Shown here one piece after another: positions 1 to 64,000 of a DNA stretch of 64,000 nt. A program made the translations under genes and the position numbers. This DNA comes from Candidatus Nomurabacteria bacterium (GTDB lineage: Bacteria > Patescibacteriota > Minisyncoccia > Phycocordibacterales > UBA9973). Position 1 is the stretch's first letter; each line of letters begins with the position of its first letter. The stretch spans positions 27,377-91,376 of the forward strand of contig JANPIZ010000008.1 of assembly GCA_031425235.1 (NCBI GenBank), in the 5' to 3' direction. The notes under the pieces are model-generated. The model was given only the letters and a program-made list of their open reading frames with translations. It ran no database searches and had not been told where the DNA came from.

Positions 1-368
1 AACTTGATCAAGATGGTTCCATGAGTGCACTGCTTGAAATATTACCAAGGTTACCTTTCAAAACTGTGTTCATTCAAACTGACAATGGACTTGAGTTTCA
101 AAAGAGATTTCAAGAATTCCTTTCAGGAATGAATATCAAACATCATTTCATTCATAAATCTACCCCAAATGAGAACGCTGTCATTGAAAGATCTTTTCGT
201 ACTGATGAAGAAGAGTTCTACTTTAGAATCAAGAAACGACCCAAGCACTATGATGAGCTTCGAGATCTTTTGAAAGAGTTTTTACATTACTACAACTATG
301 AACGATTACATATGGGAATTAATTTTAAGACACCTTATGCGGTAGTTGCAGAAGAGGTGTCAGAATAA
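1..368 (+). mobile_element. DDE transposase (rve integrase-core domain), C-terminal part; the reading frame runs off the 5' window edge
   Basis: No stop codon in frame back to position 3. Translation ...TDNGLEFQ...STPNENAVIERSFRT...YYNYERLHMGIN matches the DDE catalytic core of IS481/IS3-type transposases. Confidence 0.7.
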
Positions 369-406
369 GGGCCCCTATAGAATCTATATTCTATAGGGGC
401 CTTTTG
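369..406 (+). terminator. Perfect 14-bp stem hairpin (GGCCCCTATAGAAT / ATTCTATAGGGGCC, loop CTAT) followed by TTTTG; intrinsic terminator or IS terminal structure
   Basis: Direct reading of the inverted repeat immediately after the transposase stop codon. Confidence 0.6.
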
Positions 407-488
407 TGGGCAAGGAGGGACTCGAACCCTCAAGCCTTGCGGCATTAGTTCCTAAGACTAACGCGTATACCAATTCCGCCACTTGCCC
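407..488 (-). tRNA. tRNA-Leu (anticodon TAG), long variable arm
   Basis: Reverse complement GGGCAAGTGGCGGAATTGGTA...CTTAGGA...GGTTCGAGTCCCTCCTTGCCCA folds as a cloverleaf with a 7-bp acceptor stem and a TTCGAGT T-loop. 3' CCA not encoded. Confidence 0.75.
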
Positions 489-615
489 AATATTATTTAT
501 TTCAAAACACGAATCCACTTTATGTTTGTGGTCAGAGATAATTTTCTGCTGAAAATTTCCCCGACCCTGCCTCGCACCGTCGTGCTCCGGCTCGCACAAA
601 GCATCCCATGCTTTG

Positions 616-688
616 TGCGCCCTGGAGGGATCGAACCTCCGACATTCTCCTTAAGAGGGAGCTACTCTACCAGCTGAGTTAAGGGCGC
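616..688 (-). tRNA. tRNA-Lys (anticodon CTT)
   Basis: Reverse complement GCGCCCTTAACTCAGCTGGTAGAGT...CTCTTAA...GGAGGTTCGATCCCTCCAGGGCGCA. Acceptor, D, anticodon and T stems pair; anticodon loop is CT-CTT-AA. Confidence 0.75.
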
Positions 689-708
689 ATATTTTATTTT
701 CAACTCAC

Positions 709-731
709 CCTGTGCCCGAGGTGGGAATCGG
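709..731. repeat. Direct repeat copy 1 (ctgtgcccgaggtgggaatcg): an orphan duplicate of the 3' end of tRNA-Leu(TAA), with no matching 5' tRNA half
   Basis: 21-22 nt identical to 828-848; no complementary acceptor 5' strand found within 130 nt. Confidence 0.6.
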
Positions 732-827
732 CTACTACATAGCCAGGTGCTTTTCCGTCTCATTACATTCGCATGGAAAAGCCTTTCGATACCCACCCGT
801 AAGCAAAGCAGTTTGCTTACTCTCGTG

Positions 828-848
828 CTGTGCCCGAGGTGGGAATCG
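828..848. repeat. Direct repeat copy 2; this is the genuine 3' end of tRNA-Leu(TAA)
   Basis: Identical to 709-731. Confidence 0.6.
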
Positions 849-912
849 AACCCACATCCCTTGCGAGACACGATTTTAAGTCGTGCGCGTATACCGGTTC
901 CGCCACTCGGGC
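831..912 (-). tRNA. tRNA-Leu (anticodon TAA), long variable arm
   Basis: Reverse complement GCCCGAGTGGCGGAACCGGTA...ACTTAAAAT...GGGTTCGATTCCCACCTCGGGCA; cloverleaf with anticodon loop CT-TAA-AA. Confidence 0.75.
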
Positions 913-984
913 ATACAAATCATATTACCTATTTTTTCTCTTATAAACAAGAGTTCTTGTTTATCCTAACCACAAACATTAGGG

Positions 985-1056
985 AGGCCTGGGGCGGAAT
1001 CGAACCGCCGTGTAACTCTTTTGCAGAGAGTTGCCTTACCACTTGGCCACCAGGCC
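985..1056 (-). tRNA. tRNA-Cys (anticodon GCA)
   Basis: Reverse complement GGCCTGGTGGCCAAGTGGTAAGGC...CTGCAAA...GGCGGTTCGATTCCGCCCCAGGCCT. Confidence 0.75.
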
Positions 1057-1092
1057 TTATTTTAAAAAATAAAAATAAGGAACTATTCAATC

Positions 1093-1419
1093 CTAACTAT
1101 TTCGCAGCAGTTCGTCAATTTTCTGTCTGTTCTTTTCTCCTAAATCTATACCTATATCAATGAACGGTATTATTTTCACAGGCATGTTTTTTTTCAAGAA
1201 TTGACGTAATTCTCCACGTTTGCGCTTCGCGAAGTCGAGTGCAGCCTTTTCTTTTTCTATGGGTAATACAGTTATGAGTATTGTTGCTCGCTTCAAGTCC
1301 GGAGAGCAATTTACAGAAATAACGTTAATGAGAGAAGTTCTATTACCTTCACGGCTTAAAAATTGCGCTGCCAACTCCTTTATCTTATTGGCTACTTTTT
1401 CAGTTCGTTCGTTTGCCAT
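1093..1419 (-). CDS. rbfA: Ribosome-binding factor A
   Basis: 108 aa, RbfA-like sequence, directly downstream of infB as in the conserved infB-rbfA arrangement. Confidence 0.7.
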   Translation of the reverse strand: MANERTEKVANKIKELAAQFLSREGNRTSLINVISVNCSPDLKRATILITVLPIEKEKAALDFAKRKRGELRQFLKKNMPVKIIPFIDIGIDLGEKNRQKIDELLRNS

Positions 1420-1423
1420 AGTA

Positions 1424-2929
1424 TTATTTTTGCATTACTGAAAAGGATTCAAGAACGTCTCCTGTGACAATCTCTATTTTTGATTCGATCATCATGCCGA
1501 ATTCGAGGCCCTCAGTGACTGTACTTGTCTTTAATTTACCTTGTTCGAGGTTTACTAATTTACCACGCCCGATTTCAAAATCTCTTCGCATTATTTTTAC
1601 TATACTATTTAGGTTGATAACACCTTCGGTAACTTTACCTCCGAGTATTTGCCTTTCTTTTGTGCGACTAAAAGCGCGGATTATCTTCACTCGTCCGGTC
1701 ACTTCTACGGTTTCTATTTTTGGTCGAAGTCTTTCCATTTGTTCCTCGAGCCATTCGGTCATTTTGTAAATTATATTAAAAGAAGAAATGTCTACTCCAC
1801 GCCTCTCTGCTTCTTCTGTCGCACTTCTGTCAATATTTACATTAAATCCAATAATGAGGATATCTCCATCAGTTGAGAGATTTTTTATATCAGATAATGT
1901 TATAGGTCCTACACCTTTTGCTACTATTTTAAATTCAGCATTTTCATGTTGTATTTTTTGGATTTCTTTCTCGATAGCTTCGAGTGATCCTGCTACGTCA
2001 GCTTTTAACATGATAGGTATTATTTTTTTATCACTTTGTTCCCCTTGCTTTGATTGAGTCGCATTGATAGTCCCTTCCTTCCAGTTTTTGGCGTATTCTT
2101 CTGCATCACTTTTTTTTGCGAAGGCTTTAAATTCTCCTCCGACATGTGGCATGTTATTGAACCCAATTATGCGAATAGGGGACGAGAATGTTGCTTCCTT
2201 TATCATCTTACCGAGAAAGTTCTCCATTATACGAGTGGAGCAGATAGTGTCTTCTACAGCTACTGTCATGCCACTTTTTACATATCCATTTTTTATAATA
2301 AGTGTTGCTTCGATACCGCGCTTTGGGTCAAGATTTGCTTCAAGCACGAAACCAGTTGCGTCGGTTTGTGGGTTCGCTGTAAAATTTTCTACTTCCGCGA
2401 GAATTAAGATAAGCGACAGCAATGTATCAATACCGGTACCTTCTTTAGCCGAAATTTCTGCAAAAGGAATCGTACCGCCATAATTTTCCAAATAAATTTC
2501 ATTCTCAGCAAGTTCGGTTTTGGTTTTTTCGATGTTCGCAACTGGTCGGTCTATTTTATTTATTGCAACAATGACAGGAATTTTACTTTCGACAATAGTC
2601 TTCCAGGCTTCGATAGTTTGTGGCTTTACGCCATCTTCAGCAGAAACAATAAGAATGGCAATATCAGCGATTTGTGCACCCCGCTCGCGCATTTTTGAAA
2701 AAGCTTCATGACCAGGTGTATCAATAAAAGTTATTTTTTCCTCGGCGCCATGTTCATTTTTATGAAGTACCTCATATGCAGAAATCCTTTGAGTAATACC
2801 TCCTGTTTCACCCTCAACGATGTTTGATTTTCTAATGTAATCGAGGAGCGTGGATTTACCATGGTCGATATGACCCATTATGACCACCACTGGCGGACGT
2901 TTTTCAATTGTCTCTTTTTGTTTATCCAT
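1424..2929 (-). CDS. infB: Translation initiation factor IF-2 (short form, 501 aa)
   Basis: G-domain motifs GHIDHGKST, DTPGH, NKID, then the IF-2 beta-barrel/C-terminal region. Lacks the long N-terminal extension. Confidence 0.9.
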   Translation of the reverse strand: MDKQKETIEKRPPVVVIMGHIDHGKSTLLDYIRKSNIVEGETGGITQRISAYEVLHKNEHGAEEKITFIDTPGHEAFSKMRERGAQIADIAILIVSAEDGVKPQTIEAWKTIVESKIPVIVAINKIDRPVANIEKTKTELAENEIYLENYGGTIPFAEISAKEGTGIDTLLSLILILAEVENFTANPQTDATGFVLEANLDPKRGIEATLIIKNGYVKSGMTVAVEDTICSTRIMENFLGKMIKEATFSSPIRIIGFNNMPHVGGEFKAFAKKSDAEEYAKNWKEGTINATQSKQGEQSDKKIIPIMLKADVAGSLEAIEKEIQKIQHENAEFKIVAKGVGPITLSDIKNLSTDGDILIIGFNVNIDRSATEEAERRGVDISSFNIIYKMTEWLEEQMERLRPKIETVEVTGRVKIIRAFSRTKERQILGGKVTEGVINLNSIVKIMRRDFEIGRGKLVNLEQGKLKTSTVTEGLEFGMMIESKIEIVTGDVLESFSVMQK

Positions 2930-2934
2930 TGGTT

Positions 2935-3405
2935 TTATTTTACGATAGCCTTTTCGAGCACATCTTTTTCTTCGACGCTCAGTTCGTATTCTGATTTTTT
3001 ATTTTTTACTGGTTTAGCAAATACGCTCATGCGATCACGTGCGTATAAACTCGAGATGACGACTCCATCTCCATCTTCGTTTAAAAGCGAAATTGCAAAA
3101 CTTTGATTGCTGCCTTGATCAGGAAAAGGGTTGAAACGTATCGTCTCAAGTCCGCGGATACTTTTTCGTAGTTTAGAATGTATTGTTGTGATTTCGTCTA
3201 TGGCCAATTCTTTTGCTTTTTTCAATTCTACGATTTCATTTTGCATAGATACGATAGTTTCCTCTAGATCTTTTGCTTTTTTACCCACAAAAAATCTTTT
3301 CAATCGTTTTTCAGTGCTAAAAATCCAAAAAGTTACCAATAAAATGGCAAGGAGAGTTAAAACAAAAAAAACTATAACGAACATATTGCCCGGTTGTATA
3401 TTCAT
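2935..3405 (-). CDS. Hypothetical membrane protein: N-terminal transmembrane helix plus coiled coil (DUF4446-like architecture)
   Basis: Hydrophobic N-terminus VIVFFVLTLLAILLVTFWIF, then charged coiled-coil region. Confidence 0.4.
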   Translation of the reverse strand: MNIQPGNMFVIVFFVLTLLAILLVTFWIFSTEKRLKRFFVGKKAKDLEETIVSMQNEIVELKKAKELAIDEITTIHSKLRKSIRGLETIRFNPFPDQGSNQSFAISLLNEDGDGVVISSLYARDRMSVFAKPVKNKKSEYELSVEEKDVLEKAIVK

Positions 3406-3508
3406 GCCACTTCAATATATACCCCGTAGTGAATTTTAGCAAGGCACCTAAAGGTGCGCTCGAAAATCGAGCATTGCTAAAATCTACTAACCGGGTATAC
3501 TATTTTTA

Positions 3509-4657
3509 ATGAAAAAAACTATAAAACATGTGTATCTTGATTATGCATCAAGCGCACTCTCAGTCTCAGCAAATCCTGGGTCAATACATGAATTTGGGGT
3601 AAAAGAGAAAAGTAAATTAGAGCAGGCACGAAAAATAGTTGCTAAGCTGTTGCAAGGACAGAGCAATGAAATTATTTTTACCTCTGGGGCTACAGAAAGT
3701 AATAATTTGGCTATTCTTGGACTGATTCAAAATTCTATAACAAATTCAGAAGTGCCACATATAGTAACTACTAATATTGAGCATGCTTCAGTTCTGGAAA
3801 CATGTCGGCATCTTGAAAAAACTAAACAAGCGACAGTTACGTATATCGATGTAGAAAGTACAGGGATTGTTGACCCGAAGAAAATAAAAAAAGCACTTAC
3901 AAAAAATACTGTACTTGTGTGTGTCATGTATGCCAACAATGAAATTGGCACAATACAGCCGATCAAAGAAATCGCAAAAGAGATACGACATTACAATAAA
4001 ATAAATAGTGCAAAAGTATTTTTTCATACTGATGCCACGCAAGGCATAAATTATTTACCGATCGGCATTCCACAGCTTGGTGTGGACATGATGTCTTTCA
4101 ATGCAGCGAAAATATATGGACCCAAGGGGGTCGGAGTATTGTTTATTAAAAAAGATACGCCTGTAACAAAAATACTGTTTGGAGGTGATCAAGAAATGGG
4201 TCTACGCCCAGGCACAGAAAACGTGAGTGCAACAATCGAGCTTGCGCAGGCACTGGAATCAGTTGAAAAAAATAAACAGAAAGAAATCAAACGGCTTACT
4301 GGTTTGCGTGATTATTTTATTAAAAAATTACTTCAGTTGGATGGCACGATAGTTATAAATGGGGAGCTTGCACATCGACTACCAAATAACATAAATATCA
4401 CTATTCCAAACATACCGAGTGATCTACTCGTAGTAGAATTGTCGACGAAGGGGATAATGGCTTCGGCAAAGAGTGCTTGTAAAAGCGGGGATGGCAAAGC
4501 TTCACATGTAATTGAAGCAATAGATAAAGGCATAAAAGAGACTGACGGGTCGCTCCGCTTTTCTCTTGGACGAGAAACTACTAAGGCGGATATTGATTAC
4601 ACAACACAGGCATTATCTGAAATTTTGAATAAACTAAAAAAGTGGTACTATAAATAG
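3509..4657 (+). CDS. Cysteine desulfurase (class V aminotransferase, NifS/IscS-like)
   Basis: SGATESNNLAILG, HTDATQG, SFNAAKIYGPKGVGVLFI PLP-lysine region; 382 aa. Confidence 0.8.
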   Translation: MKKTIKHVYLDYASSALSVSANPGSIHEFGVKEKSKLEQARKIVAKLLQGQSNEIIFTSGATESNNLAILGLIQNSITNSEVPHIVTTNIEHASVLETCRHLEKTKQATVTYIDVESTGIVDPKKIKKALTKNTVLVCVMYANNEIGTIQPIKEIAKEIRHYNKINSAKVFFHTDATQGINYLPIGIPQLGVDMMSFNAAKIYGPKGVGVLFIKKDTPVTKILFGGDQEMGLRPGTENVSATIELAQALESVEKNKQKEIKRLTGLRDYFIKKLLQLDGTIVINGELAHRLPNNINITIPNIPSDLLVVELSTKGIMASAKSACKSGDGKASHVIEAIDKGIKETDGSLRFSLGRETTKADIDYTTQALSEILNKLKKWYYK

Positions 4658-4669
4658 TAAGTAAAAAAT

Positions 4670-5782
4670 TTGATGATAGAATCAATTAATGTATCTAATT
4701 TTAATACAAACGAAACAAAAACTAAAACAGAAGCTTCTTTTACTATTCCAACAGAGGAAATTGTAAAAATAAGTCATGAATTAAAGCAATCTCAAAAAAC
4801 ACGAGGTTTTCTAAATAACTTATTACAAAAAGCTTCTTTATTAGCTGAAAATATAACAAAAGGAGACCCAGCAAATTTTAAACCACTAAGGAATTTTTTA
4901 TTAATTTTACTCGTATCTTCTTATAACTCTGGGTGTTCTGTTGCCGCTATTGCCGATATTGATAGTTCGAGTAATAAGGTCGCATCTAGCTCTACTCAAA
5001 AAACAGAAAACTTAAAAAAATTTAAAAAATACAATAAAGAACAAATTAAAGATTTAGTAAGAAATTCAAAAACAGAAAACGCTTTTATTGGTACGGGGGA
5101 TAATTATTACGAGATAGCTGAGGGAACAAAAGATTCAGTTTCTATAAAATCTTTGAATAACGAATTTTTAGAGGAAATGATTAGTAGTCACGAAGAACCT
5201 ACTACTGTCAGTCACACACATCCTTCGTACACAGCATTGGAAGATTTGAAGATAAATAAAAATATTACTCAAAAAAAATTAGAAAAAAAACTATATAATC
5301 CACCAAGTGCTGCAGATCTTAGCGTTCTTGTGAAACAAAATCTCAAGGTAGACTTAAAATTTTCCGGTGTAAAAAGAATTAATTTTAAAGTATTTGATTA
5401 TAATGGTATTTGGAATATAAAAATGATAGATTCTTTTCAAGCTAAAGAAGCTATCTCATTATTTCTTGCTGTAGTTAAAGATCCTAGCAATGAGATTAGC
5501 TGGAGGGAAATGGAAAAAATATATAAAGATCAATCTGAGTTGCAAGATTTTAAAAACCAATTACAGTCAAAGAAGGACGAAAATGGTAGACTCGACTTAG
5601 CGGGAAACTTTTTATGGAATTTGTATTTTTTTAGAAAATTAGAAAGGTATGATATTCTATCAGTAGATTTATATAAAAGTTTAAAAGATAACGATACTGA
5701 TATAGAAATAAAAAATAAAACTAAAATATTAACAATAGAAGCAGAAAAACAGGGCTTCGATATAAGCTTTGAAACATATTAA
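4670..5782 (+). CDS. Hypothetical protein, Asn/Lys-rich low complexity; possible degenerate JAB/RadC-like metal motif (HTHPS ... NPPSAADL)
   Basis: ORF of 370 aa. The motif resemblance is weak and carries a long insertion. Confidence 0.4.
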   Translation: MMIESINVSNFNTNETKTKTEASFTIPTEEIVKISHELKQSQKTRGFLNNLLQKASLLAENITKGDPANFKPLRNFLLILLVSSYNSGCSVAAIADIDSSSNKVASSSTQKTENLKKFKKYNKEQIKDLVRNSKTENAFIGTGDNYYEIAEGTKDSVSIKSLNNEFLEEMISSHEEPTTVSHTHPSYTALEDLKINKNITQKKLEKKLYNPPSAADLSVLVKQNLKVDLKFSGVKRINFKVFDYNGIWNIKMIDSFQAKEAISLFLAVVKDPSNEISWREMEKIYKDQSELQDFKNQLQSKKDENGRLDLAGNFLWNLYFFRKLERYDILSVDLYKSLKDNDTDIEIKNKTKILTIEAEKQGFDISFETY

Positions 5783-5786
5783 TTGT

Positions 5787-5815
5787 TTGAAGTAATATAC
5801 ATATAAAGGTATAAT
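5787..5815 (+). promoter_or_regulatory. Sigma70-type promoter TTGAAG-N17-TATAAT ending 7 nt before the ATG at 5823 (probable leaderless transcript)
   Basis: Motif spacing read directly; the -10 box sits in the 15-mer A[AG]GTATAATTAACTA shared with 8715-8729. Confidence 0.45.
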
Positions 5816-5822
5816 TAACTAT

Positions 5823-6239
5823 ATGGAAATACATGAGCCTATAATCAAGAAACTACACCCTCACTTCTTGGGTTACCTCGTCTTTTATATAAGCGGAGGA
5901 ATTATTTTTATTCTGGGATACTTTGTGTATTGGCCTCTATATTTTTTAGGGGCACTGACTGTTGTATTAGGAGAAGTTGCCAGAAGAGCGGAAACTTTTT
6001 ATATTCTTGAAAGTGGAGTTTCCCGAGAGTATAAACTACTTGCCACTTCACGAGACTTTGCTGAATACGGCAATATACAAAATATAAAAGTACGACAAAG
6101 CTTTCTTGAAAACATGTTTGGAATAGGTAACATACACATGGACACAGCAGGCGGAGATAAAACCGAAGTGAATTTTAGTTATGTTGCAGATCCATATGGG
6201 CTTGATCATATTATTCGAGGAAAAATGAAAACCCACTAA
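5823..6239 (+). CDS. Bacterial PH-domain membrane protein (bPH_2 / DUF304, YdbS/YdbT-like)
   Basis: Two N-terminal transmembrane helices followed by a bPH_2-like region. Confidence 0.55.
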   Translation: MEIHEPIIKKLHPHFLGYLVFYISGGIIFILGYFVYWPLYFLGALTVVLGEVARRAETFYILESGVSREYKLLATSRDFAEYGNIQNIKVRQSFLENMFGIGNIHMDTAGGDKTEVNFSYVADPYGLDHIIRGKMKTH

Positions 6240-6242
6240 ATT

Positions 6243-6434
6243 ATGACTAAAGAAGAACAAGCAAAAAAAATAGAAGAGATATATAATGAAGCAATGGAAA
6301 AGCTTAGCTTGCTTGCCCATGAGCGCAACGGACTAATAAAAGAACGACAAAAAGCTCTTAAACGCTATGTTAAAGATTTAGAAACAAAAAAAATTGAGGC
6401 CGTGAAATCATCATTAAAATCAAATTATTCATAA
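6243..6434 (+). CDS. Small coiled-coil protein (63 aa), cassette A; paralog of 7468-7641
   Basis: MTKEEQAKKIEEIYNEAMEKL... versus MTEEEKIKKIEEIYNEAMEKL... in the second copy. Confidence 0.55.
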   Translation: MTKEEQAKKIEEIYNEAMEKLSLLAHERNGLIKERQKALKRYVKDLETKKIEAVKSSLKSNYS

Positions 6435-6449
6435 TAGTTATTTATATCT

Positions 6450-7463
6450 ATGGAAACCCAAAAGACGACAGAAATAATATCTCACCTTGAGGAAAATAAT
6501 AATATTGCTGGTTTGGAAAATCTAATAAAACAGGCACAAGAAGCAATCCAACGTTTAGAAAAAAAAGCTCAAAATATATCTGAATCGTATAGCAAGAGGA
6601 ATGAAATTTCCCAGGTCGAAAACCTTGGGGGCTCCAAGGAAGAGTTACAAAACATAACTTCTCCTTTTGATAAGAAAATTGAACAAGAAGATGCACAGAT
6701 TGTAAATACAGTAATAAAAGCAAAAAAGGAAATCAATATTTTAGCAGAAGATAATGGTAATACCACAAGCAATTTTGAAACCCAAGAAACATCATCTCGA
6801 TATTATACAATAGGAGAATCAAATGAATTAATTCCTGATAGCGATTCTGGAATACTTGAAATTACTCCTGAAGGCAATATTAAATTGGAAAAGGATAAGA
6901 TTGCGAGCAATGAGGATTTCAAAACATTTGAGAAATTATATGATTCAAATCACAGGTTTGCGCAATGGGGCACAATAGAAGTGCTAAAGCAGCCAGATTT
7001 TGAAAAAACCGAGGATGGTTTTCGTCTCATAAGAAAAGGGTTCGCCCAGATACTTACAGATTTTGATATTAAAGAAAGAGCTCGGAATAAAGATAAAATA
7101 ATTTCTCAAGATATTGATATTGATAAAAGTGTGGGGGTAGAAAATGAATTTAGTAATTTTAATGGTAGTGCTAAAGGATATCTAAATCCTTTCATCGGTA
7201 AACTTGAAATTGGATCAGGAATACATCGAGAAGATTTTATAGTGGAAGGAAAAGGGAATGGTTTTGTTGAAGTAAAACCATTCATATCAAGATTTAGCAC
7301 AAAATCAGAATTTCTTCTTTATTATAAAAATCAATTTGATTTAGATAATCCTAGAGGAGGAAATGTTCGGGTTTTAAAACCGGCAATATTTAAACAGACA
7401 GGGAAAAATGAATTTGAATTCGTTGAAAAAGGTAAATTAGAAATCTATCACGAAGATCAATAA
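6450..7463 (+). CDS. Hypothetical protein (337 aa), cassette A large gene
   Basis: ORF; N-terminal coiled coil with an NLGGSKEE motif shared with 7647-8639 (HLGGQDG). Confidence 0.5.
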   Translation: METQKTTEIISHLEENNNIAGLENLIKQAQEAIQRLEKKAQNISESYSKRNEISQVENLGGSKEELQNITSPFDKKIEQEDAQIVNTVIKAKKEINILAEDNGNTTSNFETQETSSRYYTIGESNELIPDSDSGILEITPEGNIKLEKDKIASNEDFKTFEKLYDSNHRFAQWGTIEVLKQPDFEKTEDGFRLIRKGFAQILTDFDIKERARNKDKIISQDIDIDKSVGVENEFSNFNGSAKGYLNPFIGKLEIGSGIHREDFIVEGKGNGFVEVKPFISRFSTKSEFLLYYKNQFDLDNPRGGNVRVLKPAIFKQTGKNEFEFVEKGKLEIYHEDQ

Positions 7464-7467
7464 TCTT

Positions 7468-7641
7468 ATGACTGAAGAAGAAAAAATAAAAAAAATTGAG
7501 GAAATATACAATGAAGCAATGGAAAAGCTTGCAAGACTTAAAGCTCAGCGCAAAGAGTTTATTGGGGAGTATATAAAAGAACTTGAAATACAGAAAATGA
7601 ACGCCATAAAGGCGTCAGTTGAATTATCATATAATCAATAA
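7468..7641 (+). CDS. Small coiled-coil protein (57 aa), cassette B; paralog of 6243-6434. Below the ORF-track length cutoff.
   Basis: Manual translation MTEEEKIKKIEEIYNEAMEKLARLKAQRKEFIGEYIKELEIQKMNAIKASVELSYNQ*, stop at 7639-7641. Confidence 0.55.
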   Translation: MTEEEKIKKIEEIYNEAMEKLARLKAQRKEFIGEYIKELEIQKMNAIKASVELSYNQ

Positions 7642-7646
7642 AACTT

Positions 7647-8639
7647 ATGAGCATAGAAGACACAATCAAAAAGCACGAAGAAACTGGAAATAAAAAAGAA
7701 TTAGAAAACCTCAGAGAAGAAGGTGAGTTGACCTTTGATTCTCACAAAGTCAGCCTTACAGAGGAAGCAATTAATAGGATAAATGCATTAAAAGAGGCTG
7801 AGAAAACAACTTCTGAGAATATAAAACTAAAAGATTCAGAACGTTCCAGAATAGAGCATTTAGGGGGGCAAGATGGAGTTATTAAATTTGAAGATAGAAC
7901 AAAAGAATTTGAAGCTCAGGTTGAGGAAGTTATGAGAGAAGCTCAGAGTGAAATACGAAAACTTGCCGGTGAAGAAAAACTGGAATCTGCGGAAAAGCCA
8001 TCAGAAAACAAAACACTACAAGGAGAGGAAAAAATTAAAGAATTAAATACTATACTTGCAGAAAAAAATAAACCTAGTTATGTAGAAACTCAAAAAGCTA
8101 TTCAAGGACAACAAGAGAAAATTAATATCACAAAAGGAAACATAGCTAGACTAGAGAAAGAGATTGAACAAGCGAAGCCTTTTCTCAAATTTTCGGAATT
8201 AGAACAAGAAAGGTTAGCTAAAGAAGAAGGTTACAAGAATGCATTATCTAAAAAAACAGAATTAGAGGAAAAAATAAAAAATGCCCAAGCTCGCTATTCT
8301 GGATTTGAGTCAAAAAATGTAACTCTGTTTAGAGGTCAACCAAAGCCACCAACAGATGACATGAAAGCCGTCGTAGCTGAAATTGAAGGTTATGAAACTG
8401 AAAAGAAAAGTTTTGAAACTACAATAAATGTTTTTTCTGAAATAGAAAGCAAGCAAGAAGAAATGTTAGATAATGCTAGAACAGCTGGAATTGAATCCAA
8501 TAATCTGATTTATTATAAAAATCAGGCAAAGGGAAAAATTGAGCAAGATATTATGGAATCGCAATCCCATTTAAAAACTCTTGAACAACAGTTACAAAAT
8601 CAAAATGAAGAGATGGTAAACATTAGAAAAAATCTATAA
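7647..8639 (+). CDS. Hypothetical coiled-coil protein (330 aa), cassette B large gene
   Basis: ORF, E/K-rich coiled coil; same architecture as 6450-7463. Confidence 0.5.
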   Translation: MSIEDTIKKHEETGNKKELENLREEGELTFDSHKVSLTEEAINRINALKEAEKTTSENIKLKDSERSRIEHLGGQDGVIKFEDRTKEFEAQVEEVMREAQSEIRKLAGEEKLESAEKPSENKTLQGEEKIKELNTILAEKNKPSYVETQKAIQGQQEKINITKGNIARLEKEIEQAKPFLKFSELEQERLAKEEGYKNALSKKTELEEKIKNAQARYSGFESKNVTLFRGQPKPPTDDMKAVVAEIEGYETEKKSFETTINVFSEIESKQEEMLDNARTAGIESNNLIYYKNQAKGKIEQDIMESQSHLKTLEQQLQNQNEEMVNIRKNL

Positions 8640-8694
8640 TAGAAGAGAATTTTTCCAACTGTCTGTCATTTTAAGAGGAACTAATAAATAAATT

Positions 8695-8723
8695 TTGACT
8701 TAGACCATGCTACAAAGTATAAT
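8695..8723 (+). promoter_or_regulatory. Sigma70-type promoter TTGACT-N17-TATAAT; the -10 box ends 8 nt before the ATG at 8732 (probable leaderless transcript). An 8-bp inverted repeat CCATGCTA/TAGCATGG brackets the -10 box and start codon.
   Basis: Direct motif reading. Confidence 0.5.
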
Positions 8724-8731
8724 TAACTAGC

Positions 8732-9280
8732 ATGGACATAAAAGATTTAACAAAAACACAGCTGATATTACTTGCAGTATTGCTTTCTTTTGTCACTTCT
8801 ATTGCCACAGGGATCACAACTGTAACTTTAATGCAGCAAGCACCGTCATCACTAACAGTACCGCTCACTCAGATAGTACGACAAACTGTCGAGAAAGTGG
8901 CACCAAATACAGCTATTAAAACGGCTGCAACCCCTGCCTTATCAGATGACCAAAAAAAATTACTAGAGGATTTAAAGGCTATTAAACCCCTTACCGTCAC
9001 TTTAATTTTAAAAGGGGACACTCCCGACAAAGACAGGGTACTAGGTACAGGATTATTTTTAGGGGATAATAAAGTTGTCATCGCATCGCTTATACCTTCG
9101 CCAAAAGAAGGGGAAACATATATAGTTCGATCAGTGTTAGGAGAACAAAATGTATCTAAAGTAACGCAAGAGAAAGATTTTACAAGTATTGAGCTCGTAA
9201 AAACAGAGTCAAACAGTAATCCTCCTGTCAGCACTGATCCTGTTGCGCCAACTGAATCAGGAACACCAGTTTCGCAGTAG
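8732..9280 (+). CDS. Hypothetical membrane-anchored protein (182 aa)
   Basis: N-terminal transmembrane helix LILLAVLLSFVTSIATGITTV; Pro/Ser-rich C-terminus. Confidence 0.45.
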   Translation: MDIKDLTKTQLILLAVLLSFVTSIATGITTVTLMQQAPSSLTVPLTQIVRQTVEKVAPNTAIKTAATPALSDDQKKLLEDLKAIKPLTVTLILKGDTPDKDRVLGTGLFLGDNKVVIASLIPSPKEGETYIVRSVLGEQNVSKVTQEKDFTSIELVKTESNSNPPVSTDPVAPTESGTPVSQ

Positions 9281-9333
9281 TGCTTGACAGCTGGTGTATA
9301 ATATAGAATATAGGAGTAGAAGAAATAAAATAT

Positions 9334-12048
9334 ATGCCACCATTAAATAAATTTACAACTAAAGCCAAAGACGCAATAAAAAAAGCTCACGAGCTCGCTA
9401 TTGAACGAGGCGTAAACCATGTATCTTCATTACACCTACTCGCAGCACTTCTCCTTGCTGAAGAAAGCATGGTGAATTCGATTTTGGATAAGCTCGAAGT
9501 AGATACGATGCTTCTTACTGACTCAATACTTGAAATGATCGAATTGCCAGAAACTCGCAGTACTATTTCGCCTGCATATCAGATATATTTAAACCCCGAT
9601 TTGGCCCAGGTCATCGAGCAATCTGTTAAAATCGCTGAATACATGAAAGATGATTTTGTTTCGACTGAGCATCTTTTTATTGCAATTCTTGAAGTCACGA
9701 GTGAAGCCCGCGAAACGCTTGCGCGATTTAGAATTCAAAAAGACGCAGTGATGAAAGTTCTCGAAGAGCTTCGACGTGACAATATCACTGATGCGAGTGA
9801 ACCTAAAAAGTTTAAACTTTTGGTAAAATATACTCGAAACCTCACGAAGCTTGCTAAAGAAGATAAACTCGACCCAGTTATCGGTCGGGACAATGAAATA
9901 ACCCGCATTATGCAAATACTTTCGCGCCGTACTAAAAATAATCCCATCTTGATCGGGGAGGCGGGTACTGGTAAAACAGCGGTTGTAGAAGGATTGGCTG
10001 AACGAATAGTAAAGGGTAATGTGCCTGAGTCTCTAAAAGAAAAAGAGCTTGTATCACTTGACCTAGGTATGCTCGTGGCCGGAACAAAATACCGCGGTGA
10101 ATTTGAAGAACGACTCAAAGGTATTATGAAAGAAATAGAACGCTCTGATGGAAAGGTTATTCTTTTTATTGATGAAATTCACACTATCGTTGGCGCCGGA
10201 GGAGCCGAGGGCACCATGGATGCTTCAAATATGTTAAAGCCAGTACTCGCGCGAGGTGAATTGCGGGCAATTGGAGCTACGACACTTCGTGAATATCAAA
10301 AACATATCGAAAAAGACCCGGCGCTTGCACGGCGTTTTCAGCCAGTTTATATTGATGAACCAAACATCGAAGATGCGATAACAATACTTCGTGGACTGAA
10401 AGAAAAGTACGAACTTTTCCATGGTGTTCGCATTACTGATGATGCAATTATATCTGCGGTAAATTTATCAGCTCGATATATCACCAACAGGTTTCTACCT
10501 GACAAGGCGGTTGATCTCATTGACGAAGCTTCTTCATCCCTTAAAATCATGCTAGAAAACAAGCCTCCAGTTTTGGAAGATGCACATCGAAAGATCATGC
10601 GGTTTGAAATAGAAAAAGAAGCGCTTAAAAAAGAAGTAGCTGTTCTTGGCGCTGATAAAAATAAAGAAAATAAAGAAAAACTGACTGAAATAAAAAATAG
10701 ATTAAAAGAAGTCGAGAAAGAAATAGCTAATCTTCAGGAAAAAACTAAGGAGCTTGAACTCAAGTGGAACAATGAAAAAGCTATAGTCATTGAAATTCGC
10801 GAAATTAAAAAAGAACTCGAAACTGTCCGACTTGAAGCTGAAGATGCTGAAATGAACTCTGATCTTTCTCGCGTAGCTGAAATCAGGTACGGCAAGATAC
10901 CTGAGCTCAAGAAGGAGCTTGATATAAAACTTGCCCGTTTGAAAAAATTACAAAAATCCCGAAGGATTCTAAAAGAAGAAATAACCACAGAAGACATCGC
11001 CGAAGTAGTGGCTCGCTGGACAGGTATTCCACTTACTAAAATGCTGGAGGAAGAGCGTGAAAAGCTTGAGAAAATGGAAGCGGAGCTCAAGAAGCGTGTC
11101 ATAGGACAAGACGATGCCATCACTCGTGTGGCTGACGTCATCAGACGTAATCGGGCTGGTGTAGGAGATCCGAACAGACCAATCGGTTCATTTATATTTC
11201 TCGGTCCTACTGGCGTCGGAAAAACTGAACTTACAAAAACCTTAGGACAATCTATATTTAACGACGATAAAGCTATCATTCGTGTAGATATGTCTGAATA
11301 CATGGAGCGTCATTCTATTTCGAAGCTCATAGGCTCACCTCCTGGCTATGTGGGCTACGACGAGGCAGGACAGCTTACGGAATCAGTTCGTCATCGACCA
11401 TACTCAGTTATTTTGTTTGATGAAATAGAAAAAGCTCACCCAGAAGTTTTTAATATGCTCCTTCAAGTTATTGACGAAGGTCGACTCACTGACGGCAAAG
11501 GACGAGTAGTAAATTTTAAAAACACTATTATTGTTCTCACTTCGAACATTGGTTCACAGTACGTGGAGAAGATGGAGTCGATTGGATTTTCCAATAATTC
11601 TGACACACAAGACTACCGCAACATGAAAGATAAAATAATGGAAGCTCTTAAAGACAAATTCCGTCCCGAATTTTTGAATCGACTTGATGAAATTATAGTG
11701 TTCGATATCTTATCCCAAGAAGCTATAGCTGAAATAGTAAAACTTCGCATCAAAGTGGTGCAGGATCGGTTGCTTCTAAAGGGAATTAATTTCGAAATTT
11801 CCGATGACGCCCTTATGTATCTGGCGAAAGAAGGCTACGATCCGCATTATGGCGCACGACCACTTAATCGCTTAATTCAAAATAAAATTTTGAATTCCGT
11901 GGCTACATACATCATCTCTAATAAGTTGAAGAAAGGGGACAAAGTGACGGTCTCCCTCAAGAACAACGAGCTTTTGATTGAGAATAAAAAAGGAGGGTCG
12001 GCTAAAATAAAAAGCCCTATCCACGTGCGACCAAGATCGTCGGTATAA
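9334..12048 (+). CDS. clpB: ATP-dependent chaperone ClpB (AAA+ disaggregase)
   Basis: Clp_N domain; two AAA modules ([29 protein letters not shown]); a long coiled-coil M-domain between them; 904 aa. Confidence 0.9.
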
Positions 12049-12134
12049 CTGTGGTAAATGATTTTTTAAGTTTAAAAGTTGCTCAATATCATATTTATCC
12101 ACAGTTACGTTGTTGCAAAAAAGTCCAAATAAGT

Positions 12135-12159
12135 ATATACTTAAGTAACTTAAGTATAT
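12135..12159. promoter_or_regulatory. Perfect 12-bp inverted repeat ATATACTTAAGT-a-ACTTAAGTATAT upstream of the fasciclin gene; putative operator
   Basis: Exact palindrome read from the sequence. Confidence 0.4.
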
Positions 12160-12207
12160 AGTCGATGTATACAAAAGTCAATCATTACAAGTTTAAATTA
12201 ATTTTTT

Positions 12208-12798
12208 ATGAACAAAAATACATTAATAGCAATAATCGTTATTGTGGTAGTAGTCGGTGCTTTAGTTGCTTGGTCTCAATCAAGTAAACCTGAAGAGACC
12301 GGTGACGCAATGATGAAACAAGAAAATTCTATGATGAATGACAACCAAGAAGAAGGAGTTATGGTAGGAGGTGCACTTATGATACGTAGCCGTGATATCG
12401 TCGACAACGCAGTACTTGCAAACAATGTGACTACAGTTGTGGCCGCTGTTAAAGCAGCTGGTTTGGTTGACACACTAAAGAGCGCAGGACCTTTCACGGT
12501 GTTTGCTCCAAGTGATTCAGCTTTTGCTAAGCTTCCGGCTGGCACAGTTGAGACTTTGGTAAAGCCTGAAAATAAAGCGACTTTGACAAACATCCTTACA
12601 TATCACGTTGTAGCAGGTAGATACACATCAGCTGATTTAAAAGACGGCATGATGCTAAAAACTGTTCAAGGACAAGAACTTAAAGTGACTGTAAAAGATG
12701 GAAACATCTGGGTTAATGACGCAATGGTAGAAACAGCAGATGTTATCTCTAGCAATGGAGTTACATTTGTGATCGATACTGTGTTAATGCCTAAATAA
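12208..12798 (+). CDS. Fasciclin (FAS1) domain protein with N-terminal signal/anchor
   Basis: [11 protein letters not shown]...LTYHVV FAS1 signature motifs. Confidence 0.75.
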
Positions 12799-12832
12799 TC
12801 TTCAGCTTATATAGTTTAAATTTTCGAAAAAC

Positions 12833-12864
12833 AAAACCCCTGTATAAGGGGTTTTGTTTTTTTT
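12833..12864 (+). terminator. Rho-independent terminator (AAAACCCC-tgtataa-GGGGTTTT followed by a T-run)
   Basis: Hairpin plus U-tract. Confidence 0.7.
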
Positions 12865-12865
12865 G

Positions 12866-12948
12866 TGCGTCGGGAAGGATTCGAACCTTCGTAGCCCGGA
12901 GGCGACAGATTTACAGTCTGTTGTAATTGACCACTCTACCACCGACGC
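12866..12948 (-). tRNA. tRNA-Tyr (anticodon GTA), long variable arm
   Basis: Reverse complement GCGTCGGTGGTAGAGTGGTCAATTACAACAGACTGTAAATCTGTC...AAGGTTCGAATCCTTCCCGACGCA. Confidence 0.75.
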
Positions 12949-13032
12949 ATTATATATGCCAATACAAAATAGCACAAAATTATATTTTTTGCATCTTTCT
13001 AGGGTTAAATTTGTTATAATAAATACACCACT

Positions 13033-13329
13033 ATGACTAAGCAATGCGTTTGTATAGTTTCCGGTAAAGTACAAGGAGTTTTATTCCGGGATTTTACCTG
13101 TCGTTTAGCAAAGAGGCTTCTACTTACAGGCACAGTGGAAAATTTACCCGATGGGAAGGTCAAGGTTATTGTCGAAGGGGATATGGTAAAACTAGGTGGC
13201 CTTCTTTTACAGCTACAAAAAGGCCCAATACTTGCCAAAGTAAAAGATATGAAAGTCGACTGGCGAGAGCCAAGTAACTTGTTTTCAAATTTCAAAATTC
13301 TTTACCATGGATTTTTAGATCACTTTTAA
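13033..13329 (+). CDS. Acylphosphatase
   Basis: 98 aa, VSGKVQGVLFRDFT motif. Confidence 0.75.
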   Translation: MTKQCVCIVSGKVQGVLFRDFTCRLAKRLLLTGTVENLPDGKVKVIVEGDMVKLGGLLLQLQKGPILAKVKDMKVDWREPSNLFSNFKILYHGFLDHF

Positions 13330-13376
13330 CCATAAACTTGTTGTTTTTCAAAAAGTATGTTATTATTTTAGAGTGT

Positions 13377-13401
13377 GAAAAAGGCGACAGAGCCTTTTTT
13401 T
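13377..13401 (+). terminator. Hairpin AAAAAGGC-gacaga-GCCTTTTTTT
   Basis: Stem plus T-run. Confidence 0.5.
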
Positions 13402-13433
13402 GTTTGATTAATAAGCTTTAACATAAAATATGT

Positions 13434-15251
13434 ATGGAAATTAGGAATATAGCAATTATAGCTCACGTGGACCATGGGAAAACGACTTTAACAGATGCTT
13501 TAATGAAGCAAAATGGTGGCAATTCTCCCGAAGGAGTTTCGATGGACTCGAACGATTTGGAAAAAGAGCGCGGTATTACGATATATTCGAAGAACACATC
13601 GATTTATTACAAAGATACAAAAATAAACATAGTGGATACCCCAGGCCACGCTGATTTCGGCTCGGAGGTGGAGCGTGTGCTTCGTGCTATCGACTCTGTA
13701 CTTTTACTCGTCGATGCTGTTGAAGGTCCAATGCCGCAAACTCGTTTCGTTTTGAAAAAGTCTCTCGAACTAGGGTTGAAGCCCATCGTAATAATAAATA
13801 AAATCGACAAACCAGCTGCTGACCCGCATCGAGTGCATGACGAGGTACTCGAATTATTTTTTGAATTAGGGGCTACAGATGATCAAGCAAACTTTGAAAC
13901 TATGTATGCGATCGGACGCGAAGGTAAAGCATTTAGAAAGCTTGGTGATGAATCAAGTGACCTATCTCCACTTCTTGATCTTATTTTGGAAAAAGTTCCC
14001 CCTGTTTCTATAAACGAAGGTGAAAAAATGTCAGCACAGGTTTTTAACTTAGGGTATGATAACTTCTTGGGACGTATGGCTATCTGCAGAATATATTCAG
14101 GAAAAATAGTTTCAGGGAGTAATGTATTTGTAAAAGGTAATATCGAAGGTCAGGCTGGGACACGAAAAGGAAAACTCACTAAACTTTTTTCTTTCGAAGG
14201 TATTTCTCGTAAAGATGTAGAGTCTGCTACTTCTGGCGACATCGTCATGATCTCAGGTATTCCCGACATCTACATCGGAGAAACAATTTGTGAAGATGAA
14301 TCAGTTGAACCCCTTCCACACATTGCGATCGATGAACCGACACTCTCGCTCAACTTTTTGGTGAATGATTCTCCTTTTGCAGGTACTGAAGGAAAGTTCG
14401 TAACCTCACGACAAATAAAAGAGCGACTCGAAAAAGAACTCGAAATAAATGTGGGACTTAAAGTCGACTTTTCTCCGGAGCAAGGCGATAAGGGCGGGCC
14501 AAGCTTCTTTAAAGTGTATGGACGAGGTGAACTTCACATCGCTATTCTATTAGAAAATATGCGACGCGAGGGTTTTGAAATGCAAGTATCTCAACCTGAG
14601 GTTATCGTGAAAGAAGAAAATGGAAAGAAAAAGGAACCTTATGAGGAACTTGTGATCGATGTGCCTATGGAATTTTCTGGGACAGTTATTGAAAAGATAG
14701 GAAAACGAAGAGGTGTGATGAAAGACATGGTAGAGAAAAATTCTATTGCTCGAATTATATTCAATATACCGACTCGTGGACTTCTCGGGTATCGAGGTGA
14801 ATTTATTATTGATACAAAAGGTGAGGGAATCATGAGTTCACGTGTTACGGGATTCGAAGAATATGCAGGAGAAATAAAAAAACGATCATATGGCTCGATG
14901 ACGTCGATGGTTGCAGGTAAGGCAGTCGCCTTTTCCTTGGCAAACTTGCAAGAACGTGGTATACTATATATCGAACATGGAAGCGCAGTATATGAAGGAA
15001 TGGTTGTGGGAAATGTGTTAAAAGGTGAAGACATGGCAGTGAACCCAACTAAGGGTAAACAGCTCACAAACATGCGAGCTTCAGGCACAGATGAGTCTAT
15101 AAGCTTGAATCCAGTGTTTATACTCAGTATCGAACGTGGTCTTGAAGTGATGAACAATGATGAATATCTCGAAGTCACTCCACAATCTGTAAGACTAAGA
15201 AAGAAATATCTGACTGAACAAAGTAGAATGAAAAGTAATGTTAAGAAATAG
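13434..15251 (+). CDS. typA: Translational GTPase TypA/BipA
   Basis: [24 protein letters not shown]; 605 aa with the TypA C-terminal region. Confidence 0.9.
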
Positions 15252-15277
15252 AAAGCATATATAAAAAAATAAAATTT

Positions 15278-16309
15278 ATGTCAAAAATATCTTTCAAACC
15301 AAAAAAAGTTACTAAAAAAATAATTTCGCATCTTACTGATCGTTCTTTTGACGTTATTATGAATCGTTTTGGCTTGACGGCCGACGGTAAACGAAAAACA
15401 CTCGAGGAAATAGGTAAAAAGTATAAAATAACTCGTGAACGTGTTCGTCAAATCGAAGACGTCGCTATACATGCAATTAAAAAATCTGATGCATACAAAA
15501 TAGAGCAGGCAGCATTTGAGGAATTAAGGCAGGTTATAAAAAAACTCGGGAGTATAGTTGCCGAGCATGATCTACTACCTCATATATCCAAAGATAAGTC
15601 TACTCAAAATCACATACACTTTATATTAACTCTCGGCGAATTTTTTAAAAAGCATCGTGAAGACGATCATTTTCACGCACGTTTCAGTATCGACGATGAA
15701 ATAGGTGAAAAAGTACACACAGCTTTGAAAAAATTATACGCCAGCTTAAGCGATGAAGACTTGATACCAGAATCAGAGATGATTAAAAAATTCTTCGAAC
15801 ACATGAAAGACGTTTCTGAGCAATATCGTGACGAAGAAATTGCAAAGCGTTGGCTTTCAATGTCAAAAGATGTGGCCAAAAATCCTTTTGGAGAATGGGG
15901 TCGCGCATCTTCACCGAATGTTCGTACTCGCGGAGTCAAAGACTATGCATTTTTAGTTATGCGACGCCATGGATCACCTATGCATTTTAAGGAAGTAGCA
16001 AATTCAATTTCAAAAACTTTCAATAAAAAAGTACACTACGCTACATGCCACAACGAACTGATAAAAGATTCTCGTTTTGTCTTGGTTGGCCGAGGTATGT
16101 ATGCTTTAGCTGAATGGGGTTATAAAGCTGGCACTGCGCGGGAAGTTATTACTGAAATTTTAAAGCGTGAAGGCCCACTCTCAAAGGAAGACGTAATTGA
16201 AAAAGTAAACAAAGAAAGGTATTTCAAGAAAAATACAATTCTCGTAAACCTTGTGAATACCAAGTATTTCAAAAGTGATAAAGACGGACTCTATAATCTG
16301 ACTGCGTAG
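15278..16309 (+). CDS. Sigma-70 region-4-like HTH domain protein
   Basis: TLEEIGKKYKITRERVRQIE is a region-4 helix-turn-helix; a C-terminal domain of unknown function follows. Confidence 0.55.
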   Translation: MSKISFKPKKVTKKIISHLTDRSFDVIMNRFGLTADGKRKTLEEIGKKYKITRERVRQIEDVAIHAIKKSDAYKIEQAAFEELRQVIKKLGSIVAEHDLLPHISKDKSTQNHIHFILTLGEFFKKHREDDHFHARFSIDDEIGEKVHTALKKLYASLSDEDLIPESEMIKKFFEHMKDVSEQYRDEEIAKRWLSMSKDVAKNPFGEWGRASSPNVRTRGVKDYAFLVMRRHGSPMHFKEVANSISKTFNKKVHYATCHNELIKDSRFVLVGRGMYALAEWGYKAGTAREVITEILKREGPLSKEDVIEKVNKERYFKKNTILVNLVNTKYFKSDKDGLYNLTA

Positions 16310-16354
16310 CTCAGTTTGTTTGTTGTTTTAAACTATTTATATTAAACTATATAC

Positions 16355-17767
16355 ATGGAGGCTTTTTTAGATGGTATTGAAGACGCCCTAATGAACTATT
16401 GGCTATGGCTCATAGTTATTATTGTGGGTTATTTTATCTGGAAGTATGGCTATGTCTATGGAATTGTTAAAGCAATTTTACCACTTATTGGAGTCGCTAT
16501 TCTAGGATTCATATCTTTCCGGCTTTGGATGCATTATATTCGGCAAGATTTTATTTCTGGTATTGATTTTGTGCTACTTGAAATTATTCCTCCACGTGAC
16601 GTATTACGCAGCCCAAAAGCGATGGAGCTTTTCTTGGTGAATGCTTTCTATCACTGGAGTTATAAAGGAGGACGAGAAGAGTATTGGCAAGGAGCCGTCT
16701 GGTTTTGGTTTTCTCTTGAGATAGCATCTATTGATGGGCAGGTGCATTTCTATATTCGGACGCCAACCCGTATTCGAGAACTTATAGAGACTCAAATGTA
16801 TGCCCAGTATCCTCAAGCCCAGGTAAAAGTCGTCGAAGATTACACGCTCGCTGTCGATAAAATCTCTCCCGAGAGTGACTGGATGGCTTGGGGGTGCGAA
16901 TGGAACCTCATACGGCACGAAGCATATCCTATAAAAACGTATGTGGATTTTGGACTCGATAAAGACCCAGACGAGGAATATAAAGTCGATCCTATTTCAC
17001 CGGTCATAGAATTATTTGGTTCATTACAAAAAGGTGAACAGATGTGGCTGCAGATAGTTATTACTCCAGACAAAAAACGATATAAAACCAAAGGTACCTG
17101 GTTTGAAACTCATAGCTGGGTGGAGGAAGCACGCGCGGAATTATTGAGGTTATTAGCTCCTTATACGAGTCACAAAGAAGTGAAAGAGATTCACGAAGTA
17201 GGAGTAGGGCGTAGTCGACTCGAAGTCCGTGTACCAGACTTCTTAAAGCGAGCGACTGAAAGAATGAGCGCTAAAACATCAAAAATAGCTTTTGAAACAG
17301 GTATTCGAACTATGTATATCGCCAAAAAAGATGTGTGGTCTATGAACAGTCGTCGAAATATCCGTCTTATCTTTCGTCAGTATGACCAACCCGACGTGAA
17401 CGGACTTGTCCGTATTAACCCGACTCAGGCTGATGCATACAGCGGACTTTTTGGGATGTCGAATGAAAAAGTAATGGTCTTAGCTGATCGAACATTACAT
17501 GAATATCGCGAGCGAGGTTTTTTTCATCTACCACTTCGGCACCATCTTTTCAATACACATACAATTTCGTGGCCACTTGAGAACATAATTTCAGCTTCTG
17601 TGTTGATACAGCCATTTTTCTTGCCATATCGTCACCCTCCTACATATTTCTTAAACGTCGAAGAGCTCGCAACTCTATGGCATTTCCCTGGACAGATATT
17701 GAAAGTTCCTACACTCGAACGTATCGAATCAAAAGAAGCTTCCCCTCCTACCAACTTACCAACATAG
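16355..17767 (+). CDS. Hypothetical membrane protein (470 aa)
   Basis: ORF; N-terminal transmembrane helices. Confidence 0.4.
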   Translation: MEAFLDGIEDALMNYWLWLIVIIVGYFIWKYGYVYGIVKAILPLIGVAILGFISFRLWMHYIRQDFISGIDFVLLEIIPPRDVLRSPKAMELFLVNAFYHWSYKGGREEYWQGAVWFWFSLEIASIDGQVHFYIRTPTRIRELIETQMYAQYPQAQVKVVEDYTLAVDKISPESDWMAWGCEWNLIRHEAYPIKTYVDFGLDKDPDEEYKVDPISPVIELFGSLQKGEQMWLQIVITPDKKRYKTKGTWFETHSWVEEARAELLRLLAPYTSHKEVKEIHEVGVGRSRLEVRVPDFLKRATERMSAKTSKIAFETGIRTMYIAKKDVWSMNSRRNIRLIFRQYDQPDVNGLVRINPTQADAYSGLFGMSNEKVMVLADRTLHEYRERGFFHLPLRHHLFNTHTISWPLENIISASVLIQPFFLPYRHPPTYFLNVEELATLWHFPGQILKVPTLERIESKEASPPTNLPT

Positions 17768-17776
17768 CTTTTTTGT

Positions 17777-18712
17777 ATGTTTAAATTTTTCAATCGAGAA
17801 AACAAAATTTTAGAAATTAAACCTCCATCCATGAAAGCAAAAATCATGTATGTGCTTGCTGTTATCATTTTGTTTTTTGCTGTTGGGTATTTTTTCTTTT
17901 TAAGTGCCCCTTCTAACTTCAAGCCAGGAACAGTGTTTCAAATAGAGCCTGGGATGACGCTTCGGAATATTTCTTTGAAATTACAAGAAGAGAACATCAT
18001 TCGTTCGCGGCTTGCTTTTGAGGCTTTTGTGATACTTTTTGGTGGCGATAAACATATACGATACTCAAATTATTTATTTGAAAAGAAGATGTCAGCCTAT
18101 GAAGTCGCAGAGTGGATCGTAAAAGGTGAGCGGTATCGAGCTGCTGTTATAGTCACAATTCCGGAAGGTTTTAATATCAATGAAATTGCTGAGGTCTACG
18201 GATCGAAGTTAATAAATTTTAACAAAGATAATTTCTTTGTAAAAGCGAAAGAAGGTCATCTTTTCCCTGACACGTATTATTTCTTTAGTTCAGCTACGGA
18301 GCTAGATGCAATCGACTCAATGAGTAAAAATTTTGAGAAAAAAATTACCCCCATTCGCCCAGAAATTGTTTCGTCTGGTAGAACTGAGGAAGAAATTATA
18401 ATTATGGCTTCAATTATAGAAAAAGAAGCAAAGGGTGATAACGACCGAGCGCTTATCTCAGGTATTTTATGGAAGCGTCTTCAAAACGGTATGCGTTTGC
18501 AAGTGGATGCAGCACCAGACACGTACAAAATAAAAGGTCTTCCGAAAAATCCGATTAGTAACCCTGGAATAAAAGCGATTAACGCGGCAATATATCCCCA
18601 AACTTCGACATATGTATATTATATACACGGCAAAGATGGGAACACATATTACGCAAAAACATTTGAAGAACATAAAAAAAATATTGCCAAATATTTAAAA
18701 CTTGCCCCGTAG
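17777..18712 (+). CDS. mltG: Endolytic murein transglycosylase MltG (YceG-like)
   Basis: N-terminal transmembrane helix and YceG-family motifs (TIPEGFNINEIAE, SIIEKEAKGDNDRALISGILWKRL). Confidence 0.75.
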   Translation: MFKFFNRENKILEIKPPSMKAKIMYVLAVIILFFAVGYFFFLSAPSNFKPGTVFQIEPGMTLRNISLKLQEENIIRSRLAFEAFVILFGGDKHIRYSNYLFEKKMSAYEVAEWIVKGERYRAAVIVTIPEGFNINEIAEVYGSKLINFNKDNFFVKAKEGHLFPDTYYFFSSATELDAIDSMSKNFEKKITPIRPEIVSSGRTEEEIIIMASIIEKEAKGDNDRALISGILWKRLQNGMRLQVDAAPDTYKIKGLPKNPISNPGIKAINAAIYPQTSTYVYYIHGKDGNTYYAKTFEEHKKNIAKYLKLAP

Positions 18713-18777
18713 TAAATTTTTGATTACACTACATAATCCTGATAGTAATGGTTTAAAATTTTACTACTGGGTAAACT

Positions 18778-20010
18778 ATGAAGAAAATTATCAAAAAAAA
18801 GAAACAAATAGTATTTGTGGGACTTTCTGGCGGCGTTGACAGCGCGGTCTCTGCAGCATTACTACAAAAAGGTGGATATGAAGTAGTAGGAGTTTTTATT
18901 AAAACATGGCATCCAGAGTTTATAGAATGCAATGAAGAGGCTGAGCGTCTCGATGCTATGCGTGTGGCTGCACACCTCGATATTCCTTACCTTACCTTTG
19001 ATTTTGAGGATGTATATAAAAACGAAGTTGCTGATTATATGATTAGGGAATATAGGGCCGGTCGGACTCCAAACCCTGACGTCATGTGCAATAAGGAAGT
19101 TAAGTTTGGGGCATTCCTAAAAAAAGCGATTTCAATGGGAGCTGATTTTGTGGCGACGGGGCATTATGCACAAAATAAAGTGCAGAATAAAAAAAATAAA
19201 AAACAGATGCTTTTCCACGCTTCGCACTCTATCTTGAACACGGCTGACCGAGCTTTGGTAGCGAATGCCGAAGAAAGCACATCTTTTTTTCTTGCGAAAG
19301 GCGTTGACCCCTCAAAAGATCAAAGTTATTTCTTGTGGACTCTCAACCAAGAACAACTTTCAAAAATTATTTTTCCAATAGGTCATTTGAAAAAGACTGA
19401 AGTGCGTACACGTGCTAAAAAATTTAAACTACCTGTTGCTGAAAAGCACGATAGCCAGGGGATATGTTTTTTGGGCGCAATAGATCTAAAAGAATTTTTG
19501 AAACATTATATAAAACCTAAAAAAGGGAAAGTATTTGATATTAAAGGCAATGAAATTGGGTATCACAATGGTGCAGTATTTTATACACTCGGCGAGCGTC
19601 ATGGATTTGTAATTACAGAAAAAAGTCCAAGCGATGGAGCGTATTATGTTATTGAAAAAGATGTAAAAAATAATGTTTTAATTGTGTCGCAAGACAAAAA
19701 GATACTGCTTTCTCACGTCTCGCACTCTGTCTTGAAAACGTCTGACCGAGCTTTGGATGCGAATGACGCAGAAAGCACATCTTTTTGTCTTGCTCTTGAG
19801 AATGTAAATTGGATTAATAAAACAGGAGAAGAAAATAAAAAATACACAGCCCAGATACGATATCATGGTGAATTTTTGCCATGTAAAATTAAAATAAAAG
19901 AAAAAGGAGAATTTGAAATTATATTTGAAAAACCAGTACTCGTAGCGGCTGGTCAATCATGTGTACTATATGATAAAGACGTTTGCTTGGGCGGCGGCGT
20001 GGTTGTATAA
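18778..20010 (+). CDS. mnmA: tRNA-specific 2-thiouridylase MnmA; carries two ~30-aa paralogous in-frame insertions
   Basis: PP-loop VGLSGGVDSAVSA, GHYA, KDQSYFLW. 410 aa versus ~350-360 typical. Confidence 0.85.
   Translation: MKKIIKKKKQIVFVGLSGGVDSAVSAALLQKGGYEVVGVFIKTWHPEFIECNEEAERLDAMRVAAHLDIPYLTFDFEDVYKNEVADYMIREYRAGRTPNPDVMCNKEVKFGAFLKKAISMGADFVATGHYAQNKVQNKKNKKQMLFHASHSILNTADRALVANAEESTSFFLAKGVDPSKDQSYFLWTLNQEQLSKIIFPIGHLKKTEVRTRAKKFKLPVAEKHDSQGICFLGAIDLKEFLKHYIKPKKGKVFDIKGNEIGYHNGAVFYTLGERHGFVITEKSPSDGAYYVIEKDVKNNVLIVSQDKKILLSHVSHSVLKTSDRALDANDAESTSFCLALENVNWINKTGEENKKYTAQIRYHGEFLPCKIKIKEKGEFEIIFEKPVLVAAGQSCVLYDKDVCLGGGVVV
19205..19292 (+). repeat. ~90-nt repeat copy A, in-frame within mnmA (SHSILNTADRALVANAEESTSFFLA)
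   Basis: About 85% nucleotide identity to 19701-19790. Confidence 0.6.
19701..19790 (+). repeat. ~90-nt repeat copy B, in-frame within mnmA (SHSVLKTSDRALDANDAESTSFCLA)
   Basis: About 85% nucleotide identity to 19205-19292. Confidence 0.6.
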
Positions 20011-20052
20011 ATCATACCCTTGAAATTTTATTCATAGTATGGTATAAATTAT

Positions 20053-20745
20053 TTGCCTTGCGGGAAAATATACCGTGAGAGAAAACTAATAGGAGGGGTT
20101 ATAATGCCCTTTAAAAATATACGTGATTGGAAAGACCAATTTCAAAAGGAATGGTCAAAGCAACGGAGAATTGGAATGTTGCATTCTTTATTCTCCCCGG
20201 ATGAGTTTAAAGAAAAACTCGATTACGTCAGTCTTGATGAAGACAATATTGCCGCAGCATTGTTATGGGCAGCTAAAAGAGTAGATCTTGAAAAAGAACT
20301 TACTACGAAAGTTGTTCAAATGTTGGCAACATTAATTTTTCGTAGTAGCTACTGTATTGCAGGTAGCAACGAACAATTGATACCAACGCTGCAATTGTTG
20401 CGACAAGTTCGACATAAAGACTCTGATTTCTTTTCAGACGATAGTAGTTTGTCAAAAATAATTTATGATTTTCTTAGTAGAGTTGTAGATAATTACAAAC
20501 CTCTTGAAAATCAAAAAAAATCGGAAGTTATACGAACAGTTTGCGATATGCATTATGTGGCACTGCTTACCCATGAAAAATGGTTGGGCGACATTGAAGT
20601 CATAACGGAGTTGAAGTCCCGATTGGGCGACAGAGCAATTCCTTTTTCATCAAAAGTGAAGAACTCAAAAGTTCAAGATATTGCTCGTAATTTAGCAATT
20701 CATTTTGGAGCTTCTGCACTTATGGATTCGTTTATACGGAGTTGA
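20053..20745 (+). CDS. Hypothetical protein (230 aa)
   Basis: ORF only. Confidence 0.35.
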   Translation: MPCGKIYRERKLIGGVIMPFKNIRDWKDQFQKEWSKQRRIGMLHSLFSPDEFKEKLDYVSLDEDNIAAALLWAAKRVDLEKELTTKVVQMLATLIFRSSYCIAGSNEQLIPTLQLLRQVRHKDSDFFSDDSSLSKIIYDFLSRVVDNYKPLENQKKSEVIRTVCDMHYVALLTHEKWLGDIEVITELKSRLGDRAIPFSSKVKNSKVQDIARNLAIHFGASALMDSFIRS

Positions 20746-20775
20746 TTGTTCTTTTAAGATATAAGGTGGGGTTTC

Positions 20776-20813
20776 CCGCTTGTAAGAAGCCGAGCTTCTA
20801 CAAGCGGTTTCTT
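20776..20813 (+). terminator. Hairpin CGCTTGTAAGAAGC-cga-GCTTCTACAAGCG followed by TTTCTT
   Basis: Inverted repeat with one bulge. Confidence 0.5.
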
Positions 20814-20861
20814 ATTTCTGCTAATCTTTTCTTTTATTCACATTAATTATATACTGTACTT

Positions 20862-21338
20862 ATGTCTCAATTTATAATGCAAAATAGTGAGCTTATTCTA
20901 AGGTTAGTCATAGCGGCGGGGTTGGGGTTGTTTATAGGTCTTGAGCGAGCGATCGTACACAAAGAAGCTGGCATGAAAACACATGCGCTTGTTTCTATCG
21001 GCGCGGCAGTGTTTGTTGTCATTTCTGAAATGATAGCTATTAAATATGGTGGTATTGGGGGGTTTGATCCGAGTCGTATTGCATCGCAAATCGTCGTAGG
21101 GATCGGGTTTCTTGGTGCTGGGTCTATCATACTTCAAGGTAATCGCTTAAAAGGCCTTACTACTGCAGGTGGCTTGTGGGTTACTGCTGGCATAGGTATG
21201 GCTGCTGGATTTGGTTTTTTTGGCTTAGCTTTTATCACCACAGCGCTTATATTTTTAGTTCTCACTGCAGTAAATATAATCGAAAAACCTATTAGAAAAA
21301 TAGCTGGAGAAAAAGTAGACGAAGCGGAACAAAGTTAG
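20862..21338 (+). CDS. MgtC/SapB family membrane protein
   Basis: LRLVIAAGLGLFIGLERA motif; 158 aa with four transmembrane helices. Confidence 0.7.
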   Translation: MSQFIMQNSELILRLVIAAGLGLFIGLERAIVHKEAGMKTHALVSIGAAVFVVISEMIAIKYGGIGGFDPSRIASQIVVGIGFLGAGSIILQGNRLKGLTTAGGLWVTAGIGMAAGFGFFGLAFITTALIFLVLTAVNIIEKPIRKIAGEKVDEAEQS

Positions 21339-21412
21339 TACTTGTCCTGTACTAAATTTTTGATTACGGGAATATAGTCGATGATTAATAAAGTTTAAAA
21401 TTTTAGTACTGG

Positions 21413-23176
21413 ATGGACTCAAATGAAATTAGAGCAAGGTTTTTAAAATTTTTTGAAAAAAGAGGACACAAAATAATTCCTTCTGCTTCACTTGTGCCTG
21501 AGAATGATCCATCAGTACTGTTCAATACTGCTGGCATGCAACCGCTTGTACCATATCTGCTTGGTCAAGACCATCCCATGGGTAATAGGTTGGTGAATGT
21601 GCAAAAATGCGTTCGAACTCAAGATATTGATGAAGTAGGTGACAATACGCATGACACTTTTTTTGAAATGCTGGGGAATTGGTCGCTCGGTGATTATTTC
21701 AAAGAAGACGCTATACGTTGGAGTTATGAATTTCTAATATCAAAAGATGAGGGCTTAGGTCTTGATCCTACGAGGTTGTATGTAACTTGCTTTGAGGGCG
21801 ATGAAAATTCTCCAAAAGACGACGAGTCTGCGGATATTTGGGCAGACATTTTTAAGAAAAATAACATACTAGGTGAACGTATTTACTTTTGCGGTGCAGA
21901 TAAAAATTGGTGGTCAGTAGGTGACGACGGTCCGTGTGGTCCTGATACAGAAATGTTCTATGACCTGACGGGCGAACTTACAAAAGGAATGACACTCGAG
22001 GAATACAAAAAATCCGACGACGAACAAAGGATAGTTGAAATCTGGAACGATGTATTTATGCAGTACGAAAAGAAAGGCGGTAAAGTTATAGGTAAATTAA
22101 AAAAACAAAATGTGGATACTGGCTCAGGATTGGAACGAGTAGTTATGGCGGTGCAAGGTAAGGACAATATTTTCGATACGGATCTTTTTAAAGATACAAT
22201 TGAAACATTGCGAAATCTTTCTTCTGATTATAATGAACGTTCTGGGCGTATCATCGCTGACCATATCCGTACATCTATGTTTATGGTTGCTGATGGAGTT
22301 ATTCCTTCAAATAAAGATCGCGGGTATATACTTCGCAGAGTAATCCGTCGAGCTCTTATGCAGGCGCAAAAAATTGGATTCCCAATGGAACAACTTTCAA
22401 AAATCCAAGCTGACGTAAGTAACGTATATAAAGATACATATCCTGAGCTTGGTAAACAACAGATATTAAATGTGCTCGACGAAGAAAAAAATAAATTTCT
22501 TAAAACTCTCGAAATGGGGCTTAAAGAATTTGAAAAAGGTAGTGACCCATTTATTTTAGCCACTACATATGGGTTCCCAATTGAACTCACCGAAGAGTTG
22601 GCAAAAGAAAAAGGTGTTACGATAGACAAGGAAGCTTTTAATAAAAAAATGGCCGAACATCAAAAACTTTCACAAACTGCTTCAGCAGGGATGTTCAAGG
22701 GCGGTTTGGCGAATCATAATGAAAAAACAATAAAGCTTCACACAGCTCATCATTTACTCTTGGCTTCGCTTCAGCAAGTCGTGGATAAAAATATAAAACA
22801 ACGTGGCAGTAACATCACCGAAGAGCGCCTGCGCATAGACTTTTCCTGCGATCATAAATTGACAGAGGAAGAAAAGAAGAGAGTAGAAGATCTCGTAAAT
22901 GAAAAAATAAAAGAAGGTCTTACTGTGATGCGCCATGAAATGTTAAAAGAGGAAGCAGAAAAAATTGGTGCTCAAATGGAGTTTGGTGTTAAGTATGCCG
23001 AAAGGGTTTCTGTGTACTCGATTGGAAAGGATTCAGAAATAAATAACGAAACATTTAGCCTTGAATTTTGCGGTGGCCCGCATGTAAACAACACGAGTGA
23101 GCTCACTCAATTTAAAATTCAAAAAGAAGAAGCTGTCGCGCAGGGGATCAGGCGTATAAAAGGTATCCTTGTTTAG
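21413..23176 (+). CDS. alaS: Alanine--tRNA ligase (catalytic plus editing domains; no C-terminal C-Ala domain)
   Basis: AlaRS N-terminal motifs (FNTAGM, GNWSLGDYFK); editing-domain HTAHHLL and CGGPHV motifs. Confidence 0.85.
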   Translation: MDSNEIRARFLKFFEKRGHKIIPSASLVPENDPSVLFNTAGMQPLVPYLLGQDHPMGNRLVNVQKCVRTQDIDEVGDNTHDTFFEMLGNWSLGDYFKEDAIRWSYEFLISKDEGLGLDPTRLYVTCFEGDENSPKDDESADIWADIFKKNNILGERIYFCGADKNWWSVGDDGPCGPDTEMFYDLTGELTKGMTLEEYKKSDDEQRIVEIWNDVFMQYEKKGGKVIGKLKKQNVDTGSGLERVVMAVQGKDNIFDTDLFKDTIETLRNLSSDYNERSGRIIADHIRTSMFMVADGVIPSNKDRGYILRRVIRRALMQAQKIGFPMEQLSKIQADVSNVYKDTYPELGKQQILNVLDEEKNKFLKTLEMGLKEFEKGSDPFILATTYGFPIELTEELAKEKGVTIDKEAFNKKMAEHQKLSQTASAGMFKGGLANHNEKTIKLHTAHHLLLASLQQVVDKNIKQRGSNITEERLRIDFSCDHKLTEEEKKRVEDLVNEKIKEGLTVMRHEMLKEEAEKIGAQMEFGVKYAERVSVYSIGKDSEINNETFSLEFCGGPHVNNTSELTQFKIQKEEAVAQGIRRIKGILV

Positions 23177-23209
23177 CTGTTTTAAAATAAAATATGGTAC
23201 AATAATTAC

Positions 23210-24400
23210 ATGGGTATTTTTTCTTTACCAAAACAGAAAGATGAGTTAGTTTTGGTTTTTGATGTTGGGTCTTCCTCTGTTAAAGCGGCTCTTTTCTATA
23301 TGCAAAAGTCCGGAATCCCGCGTGTTATTTTTTCTGTACGTGAACCTATTCTTATCGAGGATAAAATTTCTATCGATCGCTTTCTTACTTTGACCATCAA
23401 AGCGCTGGATACTGTTGGAGAAAAGGTCTATAAAAAAGGGCTTGGTGCCCCTCACCGTATTTTCTGTGTTCTCTATTCGCCATGGCACATATCTCAAACA
23501 CGAGTGATTAATGTAAAGAAAAATACACCATTTACCTTTACTGCCAAAACTGCAGATAGTCTTATACAAAAAGAAATAGAACTTGTCACAGCCGAATATT
23601 TAAAAAAATATGCTCACGTGGATAGTGCCTTGCGGATGATCGAACTAAAAAATATAAAAATCACATTGAACGGCTATGAAGTAGATAAGCCTCTTGATAA
23701 AAAAACACAAGAGGTTGAGATGACAGTTTTTATATCGCTTTCTGAAGAACAAGTATGTAAAAAAATTGAACAGACTATATCAAAATATTTCATTCCGAAA
23801 GGTAACCAAAGTCAAATAAAGTTTTCGTCTTTTAATATGGCTTCTTTCACTGTAGTGCGGGACCTCTATGCTCACCAAGACAGCTTTCTTATTATTAATG
23901 TCGGCGGTGAAATTACTGATATCTCGATGGTCAAGAAAAATGCTTTACGAGAATCGACTTCATTTCCACTCGGCATAAACTTTATGATACGTAAAATATC
24001 CACTGAGATGAACTGTACTTTAAGTGAAGCCAAATCGCTCATATCGCTTTTTAAGGATGGGCATGCTGCGCTTACTATTCAAAGCACTCTCGAACCTGCT
24101 ATAATAAAATTGAAAGCTGAGTGGTTAAAAAATTTCCAAGATTCTTTAGCAAATCTTTCAAGTGATATTTCGATTCCAGCCTTTATTTATATAACTGTCG
24201 ACAAAGATCTCGCCGAATTTTTTTCAGAAATTATAAAAACTGAGCAGTTCAACCAATACACCCTAACCGAATCAAAATTTCAAATTATTTTCTTAAATGC
24301 TGAAAATCTACACAACATTATCGTTTTTGAAAAGGAGTCGATTTTCAACGCATTTTTAACTATCGACTGTGTATATATTAATCGCTTCTTTAAATCATAG
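23210..24400 (+). CDS. Actin-like ATPase (PilM/FtsA family)
   Basis: LVFDVGSSSVKAAL phosphate-1 motif and LIINVGGEITDISMV phosphate-2 motif. Confidence 0.4.
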   Translation: MGIFSLPKQKDELVLVFDVGSSSVKAALFYMQKSGIPRVIFSVREPILIEDKISIDRFLTLTIKALDTVGEKVYKKGLGAPHRIFCVLYSPWHISQTRVINVKKNTPFTFTAKTADSLIQKEIELVTAEYLKKYAHVDSALRMIELKNIKITLNGYEVDKPLDKKTQEVEMTVFISLSEEQVCKKIEQTISKYFIPKGNQSQIKFSSFNMASFTVVRDLYAHQDSFLIINVGGEITDISMVKKNALRESTSFPLGINFMIRKISTEMNCTLSEAKSLISLFKDGHAALTIQSTLEPAIIKLKAEWLKNFQDSLANLSSDISIPAFIYITVDKDLAEFFSEIIKTEQFNQYTLTESKFQIIFLNAENLHNIIVFEKESIFNAFLTIDCVYINRFFKS

Positions 24401-24402
24401 AT

Positions 24403-25698
24403 ATGCCAAAAAATTTATTTCAAGACATGGTGAAGGTAAAAAATTCCAGGAAGCAAATGGAACAGATTAAAATAATTCGTTCCTCCTCCCCAACCCCTAT
24501 TCCGCCCGATATTGAAAAACAAAAATATATACATGAAAATATTGAACGTCCACGATATTCACCGCCACAAAAAAATTCCAAACACAGACTCTGGCTTGTG
24601 GCTGGTATTTGTATTTTATTTTTTCTATTCGCTCTATCATTCTTTTTTGCAAGAGCTGAAGTTGTTATCGATCCAAAAATAAAAGATGTCCAACTAAACC
24701 AAAGCTTTTCAGCTATAAAAGATGTGAACAACGAAGGATTGGCATTTGATCTTGTTATTATATCGGGAGAAGATAGTAACAAGGTAGTAGGAGGTGAGCA
24801 AAAAGATTTAGCTCTAAGCGCTACGGGAAGTATTTTTATCTATAATGCATTCAGTACTACTCCACAAAAGCTCTCAGTCGGTACTAAGCTTGAAGGATCA
24901 AATAATAAAATATATAAAATAATAACACCGGCCACAGTACCTGGAATAGATGCAGATGGCGTGCCAGGTAAAGTAGAAGTCAGCATATTGGCTATGGAAG
25001 CGGGTGATGAATACAATAGCGATCCAATAGATTTCAAAATTAGCATATTTAAGGGTACACCAAAATATGATAAATTTTACGGCAGGAGTGAAGGTAAAAT
25101 CTCGGGTGGATTTAAGGGTATGTCCGCAACTATAGCCGATACCGAGAAAGAAGTGGCGTTTAGTGAACTTGAAGCAAGCCTCAAGGATAAGCTTTTAGCC
25201 AAAGCAACTGATCAAATACCAAGTGGTTTTATTTTATACAAAGGTGCAGCTTTCCTCAAAATTGATGAAAGAAGTGTGGAGTTTGCCCCTGGCGATTCAA
25301 ATGTTCCCGTAAAAGTAAAAGGTACGTTATATGGATTTTTACTCAGTGAAGAGACCTTAACCCCTAAAATAGCAAAAGCTGGTGTCAGTGAGTACGACGA
25401 TGCTCCCGTTTATATACCAAATATCCGCGACCTCACGTTCTCGCTTCTTGATACGGATATTTCATATAGCGATGTGCAAAGTATTAATTTTAACATATCG
25501 GGTAATCCAAAAATTGTTTGGACCTTTGATGAAACTGAATTTAAACAGTCACTTCTGTCCAAGAAAAAATCTGAATTTAATCAGATATTATCACAGTATA
25601 CAAATGTCCAGTCTGCACAGCTGTCCCTCAGTCCATTTTGGATTCGCTCATTTCCAAGTAAGCTTAAGGATATAAAAGTTATCGTAAATTATCCTTAG
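24403..25698 (+). CDS. Hypothetical membrane-anchored protein (431 aa)
   Basis: Single N-terminal transmembrane helix; beta-rich remainder. Confidence 0.35.
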   Translation: MPKNLFQDMVKVKNSRKQMEQIKIIRSSSPTPIPPDIEKQKYIHENIERPRYSPPQKNSKHRLWLVAGICILFFLFALSFFFARAEVVIDPKIKDVQLNQSFSAIKDVNNEGLAFDLVIISGEDSNKVVGGEQKDLALSATGSIFIYNAFSTTPQKLSVGTKLEGSNNKIYKIITPATVPGIDADGVPGKVEVSILAMEAGDEYNSDPIDFKISIFKGTPKYDKFYGRSEGKISGGFKGMSATIADTEKEVAFSELEASLKDKLLAKATDQIPSGFILYKGAAFLKIDERSVEFAPGDSNVPVKVKGTLYGFLLSEETLTPKIAKAGVSEYDDAPVYIPNIRDLTFSLLDTDISYSDVQSINFNISGNPKIVWTFDETEFKQSLLSKKKSEFNQILSQYTNVQSAQLSLSPFWIRSFPSKLKDIKVIVNYP

Positions 25699-25746
25699 GT
25701 GAGTTTGACCTAAAGATGTAATTTTGTTAGTATACTATACATATAC

Positions 25747-25980
25747 ATGAGCGATCCAAAAAAAGAGAAACTAATCACAACACGAGGCGTCGTGACCGAA
25801 GCACTCCCTTCAACTTTATTTCGAGTAATTATCCAAGATAATAGGGAGGAGCAAAAAGAAATGTTAGCGTATCTTTCTGGTAAAATGCGAATGCATAGGA
25901 TCAAAGTTTTGATAGGTGATTCAGTCGAAATAGTACTCGATCCGTACGGTGGTAAAGGACGTATTGTCAAAAGGTTCTAA
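25747..25980 (+). CDS. infA: Translation initiation factor IF-1
   Basis: 77 aa S1-like protein, conserved with IF-1. Confidence 0.85.
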   Translation: MSDPKKEKLITTRGVVTEALPSTLFRVIIQDNREEQKEMLAYLSGKMRMHRIKVLIGDSVEIVLDPYGGKGRIVKRF

Positions 25981-26105
25981 TGGGACTTGTAATTTTAAAT
26001 GGAATAGTGTATTATATCGATTATAGTTTTTAAATAGTTAAAGCATTGAAAAATAAGGGTTTTTCCCTTTTTTTGTGTCATGTGAGATAGACCAATAAAT
26101 TTTTT

Positions 26106-26216
26106 ATGAAAATCAAATCAGCTGTAAAAAAAATATGTAACAACTGTAAAATGGTCCGACGAGTACGGCATTTGCGCATTATTTGCTCAAACCCTAAACA
26201 TAAACAAAAACAATAA
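26106..26216 (+). CDS. rpmJ: 50S ribosomal protein L36 (36 aa; below the ORF-track cutoff)
   Basis: Manual translation [36 protein letters not shown]. Confidence 0.85.
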
Positions 26217-26219
26217 TTT

Positions 26220-26600
26220 ATGAGAATTCTTGGAATCACAATACCAGACGAAAAAAGATTAGAATATGGCCTCACCGTTTTGTATGGTATTGGTCTTTCA
26301 ACTTCGCAAAAAATATTAGATAAAGTGAGTATTGATCGCGCCAAGCATGCAAAAGATCTCACGTCTGACGAAGAAAATAAAATTCGTGCTGTTATCGAAA
26401 GTATGACCATAGAAGGAAATTTGAAACGTGAGATTGGAGCTAATATAAAAAGATTAAAGGATGTAAAAACATATCGGGGTAGTCGCCATGCTAAAAGGTT
26501 ACCAGTCCGAGGTCAACGTACAAAAACAAACTCTCGAACAGTTCGAGGTAACGTTCGAAAAACAATGGCGTCAGGTAAGAGAAAAGAAAGTAAAACATAA
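26220..26600 (+). CDS. rpsM: 30S ribosomal protein S13
   Basis: MRILGITIPDEKRLEYGLTVLYGIG. Confidence 0.9.
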   Translation: MRILGITIPDEKRLEYGLTVLYGIGLSTSQKILDKVSIDRAKHAKDLTSDEENKIRAVIESMTIEGNLKREIGANIKRLKDVKTYRGSRHAKRLPVRGQRTKTNSRTVRGNVRKTMASGKRKESKT

Positions 26601-26603
26601 TTT

Positions 26604-27029
26604 ATGGCAACTGCAAAAACAAAAACAGAATCAGTCGAAGAACCAAAAGAAGTAAAAGTTGTTTCTAAGTCTTCAAAGAAAAAACATACTACTGGGGTAT
26701 TGCATATTGAGGCTACATTTAACAATACAAAGGTTCTTTTTTCTGACAAGATAGGTAATACATTGTTTTGGTCAAGTTCTGGTGCGCTCGGATTTCGTGG
26801 CGCAAAAAAAGGTACACCTTTTGTGGCTTCAAAGCTTGGTGATTTGATCGGAAGTAAGGCTGTAGCTATTGGAGTTAAAGAAGCTGATGTAATGGTGCTT
26901 GGAGTAGGTTCTGGGCGTGAGTCAGCTATTCGTGCATTTATGGCACATGGTATACAGATCACTTCCATCGTAGACAAAACACCAGTACCACATAACGGAC
27001 CCAAAGCTAAAAAACCACGACGAGTATAA
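26604..27029 (+). CDS. rpsK: 30S ribosomal protein S11
   Basis: S11 core HIEATFNNT...ALGFRGAKKGTPF. Confidence 0.9.
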   Translation: MATAKTKTESVEEPKEVKVVSKSSKKKHTTGVLHIEATFNNTKVLFSDKIGNTLFWSSSGALGFRGAKKGTPFVASKLGDLIGSKAVAIGVKEADVMVLGVGSGRESAIRAFMAHGIQITSIVDKTPVPHNGPKAKKPRRV

Positions 27030-27054
27030 TTTATATATAATTTTTTAAACGAAT

Positions 27055-27657
27055 ATGATATCCAAACCAAAATTTAAAATATGTCGAAGACTCGGTCCAG
27101 GCGTGTATGACAAATGCCAGACTGCGAAGTTCACTACTCCTGCTGTAAAAGGCGGCTTTGGTGGGAAGCGGCCCAAGGCTCTTTCTGAATACGGTACTCA
27201 ATTTTTAGAAAAACAAAAAGTTCGACTTTCTTATGGTGTGACTGAACATCAGCTTTCAAATTACGTAAAAAAAGCATCAAACATAAAAGGCGCGGGGACT
27301 GCGGAGAAATTTTACGAAGATTTAGAATTACGTCTTGATAATGCAGTATATCGTATGGGTCTCGCGCCGAGCCGACGCGCTGCTCGCCAGATGGTTTCTC
27401 ATGGACACTTTATTGTAAATACTCACAAAGTCACTATCCCTTCATACGAATTACGACTTGGGGACGTGGTAAAAGTTCGCGAAGGTTCTAAAACAAAAAA
27501 AGTGTTCACAGGCCTTGCTGAAACATTGAAAAATTACATTGCACCGACATGGATTACATTTGATTTAGCAAAAATGGAAGGTAAGGTATTAGCTAAACCA
27601 AAGCACGTTGAAACATTCCTTAATTTAAATGCAGTCCTTGAATTTTATAGTCGTTAA
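27055..27657 (+). CDS. rpsD: 30S ribosomal protein S4
   Basis: S4 N-terminal and S4-domain motifs. Confidence 0.9.
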   Translation: MISKPKFKICRRLGPGVYDKCQTAKFTTPAVKGGFGGKRPKALSEYGTQFLEKQKVRLSYGVTEHQLSNYVKKASNIKGAGTAEKFYEDLELRLDNAVYRMGLAPSRRAARQMVSHGHFIVNTHKVTIPSYELRLGDVVKVREGSKTKKVFTGLAETLKNYIAPTWITFDLAKMEGKVLAKPKHVETFLNLNAVLEFYSR

Positions 27658-27704
27658 CATATCATTTTATTTTTACCCATTATTAAATTTAACTTTTTAA
27701 AAAT

Positions 27705-28688
27705 ATGCCTGAATATAAAATAATTATTCCTTCCAAGCCACGTGTTGTGCTAGAAGAAGAAAATAAAGGAGTATTTGAAATCGATGGCCTCTATCCTGGG
27801 TATGGACATACTCTTGGTAATAGTTTACGAAGGATTATTCTTTCTTCTCTTCCTGGTGCAAGTATTACATCTCTCAAAATTGACGGAGTAAGTCACGAAT
27901 TTCAAACTATTGAAGGCATCAAAGAAGATGTGATAGTTATGATCCTCAATTTGAAAAAGGCACGATTTAAAATGACAACTGATGAATCTCAAATGGTTAC
28001 TCTTTCAGTCAAGGGTCCAAAAGTTGTCACTGCAGGTGATATAAAGACAAGTGGGCAAGTAGAGGTACTTAATAAAGATTTATATATTGCGGAGGTTACT
28101 GGGAAAATTAATCTTGAGATGGAAATGAAGGTTGAAAAAGGTCTTGGATTTATTCCAAAAGAAATTTTTCATAAAGATAAAGTTGACGTGGGCACCATTA
28201 CTGTTGATGCGATATTCACTCCTATTCGACGTGTAGCGTACGAAGTTGAAAACATGCGTGTTGGTGATAAGACAAATTTCAATCGCCTACGTATTTCTAT
28301 AGAAACAAACGGCACTCTGACACCTCGTGAAGCACTGACTGAGTCAATCAGCATCATGATCAAGCAATTAAAAGCAATCGTTGATTTTAAGGAAATCGAA
28401 GAAGAGGAAGAAGCTCCAGTTGAAAAGAAGTCTGTAAAAAGCGGAGAAAAATCTGAAGCGGGAGCTGAAAAAGATACTGACGTAGCAGATGTCCTGAAGA
28501 CACGCACTGACAGCCTGGACCTCTCTACTCGTACTTTGAATGCACTTACGAATGCAAATATCCGAACACTTGGAGGTCTTGCTCGGAAGAAGCGTGAAGA
28601 CCTACTTGAAGTCGAGGGTATTGGTGAAAAAGGAATTACCGAGATTAAAAAAGTATTGACTAAGTTTGGTCTTAGTTTAAAAGAATAG
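27705..28688 (+). CDS. rpoA: DNA-directed RNA polymerase alpha subunit
   Basis: N-terminal dimerisation region plus C-terminal domain, 327 aa. Confidence 0.9.
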   Translation: MPEYKIIIPSKPRVVLEEENKGVFEIDGLYPGYGHTLGNSLRRIILSSLPGASITSLKIDGVSHEFQTIEGIKEDVIVMILNLKKARFKMTTDESQMVTLSVKGPKVVTAGDIKTSGQVEVLNKDLYIAEVTGKINLEMEMKVEKGLGFIPKEIFHKDKVDVGTITVDAIFTPIRRVAYEVENMRVGDKTNFNRLRISIETNGTLTPREALTESISIMIKQLKAIVDFKEIEEEEEAPVEKKSVKSGEKSEAGAEKDTDVADVLKTRTDSLDLSTRTLNALTNANIRTLGGLARKKREDLLEVEGIGEKGITEIKKVLTKFGLSLKE

Positions 28689-28689
28689 T

Positions 28690-29046
28690 ATGAGACATCA
28701 TAACGCAAACAGAAAATTTGGACGCAGTAAAACACAAAAGAAAGCACTAATAAACTCTTTGGCTTTTAACTTGATTACTCGCGGTAAAATGAAAACAACA
28801 CTAGCCAAAGCAAAAGAACTTCGCCCATATATTGAGAAGATGGTAACTCGAGCAAAGGTAGGTACTCCAGCAGGACGACGCATAGTCCTCGCAAAGCTTG
28901 GAGGTAGCCACAAAGCTGAAGTGAAAAAGCTGTTTGAAGTTATTGCTCCAAAATACACTGACAAAAAAGGTGGCTATACTCGGATATTAAAACTTGGGGT
29001 TCGAAAGTCTGATAGTGCGCCAATGGCAGTAATAGAATTTGTATAA
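28690..29046 (+). CDS. rplQ: 50S ribosomal protein L17
   Basis: MRHHNANRKFGRSKTQKKAL. Confidence 0.9.
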   Translation: MRHHNANRKFGRSKTQKKALINSLAFNLITRGKMKTTLAKAKELRPYIEKMVTRAKVGTPAGRRIVLAKLGGSHKAEVKKLFEVIAPKYTDKKGGYTRILKLGVRKSDSAPMAVIEFV

Positions 29047-29061
29047 TTTCAATAATATAGT

Positions 29062-29445
29062 ATGAAAAAAACAACCACAAATCAAAAAGGGATACAGAAA
29101 GAAGTTAAAACAATCGATGCAAGCGGTAGGACTTTAGGTCGTGTCGCTTCTGAGATTGCTGTAAATTTACTCGGTAAAACTAAGGCTACTTTTGAACGAA
29201 ATGTATACACCGGTTTTCCAGTGAGAGTTCTTAATGCAAGTAAAATAAAGATTACACAAAAGAAGCTCGAAAGCATCCAGCATCTTCGTTATTCAGGATA
29301 TCCAGGAGGCCTTCGTGTATTGAAAGGCACTGAAACAAAAGAAAAAAAAGGGATGAGTGAATTGATAAAACTTGCTACGTACCACATGCTACCAGGGAAT
29401 AAACTTCGCCGAACAATGATGAAACATTTAACAATTGAAGAATAA
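29062..29445 (+). CDS. rplM: 50S ribosomal protein L13
   Basis: L13 family motifs. Confidence 0.85.
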   Translation: MKKTTTNQKGIQKEVKTIDASGRTLGRVASEIAVNLLGKTKATFERNVYTGFPVRVLNASKIKITQKKLESIQHLRYSGYPGGLRVLKGTETKEKKGMSELIKLATYHMLPGNKLRRTMMKHLTIEE

Positions 29446-29449
29446 TACA

Positions 29450-29884
29450 ATGGCTACTGAAAACAAAGAAAAAACTAAAGACCGATATATAGAAGCAATA
29501 GGACGACGAAAAACTTCAACTGCGCGCGTCCGTATAACACCGGGAGCAAAACCGAGTTTCGTTGTGAACGATGAAGACGCAAAGACGTATTTTAAAACAG
29601 AGGAGCAACGCCGACTTATTCTTGACCCGATGATCAAAGGAGGAAAAGAAGGTGAAGAAAAAAATATAAAATGGAGCGTGGAAGCTCATGTAAACGGTGG
29701 AGGTATACATTCTCAAGCTGAAGCTATCCGTCACGGACTTTCTCGAGCTCTTGTAAAATCAGACGAAGAACTACATACAATACTGAAAGGGCTCGGATTC
29801 TTAAAGCGTGACCCGAGAGCAAAAGAACGCCGCAAATTCGGACTCAAAAAAGCTCGCAAGGCACCAAAGTGGTCAAAACGTTAA
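29450..29884 (+). CDS. rpsI: 30S ribosomal protein S9; start taken at MATENKEK rather than the upstream overlapping ATG at 29435
   Basis: GRRKTSTARV...KKARKAPKWSKR S9 signature. Confidence 0.85.
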   Translation: MATENKEKTKDRYIEAIGRRKTSTARVRITPGAKPSFVVNDEDAKTYFKTEEQRRLILDPMIKGGKEGEEKNIKWSVEAHVNGGGIHSQAEAIRHGLSRALVKSDEELHTILKGLGFLKRDPRAKERRKFGLKKARKAPKWSKR

Positions 29885-29896
29885 TTATTTTCTCCC

Positions 29897-29926
29897 AAAA
29901 TTCCCTCTTTCAAGAGGGAATTTTTT
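29897..29926 (+). terminator. Rho-independent terminator (AATTCCCTCTT-tcaa-GAGGGAATT plus T-run) closing the ribosomal block
   Basis: Hairpin plus U-tract. Confidence 0.7.
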
Positions 29927-29942
29927 GTGCTAAAATAGGTAT

Positions 29943-30536
29943 ATGATGGACGAAGAAACCAACAAAGAACTAGATATTGAAACATCCGAATCTGATGAGG
30001 AAATAGTTGAATTTGAATTCAATGATGACGGAGAGGAGGATTTAAAAAAGACGTTAAAGAAATTGCGGCTTGATTTAAAAGTCGCCCGGGCTGAAAAAGA
30101 AGAATATTTAAATGGCTGGCAGAAAGAGCGAGCAGATTTTGCTAATTATAAAAAAAGTGAAGATGATCGCAACGCGGTGTATAAGGAAAATCTACGTGAA
30201 CATATTTTGAATCGCTTTTTGACTGTGGCTGACAGCTTCAACATGGCTTTTGCAAATCGTGAGGCTTGGGAAAAAGTAGATGAAAATTGGCGTCGAGGTG
30301 TTGAGTACATTTATTCCCAGATGAGTAGCGTGTTTGAAGAATATGGGGTCAAAGAAATAGGTGTAGAAGGTGAAGTGTTTGATCCAAATCTTCATGAATC
30401 TATAGATACCATCGAAGCGAGCGATAAAACACAAGATCACACAATAGCAAAAGTAATCCAAAAAGGGTACAAAATGGGGAATCGAGTTATTCGTCCTGCG
30501 CGAGTAAATGTCTATGGATACAAAGAGAGCAACTAG
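29943..30536 (+). CDS. grpE: Nucleotide exchange factor GrpE
   Basis: 197 aa GrpE-like coiled coil plus beta domain. Confidence 0.85.
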   Translation: MMDEETNKELDIETSESDEEIVEFEFNDDGEEDLKKTLKKLRLDLKVARAEKEEYLNGWQKERADFANYKKSEDDRNAVYKENLREHILNRFLTVADSFNMAFANREAWEKVDENWRRGVEYIYSQMSSVFEEYGVKEIGVEGEVFDPNLHESIDTIEASDKTQDHTIAKVIQKGYKMGNRVIRPARVNVYGYKESN

Positions 30537-32217
30537 AAATTGTAAAAATTGCAAAGCGGATTTCGTCATACTAAGCGAGGATTTTTCATTTTATGAAAAA
30601 ATAAAAGTACCACCACCGACGTGGTGTTTTGTGTGTCGCCAACAACGCCGCTACGCGTGGCGTAACGAGCGTATATTATATCGTCGTAATTGCGATCTTT
30701 GTCAAAAAAGCACGGTGACTATCTATAGTCCTAACAAGCCGTACAAAGTGTATTGTAATGAATGTTGGTGGAGCGATAGCTGGGATACGACACAATATGG
30801 ACGGGATTTTGATTTCTCAAGACCATTTTTTGAACAATTTGCTGAACTTCAGCGTGACGCGCCGCGCATGGCTCTTTTAAATAAAAATAGTGTAAATTCT
30901 GAATACACCAATCATTCTGCTAATAATAAAAATGCGTATCTTTCTTTTTGTGCCTTTGATAGTGAAAACATAATGTACAGTAACTGGGTCATGAAAAATT
31001 CTCGTGACTGCATGGATTGCAGTTTTATTTACGAAAAAGGTGAACGATTGTTTGAGTGCACTGACTCACGATCAAGTTATCAGTCGCAATATAGCACCTT
31101 CCTAAAGGACTGCTCAAATTGTTTGTATTGTTACGATTGCCATGGATCTAGTGATTGTTTTATGTCCACTAATGTAAGAAATAAAAGCTATGTATTTAGA
31201 AATCAGCAACTCACTCGAGAAGAATATCTTGAGAAAATGAAATCTATAGATTTGTCTTCATATCAAGTGAGAGAAAAATTAAATGAAGAATTTCAAGAAT
31301 TAAAAATAAAAGATGCGATCCATCGCTATGTTATAAGTGAGAGAAATGTAAATTCTGTAGGTTCACTGATGTATGATTGTAAAAATGTTGCCACAGCTTT
31401 TGAAGTCAATAAAAGCGAAGATGCTAAATATATTTACGGAGGACTCGAACTCAAAGGTTGTATGGATATTTACCATGCTGGCTACAATACTGAGCTTTGT
31501 TATGAGCTGCACGGCTGTACTCGGACTTCCAATTGCCAGTTTTGTCATCTTTGTTACGACAATCTGAATATTATGTACTGCGACACATGTCAAAACAGTC
31601 AAAACCTTTTTGGTTGCGTCAGTGTTAAAAAAGGAGAGTATATGATTTTAAATAAAAAATATAACAAAGAAGACTATATAGTTCTCAAAGAAAAAATTAT
31701 TGAACACATGAAAAGTACAAATGAATATGGAGAATTTTTTCCACCCGAAATAGCACCTGTATACTATAACGAAACTCAGGGAAATGTATACATGCCTCTT
31801 AGCAAAGAGGAGGTATTAGGGAAAGGCTGGCACTGGGAAGAAACAACGACAGGGACTTTCGGCAAAGAAACAATCCACAGTAATGATATTCCCGATAAAA
31901 TACAAGATATTCTCGACACTTATTTAAAAGAAATTTTCTCTTGTACGGGATGTTCTAAAAATTATAATATTACTCAAAATGAACTTTTGTTTTACCGAAA
32001 AGAAAATATTCCTTTACCGCGTAAATGCCCGAATTGTCGATACAAAAGGAGGTTTGACCTAAGGCCGTCGAGGGAGCTATGGCATCGGGTATGTATGTGT
32101 GACCAAACCCATACAAACCATGGAGGAAAATGTGGGATAGAATTTAAAACTTCGTACGCCCCAGAAAGACTAGAAAAAGTCTACTGTGAAAAATGTTATC
32201 AGCAAGAGGTCTACTAA
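30508..32217 (+). CDS. Cysteine-rich zinc-ribbon-rich protein, paralog 1 of 5 (569 aa); overlaps the grpE stop
   Basis: N-terminal C-x2-C...FYEKIKVPPPTWCFVCRQQRR ribbon, a second CxxC...CxxC ribbon, central CxxCxxCxxC repeats, a C-terminal ribbon, and the invariant tail KVYCEKCYQQEVY. Confidence 0.7.
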   Translation: MSMDTKRATRNCKNCKADFVILSEDFSFYEKIKVPPPTWCFVCRQQRRYAWRNERILYRRNCDLCQKSTVTIYSPNKPYKVYCNECWWSDSWDTTQYGRDFDFSRPFFEQFAELQRDAPRMALLNKNSVNSEYTNHSANNKNAYLSFCAFDSENIMYSNWVMKNSRDCMDCSFIYEKGERLFECTDSRSSYQSQYSTFLKDCSNCLYCYDCHGSSDCFMSTNVRNKSYVFRNQQLTREEYLEKMKSIDLSSYQVREKLNEEFQELKIKDAIHRYVISERNVNSVGSLMYDCKNVATAFEVNKSEDAKYIYGGLELKGCMDIYHAGYNTELCYELHGCTRTSNCQFCHLCYDNLNIMYCDTCQNSQNLFGCVSVKKGEYMILNKKYNKEDYIVLKEKIIEHMKSTNEYGEFFPPEIAPVYYNETQGNVYMPLSKEEVLGKGWHWEETTTGTFGKETIHSNDIPDKIQDILDTYLKEIFSCTGCSKNYNITQNELLFYRKENIPLPRKCPNCRYKRRFDLRPSRELWHRVCMCDQTHTNHGGKCGIEFKTSYAPERLEKVYCEKCYQQEVY

Positions 32218-32277
32218 ATATAATTATTACCTACTTTATCAAACTAAATTACTTTACTTAAGTAAAGTAAACTAAAA

Positions 32278-34020
32278 ATGGAAAGGAAAAGTGAAAATAA
32301 AATATGTCAGAATTGTAAACAAGATTTCACAATAGATCCAGAAGATTTTAATTTTTACGAAAAAATAAAAGTTCCACCACCGACCTTTTGCGCAGAGTGT
32401 CGTATGGTACGAAGACTCATGTGGAGAAATGAGCGGTCTTTAACTAAGCGGGAGTGTGGGCTATGCCATAAATCGCTCATTTCAATGTATTCTGATGCTG
32501 CACCTGTCTATTGCACAGAATGTTTCCATGGGGGAGACTGGGATCAATTCATAAATGCAAAAGAGTATGATTTTACAAAATCTTTTTTCGAGCAATTGAA
32601 AGAATTATTAAAAATAAATCCACGTTTTTATTCCTACAAATTTGGTAATTTTATAAACTCTGAATTCGTAAATTACGCAAAGGACAATAAAAATGTGTAT
32701 CTATCTTTCTCGACCATTTATTGTGAAGATATTTCCTATTCAAACGTTATAGACAAATCTAAAAAGAGTATGGACTGCTTGAATGTAGATAAAATAGATG
32801 GGTGCTATGAAAATATTTATTGTGAAGGGAATTATAATACAACATATGCGGTAAAGTCTCAAAACTGCATAGACTCTAATTTTATTTATGATTGCTCAAA
32901 TTGCTCAGATTGTTTTATGTCAATGAACCAGAGAAATCAAAAGTATGTTTTCCAGAATCAAAAATTAACAAAAGAAGAATATTTTCAAAAAATTAAAGAA
33001 TATAAGTTGAATACATATTCTGGAATAAAAAAAGCTAAAGAAGAATTTGATAACAGTATAAAAAATAAAGCCTTTCATAAATATGCACTTATCTATGCTT
33101 CTGAAAATGCAACAGGAGACAATGTGCATAATGCTCGTAATCTAAAACAAGTCTTTGATACGTATGAATCTGAAAATATTTCGTATGCAAACAGAGTGCT
33201 ATGGACAAAAGACACTATGGATGTTTCTGGGTGTGGCTACGGTGAGCTTATTTATGAATCTATGGCGGCAACTCAAAATACATTTAAAGATTTCTTTTGT
33301 TATATGACAATTGAAGGATGTCGTGAGTGTGAGTATTCTATTGCCTTAACAAATTGCTCAAATTGTTTCGGTTGTGTTGGGCTCAAGAATACACAGTATT
33401 GTATTTTTAATAAACAATATGAAAAAGAACAATATTTTGAAATGGTTGAGAAAATAAAAAAGCATATGAATGATATGCCGTATGTGGATGAAAAGGGTAG
33501 AGTTTTCGCTTACGGGGAATTTTTTCCATATGATTTATGTCCTTTTGGTTATAATGAAGGAAATGCCCACGACTTTTTTCCAATTTCAAAAGAAGATGCA
33601 TTAGAGCGGGGATATAATTGGAAAGAAAAAGAGAAAAAAGATTATAAAGTAACCATACAAAGCTCAGATTTATTGGATAATATAACTGATGTGTCAGACG
33701 ATATTTTAAAGGAAATAATTTCTTGTCCTAATAATGGCGACCAAATGACGCAGTGTACGAGTGCTTTTAAAATCGTCCCCGCCGAACTGCAATTTTATAA
33801 ACAGAAGAATTTGCCAATACCTCGATACTGTCCTAACTGTAGACATTATGAAAGGCTAAAATATAGAAATCCGATTAAACTTTGGAAAAGGGGATGTATG
33901 TGTGACAAATCCCATGCTCATCACGTTGGGCAATGTAGCATAGAGTTCGAAACCACATATGCTCCCGAGCGAACCGAGAAAGTGTATTGTGAAAAATGTT
34001 ATCAGCAGGAGGTATACTAG
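32278..34020 (+). CDS. Cysteine-rich zinc-ribbon-rich protein, paralog 2 (580 aa)
   Basis: Same architecture; C-terminus ...KVYCEKCYQQEVY. Confidence 0.7.
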   Translation: MERKSENKICQNCKQDFTIDPEDFNFYEKIKVPPPTFCAECRMVRRLMWRNERSLTKRECGLCHKSLISMYSDAAPVYCTECFHGGDWDQFINAKEYDFTKSFFEQLKELLKINPRFYSYKFGNFINSEFVNYAKDNKNVYLSFSTIYCEDISYSNVIDKSKKSMDCLNVDKIDGCYENIYCEGNYNTTYAVKSQNCIDSNFIYDCSNCSDCFMSMNQRNQKYVFQNQKLTKEEYFQKIKEYKLNTYSGIKKAKEEFDNSIKNKAFHKYALIYASENATGDNVHNARNLKQVFDTYESENISYANRVLWTKDTMDVSGCGYGELIYESMAATQNTFKDFFCYMTIEGCRECEYSIALTNCSNCFGCVGLKNTQYCIFNKQYEKEQYFEMVEKIKKHMNDMPYVDEKGRVFAYGEFFPYDLCPFGYNEGNAHDFFPISKEDALERGYNWKEKEKKDYKVTIQSSDLLDNITDVSDDILKEIISCPNNGDQMTQCTSAFKIVPAELQFYKQKNLPIPRYCPNCRHYERLKYRNPIKLWKRGCMCDKSHAHHVGQCSIEFETTYAPERTEKVYCEKCYQQEVY

Positions 34021-34835
34021 CTATCAATATTCATTTTTTCGAATAATTTATCAGATTTTTCCTTTGTTATTTTTATTTTCTTTGAAAGTTTCCAAACAAC
34101 ATCAAATTGTGAAGATATCATATCAGCGAACTCTTTGCTTTCAATTATAAATCCAAAATTATCTTTTTGCGAGGAAACAAAAGAAACTTTATTCTCATAA
34201 ATCCAATAACCCATCGAGAAGTTTATATCTTTTGGGGCAATACGTATTTCTCGGATGAATTTCTCACCTGTGCCCATAAAAGGGTAGTCATCCATACTTA
34301 CTACTTGATTTTCTGGCCATATAGCTTCTATGTAGATGCCTCGCCTGACTCTCTCTTTATTAAATTCCTCAAAAAAGTCTTCACCAAGGGATCTCAACAT
34401 ATCTTTTATAGGCCAATAGGACTTACCTTTAATGTTTCTATACAAAAGGAGATCTCTCGGAATATTTTTCATTTCTTCCTTGCCTTCAAATATTTGAAAT
34501 CTAGGCATTACAGATGGCTTCACCCCTTTTCTTATTTCTAAAAAAACATTTTCTATAGCCTGTTTAGTATTTGTTATTTCTTTAATTTTTTCATCCATCA
34601 AGAGGTTAATTTTATCTTGTGATGTCACAGAAAACACCTTCACCCCATCTTTTCTAGATTCTATAACCAATCCCTTTTCCTGGAGATTTTTTAAAAAGCC
34701 GTACAAAGACGGACGGGAGAGTCCAGTTTTCTTTGCAATGTTGCCGGCCGTTTGTCCTGCATTTTCAATTAGAAAAAGGAAGACCTTGGTCTCATCTTCT
34801 TTCAGACCTAAAAATGCAAGTTTTTTATCTATCAT
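34017..34835 (-). CDS. TrmB-family transcriptional regulator (winged HTH plus TrmB C-terminal domain)
   Basis: N-terminal wHTH (GNIAKKTGLSRPSLYGFLKNLQEKGLV); 272 aa. Confidence 0.6.
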   Translation of the reverse strand: MIDKKLAFLGLKEDETKVFLFLIENAGQTAGNIAKKTGLSRPSLYGFLKNLQEKGLVIESRKDGVKVFSVTSQDKINLLMDEKIKEITNTKQAIENVFLEIRKGVKPSVMPRFQIFEGKEEMKNIPRDLLLYRNIKGKSYWPIKDMLRSLGEDFFEEFNKERVRRGIYIEAIWPENQVVSMDDYPFMGTGEKFIREIRIAPKDINFSMGYWIYENKVSFVSSQKDNFGFIIESKEFADMISSQFDVVWKLSKKIKITKEKSDKLFEKMNIDS

Positions 34836-34937
34836 ACATTAAACTGTATACTATTTTCATTTGTTGTCAAGATTGTGCAACAGTAGTGACACTATTAGGC
34901 ATTTGTGTAATAATTACCTTGTGCGATAATTAATAAA

Positions 34938-36599
34938 ATGAATTCAAAAAACAAAAACTGTGAGAATTGTAAAAATGACTTCCAAATAGAAGTGGAGGAT
35001 TTTTCCTTTTACGAAAAGATGGGAATTCAGGTTCCCAAAATCTGCCCACAATGCAGGCTGCAAAACAGAATGCTTTTTAGAAATTTTAAAACATTATACA
35101 AAAGACCTTCTAGCAAGTCGGGCGATATGATAGTTTCAGTTTACAGCCCTGAAGTAAAATTCCCAGTGTATAGCGTTTTGGAATGGTGGAGTGATGATTG
35201 GGATCCAATGAGCTATGGTATGGATTTTGATAGTGAAAAGCCCTTCTTCTCCCAGCTCTTGGAATTATCAAATAAAGTGCCTCGATGGTCAATGATGAAT
35301 TCTCAATGTGAGAATTGTGAATACTCAAATCAAATAAATAAAAGTAAGAACTGTTATATGATATCAGGTGGGTTAGATGACGAGGACTGCGATTATGGCC
35401 ATATTGTCTGGAATTCAAAAGACTCAATTGATAACTTATACTTGTTTAAATCTGAATCATGCTATGAATGCATTGACTGTGTTGCATCAAACAAGCTTTC
35501 TTACTCCCAAGAGTGTGAAAGTTGCTTAGACAGTATTGGGCTTTTTGATTGTCGGAATTGTTTAAACTGTATTGGATGTGTGGGACTTGTTGGCAAATCA
35601 TACTGTATTTTTAATAAGCAAGTAACAAAAGAAGAGTACAAAGAATTTTTATTAAAATACCCCTTAAATCAAAAAAGCTCCATTGAATATATTTTGAGAG
35701 AAAGAGATACTTTACGAGAAAGTTTGCCCCAGAGATCATTCTTTGGCTCTAGGAACAATGGAGTTTCTGGCAACCATATTTACAATGCCCACAATGTTCA
35801 CTATTCTTTTGATGTTAAAAGTGGTGAGAATTCAAAATTTTGTTTTACTGTAAGAAAAGCCATTGATTCATATGATGCTTCGTTTACTGGTGAATTATCT
35901 GAGTGTTATCAAGTCCTCACTATGCTTAACTCAAATAAAGTCATCGGCTCTGAAACTATATTAGACTCACATGATATATACTATTCAAACAACTGCTATA
36001 ACTCTGACAATCTTTTTGGTTGTTATGGTTTACGTAAAAAATCATATTGTATTTTGAACAAACAATATTCAAAAGAGGAATATATGATTATAAAAGATAA
36101 GATAATTGAGCAATTAAAAAGCACAGGGGACTTCGGAGCATTTTTCCCAAGACAACTCAGCCCTTTTGGCTATAATGAGGCCATTGTAAACGAATATATG
36201 CCAATGACAAAAGATGCAGCCCTAAGTAATGGGTTCACATGGAAAGACAATATACCTGGAACTAAGGGGCAAGGGACAATTGAAAATTCAAAATTACCTA
36301 CCAACCCAGAAGAGTATAGCGATAGACTAATACAAGAAATACTAACTTGTGAAAATTGTGATAAAAATTACAAACTTATAAACAGAGAGATAAATTTTTA
36401 TAAAAAAAATAAACTGTCTATTCCGAATAAATGTTTCAATTGCCGACACGCTGCCCGAATGAAAAAAAGAAACCCAAGAGTACTCTTTGCGGGAACTTGC
36501 GCCAAATGTAATAAAAAAATTCAAACATCATATACGACTGAAGACCAACTTAAATATAAAGTCTATTGCGAAAAGTGTTATCAGCAAGAAGTCTATTAA
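34938..36599 (+). CDS. Cysteine-rich zinc-ribbon-rich protein, paralog 3 (553 aa); second N-terminal ribbon degenerate
   Basis: Same family; ends ...KVYCEKCYQQEVY. Confidence 0.7.
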   Translation: MNSKNKNCENCKNDFQIEVEDFSFYEKMGIQVPKICPQCRLQNRMLFRNFKTLYKRPSSKSGDMIVSVYSPEVKFPVYSVLEWWSDDWDPMSYGMDFDSEKPFFSQLLELSNKVPRWSMMNSQCENCEYSNQINKSKNCYMISGGLDDEDCDYGHIVWNSKDSIDNLYLFKSESCYECIDCVASNKLSYSQECESCLDSIGLFDCRNCLNCIGCVGLVGKSYCIFNKQVTKEEYKEFLLKYPLNQKSSIEYILRERDTLRESLPQRSFFGSRNNGVSGNHIYNAHNVHYSFDVKSGENSKFCFTVRKAIDSYDASFTGELSECYQVLTMLNSNKVIGSETILDSHDIYYSNNCYNSDNLFGCYGLRKKSYCILNKQYSKEEYMIIKDKIIEQLKSTGDFGAFFPRQLSPFGYNEAIVNEYMPMTKDAALSNGFTWKDNIPGTKGQGTIENSKLPTNPEEYSDRLIQEILTCENCDKNYKLINREINFYKKNKLSIPNKCFNCRHAARMKKRNPRVLFAGTCAKCNKKIQTSYTTEDQLKYKVYCEKCYQQEVY

Positions 36600-36624
36600 A
36601 TGTCGTACTTTTCTTTATTCAACT

Positions 36625-36647
36625 ATCAGCGTACTAGTACGATAGTA
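36625..36647. promoter_or_regulatory. TrpR-operator-like palindrome (core CGTACTAGTACG within ctATCAGCGTACTAGTACGATAGta)
   Basis: Perfect 12-bp palindrome containing the ACTAGT half-site. Same extended motif occurs at 58128-58151 and 58536-58558. Confidence 0.45.
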
Positions 36648-36705
36648 TAAGGTTACAAATAAGTTAGTTATTTACCGAAAGATTCAAATAGGACTTTTTT
36701 GGTTT

Positions 36706-36745
36706 CCCCGCCTGCATCAGCTATGCTGAAAGCATTGCGGGCAGG
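36706..36745 (+). repeat. 40-nt GC-rich repeat element, copy 1 (intergenic, between convergent genes)
   Basis: ccccgcctgcatcagctatgctgaaagcattgcgggcagg; matches 50203-50242 (reverse complement) and 55086-55125 at ~90-93% identity. Confidence 0.7.
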
Positions 36746-36750
36746 TTCGT

Positions 36751-37269
36751 CTACTTACTAAAACTTTCCATAAATACTTTTCTTGAGACATCGTCTATAT
36801 TATCTGTAACCAGTATCATAATTTCTGTTGTTAGACCTAAATCTTTTTTTATGTTCATGAAAAGGTGTTCGTATGGATATGGTGAAATCCATGCCGAATT
36901 TTTAAGGCAGACAAACTGCGCTTTTTTGAGTAGGTACCTCAAGCTCTCGCGCTCACTTTTTCGTGATTCGGGAAGATCGAGCAAAATAATTCTCCAATAC
37001 CCATCCCAGTTTGTGCTCGCGAGCGTAGTTTCGTTTTCTAGTGTTAAGCTATGAACCTTTTTCTTGCCTTCTTTGGTGAGGCGGGCGTAGCTTTGATGTG
37101 CAGAGTCGTGAAGCTCCACCAGCCCTCCGCTTACGAGGTTTTTGAGGCTTCTAGATAGGGCGTAGGTGCCTTTTGAATCTTCATTTTCCTTTAGAATTTC
37201 AGTCGGTAATACTGATTTTTGCCCTAGAATCTTCAATATTTTCTTGGAATATTCTTGTTTATTTGACAT
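36751..37269 (-). CDS. Winged-helix transcriptional regulator (PaaX-like architecture)
   Basis: N-terminal wHTH; C-terminal WDGYWRIILLDLPE motif resembling the PaaX C-terminal domain. Confidence 0.4.
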   Translation of the reverse strand: MSNKQEYSKKILKILGQKSVLPTEILKENEDSKGTYALSRSLKNLVSGGLVELHDSAHQSYARLTKEGKKKVHSLTLENETTLASTNWDGYWRIILLDLPESRKSERESLRYLLKKAQFVCLKNSAWISPYPYEHLFMNIKKDLGLTTEIMILVTDNIDDVSRKVFMESFSK

Positions 37270-37301
37270 ACGTATATATTATAATATATAATCTCATTTA
37301 A

Positions 37302-37329
37302 CAAGTATTTCGTGATCGCTAAATACTTG
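37302..37329. promoter_or_regulatory. 9-bp perfect inverted repeat CAAGTATTT-N10-AAATACTTG in the divergent promoter region between the regulator and the dnaK-upstream gene
   Basis: Read directly; flanked by repeated ACGTATATA(T/A)TATAA boxes. Confidence 0.4.
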
Positions 37330-37361
37330 CAAATATTTTCCACACGTATATAATATAAAAT

Positions 37362-37754
37362 ATGGACGAAGGAAAAGTACAACAAAAAACTATAGAGGAA
37401 TGGAAAGAACTCTATTTGCAAAGGTTTAAAGATTTTCATGATAATTTTTCAGATGAAATTCCCGAAGAGATATTACACGGTCCTAATTCAAAAAACTTTA
37501 GCTCTGAAAATTATAAATTCAAGGTACGCGGTAATTGGTTTGTTGCAGTTAGGAATAATTTTGAGAATGCAGCAAGAATGAAAATATTTCCAGAAGAATT
37601 TAACAAAGAGTGGAGATCTTTTTTTAAAGCTTACGGAGAAAAGATGTCTAAATCTGGAGTTTGGGAAAATGTCACTAGAACAACAAAAGAGGATATTGAT
37701 ACAGCAAACAATTTTTTATTAAAAGCACAAGAAATTATAAATTTAACAAAATAA
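37362..37754 (+). CDS. Hypothetical protein (130 aa), immediately upstream of dnaK (4-nt gap)
   Basis: ORF only. Confidence 0.4.
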
Positions 37755-37758
37755 ATAT

Positions 37759-39675
37759 ATGTCAAAAATAATAGGTATAGACTTAGGTACAACAAACTCA
37801 GCATTTGCCGTCATTGAAGGTGGTGCACCAAAAATTATTGAAAATATTGAAGGTGCTCGCACGACACCGAGTATTGTTTCTGTTGCTAAAAATGGCGACA
37901 GGCTTGTAGGACTTCTTGCAAAACGTCAGGCTGTGACAAACCCAGAAAACACTGTCTACGGTATCAAGCGCTTTATGGGCCACAATTTCGAAGATCCTGA
38001 AGTTCAAAAAGATTTAAAAAACGCATCCTTTAAAATTCAAAAAGGTGCGAGCGGTGGCGTAGAAGTAATGATCGGTGACAAGTGGATGCGACCGGAAGAA
38101 ATTTCTGCGATGATCCTCGGTAAAATGAAAGCTGATGCGGAAGCAAAACTTGGGGAAAAAGTTACTGAAGCGGTGATCACTGTTCCTGCATATTTTAACG
38201 ATGCACAACGTAAAGCCACCAAAGACGCTGGAGCTATCGCAGGGCTCGACGTAAAACGTATTATCAATGAGCCGACAGCAGCAGCGCTTGCATATGGATT
38301 TAATAAAAAGAAAAATGAAAAAGTCGTCGTGTATGACTTTGGAGGAGGAACATTCGATGTGTCAGTACTTGAGATCGGTGATGACGTTATCGAAGTAAAG
38401 TCGACAGATGGAGACAGCCACCTTGGAGGTCGTGATATTGACCATAAGGTCATTGCCTGGATTGCAGAAGAATTCAAAAAGACTTCTGGTATCGATGTTC
38501 GTAATGACAAGCTAGCCTTACAACGCCTCGATGAAGCGGCAGAAAAAGCAAAAATAGAACTTTCTACGTCTATTGAAACTGAAATAAATATTCCGTTTAT
38601 TACTTCTACTGCGGAAGGTCCACAACACTTACTCCTAAAAATGACTCGGGCTCAACTCGAAGCTATCGCAGATGAATATATCACTCGTTCGATCGAGATC
38701 ACAAAGCGTGCAATGGCGGCATCTGGTTTCAAAATAGAAGACATGAATGAGATCATAATGGTTGGAGGTCAGACACGAATGCCAAAGATCGTTGAAGAAG
38801 TAAAAAATGTTTTTGGTAAAACTCCAAACCTTTCTATCAACCCTGACGAAGTGGTGGCTCTCGGTGCAGCGGTGCAAGCGGGAGTATTACAAGGTGATGT
38901 GCGTGACGTGCTTCTCCTTGACGTGATTCCGCTTTCGCTGGGTATTGAAACACTCGGTGGAGTAGCTACAAAACTTGTCGAGAGAAATACAACTATCCCG
39001 TCGAGTAAATCCCAAACATTCTCCACTGCTGCTGACAATCAAACATCTGTAGAAATACACATTGTTCAAGGTGAACGCCCAATGGCGAGCGACAACAAAT
39101 CTCTCGGACGATTTATCTTGGACGGAGTGCCACCAGCACCACGAGGTATGCCCCAGATTGAAGTGTCATTTGATGTGGATGCAAACGGAATTTTGAACGT
39201 AACTGCAAAAGATAAAGCGAGTGGTAAAACTCAATCCATCAAAATCGAAGCAAGTTCAGGACTAAAGGATGAAGATATCAAAAAAATGCAAGCTGATGCT
39301 GAACTTCATGCCGAAGAAGATAAAAAGAAAAAGGAGGTCGTCGATGTAAAAAATACCGCTGAAATGACTATGTATACTGCTGAAAAGGCACTGAAGGATG
39401 CAGGTGACAAGATTCCAGCAGAGTTAAAGAGTGAGGTTGAAGCAAAGATAACAACACTCAAAGGAGTAAAAGATGGCACAGATGGCGAAGCCATAAAGAA
39501 GGCGACAGAAGAACTTTCCGCTGAAATGTCAAAGATAGGTGAAGCGATGGCAAAAGCCGGAGCCGCACCGGAAGCTGGAACAAATCCGACACCTGAAGAA
39601 CAGCCAGCGGAAGTAGAAGCAAAAGACGCAGAATTCAAAGAAGCTCCAAAGGAAGGAGAAGAAACAAAAGCATAA
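37759..39675 (+). CDS. dnaK: Molecular chaperone DnaK (Hsp70)
   Basis: [18 protein letters not shown], the EEVD-less bacterial C-terminus; 638 aa. Confidence 0.95.
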
Positions 39676-39685
39676 TTAATACACT

Positions 39686-39711
39686 AAAAAGCCCTCTAAA
39701 GAGGGCTTTTT
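39686..39711 (+). terminator. Rho-independent terminator after dnaK (AAAAAGCCCTC-taaa-GAGGGCTTTTT)
   Basis: Hairpin plus U-tract. Confidence 0.75.
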
Positions 39712-39976
39712 AGTTATGCACTTTTTGGTGTTTGACAAGAAATATTTAGGGTGTACTCTGAAAACAGAACAGTTCCTACTCTGTTTCCTGTCTATTCTTA
39801 GTTTTTTTGAAGAAAGCTAAGACCTATCACATTTACCCGTTTTACTTCGAGGTTTAGTTGCAATCAGCTAAACCTCACCCCAATCACTTTTAAACAGCCC
39901 ATAAGGGTTTTTCTTTTTTTATACATGATATAATCTATTTAGGCCGATATTATAAATTTAATCGTAAAAATGTAAT

Positions 39977-40192
39977 ATGGAAAATAATAACTCAGGAAGC
40001 AATACAAACACAATCCTTATTGTTGTTGTATTGATCATCCTTGTTGGTTTAGGAGTATGGTGGTTTACTATGAGGTCTGCACCAGCAAATGATACTTCAG
40101 GTATCGATGTTAATGTAGATTTGCCAGGTGGTGACACAGGCGCAGGTGGCACAGTGCCGACTGGTAGCGGAGGAGGATCAGCAGTGGAATAA
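39977..40192 (+). CDS. Small membrane protein (71 aa): one transmembrane helix plus Gly-rich tail
   Basis: ILIVVVLIILVGLGVWWF; followed by terminator 40214-40238. Confidence 0.45.
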   Translation: MENNNSGSNTNTILIVVVLIILVGLGVWWFTMRSAPANDTSGIDVNVDLPGGDTGAGGTVPTGSGGGSAVE

Positions 40193-40213
40193 AAATTTAA
40201 AATGATTTTTACT

Positions 40214-40238
40214 AAAAAGCCCTTGATAGGGCTTTTTA
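40214..40238 (+). terminator. Rho-independent terminator (AAAAAGCCC-ttgata-GGGCTTTTT)
   Basis: Hairpin plus U-tract. Confidence 0.65.
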
Positions 40239-40348
40239 GTTGGGTGCATATTTGGTACCCTGTAGTAGATTTTAGAAAGATGATTTTATTTAAAATCACG
40301 CTAAAAAGCATTTCCAAAATTCACTACAGGGTGGTATAGTTTATATAT

Positions 40349-42463
40349 ATGGAACTGCCAGAAATACCTAAAAATAGAGATATGACATATCTTGGTTTGA
40401 GTACCTACCGAGACAAAAATCAGCTTTTTGGTATCAAGCGTAAAGACAGGCGTCAGCATGTGTATCTTCTCGGAAAGTCAGGTACGGGTAAATCCGTGCT
40501 TATGTTCAACATGATCATCCAAAACATCCAAAATGGGGATGGCGTGTGTCTCGTTGATCCGCACGGTGAAAACGTCGAAGGAGTACTTTCCTCTATCCCT
40601 CCACATCGCGTCAAAGATGTTATATATTTTAACCCGGCTGACGCTGAACATCACATCGGTTTCAATGTTCTCGAACTTGTTGATCCTCAATATAAACATC
40701 TGGTAGCGTCCGGGCTCATGGGTATATTTACGAAAATTTGGGCCAATGCGTGGAGTGCTCGAATGGAATACATCTTGAACAATACGATACTCGCGCTTCT
40801 CGATACGCCTGGCTCTACGATGCTCGGTATTCCGCGTATGCTCGTGGACAAGGACTATCGTCAAAAAATTATTGCGAACCTGAAAGACCCGGTGATCAAG
40901 GCTTTTTGGATTCACGAGTACGAAGCATGGCAAGATAAATTTCGAAATGAGGCTATCGCTCCGATTCAAAATAAAGTCGGACAGTTTCTGTCGACAGCTA
41001 TCATCCGAAACGTTGTCGGTCAGTCGAAAAGTACGATCAACATTTTCGACATGATGAATGAAGGAAAAATTTTCCTCGTGAACGTATCCAAGGGCCGCAT
41101 CGGTGAAGACAACTCAGCACTTCTTGGAGGTATGATCATTACCAAAATCCAGCTTGCAGCCATGGAGCGCGTGCGTATCCCCGAGGAGAATCGAAAAGAT
41201 TTTTACTTGTATGTCGACGAATTCCAAAACTTCGTAACAGATGCGTTTGCCAGCATTTTGTCTGAAGCTCGAAAATACAGATTGAATCTCACTGTGGCTC
41301 ACCAATACACTGCACAGCTCGTGTCAGATAAAAGCACAGCAGTGCGTGACTCTATTTTCGGTAACGTGGGTACTATGATCATTTTCCGCGTCGGTTCTGA
41401 CGATGCTGAATTCTTGGAAAAAGAATTTGATCCCGAATTTACTCCGCAAGACATAGTTAATCTTCCGAACTATAAAATATATTTAAAGCTCATGATTGAC
41501 GGGATAACGTCGAGACCTTTTTCCGCAAAAACTTTACCGCCTATGGTGAAGTCTGGTGATCCAGAAATCGAGAAGGCCGTAATCGAGTCATCCCGTGCTT
41601 TGTATTGCAAAGCAAAGGCTGATATTGAAAGGGAAATAAATGACTGGAGTGGCATGTCGCTTGGCGACGACGGGAATAACGTCCCAGGAAACATGGAAAA
41701 ATTTCCTGCTGTGTGTTCATTTTGTAAAAAAGAAACAACAGTACCCTTTAAACCCGAAAAAGGTAGACCTGTGTATTGCAAGGACTGCATTGCAAAAATA
41801 AAGGCAGGAGAAATAAAACCAAACAAAGACTCAATCGAACAAGTGCGAAGAGATGAAGTAAAATTTTATAAACCCCTTGCTGACCTCGGGATAGAATTCA
41901 CCGCTAAAGATACTGAAGATACAAATGACCACGCTCCAAAAGTAGCGACAGGTTCTTTTGGTAAGTTGATACCACGAAATGAAGAATCGGACGGCAGAAT
42001 CAAGCAGCACAAACCTTTTATTAAAAGACCAAAGATAGATGGATTCAAACCAAAGCCTCCTCGGGTACCCGGCGAGAATCTAGCTTTACGACAAGCTCTC
42101 AATAAAATTGCTCCTCAAAAACCACAAGAAGAGCCAATGCCCCTTGAAGTTAAAAAAGAAATTCTGCAAAAAGTCGTCGAACCTATATCACTCGAAGCTC
42201 TTAAAAATAAAATGAAAGATATCAGGACTATTCCGAAGGACCGGTCAGCGAGTGCAACTGATATGAATAAATTAAAGGATTTGATCAGTGCTTCCGTTGC
42301 GAATTCGCCAAAAAAAGAGCTTTTAGAAACACCAGAAAATAAATCAGAAGAACGAGTCGATCAAGATGATGGAAACAAAAATACGAACTCAGCAACAAGC
42401 TCAGGATCTACACCACAGCCGAAAGAAGTACCAGAAGATGTGTTAAGAAAAATTTTGGAATAA
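40349..42463 (+). CDS. HerA/DUF87-TraD/VirD4-like P-loop ATPase, paralog 1 (704 aa); has a ~270-aa K/P/E-rich tail containing a CxxC-x19-CxxC zinc ribbon
   Basis: Walker A GKSGTGKS followed by VDPHGE (DUF87/HerA hallmark); Walker B-region YLYVDEFQNF; TraG-D_C-like region; C-terminal CSFCKKETTVPFKPEKGRPVYCKDC. Confidence 0.7.
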   Translation: MELPEIPKNRDMTYLGLSTYRDKNQLFGIKRKDRRQHVYLLGKSGTGKSVLMFNMIIQNIQNGDGVCLVDPHGENVEGVLSSIPPHRVKDVIYFNPADAEHHIGFNVLELVDPQYKHLVASGLMGIFTKIWANAWSARMEYILNNTILALLDTPGSTMLGIPRMLVDKDYRQKIIANLKDPVIKAFWIHEYEAWQDKFRNEAIAPIQNKVGQFLSTAIIRNVVGQSKSTINIFDMMNEGKIFLVNVSKGRIGEDNSALLGGMIITKIQLAAMERVRIPEENRKDFYLYVDEFQNFVTDAFASILSEARKYRLNLTVAHQYTAQLVSDKSTAVRDSIFGNVGTMIIFRVGSDDAEFLEKEFDPEFTPQDIVNLPNYKIYLKLMIDGITSRPFSAKTLPPMVKSGDPEIEKAVIESSRALYCKAKADIEREINDWSGMSLGDDGNNVPGNMEKFPAVCSFCKKETTVPFKPEKGRPVYCKDCIAKIKAGEIKPNKDSIEQVRRDEVKFYKPLADLGIEFTAKDTEDTNDHAPKVATGSFGKLIPRNEESDGRIKQHKPFIKRPKIDGFKPKPPRVPGENLALRQALNKIAPQKPQEEPMPLEVKKEILQKVVEPISLEALKNKMKDIRTIPKDRSASATDMNKLKDLISASVANSPKKELLETPENKSEERVDQDDGNKNTNSATSSGSTPQPKEVPEDVLRKILE

Positions 42464-42464
42464 C

Positions 42465-44228
42465 ATGCATAGTGAAAATAAAATCTGCCAAAATTGTAAA
42501 ACTGAATTTGTTGTAGAACAAGCAGACTTTGATTTTTATAAAAAAATGAAGGTACCAGCTCCGACATTTTGTCCGATGTGTCGTGCACAAAGGCGGTGGA
42601 ATTTCCGTAACGAACGAGGTTTTTATAAAAGAAAATGTGATTTTTCCGGAAATCAAATTTTTTCTATGTATGCATCAGATTCACCAATCAAAGTGTATGA
42701 ACGAGAGGTTTGGTTTTCTGATGTGTGGGATCCAATGGATTATGGACGGGATATTGATTGGTCACGATCATTTTTAGCTCAAATTTACGAACTGATGCTT
42801 GAAGTGCCTTTTAAGTCGAATAATGTCATTCGGGGGGTGAATAGTCCGTACGCCAACAATGCTACTGACCCTAAAAATTGTTACCTGGTTTTTAATTCTA
42901 CTAGTGCAGAGGATTGTATATATGCAAATGGTGTAAATCATTCGCGGGATTGTGTTGATATATCACATGTATCAAAATCAGAAACATGCTACGGGAGCTT
43001 TTGGCTGGATACGTGTTATAAAACGCATTTCTCTTCCGAGTGTGCTGATTCAAGCGATTTGTGGTTTTGCCGTGACTGTTATGGGTGCATGAGTTGTTTT
43101 GGATCAGTAAATCTTCGTAATAAAAGTTATTACTTTTTTAATAAAAAATATACTAAAGAAGAATATGAACAAAAAGTAAAAGAGTATAAACTTCATACAC
43201 GAGATGGATTTGAAAAAGCACGGGACGATGCTACGGGATTTTGGAAAAAGTTCCCAAATAAAAATCACCAAGGAGTAAAAAATATTGACTCGACTGGTTC
43301 ATATGTTACCAACTCTAAAAACGTAAAAGATTCTTTTTTAATACGTGAAAGTGAAAATCTACGTTATTGTCAATATCTACAAGAAAGTCCCGGTACAAAA
43401 GATTGTTATGATTATTCAAATTGGGGCGCAGGGGCTGAGCTCATCTATGAAGCTATCTCCTGTGGCTCAGGAGCACAAAATATAAAATTTGCGTGGCTTG
43501 GGCAGGAGTCTGTGCACGACCTTGAGTATACTATGGCATGCACCAGTAGTTCCAATAATTTATTTGGATGTGTAGGATTACGTAAAAAAGAATATTGCAT
43601 TCTGAATAAACAATATTCAAAGGAGGAATATATTAAACTCGTTGAAAAAATAAAGATCCATATGAATGATATGCCGTATATAGATAAAGGTGGTCGTATA
43701 TATAAGTACGGTGAATTTTTTCCAAATGAATTTAGTCCATGGGCTTATAATGAAACTCTTGCTCAGGAATATTTTCCTCTCACAAAAAATGAAGCTTTAG
43801 CTAAAGGTTATCGTTGGCGTGACCCGGATACAAAAGATTATAAGCCTACGTTGCACCTAGGTGAATTGCCAAACGATATTACTCAAATGGACGATTCAAT
43901 ACTTGAAGAAATTATTGAATGTGCGCATAAGGGTCAGTGTAACCAGGGATGTACCAAGGCATTTCGTATTATTCCAAATGAGCTCAACTTTTATCGAAAA
44001 ATTAGTGTATCTATACCCACGCTCTGTCCAGCATGCCGTACCCTAGAGCGGCTTAAAATGCGTTTAGGTGTTAAATTATACGAAGCAATATGTATGTGTA
44101 GCGGTGACAACGAAACTGAACATTTTCATGGCAAAGCTCATTGTGAAAATAAGTTTAAAACAGGATATGTTCCTAGTGAAGGTGATATTGTATATTGTGA
44201 ACAATGTTATCAGCAGGAAGTATACTAA
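42465..44228 (+). CDS. Cysteine-rich zinc-ribbon-rich protein, paralog 4 (587 aa); starts 2 nt after the ATPase stop
   Basis: Same family; C-terminus ...VYCEQCYQQEVY. Confidence 0.7.
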   Translation: MHSENKICQNCKTEFVVEQADFDFYKKMKVPAPTFCPMCRAQRRWNFRNERGFYKRKCDFSGNQIFSMYASDSPIKVYEREVWFSDVWDPMDYGRDIDWSRSFLAQIYELMLEVPFKSNNVIRGVNSPYANNATDPKNCYLVFNSTSAEDCIYANGVNHSRDCVDISHVSKSETCYGSFWLDTCYKTHFSSECADSSDLWFCRDCYGCMSCFGSVNLRNKSYYFFNKKYTKEEYEQKVKEYKLHTRDGFEKARDDATGFWKKFPNKNHQGVKNIDSTGSYVTNSKNVKDSFLIRESENLRYCQYLQESPGTKDCYDYSNWGAGAELIYEAISCGSGAQNIKFAWLGQESVHDLEYTMACTSSSNNLFGCVGLRKKEYCILNKQYSKEEYIKLVEKIKIHMNDMPYIDKGGRIYKYGEFFPNEFSPWAYNETLAQEYFPLTKNEALAKGYRWRDPDTKDYKPTLHLGELPNDITQMDDSILEEIIECAHKGQCNQGCTKAFRIIPNELNFYRKISVSIPTLCPACRTLERLKMRLGVKLYEAICMCSGDNETEHFHGKAHCENKFKTGYVPSEGDIVYCEQCYQQEVY

Positions 44229-44230
44229 TT

Positions 44231-46000
44231 ATGGAAACTAAAAAGTGCCAAAATTGTAAAACTGAATTTGTTATTAAGAAAGAAGATTTTAATTTTTACG
44301 AAAAGATAAAAGTGCCTGCTCCTACATTTTGTCCGGAGTGTCGACTTATTCGACGGATGATGTGGCGTAACGAGCGTTCATTGTTTAAGCGGACCTGCGC
44401 AAAAACTGGCAGAGATATCATTACGATGTTTCATCCGGATGCTCCTGTGGTGGTGTACGATCACGATGTGTGGTGGGGCGATACTTGGGAACCAACTGAT
44501 TATGGTGCTGTGTATGATTTTTCAACACCATTTTTTCAGCAATTTAAAGAATTACTTAAAAAAGTACCACTTGCTACCCTCGGGAATCAAAATTGCCCGG
44601 GGAGTCCTTACGGCAACCACAATGCGGACTGTAAGCTTTCCCACCTCCTATACGCTTCGTTTGACAATGAACGAGTGAGTTATTCTCACGGAGCTCTGGC
44701 TTCGAAAGATTGTTTTGATATGTATAAAACATTACATTCCGAGCTTTCATATGGCGATACGTTATGTGCGGGCCTATATAAAACACATTTATCTTATAAT
44801 TCTGACGAATCTCTTAACTCAATGTTTCTTAAGCATTGTATGAACTTGCAAGATTGTATTGGCTGCGTGAATTTACGAAATAAAAGTCATTGCATTTTTA
44901 ATGTGCAATATTCTAGAGAAGAATATGAACAAAAAAAACAAGAGTTTGATTTTGGAAGTTATAAAAATTTAGTTGATTTTGAAAACAAGTTCAATGAATT
45001 TACACTCACATTCCCGAATAGATATGCAAACAACATAAGATCAGCGGACGTTTCTGGTGACAATATCATGAATTCCAAAAATGCTAAACATTGTTTTGAT
45101 TTATACGGCGAGGTGCAAGATTCCAAATATCTAATTCATATTGTAAACATGAAAGATAGTTATGATGTGTATGGTGGTGGAGCTGGCGCCTCTCTTGTTT
45201 ACGAAGGAGTGGATGCCGGGTTACAAATATCAAATCAGCTTTTTTCTGTATTATCTCATGGGTGCCTCGATACAAATTATACGTACATGTGTTATGGCTC
45301 GAAAGATCTTTTCGGATGTATTGGGTTACGTAATAAGCAGTATTGTATTTTAAATAAACAATATACTAAAGAAGAATATTTTGAACTTGTTCCAAAAATT
45401 ATTGAGCACATGAACACTATGCCGTATATAGATGCAAAAGCTCTCGTGTATACATATGGTGAATTTTTTCTAAGTGAAATTTCTCCGTTTTCCTACAACG
45501 AAACAATCGCTCAAGAGTATTTTACAAAGACAAAAAAACAAATAGCTGAACAAGGTTTTAAATATAGAGAACCAATACATAAAGATTATGTTATAACTAT
45601 AAAAAATAAAGATTTGCCTGACCATATACAAGAGATCTCAGACTCTATTTTAGACGAAATTATAGAGTGCCCAAACAATGGACAAGAAACGACTCAGTGC
45701 ACTAAAGCTTTTAGAATTATAAAAAGTGAATTAGATTTTCTTAAAAATAATAATATTGCCTTACCTAGGTATTGCCCAAACTGCAGACACTATAACCGAC
45801 TAAGACAACGAAATCCATTTAAATTGTGGCATCGCATGTGTCAGTGTGGTGGGGTAAGTTCTCAAAATGGAAAATATAAAAATACAATAGTACATACACA
45901 TGGCGACACAGAATGTTTAGTTGAATTTGAAACTTCCTATGCACCAGATCGACCCCAGATAGTGTATTGCGAGAAATGTTATCAGCAAGAAGTATATTAA
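44231..46000 (+). CDS. Cysteine-rich zinc-ribbon-rich protein, paralog 5 (~589 aa). Start placed at METKKCQNCKTEF by homology with paralogs, not at the ORF-track ATG 44204.
   Basis: Same family; ends ...VYCEKCYQQEVY. Confidence 0.7.
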   Translation: METKKCQNCKTEFVIKKEDFNFYEKIKVPAPTFCPECRLIRRMMWRNERSLFKRTCAKTGRDIITMFHPDAPVVVYDHDVWWGDTWEPTDYGAVYDFSTPFFQQFKELLKKVPLATLGNQNCPGSPYGNHNADCKLSHLLYASFDNERVSYSHGALASKDCFDMYKTLHSELSYGDTLCAGLYKTHLSYNSDESLNSMFLKHCMNLQDCIGCVNLRNKSHCIFNVQYSREEYEQKKQEFDFGSYKNLVDFENKFNEFTLTFPNRYANNIRSADVSGDNIMNSKNAKHCFDLYGEVQDSKYLIHIVNMKDSYDVYGGGAGASLVYEGVDAGLQISNQLFSVLSHGCLDTNYTYMCYGSKDLFGCIGLRNKQYCILNKQYTKEEYFELVPKIIEHMNTMPYIDAKALVYTYGEFFLSEISPFSYNETIAQEYFTKTKKQIAEQGFKYREPIHKDYVITIKNKDLPDHIQEISDSILDEIIECPNNGQETTQCTKAFRIIKSELDFLKNNNIALPRYCPNCRHYNRLRQRNPFKLWHRMCQCGGVSSQNGKYKNTIVHTHGDTECLVEFETSYAPDRPQIVYCEKCYQQEVY

Positions 46001-46027
46001 ATTTTATGTTAAAATAGAACAAAATCA

Positions 46028-47485
46028 ATGCCAAAGCCAAATCGAGTACAAATAATCAAATACGCTCCACCACCACCTGAGCTGCCGGTGTTTGGCAAGG
46101 TGAACGCTGAAGATGTTTCATTTATAGGACATACCAATTACGTGGCCGCTCTTGAAGAGAAGAAATTTATTTTCGGAATCAAGCGTGTTGATCGAAGGCG
46201 ACATTTGTATATTATCGGAAAGTCTGGAGTGGGGAAAACAAAGCTTCTCGAGCTTTTTCTACGTCAGGACGTATCGTACAATCACGGTTTTTGTTTGATC
46301 GATCCCCACGGCGACGTGATCGATGCGATGCTCGACTATATACCTCGGGAGCGTATTGAGGATGTATGTCTCATCGACCCACCTGATATTGATTTCCCCG
46401 CATCTTTCAATCCGCTTGCTAATGTGGACCCACTTTTTAAATTCCAACTCACCCAAGGGCTCATCGAAGTATTTCAAAAACAATTCGGCGCAAACTGGAC
46501 ACCACGTCTTGAGCACGTGTTTCGTTTTACGTGTTTGGCGCTTCTCGACTATCCGCACGCAACTATGCGGGGGATGATTTCGATGCTCACTGACCGAAAT
46601 TATCGCCAGAAAGTAGTGGAGTATATCACCGATGATATGGTGAAAAGATTCTTCGCCATTGAATTCGCCGATTGGTCGGAGAAATTCGACACCGACGCTA
46701 TTATCCCGCTCGTGAACAAACTCGGACAGTTTCTCTCAGACCCGCTTCTTCGGAATATTTTCGGACAGAAGCAAAACAAAATAGATATTAGCAAACTCAT
46801 GAACGAAGGGAAAATAATACTTATCAATTTATCGAAGGGTCGCCTCGGTGAAGAAAACTCATCATTCCTTGGTTCTATGTTTTTAACAAAAATAAAACAG
46901 GCAGGGATGGAGCGAGCGAGTATGCCTGAGTCAGCGCGAACTGATTTTTATATTTATGTGGACGAGTTTCAAAATGTGGTTACTCAAACTTTTGAAAATA
47001 TTTTATCTGAGGCAAGAAAATATGGACTCAACCTCACCATGGCACATCAATATGTGGGGCAAATCATCCCGCAAGTTCATAAAGCTGTGCTCGGTAACTG
47101 CGGAAGTATTATTACGTTTCGTATTTCTGGTGAAGATGCAGTAAAAATGAAACCGGAATTTGCGCCACTCTTTGACGTGAAAGACATGATCAACCTTGCA
47201 GTGGGAGAATTTTATGTAAAGATGACGATCGATGGTGAATCATACGACCCTTTTTCAGCTGAAACATTGCGAGTACTTCCGCCCACACATCCATCGTATA
47301 GACAAGAAATCATAGATGCATCTCGTAGAAAATATTCAATATCAAAGGACGATGCAGCGAAACTTATCATTGAAGAGGAAGCAACTATTATTCGAAGTGC
47401 TGAAGAGAAAGCAATTATTGAAGGTAAAGGAAAGGGTCCAGAAACTACTTCGCAAGTTTCCCAAGAAGCTGAACCAATGATTTAG
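46028..47485 (+). CDS. HerA/DUF87-TraD/VirD4-like P-loop ATPase, paralog 2 (485 aa, no C-terminal tail)
   Basis: GKSGVGKT Walker A, IDPHGD, YIYVDEFQNV; collinear with 40349-42463. Confidence 0.7.
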   Translation: MPKPNRVQIIKYAPPPPELPVFGKVNAEDVSFIGHTNYVAALEEKKFIFGIKRVDRRRHLYIIGKSGVGKTKLLELFLRQDVSYNHGFCLIDPHGDVIDAMLDYIPRERIEDVCLIDPPDIDFPASFNPLANVDPLFKFQLTQGLIEVFQKQFGANWTPRLEHVFRFTCLALLDYPHATMRGMISMLTDRNYRQKVVEYITDDMVKRFFAIEFADWSEKFDTDAIIPLVNKLGQFLSDPLLRNIFGQKQNKIDISKLMNEGKIILINLSKGRLGEENSSFLGSMFLTKIKQAGMERASMPESARTDFYIYVDEFQNVVTQTFENILSEARKYGLNLTMAHQYVGQIIPQVHKAVLGNCGSIITFRISGEDAVKMKPEFAPLFDVKDMINLAVGEFYVKMTIDGESYDPFSAETLRVLPPTHPSYRQEIIDASRRKYSISKDDAAKLIIEEEATIIRSAEEKAIIEGKGKGPETTSQVSQEAEPMI

Positions 47486-47600
47486 TTTTTGGCCAAGAAA
47501 CAAAATCAATTCTATAAAGCAATCTATCTGGCTGTGCTCAGCCAGCGAACTGCTCGCTCAGCCCCGCTGCGCAAGGCTTTTTAGAAATTATTTATATTTC

Positions 47601-47629
47601 TTGACCGTGAGGGCTATATAAGTATAATA
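47601..47629 (+). promoter_or_regulatory. Sigma70-type promoter TTGACC-N17-TATAAT upstream of dnaJ
   Basis: Motif spacing read directly. Confidence 0.45.
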
Positions 47630-47634
47630 GACCC

Positions 47635-48723
47635 ATGGCAAAGGATTATTATGAAACATTAGGAATAAATAAGGGCGCTTCAAAGGAGGAAATTAAAAAA
47701 GCCTTCTATAAGCTCGCACATAAATACCACCCTGATAAAAAGGAGGGAAATGAAGCCAAATTCAAAGAGGTAAATGAAGCCTATCAAACTCTTTCTGATG
47801 ACACGAAACGCTCAAAATACGATCAATTTGGTGCTGGGTATGAGAATATGGGTGGAGGACATTCACATCAAGGTGGCGGATTTGAAGGCTTCGATTTCAG
47901 TGGTGCTGGAGGTTTTGGAAATGGCGGAGCTGAATTTGATTTTGGAAACTTGAATGATATTTTTAGTGATTTTTTTGGCGGCGGCGGGCGACCTCAGGCA
48001 CGACGCGGTCGCGACATATCGACCGAAATACAAATTTCTTTTTCCGAGTCAGTGTTTGGTGTAACTCGAAAGGTGCTCATTACCAAAACTTCCACGTGTC
48101 TTACGTGTAAAGGTTCTGGCGCAAAAGTTGGCACTAATATGGAAACGTGTAAATATTGCAACGGACAAGGTACTATTCGGGAAACTAAACGATCATTCCT
48201 CGGCAATATTTCTAGTACAAAAATATGTGATACATGTTTGGGTACGGGCGAAGTTCCAAAGGAAGTATGTGCTACCTGTAAAGGTAAAGGGGTATTTCGT
48301 CGTGAAGAGGAAGTTTCTATTGCCATACCTGCAGGCATACGTGATGGGGAAATGATTCGCATGACTGGTATGGGCGAAGCAATTTCTAAAGGTACCACCG
48401 GCGACTTGTATATAAAAATAAACGTTGCACCACATCCGATATTTAAACGTGAAGGTAGTGACGTGGTCATGACTCTCGACCTGAAGCTTTCTGACGCACT
48501 TCTAGGTACGAAATATCTAATTCAGACTCTTGATGGTGAAATAGAAGTCACGATACCAGAAGGAGTTTCTATAAATGAAATATTGCGAGTGCGCGGCAAG
48601 GGTGTGCCGAGTGCCAAGAATAAGCGAGGTGACTTACTAATCAAGCTCAACATAAAGCTTCCATCAAAAATTTCACGTAAATCTCGCGAACTCATCGAAG
48701 CTCTTAAAAAAGAGGGAATATAA
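47635..48723 (+). CDS. dnaJ: Molecular chaperone DnaJ (Hsp40)
   Basis: J domain with HPD (YHPDKK), G/F-rich region, four CxxCxGxG zinc-finger repeats, C-terminal domains. Confidence 0.95.
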
Positions 48724-49313
48724 TGATACCTGAATATTTTATTTTTGTTTCGGTAGCCCTGAATCTTATTGGGATATCTTTTTATATTAGAAGTATTTTA
48801 CGTGGAGAAACAAAACCAAATTTAATTTCATGGTTTATGTGGATGATCGCGCCTTTTTTGGGTGTATTTTTTCAGCTTAAATCCGGAGCAACATTTTCTG
48901 TACTTCCAATATTTATGGCTGGCTTTGATCCTTTATTGGTTATACTTGTTGCTCTTTTTGTAAAAAACGTTTTTTGGAAAATAAATACTTTTGATATAGT
49001 GTGCGGTATTTTTTCTTTTTTCGCACTTATTTTATATGTCATTACTCATAACTTGGCTTTATCGATTTGTTTTGCGATATTGAGTGATGCGTTAGCATTT
49101 ATACCTACTTTTATAAAGGGTTGGAAATTTCCAGAATTTGAATCTGTGCAGGCGTATAGTTGGTGTATAGCAAGTAATATTATTGGACTACTAGTAATAA
49201 AAGAATGGAATTTCACTACTTATTCTTTCGGACTTTATCTTATCGTGTTTAATATAGCTATGAGTTTAATTTTATATCGCAAAAAGATTATATTTTGGTA
49301 TACTAATAAGTAA
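48723..49313 (+). CDS. Hypothetical polytopic membrane protein (196 aa); start overlaps the dnaJ stop
   Basis: Multiple hydrophobic helices. Confidence 0.4.
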   Translation: MIPEYFIFVSVALNLIGISFYIRSILRGETKPNLISWFMWMIAPFLGVFFQLKSGATFSVLPIFMAGFDPLLVILVALFVKNVFWKINTFDIVCGIFSFFALILYVITHNLALSICFAILSDALAFIPTFIKGWKFPEFESVQAYSWCIASNIIGLLVIKEWNFTTYSFGLYLIVFNIAMSLILYRKKIIFWYTNK

Positions 49314-49314
49314 T

Positions 49315-50181
49315 ATGCATGAAGACATACCAAACAATTTTTTAGGAATTCCTGAAATCACCCCAGAGGAAGCAGAGGTGCTTATTTTGCCGATTCCACT
49401 CGAAGCAACAGTAAGTTATGGTACAGGCACTGGGCGTGGTCCAGCGGCTATCATCACTGCTTCGCAACAAGTAGAGTTGTATGACCATGAGTTTGGGTAC
49501 GAAGTTAATGAAAAAGTTAAAATAAAAACATTGCCCGCTGTCGTATTTCCTGAGCAGCTTACATTTGAAACAGCTGAAAAAGCGCAGCCTATAATCGCTG
49601 CTGCTGTGGCCCCGTGGACTGATAAATTTGTGTTGAGTTTGGGCGGCGAACACGCCATAACACCAGCACTCATAAGTGAATACAAGAAAAAGTATCCGGA
49701 TCTCTCCATGTTATATTTTGACGCGCATACAGATATGCGTGAAGAGCTTGATAGTACAAAATGGTCACATGCATGTGCGGCGCGACGGTGTCAGGATGAT
49801 CATGGTATTAAAAATATCGTTTGGGTAGGTACGCGCAACACCTCACTCGGTGAGCAGCAATACATAGATACGAGTCATGTAAATTATGGTAATACCTATG
49901 ACCTCAAAAAAATCTTGAGCCAGCTAGGGGACAATGTATACATTTCTTTTGATGTGGATGTATTTGATGTATCCACTATGCCAGCAACAGGCACACCAGA
50001 ACCAGGTGGTATTAACTGGTATCAAGCAATGGAAATATTTGAAGCTGTCACGAGAGAGAAAAATGTTGTTGGAGCTGACATAGCCGAATGCGCGCCAATA
50101 CCAACTCCAGGATTTCATGGATATGATTTTCTCGTAGCAAAACTCGCTTTCAAACTAATTGGGTATAAATTTAGGAAATAA
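49315..50181 (+). CDS. Arginase-family hydrolase (agmatinase/arginase-like)
   Basis: Arginase-fold metal-binding motifs (GGEHAIT, DAHTDM, SFDVDVFD). Confidence 0.75.
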   Translation: MHEDIPNNFLGIPEITPEEAEVLILPIPLEATVSYGTGTGRGPAAIITASQQVELYDHEFGYEVNEKVKIKTLPAVVFPEQLTFETAEKAQPIIAAAVAPWTDKFVLSLGGEHAITPALISEYKKKYPDLSMLYFDAHTDMREELDSTKWSHACAARRCQDDHGIKNIVWVGTRNTSLGEQQYIDTSHVNYGNTYDLKKILSQLGDNVYISFDVDVFDVSTMPATGTPEPGGINWYQAMEIFEAVTREKNVVGADIAECAPIPTPGFHGYDFLVAKLAFKLIGYKFRK

Positions 50182-50202
50182 ATTATAATTTATAAATTTT
50201 CT

Positions 50203-50242
50203 CCTGACCGCAGTGCTTTCAGCTCAGCTGATGCAGGCGGGG
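50203..50242 (-). repeat. 40-nt GC-rich repeat element, copy 2 (reverse orientation); supplies the last 8 codons and stop of cysS (GPRLHQLS*)
   Basis: Reverse complement ccccgcctgcatcagctgagctgaaagcactgcggtcagg. Confidence 0.7.
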
Positions 50243-51568
50243 TCCATTCGGTAGATCTTTTACTTCGTAACCCAGATTATTTATTTCTTTACGGAGTTCG
50301 TCAGATTTATTAAAATCTTTTTCTTTTCGCGCTTGTTCACGTAGAGTAGCTAGTTTTAAAACTTCTTCTGGGATTTCTTCTTCTTTTATATCTGCAAATC
50401 CAAGGCCGAATACTTTATCGAAGTTCAGTACTGTCGCTTTCTTATCAGCATCTGAAAGGTTTTCGTCTTTTAATACATCCCACAGTACAGTGAGCGCTCT
50501 AGGAGTATCTAAATCATCATCTAAAAAGGCTTTAAATTTTTGCTGATATTCGACACTAATGTTATCACCTTCCACATCTCCTAGCTCTCTGTAGAGGCCG
50601 TAGAGCCGCTTGAGGGCGGTTTCAGTTGCATGTAGCGCCTCTTCGTTCCAGTTCATCGTAGTACGATAGTTTGCCATCAGAACCCAGAGCCTGAAAGCCA
50701 TAGGTAAAATGCCACTTTCTACCATATTGCGTATAGTAGTAAAATTACCCTTAGACTTTGACATCTTTTTTGAATCAATATTTAAAAATCCTGTATGCAA
50801 CCATTGCTTCACCAAGGGAGATAGGCCAGAAGCAGATTCCATCTGAGCAATCTCGCATTCATGGTGAGGGAAGATAAGATCTATTGCTCCTCCATGTATA
50901 TCATATTGAGGTCCAAAAAAAGTTTCAGTTATTGCGGTGTCTTCAATATGCCAACCAGGCCGGCCAGAACCCAAAGAAGTTTCCCAAACTGGTTCGCCTT
51001 CTTTACTATTTTTCCACAGACAAAAATCATTCCAACCTTTTTTCTCTTTTGATTCATCAATCCTAGATACTGCATCGTCTTCTTTTAACTCCGTTCGACC
51101 AGATAGTTTTCCATATTCTTTAAATTTAGCAGTCTCAAAATAAATTCCATCGCTTATTGTATAAGCATATCCTTTCTGAGTGAGTGCTTCTACTTGTTTT
51201 ACTATCTGCGGTATATGATCAGTTGCGCGAGCATATTTAGTAACGGAAGTATTCCCGAGAAGTGCCATGTCTTCTATATAGATTTTTTCAAATTTCAGAG
51301 CCAAATCTTTCCAAGATATTCCAAGTTCTCGGGCGCGGTTTATAATCTTGTCGTCAATATCAGTGATATTTTGCAAGTAAAATACCTCATATCCTGAGTA
51401 TCTTAAAAACCGGACCAGCACATCAAATTGAGTATAGGTTTTACCATGACCCAAATGAGGATAATCATACACAGTTGGACCACAAACAAACAAGTTTATT
51501 TTATTATCTTTGGTTGGCGTGAATTCTTCTTTTTTCTTACCAAGTGTGTTGTAAAATTTAAGTCCCAT
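50219..51568 (-). CDS. cysS: Cysteine--tRNA ligase
   Basis: HIGH region (PHLGHGKTY) and KMSKS; 449 aa. Confidence 0.9.
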   Translation of the reverse strand: MGLKFYNTLGKKKEEFTPTKDNKINLFVCGPTVYDYPHLGHGKTYTQFDVLVRFLRYSGYEVFYLQNITDIDDKIINRARELGISWKDLALKFEKIYIEDMALLGNTSVTKYARATDHIPQIVKQVEALTQKGYAYTISDGIYFETAKFKEYGKLSGRTELKEDDAVSRIDESKEKKGWNDFCLWKNSKEGEPVWETSLGSGRPGWHIEDTAITETFFGPQYDIHGGAIDLIFPHHECEIAQMESASGLSPLVKQWLHTGFLNIDSKKMSKSKGNFTTIRNMVESGILPMAFRLWVLMANYRTTMNWNEEALHATETALKRLYGLYRELGDVEGDNISVEYQQKFKAFLDDDLDTPRALTVLWDVLKDENLSDADKKATVLNFDKVFGLGFADIKEEEIPEEVLKLATLREQARKEKDFNKSDELRKEINNLGYEVKDLPNGPRLHQLS

Positions 51569-51570
51569 AA

Positions 51571-52596
51571 TTATTGAATTTTAGACTGATTAAATTCGTT
51601 ACGATATATTGCTATAAGCGTGTACAACAAACTTACAGTCAAAGGTCCTACAAGTATACCGACTGGTCCAACAAATGCGATACCACCTAATACTGAAAAC
51701 AATATGAGAATTGACGGGATATTTATATTTCTTCCGACAACCAAGGGACCCAAGAAATTATCAACAAGACCAACAATAACTACAGACCATACCAATAATC
51801 CCACTGCAGATGTTGTATCTCCAACAGCAAAAAGGAAAATAATCGCAGGACCTGAAACGAGTGCAGTGCCGAATGTAGGGATAAATGACATGATCGCTGC
51901 GACTACACCCCATAATGCACCGTTTGGTACATTAAAAATCCATAACCCAAAACCGAGGAGCACACCTTGTGCGATGGCTATCAACAATGATCCTTTGACT
52001 ACACCATTTACCGCGAGCGCAAGCCTGTTCATGATGCGCGCATCATTTTCGGGACCAAGGGGACTCAGTGTCATGAGAGATTCCTTCCACTTCATCCCAT
52101 CTTTAAGTAAGTAGAAAATAATGAGAAGGAGGAGAACAAACGAAAAAAATGCAGAGATAGTAGTAGTAAATATTGTGGAAATATGGCTCGATAGATAAGT
52201 CACAAAATCAGCTGCTTTTTGATTTACATCAAACTCAACTCCGGGAGGCAACACACTATTTACTTTTGTGTTAATTTTTTCTAAAAAAGGTGATGCACTC
52301 ACATTGCTATCGATAACTTTTTTATACACATCTTGGCTTTGATTGAACACTAAAGCTCCAATACCGAGGATTGGGCCACAGAGCAATATGGTAAATAAAG
52401 CGACCGTTAAGAGGGAAGAAATAGTGGCCGGAATTCCCTTTAGAAGTAACCATTCATAAATAGGGTAGAGGACGATAGTAAAAGATATCCCGAGGACAAT
52501 GATAATCCAAAAAGGTTTAAATATGAAAAATGTAAAAATAGACGTTAGGAGTAATAAGCCAAAGAAAAAGCTTTTTTCTATTATTTTAGTTTGCAT
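51571..52596 (-). CDS. AI-2E family (PerM/UPF0118-like) transporter
   Basis: 341 aa, ~8 transmembrane helices, typical size and topology. Confidence 0.5.
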   Translation of the reverse strand: MQTKIIEKSFFFGLLLLTSIFTFFIFKPFWIIIVLGISFTIVLYPIYEWLLLKGIPATISSLLTVALFTILLCGPILGIGALVFNQSQDVYKKVIDSNVSASPFLEKINTKVNSVLPPGVEFDVNQKAADFVTYLSSHISTIFTTTISAFFSFVLLLLIIFYLLKDGMKWKESLMTLSPLGPENDARIMNRLALAVNGVVKGSLLIAIAQGVLLGFGLWIFNVPNGALWGVVAAIMSFIPTFGTALVSGPAIIFLFAVGDTTSAVGLLVWSVVIVGLVDNFLGPLVVGRNINIPSILILFSVLGGIAFVGPVGILVGPLTVSLLYTLIAIYRNEFNQSKIQ

Positions 52597-52661
52597 AATA
52601 TATATTGTATCAAAAACTTGTTATAAAATAAAGATATATTGTAAGTAAAACTTTGTTTAGT

Positions 52662-54488
52662 TTATTGATTCTGAGTTTGAATGTATTTATCCCATAGATC
52701 TTGAAAATCTTTTGAATTTTGTTTTAAGTGCTCCAGGTTGCCTCGAGCCACTATTTTTCCATCTTTAAAGAATAAAATGGTATCAAATAATGAAAGTAAG
52801 TGAAGTCTATGAATCGAAGAAATGATTGTTTTTTCGGGGAAGTTTGCAAAAATATTTTCATAAATTTTAAGTTCGTTATGAAAGTCTACACTCGAAGTCG
52901 GCTCGTCGAGGAGGACGATATCTTTATTTTTAGAAGCGAGCAGCCCACGCGCGAGAGCGAGCCGTTGCTTTTCCCCACCACTTAGATTCACTCCTTTTTC
53001 AACAATAGTTGATTCTAATTTGCTCGGGAGTCTTTCTACCACTTCCGTAAATGAAGCCATGTCAATAAAATGTTTTATTTCAGCATCTGAGTACTCGACA
53101 CCGAGCGTAATATTTTCTCGTATAGTTGTAGCAAATATTTCTGGGTCTTGAGGAATAAGGGAAATTGAGTCACTAATCATATCAAATGAATGTGTTACTT
53201 CTTTATCATCAATCTCTAAAGTAATTGTTTTGGGTTCATAAAGTCCCCGGAAAATTTTCAAGAATGTGGTTTTACCGCCACCACTTTCACCGATAACTGC
53301 AATTTTTTCACCCTTTTTTATATCTATACTTACATCACCAAGGTGAAGATCGGCATTCTCTTCATCATGATATGAAAAAGATAAATTTTTAATAGAAAGA
53401 GTAGACCATCTTTTTGGTAAATGCTTCTTTTCGAATGTGGCATTGTCGCTGGTGAAATTTTCCGACAGTTCTTCGGTGTTCATTATATTTGATCGCCACT
53501 TCACAGCATCATTATATAACTGAGCAAAACTATAAAATGTGTCTTTTATTCTTTGGTTGTAGCTGTATAGAATATAAATAGATCCTACTAGTATTACGTC
53601 GCCAGTTTGTAGGTTGTAGACAAGGTACACACAGATCGATAATACGACTGAAATTTGTCCTAAAATCGAAGCCCAGAACCATTTAAGTTCATTGTTGATA
53701 GAATTTTTTCTATACTGTGGATACGGTAGGTCGATAGTTTTACTGATTGATTTTAAGACTAAGCTTTCAACCCTAAGTATGATAACAGTTGTAATATTGC
53801 TGATAGTGTCATATATTCTCGCGGCGATATTATTTTCAAGTTTGTTTACTATTGCATATCCTGGTACCAATCTTTTATCATATAAAAATAAAATGTAAAA
53901 AGTTATACCTGACATAATTACTACAACTAATGTTGAATAAAGATTAAAATACAATAGTGTGAGTATCGATACAAAAAGGCGCACAAAGGCTTGGATGAAG
54001 TTAAAACTATTTTCCGAGAAAGTACCCATCGCAATGGTGCCTTTTTCTATTTTATCTATTGTGTCGCCAGAGTGGTGATCAGTATGCCAGGAAAGCGGTA
54101 GTGACATAGTACCACTTAGTAAGTATTCTTTATAATTTTTTTTGATCAAAAAAGATGTTTTTTGTTCCACAATTCTAGCAGGTCCCCAAAATATCCAAAA
54201 GACAATTTCTGAGCTCAGATACACAAGTAATATTGCGAATAAATAATAAATATTATCACGACTGATACCGTTTTTTTGGATAAAATCTAAAAAGTAACCG
54301 ATAATCAGTGGTTGGGTTAGGTAGGATAAGTTTGCCACAACGAACGAAATCGTCACAAATATAATGTTTTTCTTTCTTTCTCCTGCATATGAATACATCT
54401 TATGAAAGAGATACACAACAGGGTTATTTAGCCAACTTTTCATATATGAGGTATAGTGTACCACATAAAAACTAATAAAACCTTGCAT
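52662..54488 (-). CDS. ABC transporter, fused permease/ATP-binding protein (MsbA-type exporter)
   Basis: Six-helix transmembrane domain plus NBD with GESGGGKTT, LSGGEKQRLALARGL, Walker B. Confidence 0.85.
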   Translation of the reverse strand: MQGFISFYVVHYTSYMKSWLNNPVVYLFHKMYSYAGERKKNIIFVTISFVVANLSYLTQPLIIGYFLDFIQKNGISRDNIYYLFAILLVYLSSEIVFWIFWGPARIVEQKTSFLIKKNYKEYLLSGTMSLPLSWHTDHHSGDTIDKIEKGTIAMGTFSENSFNFIQAFVRLFVSILTLLYFNLYSTLVVVIMSGITFYILFLYDKRLVPGYAIVNKLENNIAARIYDTISNITTVIILRVESLVLKSISKTIDLPYPQYRKNSINNELKWFWASILGQISVVLSICVYLVYNLQTGDVILVGSIYILYSYNQRIKDTFYSFAQLYNDAVKWRSNIMNTEELSENFTSDNATFEKKHLPKRWSTLSIKNLSFSYHDEENADLHLGDVSIDIKKGEKIAVIGESGGGKTTFLKIFRGLYEPKTITLEIDDKEVTHSFDMISDSISLIPQDPEIFATTIRENITLGVEYSDAEIKHFIDMASFTEVVERLPSKLESTIVEKGVNLSGGEKQRLALARGLLASKNKDIVLLDEPTSSVDFHNELKIYENIFANFPEKTIISSIHRLHLLSLFDTILFFKDGKIVARGNLEHLKQNSKDFQDLWDKYIQTQNQ

Positions 54489-54520
54489 TTTTAGATGAAA
54501 TTAGGTAATATAAGCCTTAT

Positions 54521-54865
54521 ATGAAAAAGGCGACATCAGACGAATTTGCAGTTATAAAAACAGGCGGAAAGCAATACAAAGTCTCAGAGGGGACTATTGT
54601 TTCTATTGAAAAACTTAAATCTACAAAGGTTGAATATAAAAAGGGCGACAAAGTTTCCTTTGACAAAGTTCTTTTAGTAGATAGCGGCAAAGATGTAACT
54701 ATAGGCACTCCTTATATTGATGGTGCGAGCGTAGATGCTGAAATCATAGAAATCGGCCGTGCACGAAAACTTCTGGTCATGAAGTATAAGCAAAAGTCTC
54801 GATACCTACGAAGAAACGGACATCGTCAACCATTTTTCAAAATCAAAGTTACAGCAATAAACTAA
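54521..54865 (+). CDS. rplU: 50S ribosomal protein L21
   Basis: FAVIKTGGKQYKVSEG. Confidence 0.85.
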   Translation: MKKATSDEFAVIKTGGKQYKVSEGTIVSIEKLKSTKVEYKKGDKVSFDKVLLVDSGKDVTIGTPYIDGASVDAEIIEIGRARKLLVMKYKQKSRYLRRNGHRQPFFKIKVTAIN

Positions 54866-54869
54866 ATAA

Positions 54870-54897
54870 AAAAATCACTCGAGAGAGTGATTTTTTT
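54870..54897. terminator. Bidirectional hairpin terminator (AAAAATCACTC-gaga-GAGTGATTTTTTT) between convergent rplU and recR
   Basis: Hairpin flanked by an A-run and a T-run. Confidence 0.65.
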
Positions 54898-55546
54898 ATT
54901 GTCTATTTTTTAAAGCATTTTTGAGGGTATCGTTGTCCGAATATTCAAGCTCAGTTCCAGTCGAGAGGCCTTTACCGAGGGAAGAGATTTTTATGTTCTG
55001 TTTGTTGGCTATATCGTTTAATTGTTCGCGGACATACATATCCGTGTGGTCACCTTGAGGGCTTAGTGAAAAGGCAAGTATTATTTCCCCGCCTGCACTA
55101 GCTATGCTAGAAGCATTGCGGGTAGGTTTTAAAAAATCTCTTTTTATTCTTGTCTTTAGTTCTTCGATACGTACTCGACTCTTAGTATTTTTTTCTACGA
55201 TCGGCACAAGCCCGCCCAAGATGAAGTATCTTCCATTATAAATTCCACTTTTATGGACGCTTTCTAGGTCAGAATCTTTCTCTACGATCATAAGAGTTGA
55301 GGAGTCTATGTTTGGGCTAGCGCAGATATTACATATTTTTTCTTTATTTTTTCCAATCACAAAAAATCGGAAACAATCTTCGCATTGCGCAATGTCTTTT
55401 TTCAGCTCGAGTAGTAAACTCGACAAATTCTCAGAATAAAAATTATTTTTAAACATAAGGAAATACACAAAACGTCTCGCTTGACGCTCGCCTATGCCTG
55501 GAAACTCTTTAAAAACCTCTGTCAGTTTGTCGACGATATCCATCAA
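54896..55546 (-). CDS. recR: Recombination protein RecR; contains the 40-nt repeat element as an in-frame 14-aa insertion (KPTRNASSIASAGG)
   Basis: HhH (FPGIGERQARR), C4 zinc finger (CEDCFRFF...CNICAS), Toprim (EIILAFSLSPQGDHTDMYV). Confidence 0.85.
   Translation of the reverse strand: MMDIVDKLTEVFKEFPGIGERQARRFVYFLMFKNNFYSENLSSLLLELKKDIAQCEDCFRFFVIGKNKEKICNICASPNIDSSTLMIVEKDSDLESVHKSGIYNGRYFILGGLVPIVEKNTKSRVRIEELKTRIKRDFLKPTRNASSIASAGGEIILAFSLSPQGDHTDMYVREQLNDIANKQNIKISSLGKGLSTGTELEYSDNDTLKNALKNRQ
55086..55125 (+). repeat. 40-nt GC-rich repeat element, copy 3; lies inside recR, antisense to it and in frame
   Basis: ccccgcctgcactagctatgctagaagcattgcgggtagg. Confidence 0.7.
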
Positions 55547-55633
55547 GCTATTTTAGCATCCCAGAACTAAAATTTCACTCTTTCACTTTTATGACAATAT
55601 TGAATTAATCAGAAATTTGGTACGCGACGAGTA

Positions 55634-57055
55634 TTAAAATTCATCCAAATCTCCGCCAGCTATTTTTGATGCTGAGAATTCACTCAAATTACTTTTTTCA
55701 AGGTTGAGGAATGTAGTAGTTTTTTCATCAAAGTAAAGCTCGACTTTACCGACAGGTCCATTGCGGTGTTTTTCGACTAGAATCTCGGCGATATTTGTCT
55801 TATCCATTTGATCTTTCATCTTGTCTTCACGATGGATAAACATGACCACATCAGCATCTTGTTCGATGGAACCTGAGTCACGAAGGTCGGAAAGTCGTGG
55901 CTTGCCCCCTCGCGATTCTACTGCACGGTTAAGTTGAGAAAGAGCAAGTACGGGTACATCGAGTTCTTTAGCAAGGCTCTTTAGAGAACGAGATATTTCT
56001 GTCACTTGGTTTACCATCGAATCATAATTTTTAGAAGTAGTCATAAGCTGCAAGTAATCTACAACTATAAGGTCTACACCTTTCTCAGCCTTGATTCTGC
56101 GAGCGAGAGCCTTCATGCGGACGATAGAGTTACCAGCCTGGTCATCGATAAATATTTTTGCCTTAGCGAGTTTGTCGAGCGAATCACGAAGCTGTGAAAA
56201 ATCTCTATCAGAGGAAAGATTACCAGTACGTAGGTTCCACGCATTCACCCGTGATTGCGCCGAGAGCATACGGTCGACGAGTTGCTGCGAGGACATTTCG
56301 AGAGAAAATATTAATACTGATTTGTTATTATTTACAGCTGCCAAGCGGGAGATATCAAGAGCAAGAGTTGTCTTACCCATACTTGGACGTGCGGCGAGAA
56401 TGATTAAGTCAGATTTTTGTAAACCCGAGAGCATCGCGTCCAGGTCTTTAAATCCAGTTGGTAATCCGCGAAGCATGCCTTTGTTTTCGTGTAATTTTTC
56501 AAGGCGTTCATAGGCTTCAGGGAGCGCGTCTTTCATGTTTACATATTTTTGATTTTTTGGACTCGATACTACGCTAAATATTTTTTTCTCGGCAAGGTCT
56601 AAAATATCATCCATGTGGTCATCACCTTCTTCAAACGCGAGCTCGGACACATAGTCAGCTGCTTCGATCAAGCTTCGAAGCACATATTTTTTCTGTACAA
56701 TATCAGCGTAGTGTTTGACATTTGTTGAAGACGGAACAGTATTTACTATTTCTGCGAGGTACTGATTGCCGCCGATATTTTCGAGAAGTTTTTGTTCGCC
56801 CAGTTTTGTAGACAACGAAAGCATGTCAATTGGTTCATTTTTATTTGCTAAATCGAGCATCGCCTTGAATATTATTTTGTGCTTTTCAACATAGAATGAA
56901 TCAGGGCTGATCATGTCTTCTACTTCATGCATGGCGTCCTTACGGAGCATGATTGAGCCAAGAACTGCTTGCTCGGAAGGGATGCTTTGGGGTGGAATAC
57001 GCAATGTTTTTTGGGTTGCTTTAGTGGGGACAAATTGTTTTTTTATCGGTGCCAT
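55634..57055 (-). CDS. dnaB: Replicative DNA helicase DnaB
   Basis: DnaB N-terminal domain plus RecA-like core (GARPSMGKTT), 473 aa. Confidence 0.9.
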   Translation of the reverse strand: MAPIKKQFVPTKATQKTLRIPPQSIPSEQAVLGSIMLRKDAMHEVEDMISPDSFYVEKHKIIFKAMLDLANKNEPIDMLSLSTKLGEQKLLENIGGNQYLAEIVNTVPSSTNVKHYADIVQKKYVLRSLIEAADYVSELAFEEGDDHMDDILDLAEKKIFSVVSSPKNQKYVNMKDALPEAYERLEKLHENKGMLRGLPTGFKDLDAMLSGLQKSDLIILAARPSMGKTTLALDISRLAAVNNNKSVLIFSLEMSSQQLVDRMLSAQSRVNAWNLRTGNLSSDRDFSQLRDSLDKLAKAKIFIDDQAGNSIVRMKALARRIKAEKGVDLIVVDYLQLMTTSKNYDSMVNQVTEISRSLKSLAKELDVPVLALSQLNRAVESRGGKPRLSDLRDSGSIEQDADVVMFIHREDKMKDQMDKTNIAEILVEKHRNGPVGKVELYFDEKTTTFLNLEKSNLSEFSASKIAGGDLDEF

Positions 57056-57147
57056 GTGTCCTATTCTACCACAGTAAACAAATTGTCAAAACCTAAACCT
57101 TAGTAAGCGTGTTATTAAAGTGTGGAGAAATATGATAATATATAGCT

Positions 57148-58098
57148 ATGTCAAAAAAGATATATTTGTCGGGTATTCAGCCTTCTGGAAAGCCTCATAT
57201 AGGGAACTATTTTGGTATGATGAAGCAACTCCTAGAGCAGCAAAATGAGTATGATGTGTATTTTATGATAGTTGATTATCATGCAATGACTTCGCTCAAA
57301 GATCCATCAGCCATGCGAGAAAATATCATAGCGGTTTTGATTGATTATCTAGCCCTCGGTCTCGACCCAGAAAAATCTATAATATTTAAACAATCAGATG
57401 TGCCTGAGCACACAGAGCTTACCTGGATTTTTGACACTATTACACCCATGGCTTATTTAGAGCGTTCGGTTGCTTATAAAGATGCACGAGATAATGGTAA
57501 AGATATGAATGTCGGCCTATTTAATTATCCATTATTAATGGCGTCAGATATTTTACTTTATAGTCCAGATATAGTTCCCGTTGGGCAAGATCAAAAACAA
57601 CATATCGAGATAGCACGAGACACAGCTCAAAAATTTAATAATACCTTTGGGGATACTTTTAAATTGCCTGAGCACAAAATAATAACAGAAGTTGCAGTAG
57701 TACCAGGTACCGATGGGCGAAAAATGAGTAAGAGTTATGGCAACACCATTCCACTCTTTGCTGAATATGAAGAAATAAAAAAAGCCGTGATGAGTATTGT
57801 GACAGATTCGGGTGGAGATATTCCACAAAATGTATATGCAATCCATAAACTCATAAGACCAGAAAGCGAGCTCGAGCCAATATATAAGGAAAAAGCAGGG
57901 AAATACAAGGAACTCAAGGAACTTCTGATTGAAGACTTGGAAAAGTTCATTGCTCCACTTCGCGAAAAAAGAAAAGAATTCGAAAAAGATATTCCAAAAG
58001 CACTTGAAATCTTAAAACAAGGAGGGGAAAAAGCAAAAAAAGTAGCTGGAGAAAAAATGAAGGAAGTACGAGATAAGATAGGGGTAAATGTTTATTAG
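57148..58098 (+). CDS. trpS: Tryptophan--tRNA ligase
   Basis: GKPHIGNYFG (HIGH) and KMSKS. Confidence 0.9.
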   Translation: MSKKIYLSGIQPSGKPHIGNYFGMMKQLLEQQNEYDVYFMIVDYHAMTSLKDPSAMRENIIAVLIDYLALGLDPEKSIIFKQSDVPEHTELTWIFDTITPMAYLERSVAYKDARDNGKDMNVGLFNYPLLMASDILLYSPDIVPVGQDQKQHIEIARDTAQKFNNTFGDTFKLPEHKIITEVAVVPGTDGRKMSKSYGNTIPLFAEYEEIKKAVMSIVTDSGGDIPQNVYAIHKLIRPESELEPIYKEKAGKYKELKELLIEDLEKFIAPLREKRKEFEKDIPKALEILKQGGEKAKKVAGEKMKEVRDKIGVNVY

Positions 58099-58127
58099 CA
58101 TTTAGTTAATTTTCTTTGTGCAAACAT

Positions 58128-58151
58128 ATCAGCATACTAGTGTGATATTGT
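58128..58151. promoter_or_regulatory. TrpR-operator-like site atATCAGCATACTAGTGTGATATtg, between trpS and the trpR-like gene
   Basis: Same extended motif as 36625-36647 and 58536-58558. Confidence 0.45.
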
Positions 58152-58174
58152 AATAATAAAATACATATTAAAAA

Positions 58175-58459
58175 ATGAAAAATAATTTAGATCAGTATAA
58201 AAAAGAAGTGGTTGAGGTTTTATATAAAATTAGTAAAAATAAAGGCCTGTTGGCTGATTTTGTGAAAGACATACTGACGCCGCGAGAATTTGAAAACATC
58301 AGTGTCCGCTGGCAAATCGTAAAGCGTCTCAATAAAGGGGAACACCACCAATCTATAGCAGAAGATTTACATTTAGGTGTAGCTACTGTCACTCGCGGGT
58401 CTCGTGAGATGAGGAAAATAGAAGGCGGATTTAGGAGAGCCTTGAAGGTGGTTAAATAA
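58175..58459 (+). CDS. TrpR-family (YerC/YecD-like) small DNA-binding protein
   Basis: 94 aa; Trp-repressor-like helix-turn-helix (HQSIAEDLHLGVATVTRGSRE). Confidence 0.65.
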   Translation: MKNNLDQYKKEVVEVLYKISKNKGLLADFVKDILTPREFENISVRWQIVKRLNKGEHHQSIAEDLHLGVATVTRGSREMRKIEGGFRRALKVVK

Positions 58460-58535
58460 GTCCTGTAATCTCGACTATTAGAGTTTTCCACACCCAGCTC
58501 TTCTATCCCCTTGCAATTTAATTTTATATATACTA

Positions 58536-58558
58536 GCATACTAGTATGATAGTAATGA
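58536..58558. promoter_or_regulatory. TrpR-operator-like site with perfect palindrome CATACTAGTATG, downstream of the trpR-like gene
   Basis: Read directly. Confidence 0.45.
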
Positions 58559-58805
58559 GAAATTTGAACATCTGTGATTCAACATTGGGAAGAAACACAG
58601 CACAAAACACACAAGCAAGACAACGACGAGACATGTGGTGGGGCGCAGAGTTTTTTACTCGTGCGTCTTTTTATAGATTTCTTTTATTTCCAAGAATATA
58701 AATATTTTTTCACCAACAAAAAGGAATCCATCAAGCGGCGCAATGAGTGCCGTTTTTTTTGTTCTTTAATTTTTGGTTTTTTGAAAATAAAATAGGAGAA
58801 AAAAT

Positions 58806-58979
58806 ATGTGGGATTTGCAAATTATAGTTCACAGTAATTTACGTGGATGTGAACGGAAAGTTTTAAGTCTTTTAGATGAAGCTAAACTCGAATTACAACG
58901 AATGAACCTTAAAGAGTTCGATAGAATTCTTAAAGAAATACAGAAGTTAAGGAAAGAATTTTCCAAAGGAGGTAAATAA
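58806..58979 (+). CDS. Possible small protein (57 aa); below the ORF-track cutoff
   Basis: Manual ORF MWDLQIIVHSNLRGCERKVLSLLDEAKLELQRMNLKEFDRILKEIQKLRKEFSKGGK*. Its 3' end carries the AAGGAGG ribosome-binding site of the next gene. Confidence 0.3.
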   Translation: MWDLQIIVHSNLRGCERKVLSLLDEAKLELQRMNLKEFDRILKEIQKLRKEFSKGGK

Positions 58980-58981
58980 AT

Positions 58982-59590
58982 ATGAATACATCAATATATT
59001 CCTTTACTGAATTAGATAAACATTCAGACATCCATGTTAAAAGTATTAGTTCTTACTTACAATTCTTAGTAGATGGTGATGGCAAAAGAGCACACTGTCC
59101 TTTTACTAAATCAGTGCTTATGAAAAAAATGTTTTATTATGATATTAGCAAAAGCATTATTTCATATGAAGAATTTTGTTCTGCTTTAAAACAAATGAAA
59201 CTCTTCATTCATAGTATGAATGATAAACTTGCAGTTGTTGGCTTGGTTTATAGCAATAAAGAAAATTATACTTTAGAAACTGCTATTCAAGTCGAAAAGT
59301 ATAGACAGAAGCATAGACTTGAATTAATCAGTAATGGTTTAACAATTGCATGGATTCATCCGGAAAATAAACTTGGTACTCACACAAATAAAAATAAGCC
59401 CCATTTACCTCTCTGGATTAGTGAAGTGCCTATTCTTACGGTGCGAAATTTACATAAAGGAGATAAGTCATTTATGGTAACTCCAGAATCAAAAGAAGCA
59501 TTCGCTTTAGGTATGGAAAAAGTAAAAAATAAATTTAAACCTATTGACTGGGATTTTTTTACTGAATATTGGAAAAATTTCGGTATTTAA
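58982..59590 (+). CDS. Hypothetical protein (202 aa)
   Basis: ORF with strong Shine-Dalgarno AAGGAGGT 7 nt upstream. Confidence 0.5.
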   Translation: MNTSIYSFTELDKHSDIHVKSISSYLQFLVDGDGKRAHCPFTKSVLMKKMFYYDISKSIISYEEFCSALKQMKLFIHSMNDKLAVVGLVYSNKENYTLETAIQVEKYRQKHRLELISNGLTIAWIHPENKLGTHTNKNKPHLPLWISEVPILTVRNLHKGDKSFMVTPESKEAFALGMEKVKNKFKPIDWDFFTEYWKNFGI

Positions 59591-59611
59591 ATTTTAATCT
59601 ACATTACACTA

Positions 59612-59650
59612 ATTGCCAGACTTTCTATGATAGAAGGTCTGGCAATCTTT
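59612..59650 (+). terminator. Hairpin ATTGCCAGAC-N15-GTCTGGCAAT followed by a T-rich tract
   Basis: 10-bp inverted repeat. Confidence 0.6.
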
Positions 59651-59820
59651 ATTTAATTAACTTGCATTTTATTTTAATTAATTTATAATATAGGAGTGAA
59701 CAAAATACAGCAAAAAAGTGTCGCAAATAATGTTTTCTTTTTTAGCTTTACTAAACAATTTAGAAGGCTGATCTTTGCGCTGTAAAATTTTAAAAATCTC
59801 TCAAAATAAACTACATCCCA

Positions 59821-59853
59821 AAAACCAGTCTTCTAAAAAGAGACTGGTTTTTT
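59821..59853. terminator. Hairpin AAAACCAGTCT-N9-AGACTGGTTTTTT (A-run and T-run; could act in either direction)
   Basis: Inverted repeat. Confidence 0.55.
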
Positions 59854-59930
59854 CTTTAAACTATCAGTCTCAAATAGGAGATGTGGGGTAGTTTTTTGAC
59901 AAAATAATAAAAAAGAAAGGAAGTAAAACA

Positions 59931-60134
59931 ATGTTATTGAATAAAAAAGAACTAATTGAAGAGATAAGAGTTGCGCAGGGGGCTGGAAGCACCCTGCCAA
60001 ATAAAATAGAATTGAATGACAAAATAACCACAATGGAATGTGGTTGTGAAAGGAAAAAGAACGAACCAAACTTTTTTCTTTTAGTCAGAGAAAAAAGTTT
60101 AGTTTGTAGCAAGTGCGAAAATAAAATTGTTTAA
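59931..60134 (+). CDS. Small Cys-containing hypothetical protein (67 aa; CGC...CSKC)
   Basis: ORF with a GA-rich ribosome-binding site. Confidence 0.35.
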   Translation: MLLNKKELIEEIRVAQGAGSTLPNKIELNDKITTMECGCERKKNEPNFFLLVREKSLVCSKCENKIV

Positions 60135-60184
60135 TTAATTTTATTTTAGCCGACCCAGCGGAATCTGGGGAATAGGAGATAAAA

Positions 60185-60442
60185 ATGTTAGTGGAACACG
60201 AAGGCACTAGAATTGACGACAAAACACATAAAGTGGAACACGAAATAAGAAGAATAAACTTCAGAATGAGAACTGTTTTATGTTCATGTGGTTTTGAGCA
60301 TATTACAGATGAAGGAAAAGTGATCTTTACAACTTACACTTCTTATTGTTGTCAGTCATCGCACACTTTACGATGGGATAAAAAAAGTAAAAAATTAGTG
60401 GAGGCAGAATGTAGCAGACCTCCACACAGGAATCATATTTGA
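60185..60442 (+). CDS. Small Cys-containing hypothetical protein (85 aa)
   Basis: ORF with GGAG ribosome-binding site; terminator follows. Confidence 0.4.
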   Translation: MLVEHEGTRIDDKTHKVEHEIRRINFRMRTVLCSCGFEHITDEGKVIFTTYTSYCCQSSHTLRWDKKSKKLVEAECSRPPHRNHI

Positions 60443-60447
60443 AACCA

Positions 60448-60486
60448 GGCGAACGCTCTCAATGAGACGTTCGCCAATTTTTTTTG
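60448..60486 (+). terminator. Rho-independent terminator (GGCGAACG-N12-CGTTCGCC followed by T8)
   Basis: Hairpin plus U-tract. Confidence 0.7.
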
Positions 60487-60507
60487 TTTGTGATAAAATA
60501 TTTTTAT

Positions 60508-61893
60508 ATGAAAAATCGTGTATATATCAAAGATTTAAAGGATCATGTGGGCAAGGAGATCGTAATTGCGGGCTGGGTGGATGTCAGGCGTGATCAAGGT
60601 AAAATGGTCTTTTTTGATATGCGAGACATGACTGCCAAGGTTCAGTGTGTTACTTTACCAATACATCCCGAAGCTATCACTGTTGCCAAAGAAATTCGCT
60701 CTGAATGGGTTCTAGAGATTAAAGGTTTAGTTAAAGAACGCAATGACAAAAATGCTGAGCAGGGTGGCGGTGTAGAAATAGAAGTTTTAGGTATTGAAAT
60801 TTTAAATAAAGCTGAAACGTTACCATTTGATATTACGACAGATACAGCTACTATAAATGAAGAAACACGTCTAAAATATCGTCATCTTGATTTGCGTTCA
60901 GAGCGAATGCAGAAAAATATCAGAATACGAAGTGAATTTGTAAAAAGAGTCCGTGAATTTTTATTTTCAAAAATGTTCGTGGAAATAGAAACACCACTAC
61001 TGACCGAGTCTACACCAGAAGGGTCAAGAGATTTCGTGGTACCTTCTCGTCTTAACCCAGGTAAATTTTATGCCTTACCTCAATCGCCACAACAATACAA
61101 ACAACTCCTTATGGTGGGTGGCATGGAGAAATATTTTCAAATAGCACGTGCATTGCGTGATGAAGACTTGCGCGCTGATAGAGGATTTGAACACACTCAA
61201 GTAGATGTCGAAATGTCTTTTGTGGAAATGGAAGACGTTATGAATCTAATAGAAGAAATGATGACTACGGTAGTAGAATCTATGGGTTTTACGATAAAGC
61301 AAAAACCATTTCCAAGAATTACTTATAAAGAATCAATAGAAAAATATGGTGCAGATAAATTTGATATGCGTACCGAAGAAGAAAAAAAAGATCCAAAGAT
61401 TCTAGCATATTCATGGGTGATCAATTTCCCATTTTTTGAAAAGACAGATGAAGGTAAGTGGACTTTTACCCATAACCCTTTTTCAATGCCCATACCTGAG
61501 CATATAGATTGGTTGATGAAAGGTGAAAATATAGAAAATATTTTAACAACTCAATACGACCTGGTCTGCAATGGCTATGAATCAGGAGGAGGTTCTATTC
61601 GTGCTCATAAGCCAGAAATTCTAGAAGCGACATACAAAGTTATGGGTTATACAAAAGAAGAAATAGAAGACCGCGTCGGACACATGCTTGATGCTTTTAA
61701 ATATGGTACACCTCCACATGGAGGTATTGCTCTCGGTGTGGAGCGAAATCTGATGAATCTAACAGGGGAATCATATCTTCGTGAAGTTGTAGCATTTCCT
61801 ATGACTCGGGGTGGTAAAACAGCAGTCATGAACGCCCCGAAGCCACTAGAGGAAAAGCAACTGAAAGAACTTGGACTCAAAATAAATAAATAA
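60508..61893 (+). CDS. aspS: Aspartate--tRNA ligase (compact type without GAD insertion). Start placed at MKNRVYIKDLKDH; the ORF-track ATG at 60484 is also possible.
   Basis: N-terminal OB fold; class II motifs including LPQSPQQYKQLLM and FQIARALRDEDLRADRGFEHTQVD. Confidence 0.85.
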   Translation: MKNRVYIKDLKDHVGKEIVIAGWVDVRRDQGKMVFFDMRDMTAKVQCVTLPIHPEAITVAKEIRSEWVLEIKGLVKERNDKNAEQGGGVEIEVLGIEILNKAETLPFDITTDTATINEETRLKYRHLDLRSERMQKNIRIRSEFVKRVREFLFSKMFVEIETPLLTESTPEGSRDFVVPSRLNPGKFYALPQSPQQYKQLLMVGGMEKYFQIARALRDEDLRADRGFEHTQVDVEMSFVEMEDVMNLIEEMMTTVVESMGFTIKQKPFPRITYKESIEKYGADKFDMRTEEEKKDPKILAYSWVINFPFFEKTDEGKWTFTHNPFSMPIPEHIDWLMKGENIENILTTQYDLVCNGYESGGGSIRAHKPEILEATYKVMGYTKEEIEDRVGHMLDAFKYGTPPHGGIALGVERNLMNLTGESYLREVVAFPMTRGGKTAVMNAPKPLEEKQLKELGLKINK

Positions 61894-61911
61894 TTTGCAA
61901 AGTAAGATAAC

Positions 61912-62238
61912 ATGCAACCCATAATTTCCGGTAAAGTAATACGAGGTGATGCATATGGTAGGAAGCTTGGTTTTCCGACTGTAAATTTGGATACAAAAAT
62001 CTCAGATTTTGTTTCGGGTGTTTATGTAGGTAAAGGTATAATAAATAAAAAGATTTATAGGGCTGGGATCGTTATAAGTGATATAGGGAAAATTGAAGCT
62101 CATTTACTTGGGTACAGAGGAGACGCTTATGGAAAAATTGTAACTTTAGAAATAAAAAAGTTTATAAGAAAATATATAAATTTTGAGACCGAAGAAGAAC
62201 TCATTAATCAAATAAAAAAAGATATTAAATTATGTTAA
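61912..62238 (+). CDS. Riboflavin kinase domain protein (stand-alone RibF kinase module)
   Basis: GKVIRGDAYGRKLGFPTVNL. Confidence 0.7.
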   Translation: MQPIISGKVIRGDAYGRKLGFPTVNLDTKISDFVSGVYVGKGIINKKIYRAGIVISDIGKIEAHLLGYRGDAYGKIVTLEIKKFIRKYINFETEEELINQIKKDIKLC

Positions 62239-63152
62239 AAGAAACACTAGAAAATTATACAGGCCCAGTATTTATAATCATAGCAGCGACATTATGGGCT
62301 TTTGATGGACTTATACGTCAGCATTTATATACACTTCCACCCATAACTATTATTTTCTTTGAACATTTGATTGGTCTTATAATTTTATCTCCATTTGTTT
62401 TAAAATTTGTTTTAAAAACTAAACTCGAAAAGCGTGAATGGGGGCTGATCATTTTAATAGCAATATTAAGCGGACTACTTGGTACTTTGTGGTTTACGAC
62501 AGCGCTTGGTAAAGTTCATTTTATTTCTATCTCTGTGGTTTTTCTATTGCAAAAACTTCAACCAATTTTTGCTATTGGAACAGCGAGAATTTTTCTAAAA
62601 GAAAAATTCTCGCCAGCGTACATAAAATGGGGAATACTTGCTGTAATAGCAGCGTACTTTGTGACATTCCCAAATGGCGTAGTAAACTTAGAAACAGGTG
62701 AGGGCACGGCCATTGCTGCATTGTATGCGCTCGGTGCAGCATTTGCATGGGGAACATCTACTACATTTTCAAAAATGCTTCTCGGTAGAGTTGATTTTAA
62801 AGTGAGCACTTTTTATAGATTTTTATTTACTTTGCTATTTGCCTTACCAGTATTATTTTTGTTTGGTCATTTAAATACGGGCAGTTTAGCAATACCTACA
62901 ACGTCGCAATTTGGATTTTTACTACTCATAGCGATTTCTACAGGGATGGTAGCGCTTCTTATTTATTATAAAGGTCTTGCGAAAACTTCTGTGCACATTT
63001 CTACTATTTTAGAACTCACTTTTCCGTTCATAGCTATTTTCTTAGATATGATGATAAACGGTACGAGACTTTCTATTTCCCAGTGGATAGCTGCATTTGT
63101 TCTTGTATTTAGTATTTACCAAATTGCAAGACTGCGAGAAAATAACCAATAA
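62232..63152 (+). CDS. DMT-superfamily (EamA-like) transporter
   Basis: 306 aa, ~10 transmembrane helices arranged as two EamA-like halves. Confidence 0.6.
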   Translation: MLKETLENYTGPVFIIIAATLWAFDGLIRQHLYTLPPITIIFFEHLIGLIILSPFVLKFVLKTKLEKREWGLIILIAILSGLLGTLWFTTALGKVHFISISVVFLLQKLQPIFAIGTARIFLKEKFSPAYIKWGILAVIAAYFVTFPNGVVNLETGEGTAIAALYALGAAFAWGTSTTFSKMLLGRVDFKVSTFYRFLFTLLFALPVLFLFGHLNTGSLAIPTTSQFGFLLLIAISTGMVALLIYYKGLAKTSVHISTILELTFPFIAIFLDMMINGTRLSISQWIAAFVLVFSIYQIARLRENNQ

Positions 63153-63156
63153 TTTT

Positions 63157-63504
63157 ATGAGCGAAAAAGATCAAAAAAGCCTAACAAAGAAAAAGTGTGT
63201 TCCGTGTGAGAAAAAAGATATGAAACCAATGAGCCGCGAAGATGCACAAGACTATGTGGATGAGTCGTATCACTGGATACTCTCAGAAGATGCAAAGAAG
63301 ATTTCTAAAGAATATAAATTTCAAGATTTCATAGGCGCGATAAATTTTGTTGAGCGTGTTGCTGATGTAGCAGAAGAAGAAGGACATCATCCTGATATTC
63401 ATGTGCATTACAATAAAGTCACTCTCGAACTCTGGACGCACGCTATAGATGGTCTATCAGTAAATGATTTTATCGTAGCTGCGAAAGTAGATGCGATGCA
63501 GTAA
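63157..63504 (+). CDS. Pterin-4-alpha-carbinolamine dehydratase (PCD/DCoH). Start placed at MSEKDQ rather than the upstream overlapping ATG at 63097.
   Basis: EEGHHPDI...ELWTHA...GLSVNDFIVAAKVD signature. Confidence 0.75.
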   Translation: MSEKDQKSLTKKKCVPCEKKDMKPMSREDAQDYVDESYHWILSEDAKKISKEYKFQDFIGAINFVERVADVAEEEGHHPDIHVHYNKVTLELWTHAIDGLSVNDFIVAAKVDAMQ

Positions 63505-63517
63505 ATAAATCTAAAAT

Positions 63518-63552
63518 AAAAAGCTACTTTACCAAGGTAAAGTAGCTTTTGA
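63518..63552 (+). terminator. Rho-independent terminator (AAAGCTACTTTACC-aag-GTAAAGTAGCTTT plus T-run)
   Basis: Hairpin plus U-tract. Confidence 0.7.
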
Positions 63553-63569
63553 GATTTTTTTAAAAAACA

Positions 63570-63845
63570 TTAATGTCCATACTTGGCGGGTCCACAAGTA
63601 ATCCCTACAATCTCTTTTTGTTCCGGTGTTTCAAGCCAACCCGCCCAAATTTCGCCGTCTTCAAAGCGTTTGTAGCAAAACTCTCTTCCTTCTTTTGGTA
63701 AAGAGCCATCTTTAGCCAGTTCGTTTATGTTGGTAAAAACCCACACTTTACATCCATCCGCTAAAGCTTTTTTACAACCTTCCACATTTTCTTTAGAGAT
63801 TGTATCTTCAAATCGATCTAGTTCTTCAGATTTTTTAATTAACAT
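63570..63845 (-). CDS. Hypothetical protein (91 aa)
   Basis: ORF only. Confidence 0.35.
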   Translation of the reverse strand: MLIKKSEELDRFEDTISKENVEGCKKALADGCKVWVFTNINELAKDGSLPKEGREFCYKRFEDGEIWAGWLETPEQKEIVGITCGPAKYGH

Positions 63846-64000
63846 TTTTCTCCTTTTTAAAGAACAATTTTTAGCATTTAATAGGTAGCTAAAATCAAAA
63901 CCACTTCCTAAAGAAACTTAGGAAGGGGTTGGTTTCGAAATAATTTTCAAGATGATTAATGACTCAAAGACAACCCTTTCCTAAGTTTGGAAGAGTTGTG

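Follow-up and report, generated by a model that had tools for sequence, protein, structure and literature searches.

A large protein family known so far only from CPR/Patescibacteria is encoded in arrays beside motor ATPases of the secretion type, and this linkage is both physical and genomic. In the window (the whole 64-kb stretch of DNA analyzed), ORF mapping showed that grpE, dnaK, and dnaJ together cover 18.8 kb and that the genes between them encode five ~570-aa Cys-rich paralogs (Cys1 to Cys5), a pair of ATPases of the FtsK/HerA/VirD4 type, and, on the minus strand, two regulators (Table 1). The ORF coordinates confirmed the dispersal of the three Hsp70 genes over ~18.8 kb described in the initial annotation, along with every ORF position given there, including the 1-, 2-, and 27-nt spacers and the overlap of Cys1 with grpE. 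The Cys4-Cys5 spacer is 2 nt when Cys5 starts at an internal ATG, and N-terminal alignment favors this ATG at 44231 over the start at 44204. The upstream genes immediately 5' of grpE were identified as rpsD-rpoA-rplQ-rplM-rpsI.

Table 1. Features of the grpE-to-dnaJ region and the separately encoded DUF8128 protein (window coordinates)
Feature	Coordinates	Strand	Basis or comment
DUF8128 (PF26449) protein, 470 aa	16355..17767	+	Outside the grpE-to-dnaJ region
grpE, 197 aa	29943..30536	+	ORF; orthologs at this position are PF01025 GrpE
Cys-rich paralog 1, 569 aa	30508..32217	+	ORF
Cys-rich paralog 2, 580 aa	32278..34020	+	Member whose structure was modeled
TrmB-like winged-helix regulator, 272 aa	34017..34835	-	Divergent from Cys3; Pfam TrmB, E 2.1e-12
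Cys-rich paralog 3, 553 aa	34938..36599	+	ORF
PaaX-like regulator, 172 aa	36751..37269	-	Divergent from dnaK; Pfam PaaX_M, E 2.3e-19
dnaK promoter-like region	37263..37361	+	Consensus TTGACA-18-TATAAT and two direct ACGTATATAWTATAAWAT copies
130-aa ORF directly 5' of dnaK	37362..37754	+	ORF
dnaK, 638 aa	37759..39675	+	ORF; orthologs carry PF00012 HSP70
Terminator-like hairpin 3' of dnaK, 14-bp stem	39683..39714	.	Hairpin prediction
71-aa single-TM ORF between dnaK and ATPase 1	39977..40192		
Second hairpin, near-identical to the post-dnaK one	40211..40242		3' of the 71-aa ORF
ATPase 1, 704 aa	40349..42463	+	Pfam matches
Cys-rich paralog 4, 587 aa	42465..44228	+	1-nt spacer from ATPase 1
Cys-rich paralog 5, 589 aa from internal ATG	44231..46000	+	Longest ORF begins at 44204
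ATPase 2, 485 aa	46028..47485	+	27-nt spacer from Cys5
Promoter-like site TTGACC-16-TATAAT directly 5' of dnaJ	47601..47628	+	Consensus match only
dnaJ, 362 aa	47635..48723	+	HPD motif and four CxxCxGxG repeats, read from translation; orthologs carry PF00226, PF00684, and PF01556

The five Cys-rich proteins are mutually 33 to 44% identical (tblastn E 1e-91 to 1e-149), and all of the motifs previously quoted for them as paralogs are present, including the tail VYCE(K/Q)CYQQEVY; no further copies were found in the window. The family architecture is fixed: zinc finger pairs at the two ends enclose a duplicated set of two solenoid-like units rich in Cys, Asn, and Ser, followed by a small alpha/beta domain. 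In the Cys2 model, solenoids A and B and then the alpha/beta domain lie between the two finger pairs. Each end of the protein is a double treble-clef module, the second finger of which is of the same type as the zf_Tbcl_2/TIGR04272 finger of ATPase 1. Cys3 is the most divergent copy and lacks the cysteines of its second N-terminal finger. The family comprises about 2,200 to 3,800 clusters at 50% identity, and every relative seen comes from CPR/Patescibacteria. Searches of NCBIfam, PADLOC, and PDB returned no significant match, and Pfam returned only subthreshold treble-clef finger matches, which agrees with the earlier failure to place these proteins in any recognized family. No signal peptide or TM segment was predicted in them.

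Cys-rich orthologs are 56 to 80% identical (62 to 74% for Cys1) where DnaK reaches 78 to 91%, and paralogs within an array are ~40 to 47% identical in all loci compared, with no recent duplications seen. Judged from these identities, the array paralogs are ancient and conserved, and the suggestion of a fast-evolving family is not supported.

ATPases 1 and 2 are 43% identical, with Walker A at residues 42 and 64, respectively, and neither Walker motif (A or B) varies among the ATPases compared. Both exceed the Pfam cutoffs for TrwB_AAD_bind, TraG-D_C, and DUF87, and ATPase 1 alone does so for T4SS-DNA_transf. The modeled fold is equally near HerA and TrwB, although the model is of moderate quality (pLDDT 64.8). 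The HerA/DUF87 and TraD/VirD4-like signatures noted initially are thus borne out, and the proteins belong to the HerA/VirB4/VirD4 group. A CxxC-x17-CxxC zinc finger overlooked in the initial annotation lies within ATPase 1 (residues 450 to 483; zf_Tbcl_2, 50.5 bits against a cutoff of 27; TIGR04272 also matches) and is absent from ATPase 2. Small Methanosarcina proteins with CxxC-x17-CxxC bind zinc, as determined by ICP-MS (PMC12704099). We infer that the long low-complexity tail of ATPase 1 is disordered. No TM segment was found in ATPase 1, which is of a type without the usual membrane domain. ATPase 2, the dnaJ-adjacent protein, is as conserved as DnaK. Among 2,918 Patescibacteria genomes, just 148 of 5,713 VirD4-like genes lie near virB4, and the authors of that survey proposed that these genes may be exapted for other functions; in the cultured Southlakia epibionticum, the t4cp homologue was reported not to be essential for epibiotic growth (PMC12102498).

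Gene linkage was compared in a family-anchored sample of 79 genome loci and an ATPase-anchored sample of 80 metagenome loci plus two look-ups (L082 and L083). Cys arrays lie directly beside ATPases in both. In the genome loci, same-strand arrays have as many as 11 copies; 29 of 82 loci (81 fetched loci plus the window) contain ORFs of the ATPase family, and the ATPase 1 type adjoins arrays in 17. The 80 metagenome loci were anchored on a fused DUF8128-ATPase and represent Peregrinibacteria-type lineages. Cys genes are present in 58 of them, within 600 bp in 48, and in 34 of the 41 loci with both flanks of at least 2.5 kb. At least 20 of the 80, and also L048, have a TrmB-like gene in opposite orientation within the array.

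DUF8128 appears in two forms. In Peregrinibacteria and Abawacabacteria, fused 747-aa DUF8128-ATPases, in which no TM segment was found, flank the Cys arrays. The window encodes a free-standing DUF8128 protein with two predicted N-terminal TM helices; its homology is to the N-terminal extension (~300 aa) that the fused proteins carry (blastp E 6e-13 to 1e-15). In phrog_5156, the N-terminal part matches this protein and the C-terminal half matches both window ATPases. The free-standing protein probably acts in trans as a partner of the ATPases.

The interleaving with Hsp70 genes is conserved in part. The family-anchored genome loci show the recurring order grpE-Cys(n)-PaaX(-)-dnaK-ATPase1-Cys(n)-ATPase2-dnaJ, and L082 and L083 share the grpE-to-dnaJ order of the window. 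The ATPase-Cys-Cys-ATPase arrangement among grpE, dnaK, and dnaJ recurs in many genomes and is therefore not unique to this one. Cys1 begins 29 nt before the end of grpE, an overlap that suggests coupled translation; called genes overlap likewise in L083 (GrpE, 980 to 1570; next gene, 1542 to 3212), as do grpE/Cys tblastn boundaries in L003, L004, L012, L021, L032, and L041. Among the loci sampled, however, this interleaving recurs in Paceibacteria only. No dnaK, dnaJ, or grpE was found near the module in any of the 80 fused-ATPase loci, although 58 have Cys genes, and Hsp70 genes are also missing near the module in Paceibacteria loci L013, L039, and L060. The proposed tie between the module and the Hsp70 genes therefore stands as a lineage-specific feature, not as a general one. 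A consensus promoter-like site precedes dnaK and a near-consensus one precedes dnaJ, and the 673-bp gap between dnaK and ATPase 1 contains two terminator-like hairpins and the 71-aa ORF. With such elements lying between dnaK, the ATPase block, and dnaJ, the region probably comprises several transcription units rather than one operon, and the earlier description of an Hsp70 operon split by insertion is too simple. The two direct ACGTATATAWTATAAWAT copies occur solely upstream of dnaK in the window (0.07 expected by chance) and are a candidate operator; no CIRCE element was found.

On this basis, we tentatively favor, with somewhat less than even confidence, a conserved module, seen so far in CPR/Patescibacteria only, in which the ATPases recruit or translocate the zinc finger array proteins and Hsp70 assists in some lineages. 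The core of the module is a tandem array, made up of anciently diverged copies of a single ~570-aa cytoplasmic protein, together with VirD4/TrwB-type ATPases of the FtsK-HerA superfamily. The Paceibacteria set includes two ATPase paralogs, one with an array-type zinc finger and the other conserved like DnaK; a TrmB-like regulator is often present, and DUF8128 is either fused to the ATPase or separate and membrane anchored. ATPase hexamers may bind the array proteins through the terminal zinc finger modules or the invariant C-terminal tail and then recruit, unfold, or translocate them, much as a type IV coupling protein or T7SS EccC does with neighboring paralogous substrates, and the DUF8128 protein could supply a membrane anchor. 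In Paceibacteria, the module would have become interleaved with grpE-dnaK-dnaJ, including the grpE/Cys1 start-stop overlap; Hsp70 would therefore be coproduced and plausibly keeps the multizinc repeat proteins competent for folding or transfer. The cargo-versus-adaptor direction, the destination, and the Hsp70 role are what we infer. Several observations weigh against this mechanism: the locus sits among core housekeeping genes, the paralogs are old and conserved, unlike typical effector repertoires, the Cys-rich proteins show no export signal, the ATPases are without the coupling-protein membrane domain and by modeled fold are no closer to TrwB than to HerA, the scanned window ORFs include no recognized T4SS gene, the Southlakia t4cp homologue was reported to be dispensable for epibiotic growth, and Hsp70 adjacency is confined to Paceibacteria among the loci sampled.

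Known systems resemble the module in part. VirD4/TrwB/TraD coupling proteins share the Pfam domains of the window ATPases, and in Bartonella, virD4 is accompanied by tandem bep effector paralogs, much as paralogs with conserved terminal modules are encoded beside an ATPase here. Unlike in those systems, the N-terminal membrane domain is absent, no T4SS or relaxase gene was recognized among the scanned window ORFs or the named recurrent neighbor clusters, each module has two paralogous ATPases, one with a zinc finger, and the putative substrates are conserved and housekeeping-like rather than variable effectors. T7SS EccC/EssC recognizes a C-terminal signal on nearby-encoded substrates of a paralog family, and the array proteins share an invariant C-terminal tail; EccC, in contrast, combines membrane helices with three ATPase domains in tandem and acts on small helical proteins of the WXG or LXG type, and no other T7SS component was seen in the window. 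HerA-type systems (HerA-NurA, HerA-Sir2/Nezha, HerA-DUF, DndH/DptH, and TdpA) share DUF87 and use the ATPase as a platform for dedicated partners encoded adjacently, whereas the partners here are multicopy zinc finger/solenoid-like proteins, with no NurA, Sir2, or nuclease, and the genes belong to a highly conserved core instead of an accessory set. The treble-clef families zf_Tbcl (PF13451), zf_Tbcl_2 (PF23477), and TIGR04272 match the array modules and the ATPase 1 finger, and the paired array fingers weakly resemble LIM domains, but those entries are isolated small domains, array-protein scores are mostly under Pfam cutoffs, and a duplicated solenoid-like core with such fingers has no known parallel.

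It is unlikely, though deserving of consideration, that the module is instead a cytoplasmic nucleic acid machine in which HerA/FtsK-like hexamers move DNA or RNA and the zinc finger proteins are adaptors that bind nucleic acids by sequence or structure. Such a machine could process imported DNA or maintain the chromosome in nucleotide-scavenging organisms. Public databases name the ATPases “T4SS DNA-binding domain-containing,” each array protein has four treble-clef or zinc ribbon fingers in mildly basic terminal modules (pI 7.5 and 8.7), and the DnaK-like conservation of ATPase 2 and the housekeeping context fit a core cellular function. However, the full-length proteins are near neutral (pI 6.0 to 7.3) and their solenoid units acidic (pI about 5.6), the paired fingers are weakly LIM-like (CRP1, E 0.0017) and as close to protein-interaction fingers as to any that bind nucleic acids, and the modules showed no partner of the nuclease, helicase, or NurA type. 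This reading also does not account for the retention of ancient paralogs in numbers from 2 to more than 11.

The Hsp70 context could also indicate a proteostasis or metal module, with the Cys-rich proteins as Hsp70 cofactors or holdases (compare zinc-dependent Hsp33 and the DnaJ zinc finger domain), obligate clients, or metal/Fe-S scaffolds and the ATPases as unfoldases or loaders. The Paceibacteria gene order with its grpE/Cys1 overlap, the CxxCxxCxxC block closing solenoid A (70 to 97% conserved across the family), and recurrent neighbors in other loci, namely, ArsR-like regulators (L007, L012, L015, L016, and L066) and CutA1 (L001, L002, L019, L039, L041, and L062), are consistent with this reading. 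We nevertheless consider it improbable, given the loci without Hsp70 genes described above, the separate promoter-like sites of dnaK and dnaJ, and the terminator-like hairpin after dnaK. The candidate dnaK operator repeat does not recur 5' of the ATPase block. The window already encodes a ClpB-type disaggregase, and FtsK-HerA ATPases outside secretion systems are not known to act as protein unfoldases.

An anti-phage or intermicrobial conflict system, with a HerA-type ATPase platform and diversified sensor or effector paralogs, is very unlikely: multiparalog arrays are common in such systems and the ATPases match PADLOC mad8 (E 3.7e-16 and 1.2e-11; HerA and DndH models are weaker), but no Cys protein matches PADLOC, phage records and IMG/VR yielded no relatives, and effector domains such as nuclease, Sir2, or TIR were not recognized. 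The fixed syntenic position by ribosomal genes, the 83 to 96% conservation of the ATPase, and the absence of recent duplications are the reverse of what a variable defense island shows.

The 130-aa ORF upstream of dnaK has no Pfam match, and a homolog occurs at the same position in L051 only. The PaaX-like gene upstream of dnaK keeps its position and orientation in 17 loci.

The ORF map disperses grpE, dnaK, and dnaJ across 18.8 kb, at the positions that the initial annotation had given for them, with five Cys-rich paralogs (Cys1 to Cys5), two VirD4/TrwB/HerA-like ATPases, and two opposite-strand regulators in between, both of which (TrmB-like and PaaX-like) are supported by Pfam. Cys1 overlaps the end of grpE by 29 nt, a tight spacing consistent with translational coupling in this lineage, and the block from ATPase 1 through Cys4 and Cys5 to ATPase 2 has intergenic spacers of 1, 2, and 27 nt. 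The genes 5' of grpE are rpsD, rpoA, rplQ, rplM, and rpsI, and those 3' of dnaJ are an arginase-family gene, cysS, an AI-2E transporter gene, and dnaB; the region is core chromosome rather than an island. G+C content is 0.33 to 0.365 in the stretches with Cys-rich genes (30001-37999 and 42001-45999) and 0.415 to 0.42 in those with dnaK and the two ATPases (38001-41999 and 46001-47999). Because synteny is conserved, the lower values more likely reflect expression or constraint than a foreign origin.

Genes of the grpE-dnaJ region, with window coordinates
Feature	Position	Strand	Remark
grpE	29943-30536		
Cys1	30508-32217		
Cys2	32278-34020		
TrmB-like gene	34017-34835	(-)	
Cys3	34938-36599		
PaaX-like gene	36751-37269	(-)	
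130-aa ORF	37362-37754		before dnaK
dnaK	37759-39675		
ATPase 1	40349-42463		
Cys4	42465-44228		
Cys5	44204/44231-46000		two possible starts
ATPase 2	46028-47485		
dnaJ	47635-48723		

The five Cys-rich proteins can be aligned over their whole length (33 to 44% identity, tblastn E values of 1e-91 to 1e-149) and have in common the tail VYCE(K/Q)CYQQEVY and the other motifs from which they had been called paralogs, an assignment that the alignment bears out. A sixth copy was not found within the window. Homologs number more than 5,000 in a single search; they derive from Nomurabacteria, Paceibacterota, and other Patescibacteria, none carries a name or a precomputed Pfam domain, and the top 120 are 57 to 80% identical over their full length. 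When a profile of the five paralogs was searched against 1.84 billion representatives, it matched 2,237 clusters at E<=1e-30 and 3,765 at E<=1e-10. Nearly all of the best 150 clusters are 520 to 612 aa long, mostly with one full-length match, and this uniformity indicates one fixed architecture. Profile-profile comparison matched the N-terminal finger pair (residues 9-83) to the C-terminal pair (482-575; probability 99.7%, E 1e-25) and solenoid-like unit A (96-245) to unit B (246-400; 99.9%, 6e-37), which reveals two internal duplications. Among 201 full-length members, three of the putative four-Cys metal sites are 84 to 100% conserved, the fourth is 61 to 82% conserved, and the CxxCxxCxxC block at the end of unit A is 70 to 97% conserved. 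The residues conserved throughout these members are mainly structural or repeat positions, with no obvious catalytic motif among them.

Whole Cys-rich proteins score 15 to 24.5 bits against zf_Tbcl and zf_Tbcl_2, under the cut-offs, while isolated terminal modules match zf_Tbcl in 14 of 22 cases and zf_Tbcl_2 in 9 of 22 (best E values of 1.1e-5 and 1.6e-7). LIM domains are a weak match for the same fingers, and zinc binding has been demonstrated for CxxC-x17-CxxC proteins (PMC12704099). In the Cys-rich proteins, which are hydrophilic and nearly neutral, no TM segment or signal-like N terminus was found. The initial annotation could not place the family, and indeed no Pfam, NCBIfam, or PDB-type assignment described it. 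Its architecture has no counterpart that we could find among curated families, solved structures, or the searched literature. A full-text literature search likewise yielded no description of the family or of the Hsp70-interleaved module; of what it turned up, just two items bear on the system, the orphan coupling proteins (PMC12102498) and the zinc binding of CxxC-x17-CxxC proteins (PMC12704099). We found no described counterpart of the system as a whole.

The two ATPases had been described as HerA/DUF87 proteins with a TraD-like region, and this description holds. Both exceed the curated Pfam cut-offs for DUF87, TraG-D_C, and TrwB_AAD_bind (45.2 and 24.9 bits for the last, cut-off 20.5), and the DUF87/HerA central ATPase domain is present. 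They are 43% identical to each other, with Walker A motifs GKSGTGKS and GKSGVGKT and Walker B motif VDEFQ; both motifs are invariant across the 40 sequences of alignment A3, which is consistent with active ATPases. ATPase 1, a type found again in 17 loci, carries a canonical CxxC-x17-CxxC finger at residues 450-483 (zf_Tbcl_2, 50.5 bits, cut-off 27; TIGR04272, 51.5 bits, cut-off 36), followed by a low-complexity tail of ~220 aa. Fingers of this type appear to occur in the array proteins as well. The top 120 homologs of ATPase 2 are 83 to 96% identical to it.

In type IV coupling proteins, an N-terminal TM domain anchors the hexamer, whereas no hydrophobic segment was found in either window ATPase. 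A helical block (~135-260) that may correspond to the all-alpha insert of VirD4, TrwB, and TraD has low-to-moderate confidence in the AF2 model (pLDDT only 47 to 78), and the TrwB_AAD_bind alignment spans it. VirB4, VirB6, and other type IV secretion system (T4SS) or relaxase genes were not found among the scanned window ORFs, and no T4SS or relaxase gene is named among the recurrent neighbor clusters of 81 loci. The superfamily of the ATPases is a known one, within which they are divergent. A 2025 survey found 5,713 VirD4-like genes in 2,918 Patescibacteria genomes, 148 of them near virB4; there are about two VirD4-like coupling proteins per genome, far from any T4SS, and the authors raise a possible exaptation of these orphan genes (PMC12102498). 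The window ATPases appear to belong to this orphan class, which now has candidate partners in the Cys arrays, the TrmB-like regulator, and DUF8128.

DUF8128 is linked to these ATPases by gene fusion. The Cys-array ATPases of Peribacter, Peregrinibacteria, and Abawacabacteria are 747 aa long, with an N-terminal extension of ~300 aa that is homologous (blastp E values of 6e-13 to 1e-15) to window ORF 16355-17767 (+), a 470-aa DUF8128 (PF26449) protein with two N-terminal TM helices. PHROG 5156 contains both halves, the DUF8128 type and the ATPase type. The free-standing gene has a conserved context (BipA, sigma-like gene, DUF8128, YceG, MnmA), is preceded in the window by a sigma-70-r4/HARE-HTH gene at 15278-16309, and also lies near Cys/ATPase modules in three related loci (L018, L060, and L065). 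Free-standing forms are membrane-anchored and fused forms are not. The fusions, which are the only basis for this proposal, suggest that the two-TM protein may be a substitute membrane anchor for the ATPases.

The adjacency of Cys array and ATPase recurs across CPR genomes and is thus not unique to the window. A family-anchored pattern scan with one genome per species gave at least 549 relatives, of which 79 loci were kept; because these were ranked on resemblance to Cys1, the sample is biased in favor of orthologs next to grpE. All 79 are CPR and span Nomura-, Harrison-, Lipton-, and Staskawiczbacteria, Minisyncoccia, and Peregrini-, Gracili-, and Abawacabacteria. By tblastn and ORF clustering, the arrays are same-strand tandems of up to 11 copies (L014), and the 82 sources (81 fetched loci plus the window) contain 233 Cys copies. 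ATPase-family ORFs were found in 29/82 sources, in a cluster that also holds free-standing DUF8128 joined via the fused forms, dnaK in 21/82, the PaaX-like gene in 17/82, grpE in 14/82, and dnaJ in 9/82. The order grpE-Cys(1-5)-PaaX(-)-dnaK-ATPase1-Cys(1-3)-ATPase2-dnaJ recurs in L004, L005, L007, L012, L022, L032, L041, L051, L055, and L072. Two look-ups anchored on ATPase 2 show the same order, minimally in L083 with one Cys gene per slot. Modules without Hsp70 genes occur in L013, L018, L026, L030, L039, L048, and L060.

A metagenome scan anchored on the fused ATPase covered 80 loci at 47 to 100% identity. Cys-family genes were present in 58/80, lay within 600 bp of the ATPase in 48/80, and occurred in 34 of the 41 loci with both flanks of at least 2.5 kb. 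An opposite-strand TrmB-like regulator was found in at least 20/80, and dnaK, dnaJ, and grpE in none of the 80. Therefore, we conclude that the ancient core is the ATPase plus the Cys array, with DUF8128 in fused or free form and frequently also a TrmB-like regulator, and that Hsp70 interleaving is a Paceibacteria-specific elaboration. The proposed embedding of the module among chaperone genes holds for the Paceibacteria, where the order recurs, but not for the fused-ATPase loci.

In the loci also carrying Hsp70 genes, orthologs are 78 to 91% identical to the window DnaK, 85 to 90% to ATPase 2, 67 to 79% to DnaJ, 63 to 72% to GrpE, 62 to 82% to ATPase 1, and 56 to 74% to the Cys proteins. One of the ATPases physically coupled to the Cys array is as conserved as DnaK. 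The closest Cys paralogs within an array are 36 to 50% identical, with a sole exception of 63% in L007, whereas the best matches in other genomes reach 55 to 79%. The suggestion of a fast-evolving surface or effector family, or of a newly amplified array, is rejected on this comparison (orthologs at 56 to 80%). The arrays are old, stable, subfunctionalized sets, neither recent amplifications nor hypervariable cassettes. A phage or mobile origin is also rejected: tblastn against 50,697 phage records gave no matches, IMG/VR held no relatives, and the window flanks are core genes (ribosomal, aminoacyl-tRNA synthetase, and replication genes). The CPR/Patescibacteria are a large part of bacterial diversity, with genomes usually under about 1 Mb and with most conserved genes lacking a known function. 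The Cys family, with proteins of ~570 aa, is kept there at 2 to >11 ancient copies per array, or ~10 to 20 kb.

The initial annotation also treated the region as an Hsp70 operon split by the array. The spread of the genes stands, but hairpin and promoter-like sites argue against one operon. Sigma-70-like sites of consensus or near-consensus sequence precede dnaK (37263-37292) and dnaJ (47601-47628), and a terminator-like hairpin with a 14-bp stem lies directly 3' of dnaK (39683-39714). A near-identical second hairpin lies at 40211-40242, both being GC-rich (ACTAAAAAGCCC...GGGCTTTTTAGTT), and a 71-aa single-TM ORF (39977-40192) lies between them in the dnaK-ATPase 1 gap, a slot whose gene content varies among genomes (a 67-aa Cys-rich ORF in L083). 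No CIRCE element was found in the window at up to 3 mismatches, and hrcA is absent from the genes directly upstream of grpE, which are ribosomal instead. The canonical hrcA-grpE-dnaK-dnaJ operon is contiguous and HrcA/CIRCE-controlled, whereas the window genes are dispersed, lack CIRCE, and have a PaaX-like regulator instead. On the basis of the hairpin after dnaK, the separate promoter-like sites, and the missing CIRCE, a single CIRCE-type heat-shock operon is rejected; the region probably comprises several units. Two direct copies of ACGTATATAWTATAAWAT, at 37270 and 37344 (region 37263-37361), lie between dnaK and the divergent PaaX-like gene, where they overlap promoter-like sites of consensus type. 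The pair is confined to this region, and the repeat was not found upstream of other transcription units. A PaaX-like gene keeps its place upstream of dnaK in 17 loci, divergent and just upstream in those whose maps were examined, and its product is a candidate for the Hsp70 regulator of this lineage.

The ATPase and the Cys array thus form a conserved physical module, and the fusions link the ATPases, at the sequence level, to a membrane protein. We infer that ATPase hexamers might bind the array proteins through the terminal modules and then recruit, unfold, or translocate them, a possibility that we hold somewhat short of probable. The Cys tail (...VYCEKCYQQEVY) or a finger pair would be the candidate element docking on the ATPase helical domain or pore, with Hsp70 as a lineage-specific helper. 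Such handling would resemble that of neighboring substrates by coupling proteins and EccC. Several points count against this reading: the Cys proteins show no signal for export, a membrane domain is missing from the ATPases, T4SS genes were not seen in the vicinity, the ATPase fold is equally HerA-like, the module resembles a set of housekeeping genes in its behavior, and the t4cp homologue is reportedly nonessential in the sole cultured Saccharibacterium tested (PMC12102498).

A fuller version is doubtful: the Cys paralogs would be dedicated cargo of an unrecognized patescibacterial transfer route, in which the orphan VirD4-like ATPases and a DUF8128 membrane partner feed a T4SS or a new channel to the surface or host cell, where the fingers refold, with Hsp70 as a holding or unfolding chaperone in Paceibacteria. 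If this is right, the system would belong, as a strongly derived variant, among coupling-protein/substrate systems. It would also provide a first candidate substrate family for the CPR epibiotic lifestyle and explain why coupling-protein homologues are kept far from T4SS genes in thousands of genomes. As cargo, the Cys proteins could make up the effector or surface repertoire that has been missing for episymbiotic bacteria. If they are not cargo, a major bacterial radiation still has a new core machine in this module. Widespread and conserved, it bears on orphan coupling proteins and on CPR-host interaction.

The module might instead be a cytoplasmic DNA or RNA machine, a reading that we consider unlikely. 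HerA-NurA systems have a NurA, nuclease, or Sir2 neighbor, whereas the window ATPases lie beside Cys proteins, regulators, and Hsp70 genes, and no nuclease domain was detected among the ATPase neighbors. A role in proteostasis or metal handling seems quite unlikely. CutA1 lies beside Cys arrays in 6 loci (L001, L002, L019, L039, L041, and L062), ArsR/SmtB-like wHTH genes (~90 aa) lie inside arrays in L007, L012, L015, L016, and L066, and the first two look-ups had VKOR and DsbB in the vicinity of Cys genes. These neighbors may reflect a metal or redox connection, or chance. A link to disulfide-forming enzymes was dropped because VKOR/DsbB near Cys genes recur only in L001, L002, and L019. A defense system is very improbable. 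PADLOC gave no match for the Cys proteins scanned (Cys1 to Cys3) and matched the ATPases only to generic mad8, HerA, and DndH ATPase models.

Elsewhere in the window, the gene pair 23210-24400 and 24403-25698 (+) lies between alaS and infA/rpsM/rpsK, is conserved in 12 loci, and has no Pfam match at E<=1e-5. The first product looks actin/FtsA/PilM-like at its N terminus, and a single TM segment is present in the second. Two neighboring Glu/Lys-rich ORFs of ~330 aa and coiled-coil-like appearance (6450-7463 and 7647-8639, +), also without a Pfam match, resemble each other in an N-terminal motif (...ENLGGSKEEL... and ...EHLGGQDGV...). The gene at 9334-12048 (+) encodes a ClpB-type AAA+ protein (with Clp_N, two AAA modules, and ClpB_D2-small), so that a canonical disaggregase candidate already exists in addition to DnaK in this genome. 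A class-V, cysteine desulfurase-like aminotransferase is encoded at 3509-4657 (+), a cluster of four tRNA genes lies near the start of the window at 407-1056 (-), and a further tRNA gene lies at 12866-12948 (-).

Follow-up and report, generated by a model that had tools for sequence, protein, structure and literature searches.

A 39-nt GC-rich hairpin repeat in genes and spacers of Patescibacteria, probably a proliferating non-autonomous mini-element

Introduction

Patescibacteria have genomes of ~1 Mb with almost no spacer DNA. Rickettsia palindromic elements (RPEs) are ~100–150 bp long, are described by the consensus sequences RPE-1 to RPE-8, and are confined to Rickettsia. The GC clusters and byps of yeast mitochondria are GC-rich palindromes of ~30–50 nt in an AT-rich, compact organellar genome, where they form optional in-frame inserts with recurrent hot spots; the byps of Magnusiomyces are skipped by the ribosome. 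REP and REPIN sequences, mobilised by RAYTs (Y1 HUH enzymes), are imperfect palindromes of 20–40 nt and are extragenic (PMC2817692, PMC3116915, PMC3479197, PMC3733652), one end of the REP carrying a conserved tetranucleotide, GTAG or CGTC (PMC3733652). IS200/IS605-derived miniatures, which move as single-stranded DNA by 'peel and paste', carry two distinct subterminal hairpins and insert 3′ of a fixed tetra- or pentanucleotide (PMC6006769). RPEs are mentioned in PMC1779305, and context on the yeast mitochondrial GC clusters and the Magnusiomyces byps is given in PMC4464245, PMC8811140, and PMC6649704.

Here we analyse a repeat found in three copies in a 64,000-nt stretch of DNA from Candidatus Nomurabacteria (the whole stretch that was analysed, hereafter the window). 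Our main reading, to which we give a probability of roughly 0.7, is that the repeats belong to a 39-nt, non-autonomous, GC-rich hairpin mini-element, a member of a wider family with the termini 5′-CCCGCCTGC...GCGGGCAGG-3′, that is proliferating in Patescibacteria. The element resembles REPs, RPEs, and yeast mitochondrial GC clusters while failing defining features of REPs, RPEs, and MITEs. It is like REP/REPIN sequences in its size, in being a GC-rich palindrome that folds as a single strand, in its dispersed multicopy occurrence, in the absence of target-site duplication, in stem compensation, and in the presence of RAYT-like genes in some of the genomes, but it has no GTAG/CGTC head, about three quarters of its copies are inside ORFs whereas REP/REPIN sequences are extragenic, and its sequence is common to several classes, in contrast to lineage-specific REP/REPIN sequences, no RAYT gene flanked by it having been found. 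The likeness to RPEs, which had been noted in a preliminary description of this DNA, is one of function, a palindromic repeat lying in frame in housekeeping genes of a reduced genome with the extra peptide tolerated; it does not extend to membership, the element being 39 nt long (a quarter to a third of the length of an RPE), with one dominant frame and orientation and with carriers in several lineages of a phylum-level group. With GC clusters and byps it shares short GC-rich palindromes in an AT-rich compact genome, optional in-frame insertion, and recurrent hot spots, but its open-frame and multiple-of-three pattern indicates ordinary read-through, unlike organellar byps, and no sequence relation is expected. 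It is like IS200/IS605 miniatures in precise insertion and excision without target-site duplication, in hairpins on one strand, and in the strand asymmetry to be expected of them, but it has a single hairpin and only a weak flank preference (C at −1, 46%). Terminal inverted repeats (7/9) are shared with MITEs, whose target-site duplication is absent. Four properties are unexpected for a specialist: near-invariance across classes, a single frame and orientation in essential genes, reuse of identical positions, and two competing helices that both covary.

Results and Discussion

Three copies in the window

The copies and the gene beside the first of them are as follows.

36707–36745 (40-nt form 36706–36745), + strand: element copy 1, intergenic, between convergent genes; covariance-model score 68.7 bits
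50203–50241 (40-nt form 50203–50242), − strand: element copy 2, sense to cysS; covariance-model score 59 bits
55088–55126 (40-nt form 55087–55126), + strand: element copy 3, antisense to recR; covariance-model score 63.5 bits
36751–37269, − strand: gene with a PaaX/Cas2-like domain (PF20803, E = 2e-19), its stop codon 5 nt from copy 1

All three copies that the preliminary description had listed are present, copy 1 lying between convergent genes as it had said, and its coordinates were right for copies 1 and 2 and one base off for copy 3 (55087–55126, not 55086–55125). The unit is not 40 nt long as it had held: the empty orthologous sites give 39 nt, which is 13 codons. Over this core the three copies match one another at 35/39, 34/39, and 30/39 positions (90, 87, and 77%), so the 90–93% identity first reported was too high. 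The copies are indeed GC-rich (59–64% over the 39-nt core; 62.5–65% over 40 nt in copies 1 and 2), but the background of ~32% that had been set against them is 37% in the window. The core of copy 1 is CCCGCCTGCATCAGCTATGCTGAAAGCATTGCGGGCAGG, the commonest variant, found in 36 of the 119 copies among the matches listed. No fourth copy was found in the window at a threshold of at least 24/40 matches, and 100 shuffles gave 0 matches; the shuffles, and pattern matches far above expectation, exclude a chance origin of the repeats. The other neighbour is a convergent Cys-rich ORF, and copy 1 lies 107 nt past it. The copy-1 insertion is also present in another locus, L043, with flanks near-identical to those in the window.

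Occurrence across Patescibacteria

We scanned a 596-Gb collection of species-representative genomes with an exact pattern of 26 fixed bases, for which the chance expectation is ~3e-4 by our own arithmetic, and recovered at least 111 loci, in unrelated genes. The preliminary description had named as a refutation that the element be found only at its three sites with no signs of mobility, and this is not what is seen. Its view of a GC-rich element spreading in a CPR-like genome is thus right about the spread and wrong in treating it as an oddity of one genome, the family being near-invariant across Patescibacteria. The lineage labels among the matches listed are Nomura-, Giovannoni-, Morani-, Berkel- (a complete genome), Collier-, and Gottesmanbacteria, Paceibacterota, and Minisyncoccia; a few matching contigs are in bins labelled as other phyla, and at least 10 contigs come from one MAG. 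At least some bin labels look doubtful: L043, assigned to Saccharibacteria, is almost identical to the Nomurabacteria-like window in the region of copy 1. A covariance model gave 139 hits at E ≤ 1 in 745 kb, some reverse-strand or marginal hits included, with ~20 diverged members.

The termini CCCGCCTGC... and ...GCGGGCAGG are found in 113–117 of 117 copies. The scan pattern fixes 26 positions, so invariance at these is partly by construction; the five terminal positions left free by the pattern are 97–99% conserved. For classes to share a nearly identical sequence, either the element must often spread horizontally and meet a conserved recognition machinery, or its resident copies must be continually homogenised or selected. 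The near-identity points to intense gene flow among CPR lineages or to a conserved, as yet unidentified recognition system. Mobile-DNA carriers were sought in IMG/VR, GenBank phages, and PLSDB plasmids, with 0 hits. In the window, tRNAs alone score above the gathering threshold of Rfam 15, which has no family for the element at that threshold or by E-value (best hit E = 0.8–6). The literature, searched for the sequence, the peptide, and the topic, yielded no description of the element, and a search of a set of 5.8 billion proteins with the concatenated element peptide (86 candidates, 3 weak hits) was uninformative.

Gene context, frame, and orientation

Context was counted over the 119 copies among the matches listed, with a copy taken as intragenic where it lay in an open stretch of at least 100 codons; 88/119 copies (about three quarters) do so. 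The hosts are unrelated housekeeping proteins, confirmed by Pfam: a glycosyltransferase, bL25, MreC, Fpg, RpoC, MurD, RsmE, S1, and ribonucleotide reductase (RNR). Among the 77 in-ORF copies in open frames, 66 are read in antisense frame 0, the sole stop-free frame of the reverse strand (one third expected, P = 3e-21), and the two open sense frames are used by only 11 copies. The peptide of antisense frame 0 is P-A-R-N-A-(F/S/Y)-S-(I/T)-A-x-A-G-G (consensus PARNAxSIADAGG). With a unit of 13 codons, copies in genes would persist only where the reading frame through the element is open, and a peptide bounded by Pro and Gly-Gly would be loop-friendly. We infer that the one-frame pattern arises because only one reverse-strand frame is open, giving such a loop-friendly peptide; this argument explains the antisense bias (66 vs. 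11) only partly. Insertion close to a gene end in a frame with a stop, as in cysS, would simply rewrite the C-terminus, and stop-creating variants end the host protein at the C-terminus of bL25 in L012 and in three cysS genes. If the copies are translated, the expected peptides are ...LKPTRNASSIASAGGEIILA... and, for cysS, ...NGPRLHQLS. A repeat that survives as 13 stop-free codons in one frame would show adaptation of selfish DNA to extreme gene density, and the element would account for many unexplained 13-residue inserts in CPR proteins.

Distant lineages carry the element at the same nucleotide positions, with closer relatives lacking it there. The same site is occupied in two genomes each in RpoC and MurD, and three insertions at GCTC/AG fall in the D-arm of incomplete or pseudo tRNAs. 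Such recurrent same-site insertions are a handle for finding the recognition system. The idea of a tRNA intron was rejected: removal in silico restores no tRNA, and the carriers are incomplete or pseudo tRNAs that have intact tRNA-Thr genes next to them.

The insert in recR

54896–55546, − strand: recR, host of copy 3, which occupies the linker that precedes the first Toprim strand (EIILA)

As the preliminary description had stated, copy 3 lies inside recR, antisense to it, and is read through in frame; recR reads its reverse complement as the 13 residues PTRNASSIASAGG. The further statement that other RecR proteins lack a segment before the Toprim motif is borne out by orthologues, most of which have ~203 aa and no such segment (P0003, for example, has 203 aa), and by the HMMER alignment with the solved RecR 3vdp_A, in which a gap of exactly 13 residues falls at the insert, before the Toprim strand EVILA. 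At the DNA level the site in the window is AAA/39 nt/GAA, without target-site duplication. An AF2 model of the window RecR has the insert as coil (pLDDT < 50); the whole model is poor (pLDDT 58) and supports no more than "coil". The linker is a hot spot for more than one palindrome. P0002 and its relatives have another 39-nt palindrome, CCCGCCTCGACTCGCGGAGACTCGTCGACGCGAGGCGGG, exactly where the window has the element, and the two recR genes have identical 18-nt and 8-nt flanks around their two different elements in a linker that is otherwise variable. Further RecR orthologues have other palindrome-encoded inserts in the linker, e.g., (E)ARPNMLGLAS and FGEAQRPSFG.

The rewritten end of cysS

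50219–51568, − strand: cysS, host of copy 2, which rewrites its C-terminus
50183–50202, − strand: displaced original cysS tail; with the C at 50242 it reads CAG AAA ATT TAT AAA TTA TAA (QKIYKL*)

The gene ends ...NG-PRLHQLS-stop within copy 2. The element had been credited with the C-terminus and stop of cysS, rightly, but it supplies the last 7 codons and the TGA stop, (P)RLHQLS, and not eight codons. The displaced tail is intact and falls in frame once the 39 nt are removed, and CysS orthologues without the element end ...EGQK(I/V)(Y/S)K(I/L)*. The 84% identical, element-less CysS P0122 (locus L116) differs from the window by a precise 39-nt indel (L116, GAAGGAC/AAAAAATTTATAAAATATAA; window, GAATGGAC/39 nt/AGAAAATTTATAAATTATAA), and there is no target-site duplication (GGAC/39 nt/AGAAAA in the window vs. 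GGAC/AAAAAA in the orthologue). Alignment of RecR and CysS orthologues, proposed in the preliminary description as a check, gave close orthologues without the extra residues and clean empty sites (the 203-aa RecR, 3vdp_A, and P0122), and the other refutation that it had named, close relatives with the same residues but no nucleotide similarity to the element, is thus not borne out either.

The element lies at the identical nucleotide of cysS in the window, L063, and L099, whose CysS proteins are only 53–59% identical, and the relatives of the window CysS at 77–84% identity are empty sites. In all three carriers the displaced tail QK(I/V)xK(I/L)-stop is intact downstream. We read the three insertions as separate and fairly recent hits on a hot spot, the alternatives being many precise losses or removal during expression. 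On the last of these, a sense-oriented element would be removed or skipped in expression, in the manner of an intron or of translational bypass, and the normal CysS C-terminus would still be made. It draws support from the three cysS carriers, all of which keep the tail in frame with coding-type changes despite their 53–59% identity, but recent independent hot-spot insertions explain intact tails equally well, and the nearest relatives of the window are empty. No self-splicing intron as small as 39 nt is known to us, and this size, together with the lack of an Rfam match, counts against removal, as do the tRNA carriers, which are partial or pseudo copies beside intact tRNAs and not interrupted functional tRNAs. 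Furthermore, the strict open-frame and multiple-of-three pattern shows that intragenic copies are translated, and we consider removal or skipping very unlikely. A GGA...GGA translational hop in cysS was a separate candidate and was rejected on a reading of the sequence, which places the landing in the wrong frame.

Secondary structure and covariation

We numbered positions on the 40-mer and measured covariation in 117 copies (36 distinct sequences). The element has a predicted folding energy of about −18 kcal/mol. An outer stem, 2–11/31–40 (10 bp, of which a C·A and a U·G are constant), encloses an inner helix, A, at 12–16/20–24 (TCAGC/GCTGA, 5 bp), and CCCGCCTGC matches the reverse complement of GCGGGCAGG at 7/9 positions, i.e., terminal inverted repeats are present. 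Two-sided changes occur at three pairs: 12:24 (seen as T-A, A-T, T-G, C-G, and G-C), 13:23 (C-G, A-T, and T-A), and 18:30 (A-T, G-C, G-T, and T-A, with non-canonical combinations in 0/117 copies). The covariation score was reached by 0/500 shuffles, and slid controls were lower by ~4-fold or more. The pair 18:30 belongs to a second helix, 15–22/26–33, which on a reading of the sequence extends the ATGCT/AGCAT hairpin and which cannot coexist with the outer stem and helix A. The small ATGCT-gaa-AGCAT hairpin of the preliminary description thus survives as a competing helix with one covarying pair, but the fold that covariation supports is the outer stem with helix A. Intermediates of the G·T type number 36 on the CCCGCC strand vs. 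3 on the other strand, which suggests that the CCCGCC strand is the putative folding strand; the inference is soft, the commonest such change also switching Phe to Ser in the translated frame.

These pairs bear on whether selection acts at the protein level, on a shared peptide motif (PARNAxSIADAGG), with no nucleotide element at all. Most copies are in one translated frame and the peptide is well conserved, as that explanation would have it, but the covariation tracks base-pairing (N-to-S and I-to-T change together since positions 30 and 18 pair), synonymous positions are equally conserved, and there are also intergenic copies, copies in tRNA fragments, and copies in other frames or on the opposite strand. 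In our view a peptide motif is refuted, and we attach next to no weight to it.

Relatives of other lengths and conservation in place

The element-bearing loci also contain units with the termini of the element and a different interior, with lengths of 33, 36 (five times), 48, 60, 69, 75, 102, and 105 nt, the units of 102 and 105 nt being in L049. The lengths of these non-39-nt relatives are multiples of three in 12/14 cases (P = 8e-5). A metagenome scan for bodies of 40–70 nt, in which high-GC hits are largely chance, gave many members of 40, 41, or 43 nt; in low-GC metagenome contigs, 12/21 units with lengths that are multiples of three are embedded in ORFs vs. 4/30 of the others (Fisher P = 0.002). 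The proposition that all family members are multiples of three therefore had to be given up: it holds in the element-bearing loci, but the 40-, 41-, and 43-nt members limit it to ORF-embedded units. Keeping the frame thus filters which units survive inside genes and is not a property of the family, of which the 39-mer is the member suited to gene-dense genomes.

Copies are also found within and beside one another. A 36-nt relative is nested in the loop of a 39-mer in L083, a 30-nt insert lies near the 3′ end of the element in L041, copies stand head to tail in tandem in L064, and decaying copies are seen in L106 and L016. Where a site is occupied in more than one genome, element and flanks compare as follows.

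cysS, three genomes: element 85–95% identity, flanks 64–70%
MurD: element 90% identity, flanks 71–73%, all four differences compensatory
RpoC: element 79% identity, flanks 67–78%, the pair decaying

Resident copies are thus often better conserved than their flanks. On sequence comparison alone, this suggests that copies are turned over, gene-converted, or selected in place, and pure neutral selfish decay does not predict it. Near-invariance is likewise atypical of REP/RAYT systems and would also fit a conserved cellular signal. On such a reading the repeat is not selfish and is a cis-signal conserved in Patescibacteria, a site for DNA uptake, for recombination, or for binding by a conserved nucleic-acid-binding protein, maintained by selection or molecular drive and passed between genomes by recombination. 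The near-invariance over class-level lineages, the conservation of copies at orthologous sites above the flanking coding DNA with compensatory differences, the lack of a match in the viral, phage, and plasmid collections searched, and the identical 18-nt flank that the window and P0002 recR alleles share in a variable linker are all in keeping with it. Against it, dozens of unrelated genes contain the element as an exact 39-nt block, at sites that are not orthologous. Uptake sequences (DUS/USS) arise by point substitution in existing sequence and not as a length-adding block, whereas copies of the element are exact 39-nt indels relative to orthologues. Nested and tandem copies occur, decaying copies occur (L106 and L016), and there is no positional pattern such as placement at gene ends only. 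We consider a cis-signal of this kind quite unlikely. Also unlikely, in our judgement, is that the element is a pan-Patescibacteria nucleic-acid signal that a conserved, site-selective machinery inserts and precisely removes, with the two exclusive helices under selection and the resident copies kept intact; if true, this would mean reversible remodelling of the linkers and termini of essential proteins, or marking of DNA for uptake or recombination, across the whole radiation.

Mobilisation

Returning to a proliferating mini-element, alignments with empty sites show, as far as comparison of sequences can, that the element enters DNA as an exact 39-nt block (CCCGCC...GGGCAGG) without target-site duplication. 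The same kind of evidence shows many unrelated genes and spacers as apparent targets, hot spots, nesting and tandems, a compensated hairpin, invariant termini, and a filter for open frames. The element would be mobilised in trans, by an enzyme that has not been identified. A HUH/Y1 enzyme of the RAYT or IS200-like kind, acting in trans, may process the hairpin of the CCCGCC strand as single-stranded DNA, a mechanism that we prefer because its chemistry gives precise insertion and excision without target-site duplication and acts on one folded strand; such handling would also account for the strand asymmetry and the tandem copies. This remains a guess without a cognate enzyme, and we hold it tentatively, at clearly less than even odds. 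Some of these genomes do encode RAYT-type Y1 transposases, one in L038 (PF01797) and a homologue in L042. A search for RAYT adjacency with phmmer and jackhmmer over the six-frame ORFs of the 111 loci listed found two Y1_Tnp genes, neither adjacent to the element nor flanked by it, and the one in L038 is flanked by its own, different hairpins. All-against-all clustering of ORFs found no transposase-like or other gene family enriched near the copies and recovered only synteny with the window, and in ~850 kb no pair of element termini enclosing a transposase was found that could mark a parent IS.

The base before the element is C in 46%, A in 22%, G in 18%, and T in 14% of copies, and the base after it is T in 52%; judged from these frequencies, the target motif is not a strong one. 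Base pairing between a guide and the target was rejected, the mutual information between flank and interior being weak and confounded by genome composition. Hairpin loops as preferred targets, an idea taken from the tRNA D-arm and the nesting in L083, were also rejected: joined flanks were no more structured than random 40-mers. Neighbouring genes are co-oriented for 47% of sense-inserted copies vs. 65% of antisense ones, a weak test of linkage to replication.

Use as a marker and assembly breaks

The invariant 39-mer can serve as a marker of CPR contigs in bins, several of its matches being in bins labelled as other phyla. Scaffold gaps adjoin copies in L001 and L064, and the element probably causes assembly breaks.

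In-frame insertions in RecR, and element units in an unassigned ORF

The linker that precedes the first Toprim strand of RecR, where the window gene carries the 39-nt GC-rich hairpin element as 13 in-frame residues, is occupied in other CPR genomes by different GC-rich palindromic in-frame inserts (alignment A1 of RecR orthologues). We found PASTRGDSSTRGG, PARPHDSSGAGG, (E)ARPNMLGLAS and FGEAQRPSFG at this site, the first in the orthologue P0002:

L112 3415-3453: 39-nt insert PASTRGDSSTRGG in recR

A further orthologue, P0044, has an additional LPAQAGE within the zinc-finger region. RecR inserts of several kinds suggest an entire zoo of such palindromic in-frame elements.

Two fetched contigs, both binned as Desulfobacterota, share an ORF of unknown family and without a Pfam match, which contains the motif …FKYFCFDRVIIRGYI…:

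L015 3426-4097: ORF with element units
L049 488-1100: ORF with element units

This ORF contains two to four element units, including units of 102 and 105 nt that, judged from sequence alone, look like the 39-mer with unrelated sequence splitting its loop.

Insertions in tRNA-Thr fragments

Three loci have incomplete or pseudo tRNA-Thr copies whose D-arm also carries the element, between GCTC and AG:

L019 around 2600-2760: tRNA-Thr fragment with element
L039 around 5850-6000: tRNA-Thr fragment with element
L010 7340-7450: tRNA-Thr fragment with element

These copies adjoin intact tRNA-Thr genes, and the fragment in L010 is followed by a GIY-YIG-like ORF.

A RAYT-like gene and other GC-rich palindromes

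One element-bearing contig, L038, encodes a RAYT-like transposase:

L038 1752-2453: RAYT-like Y1 transposase gene (PF01797)

The gene has its own hairpin, ATGATCGAGG-nnnn-CCTCGATCAT, on either side, and the same hairpin adjoins the three element copies of this contig. Other short GC-rich palindromes, such as CCTGCCTGCCGGCAGGCAGG and TCCGCC-nnnn-GGCGGA, recur among CPR loci (L006, L014, L026, L035, L083 and others). The window itself has a GC-rich stretch between tRNA-Leu (406-488) and tRNA-Lys (615-688), for which we obtained neither a tRNA call nor an Rfam family:

Window 555-607: 53-nt GC-rich stretch

Taxonomic labels and assembly gaps

Several low-GC contigs with the element lie in bins labelled Gammaproteobacteria or Pseudomonadales (L007, L042, L046, L048, L052, L053, L055, L074, L078, L094, L096, L097, L102 and L105), with one isolate named ...PATE-17. 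Either the names or the bin assignments seem to be in error, and the 39-mer could serve as a convenient marker of CPR sequence. Runs of N (scaffold gaps) immediately abut element copies or tandems in L001 (about 1191-1199) and L064 (6600-6800), which suggests that the repeat disrupts short-read assemblies.

A Cys-rich paralogue family

Five or six tandem Cys-rich paralogues of 550-600 aa each are encoded in two stretches:

Window 30500-36600: Cys-rich paralogues
Window 42400-46010: Cys-rich paralogues

None has a Pfam match; all have many CxxC pairs and the common C-terminal end ...VYCEKCYQQEVY*, and the family was found again in 10 of the fetched CPR loci.
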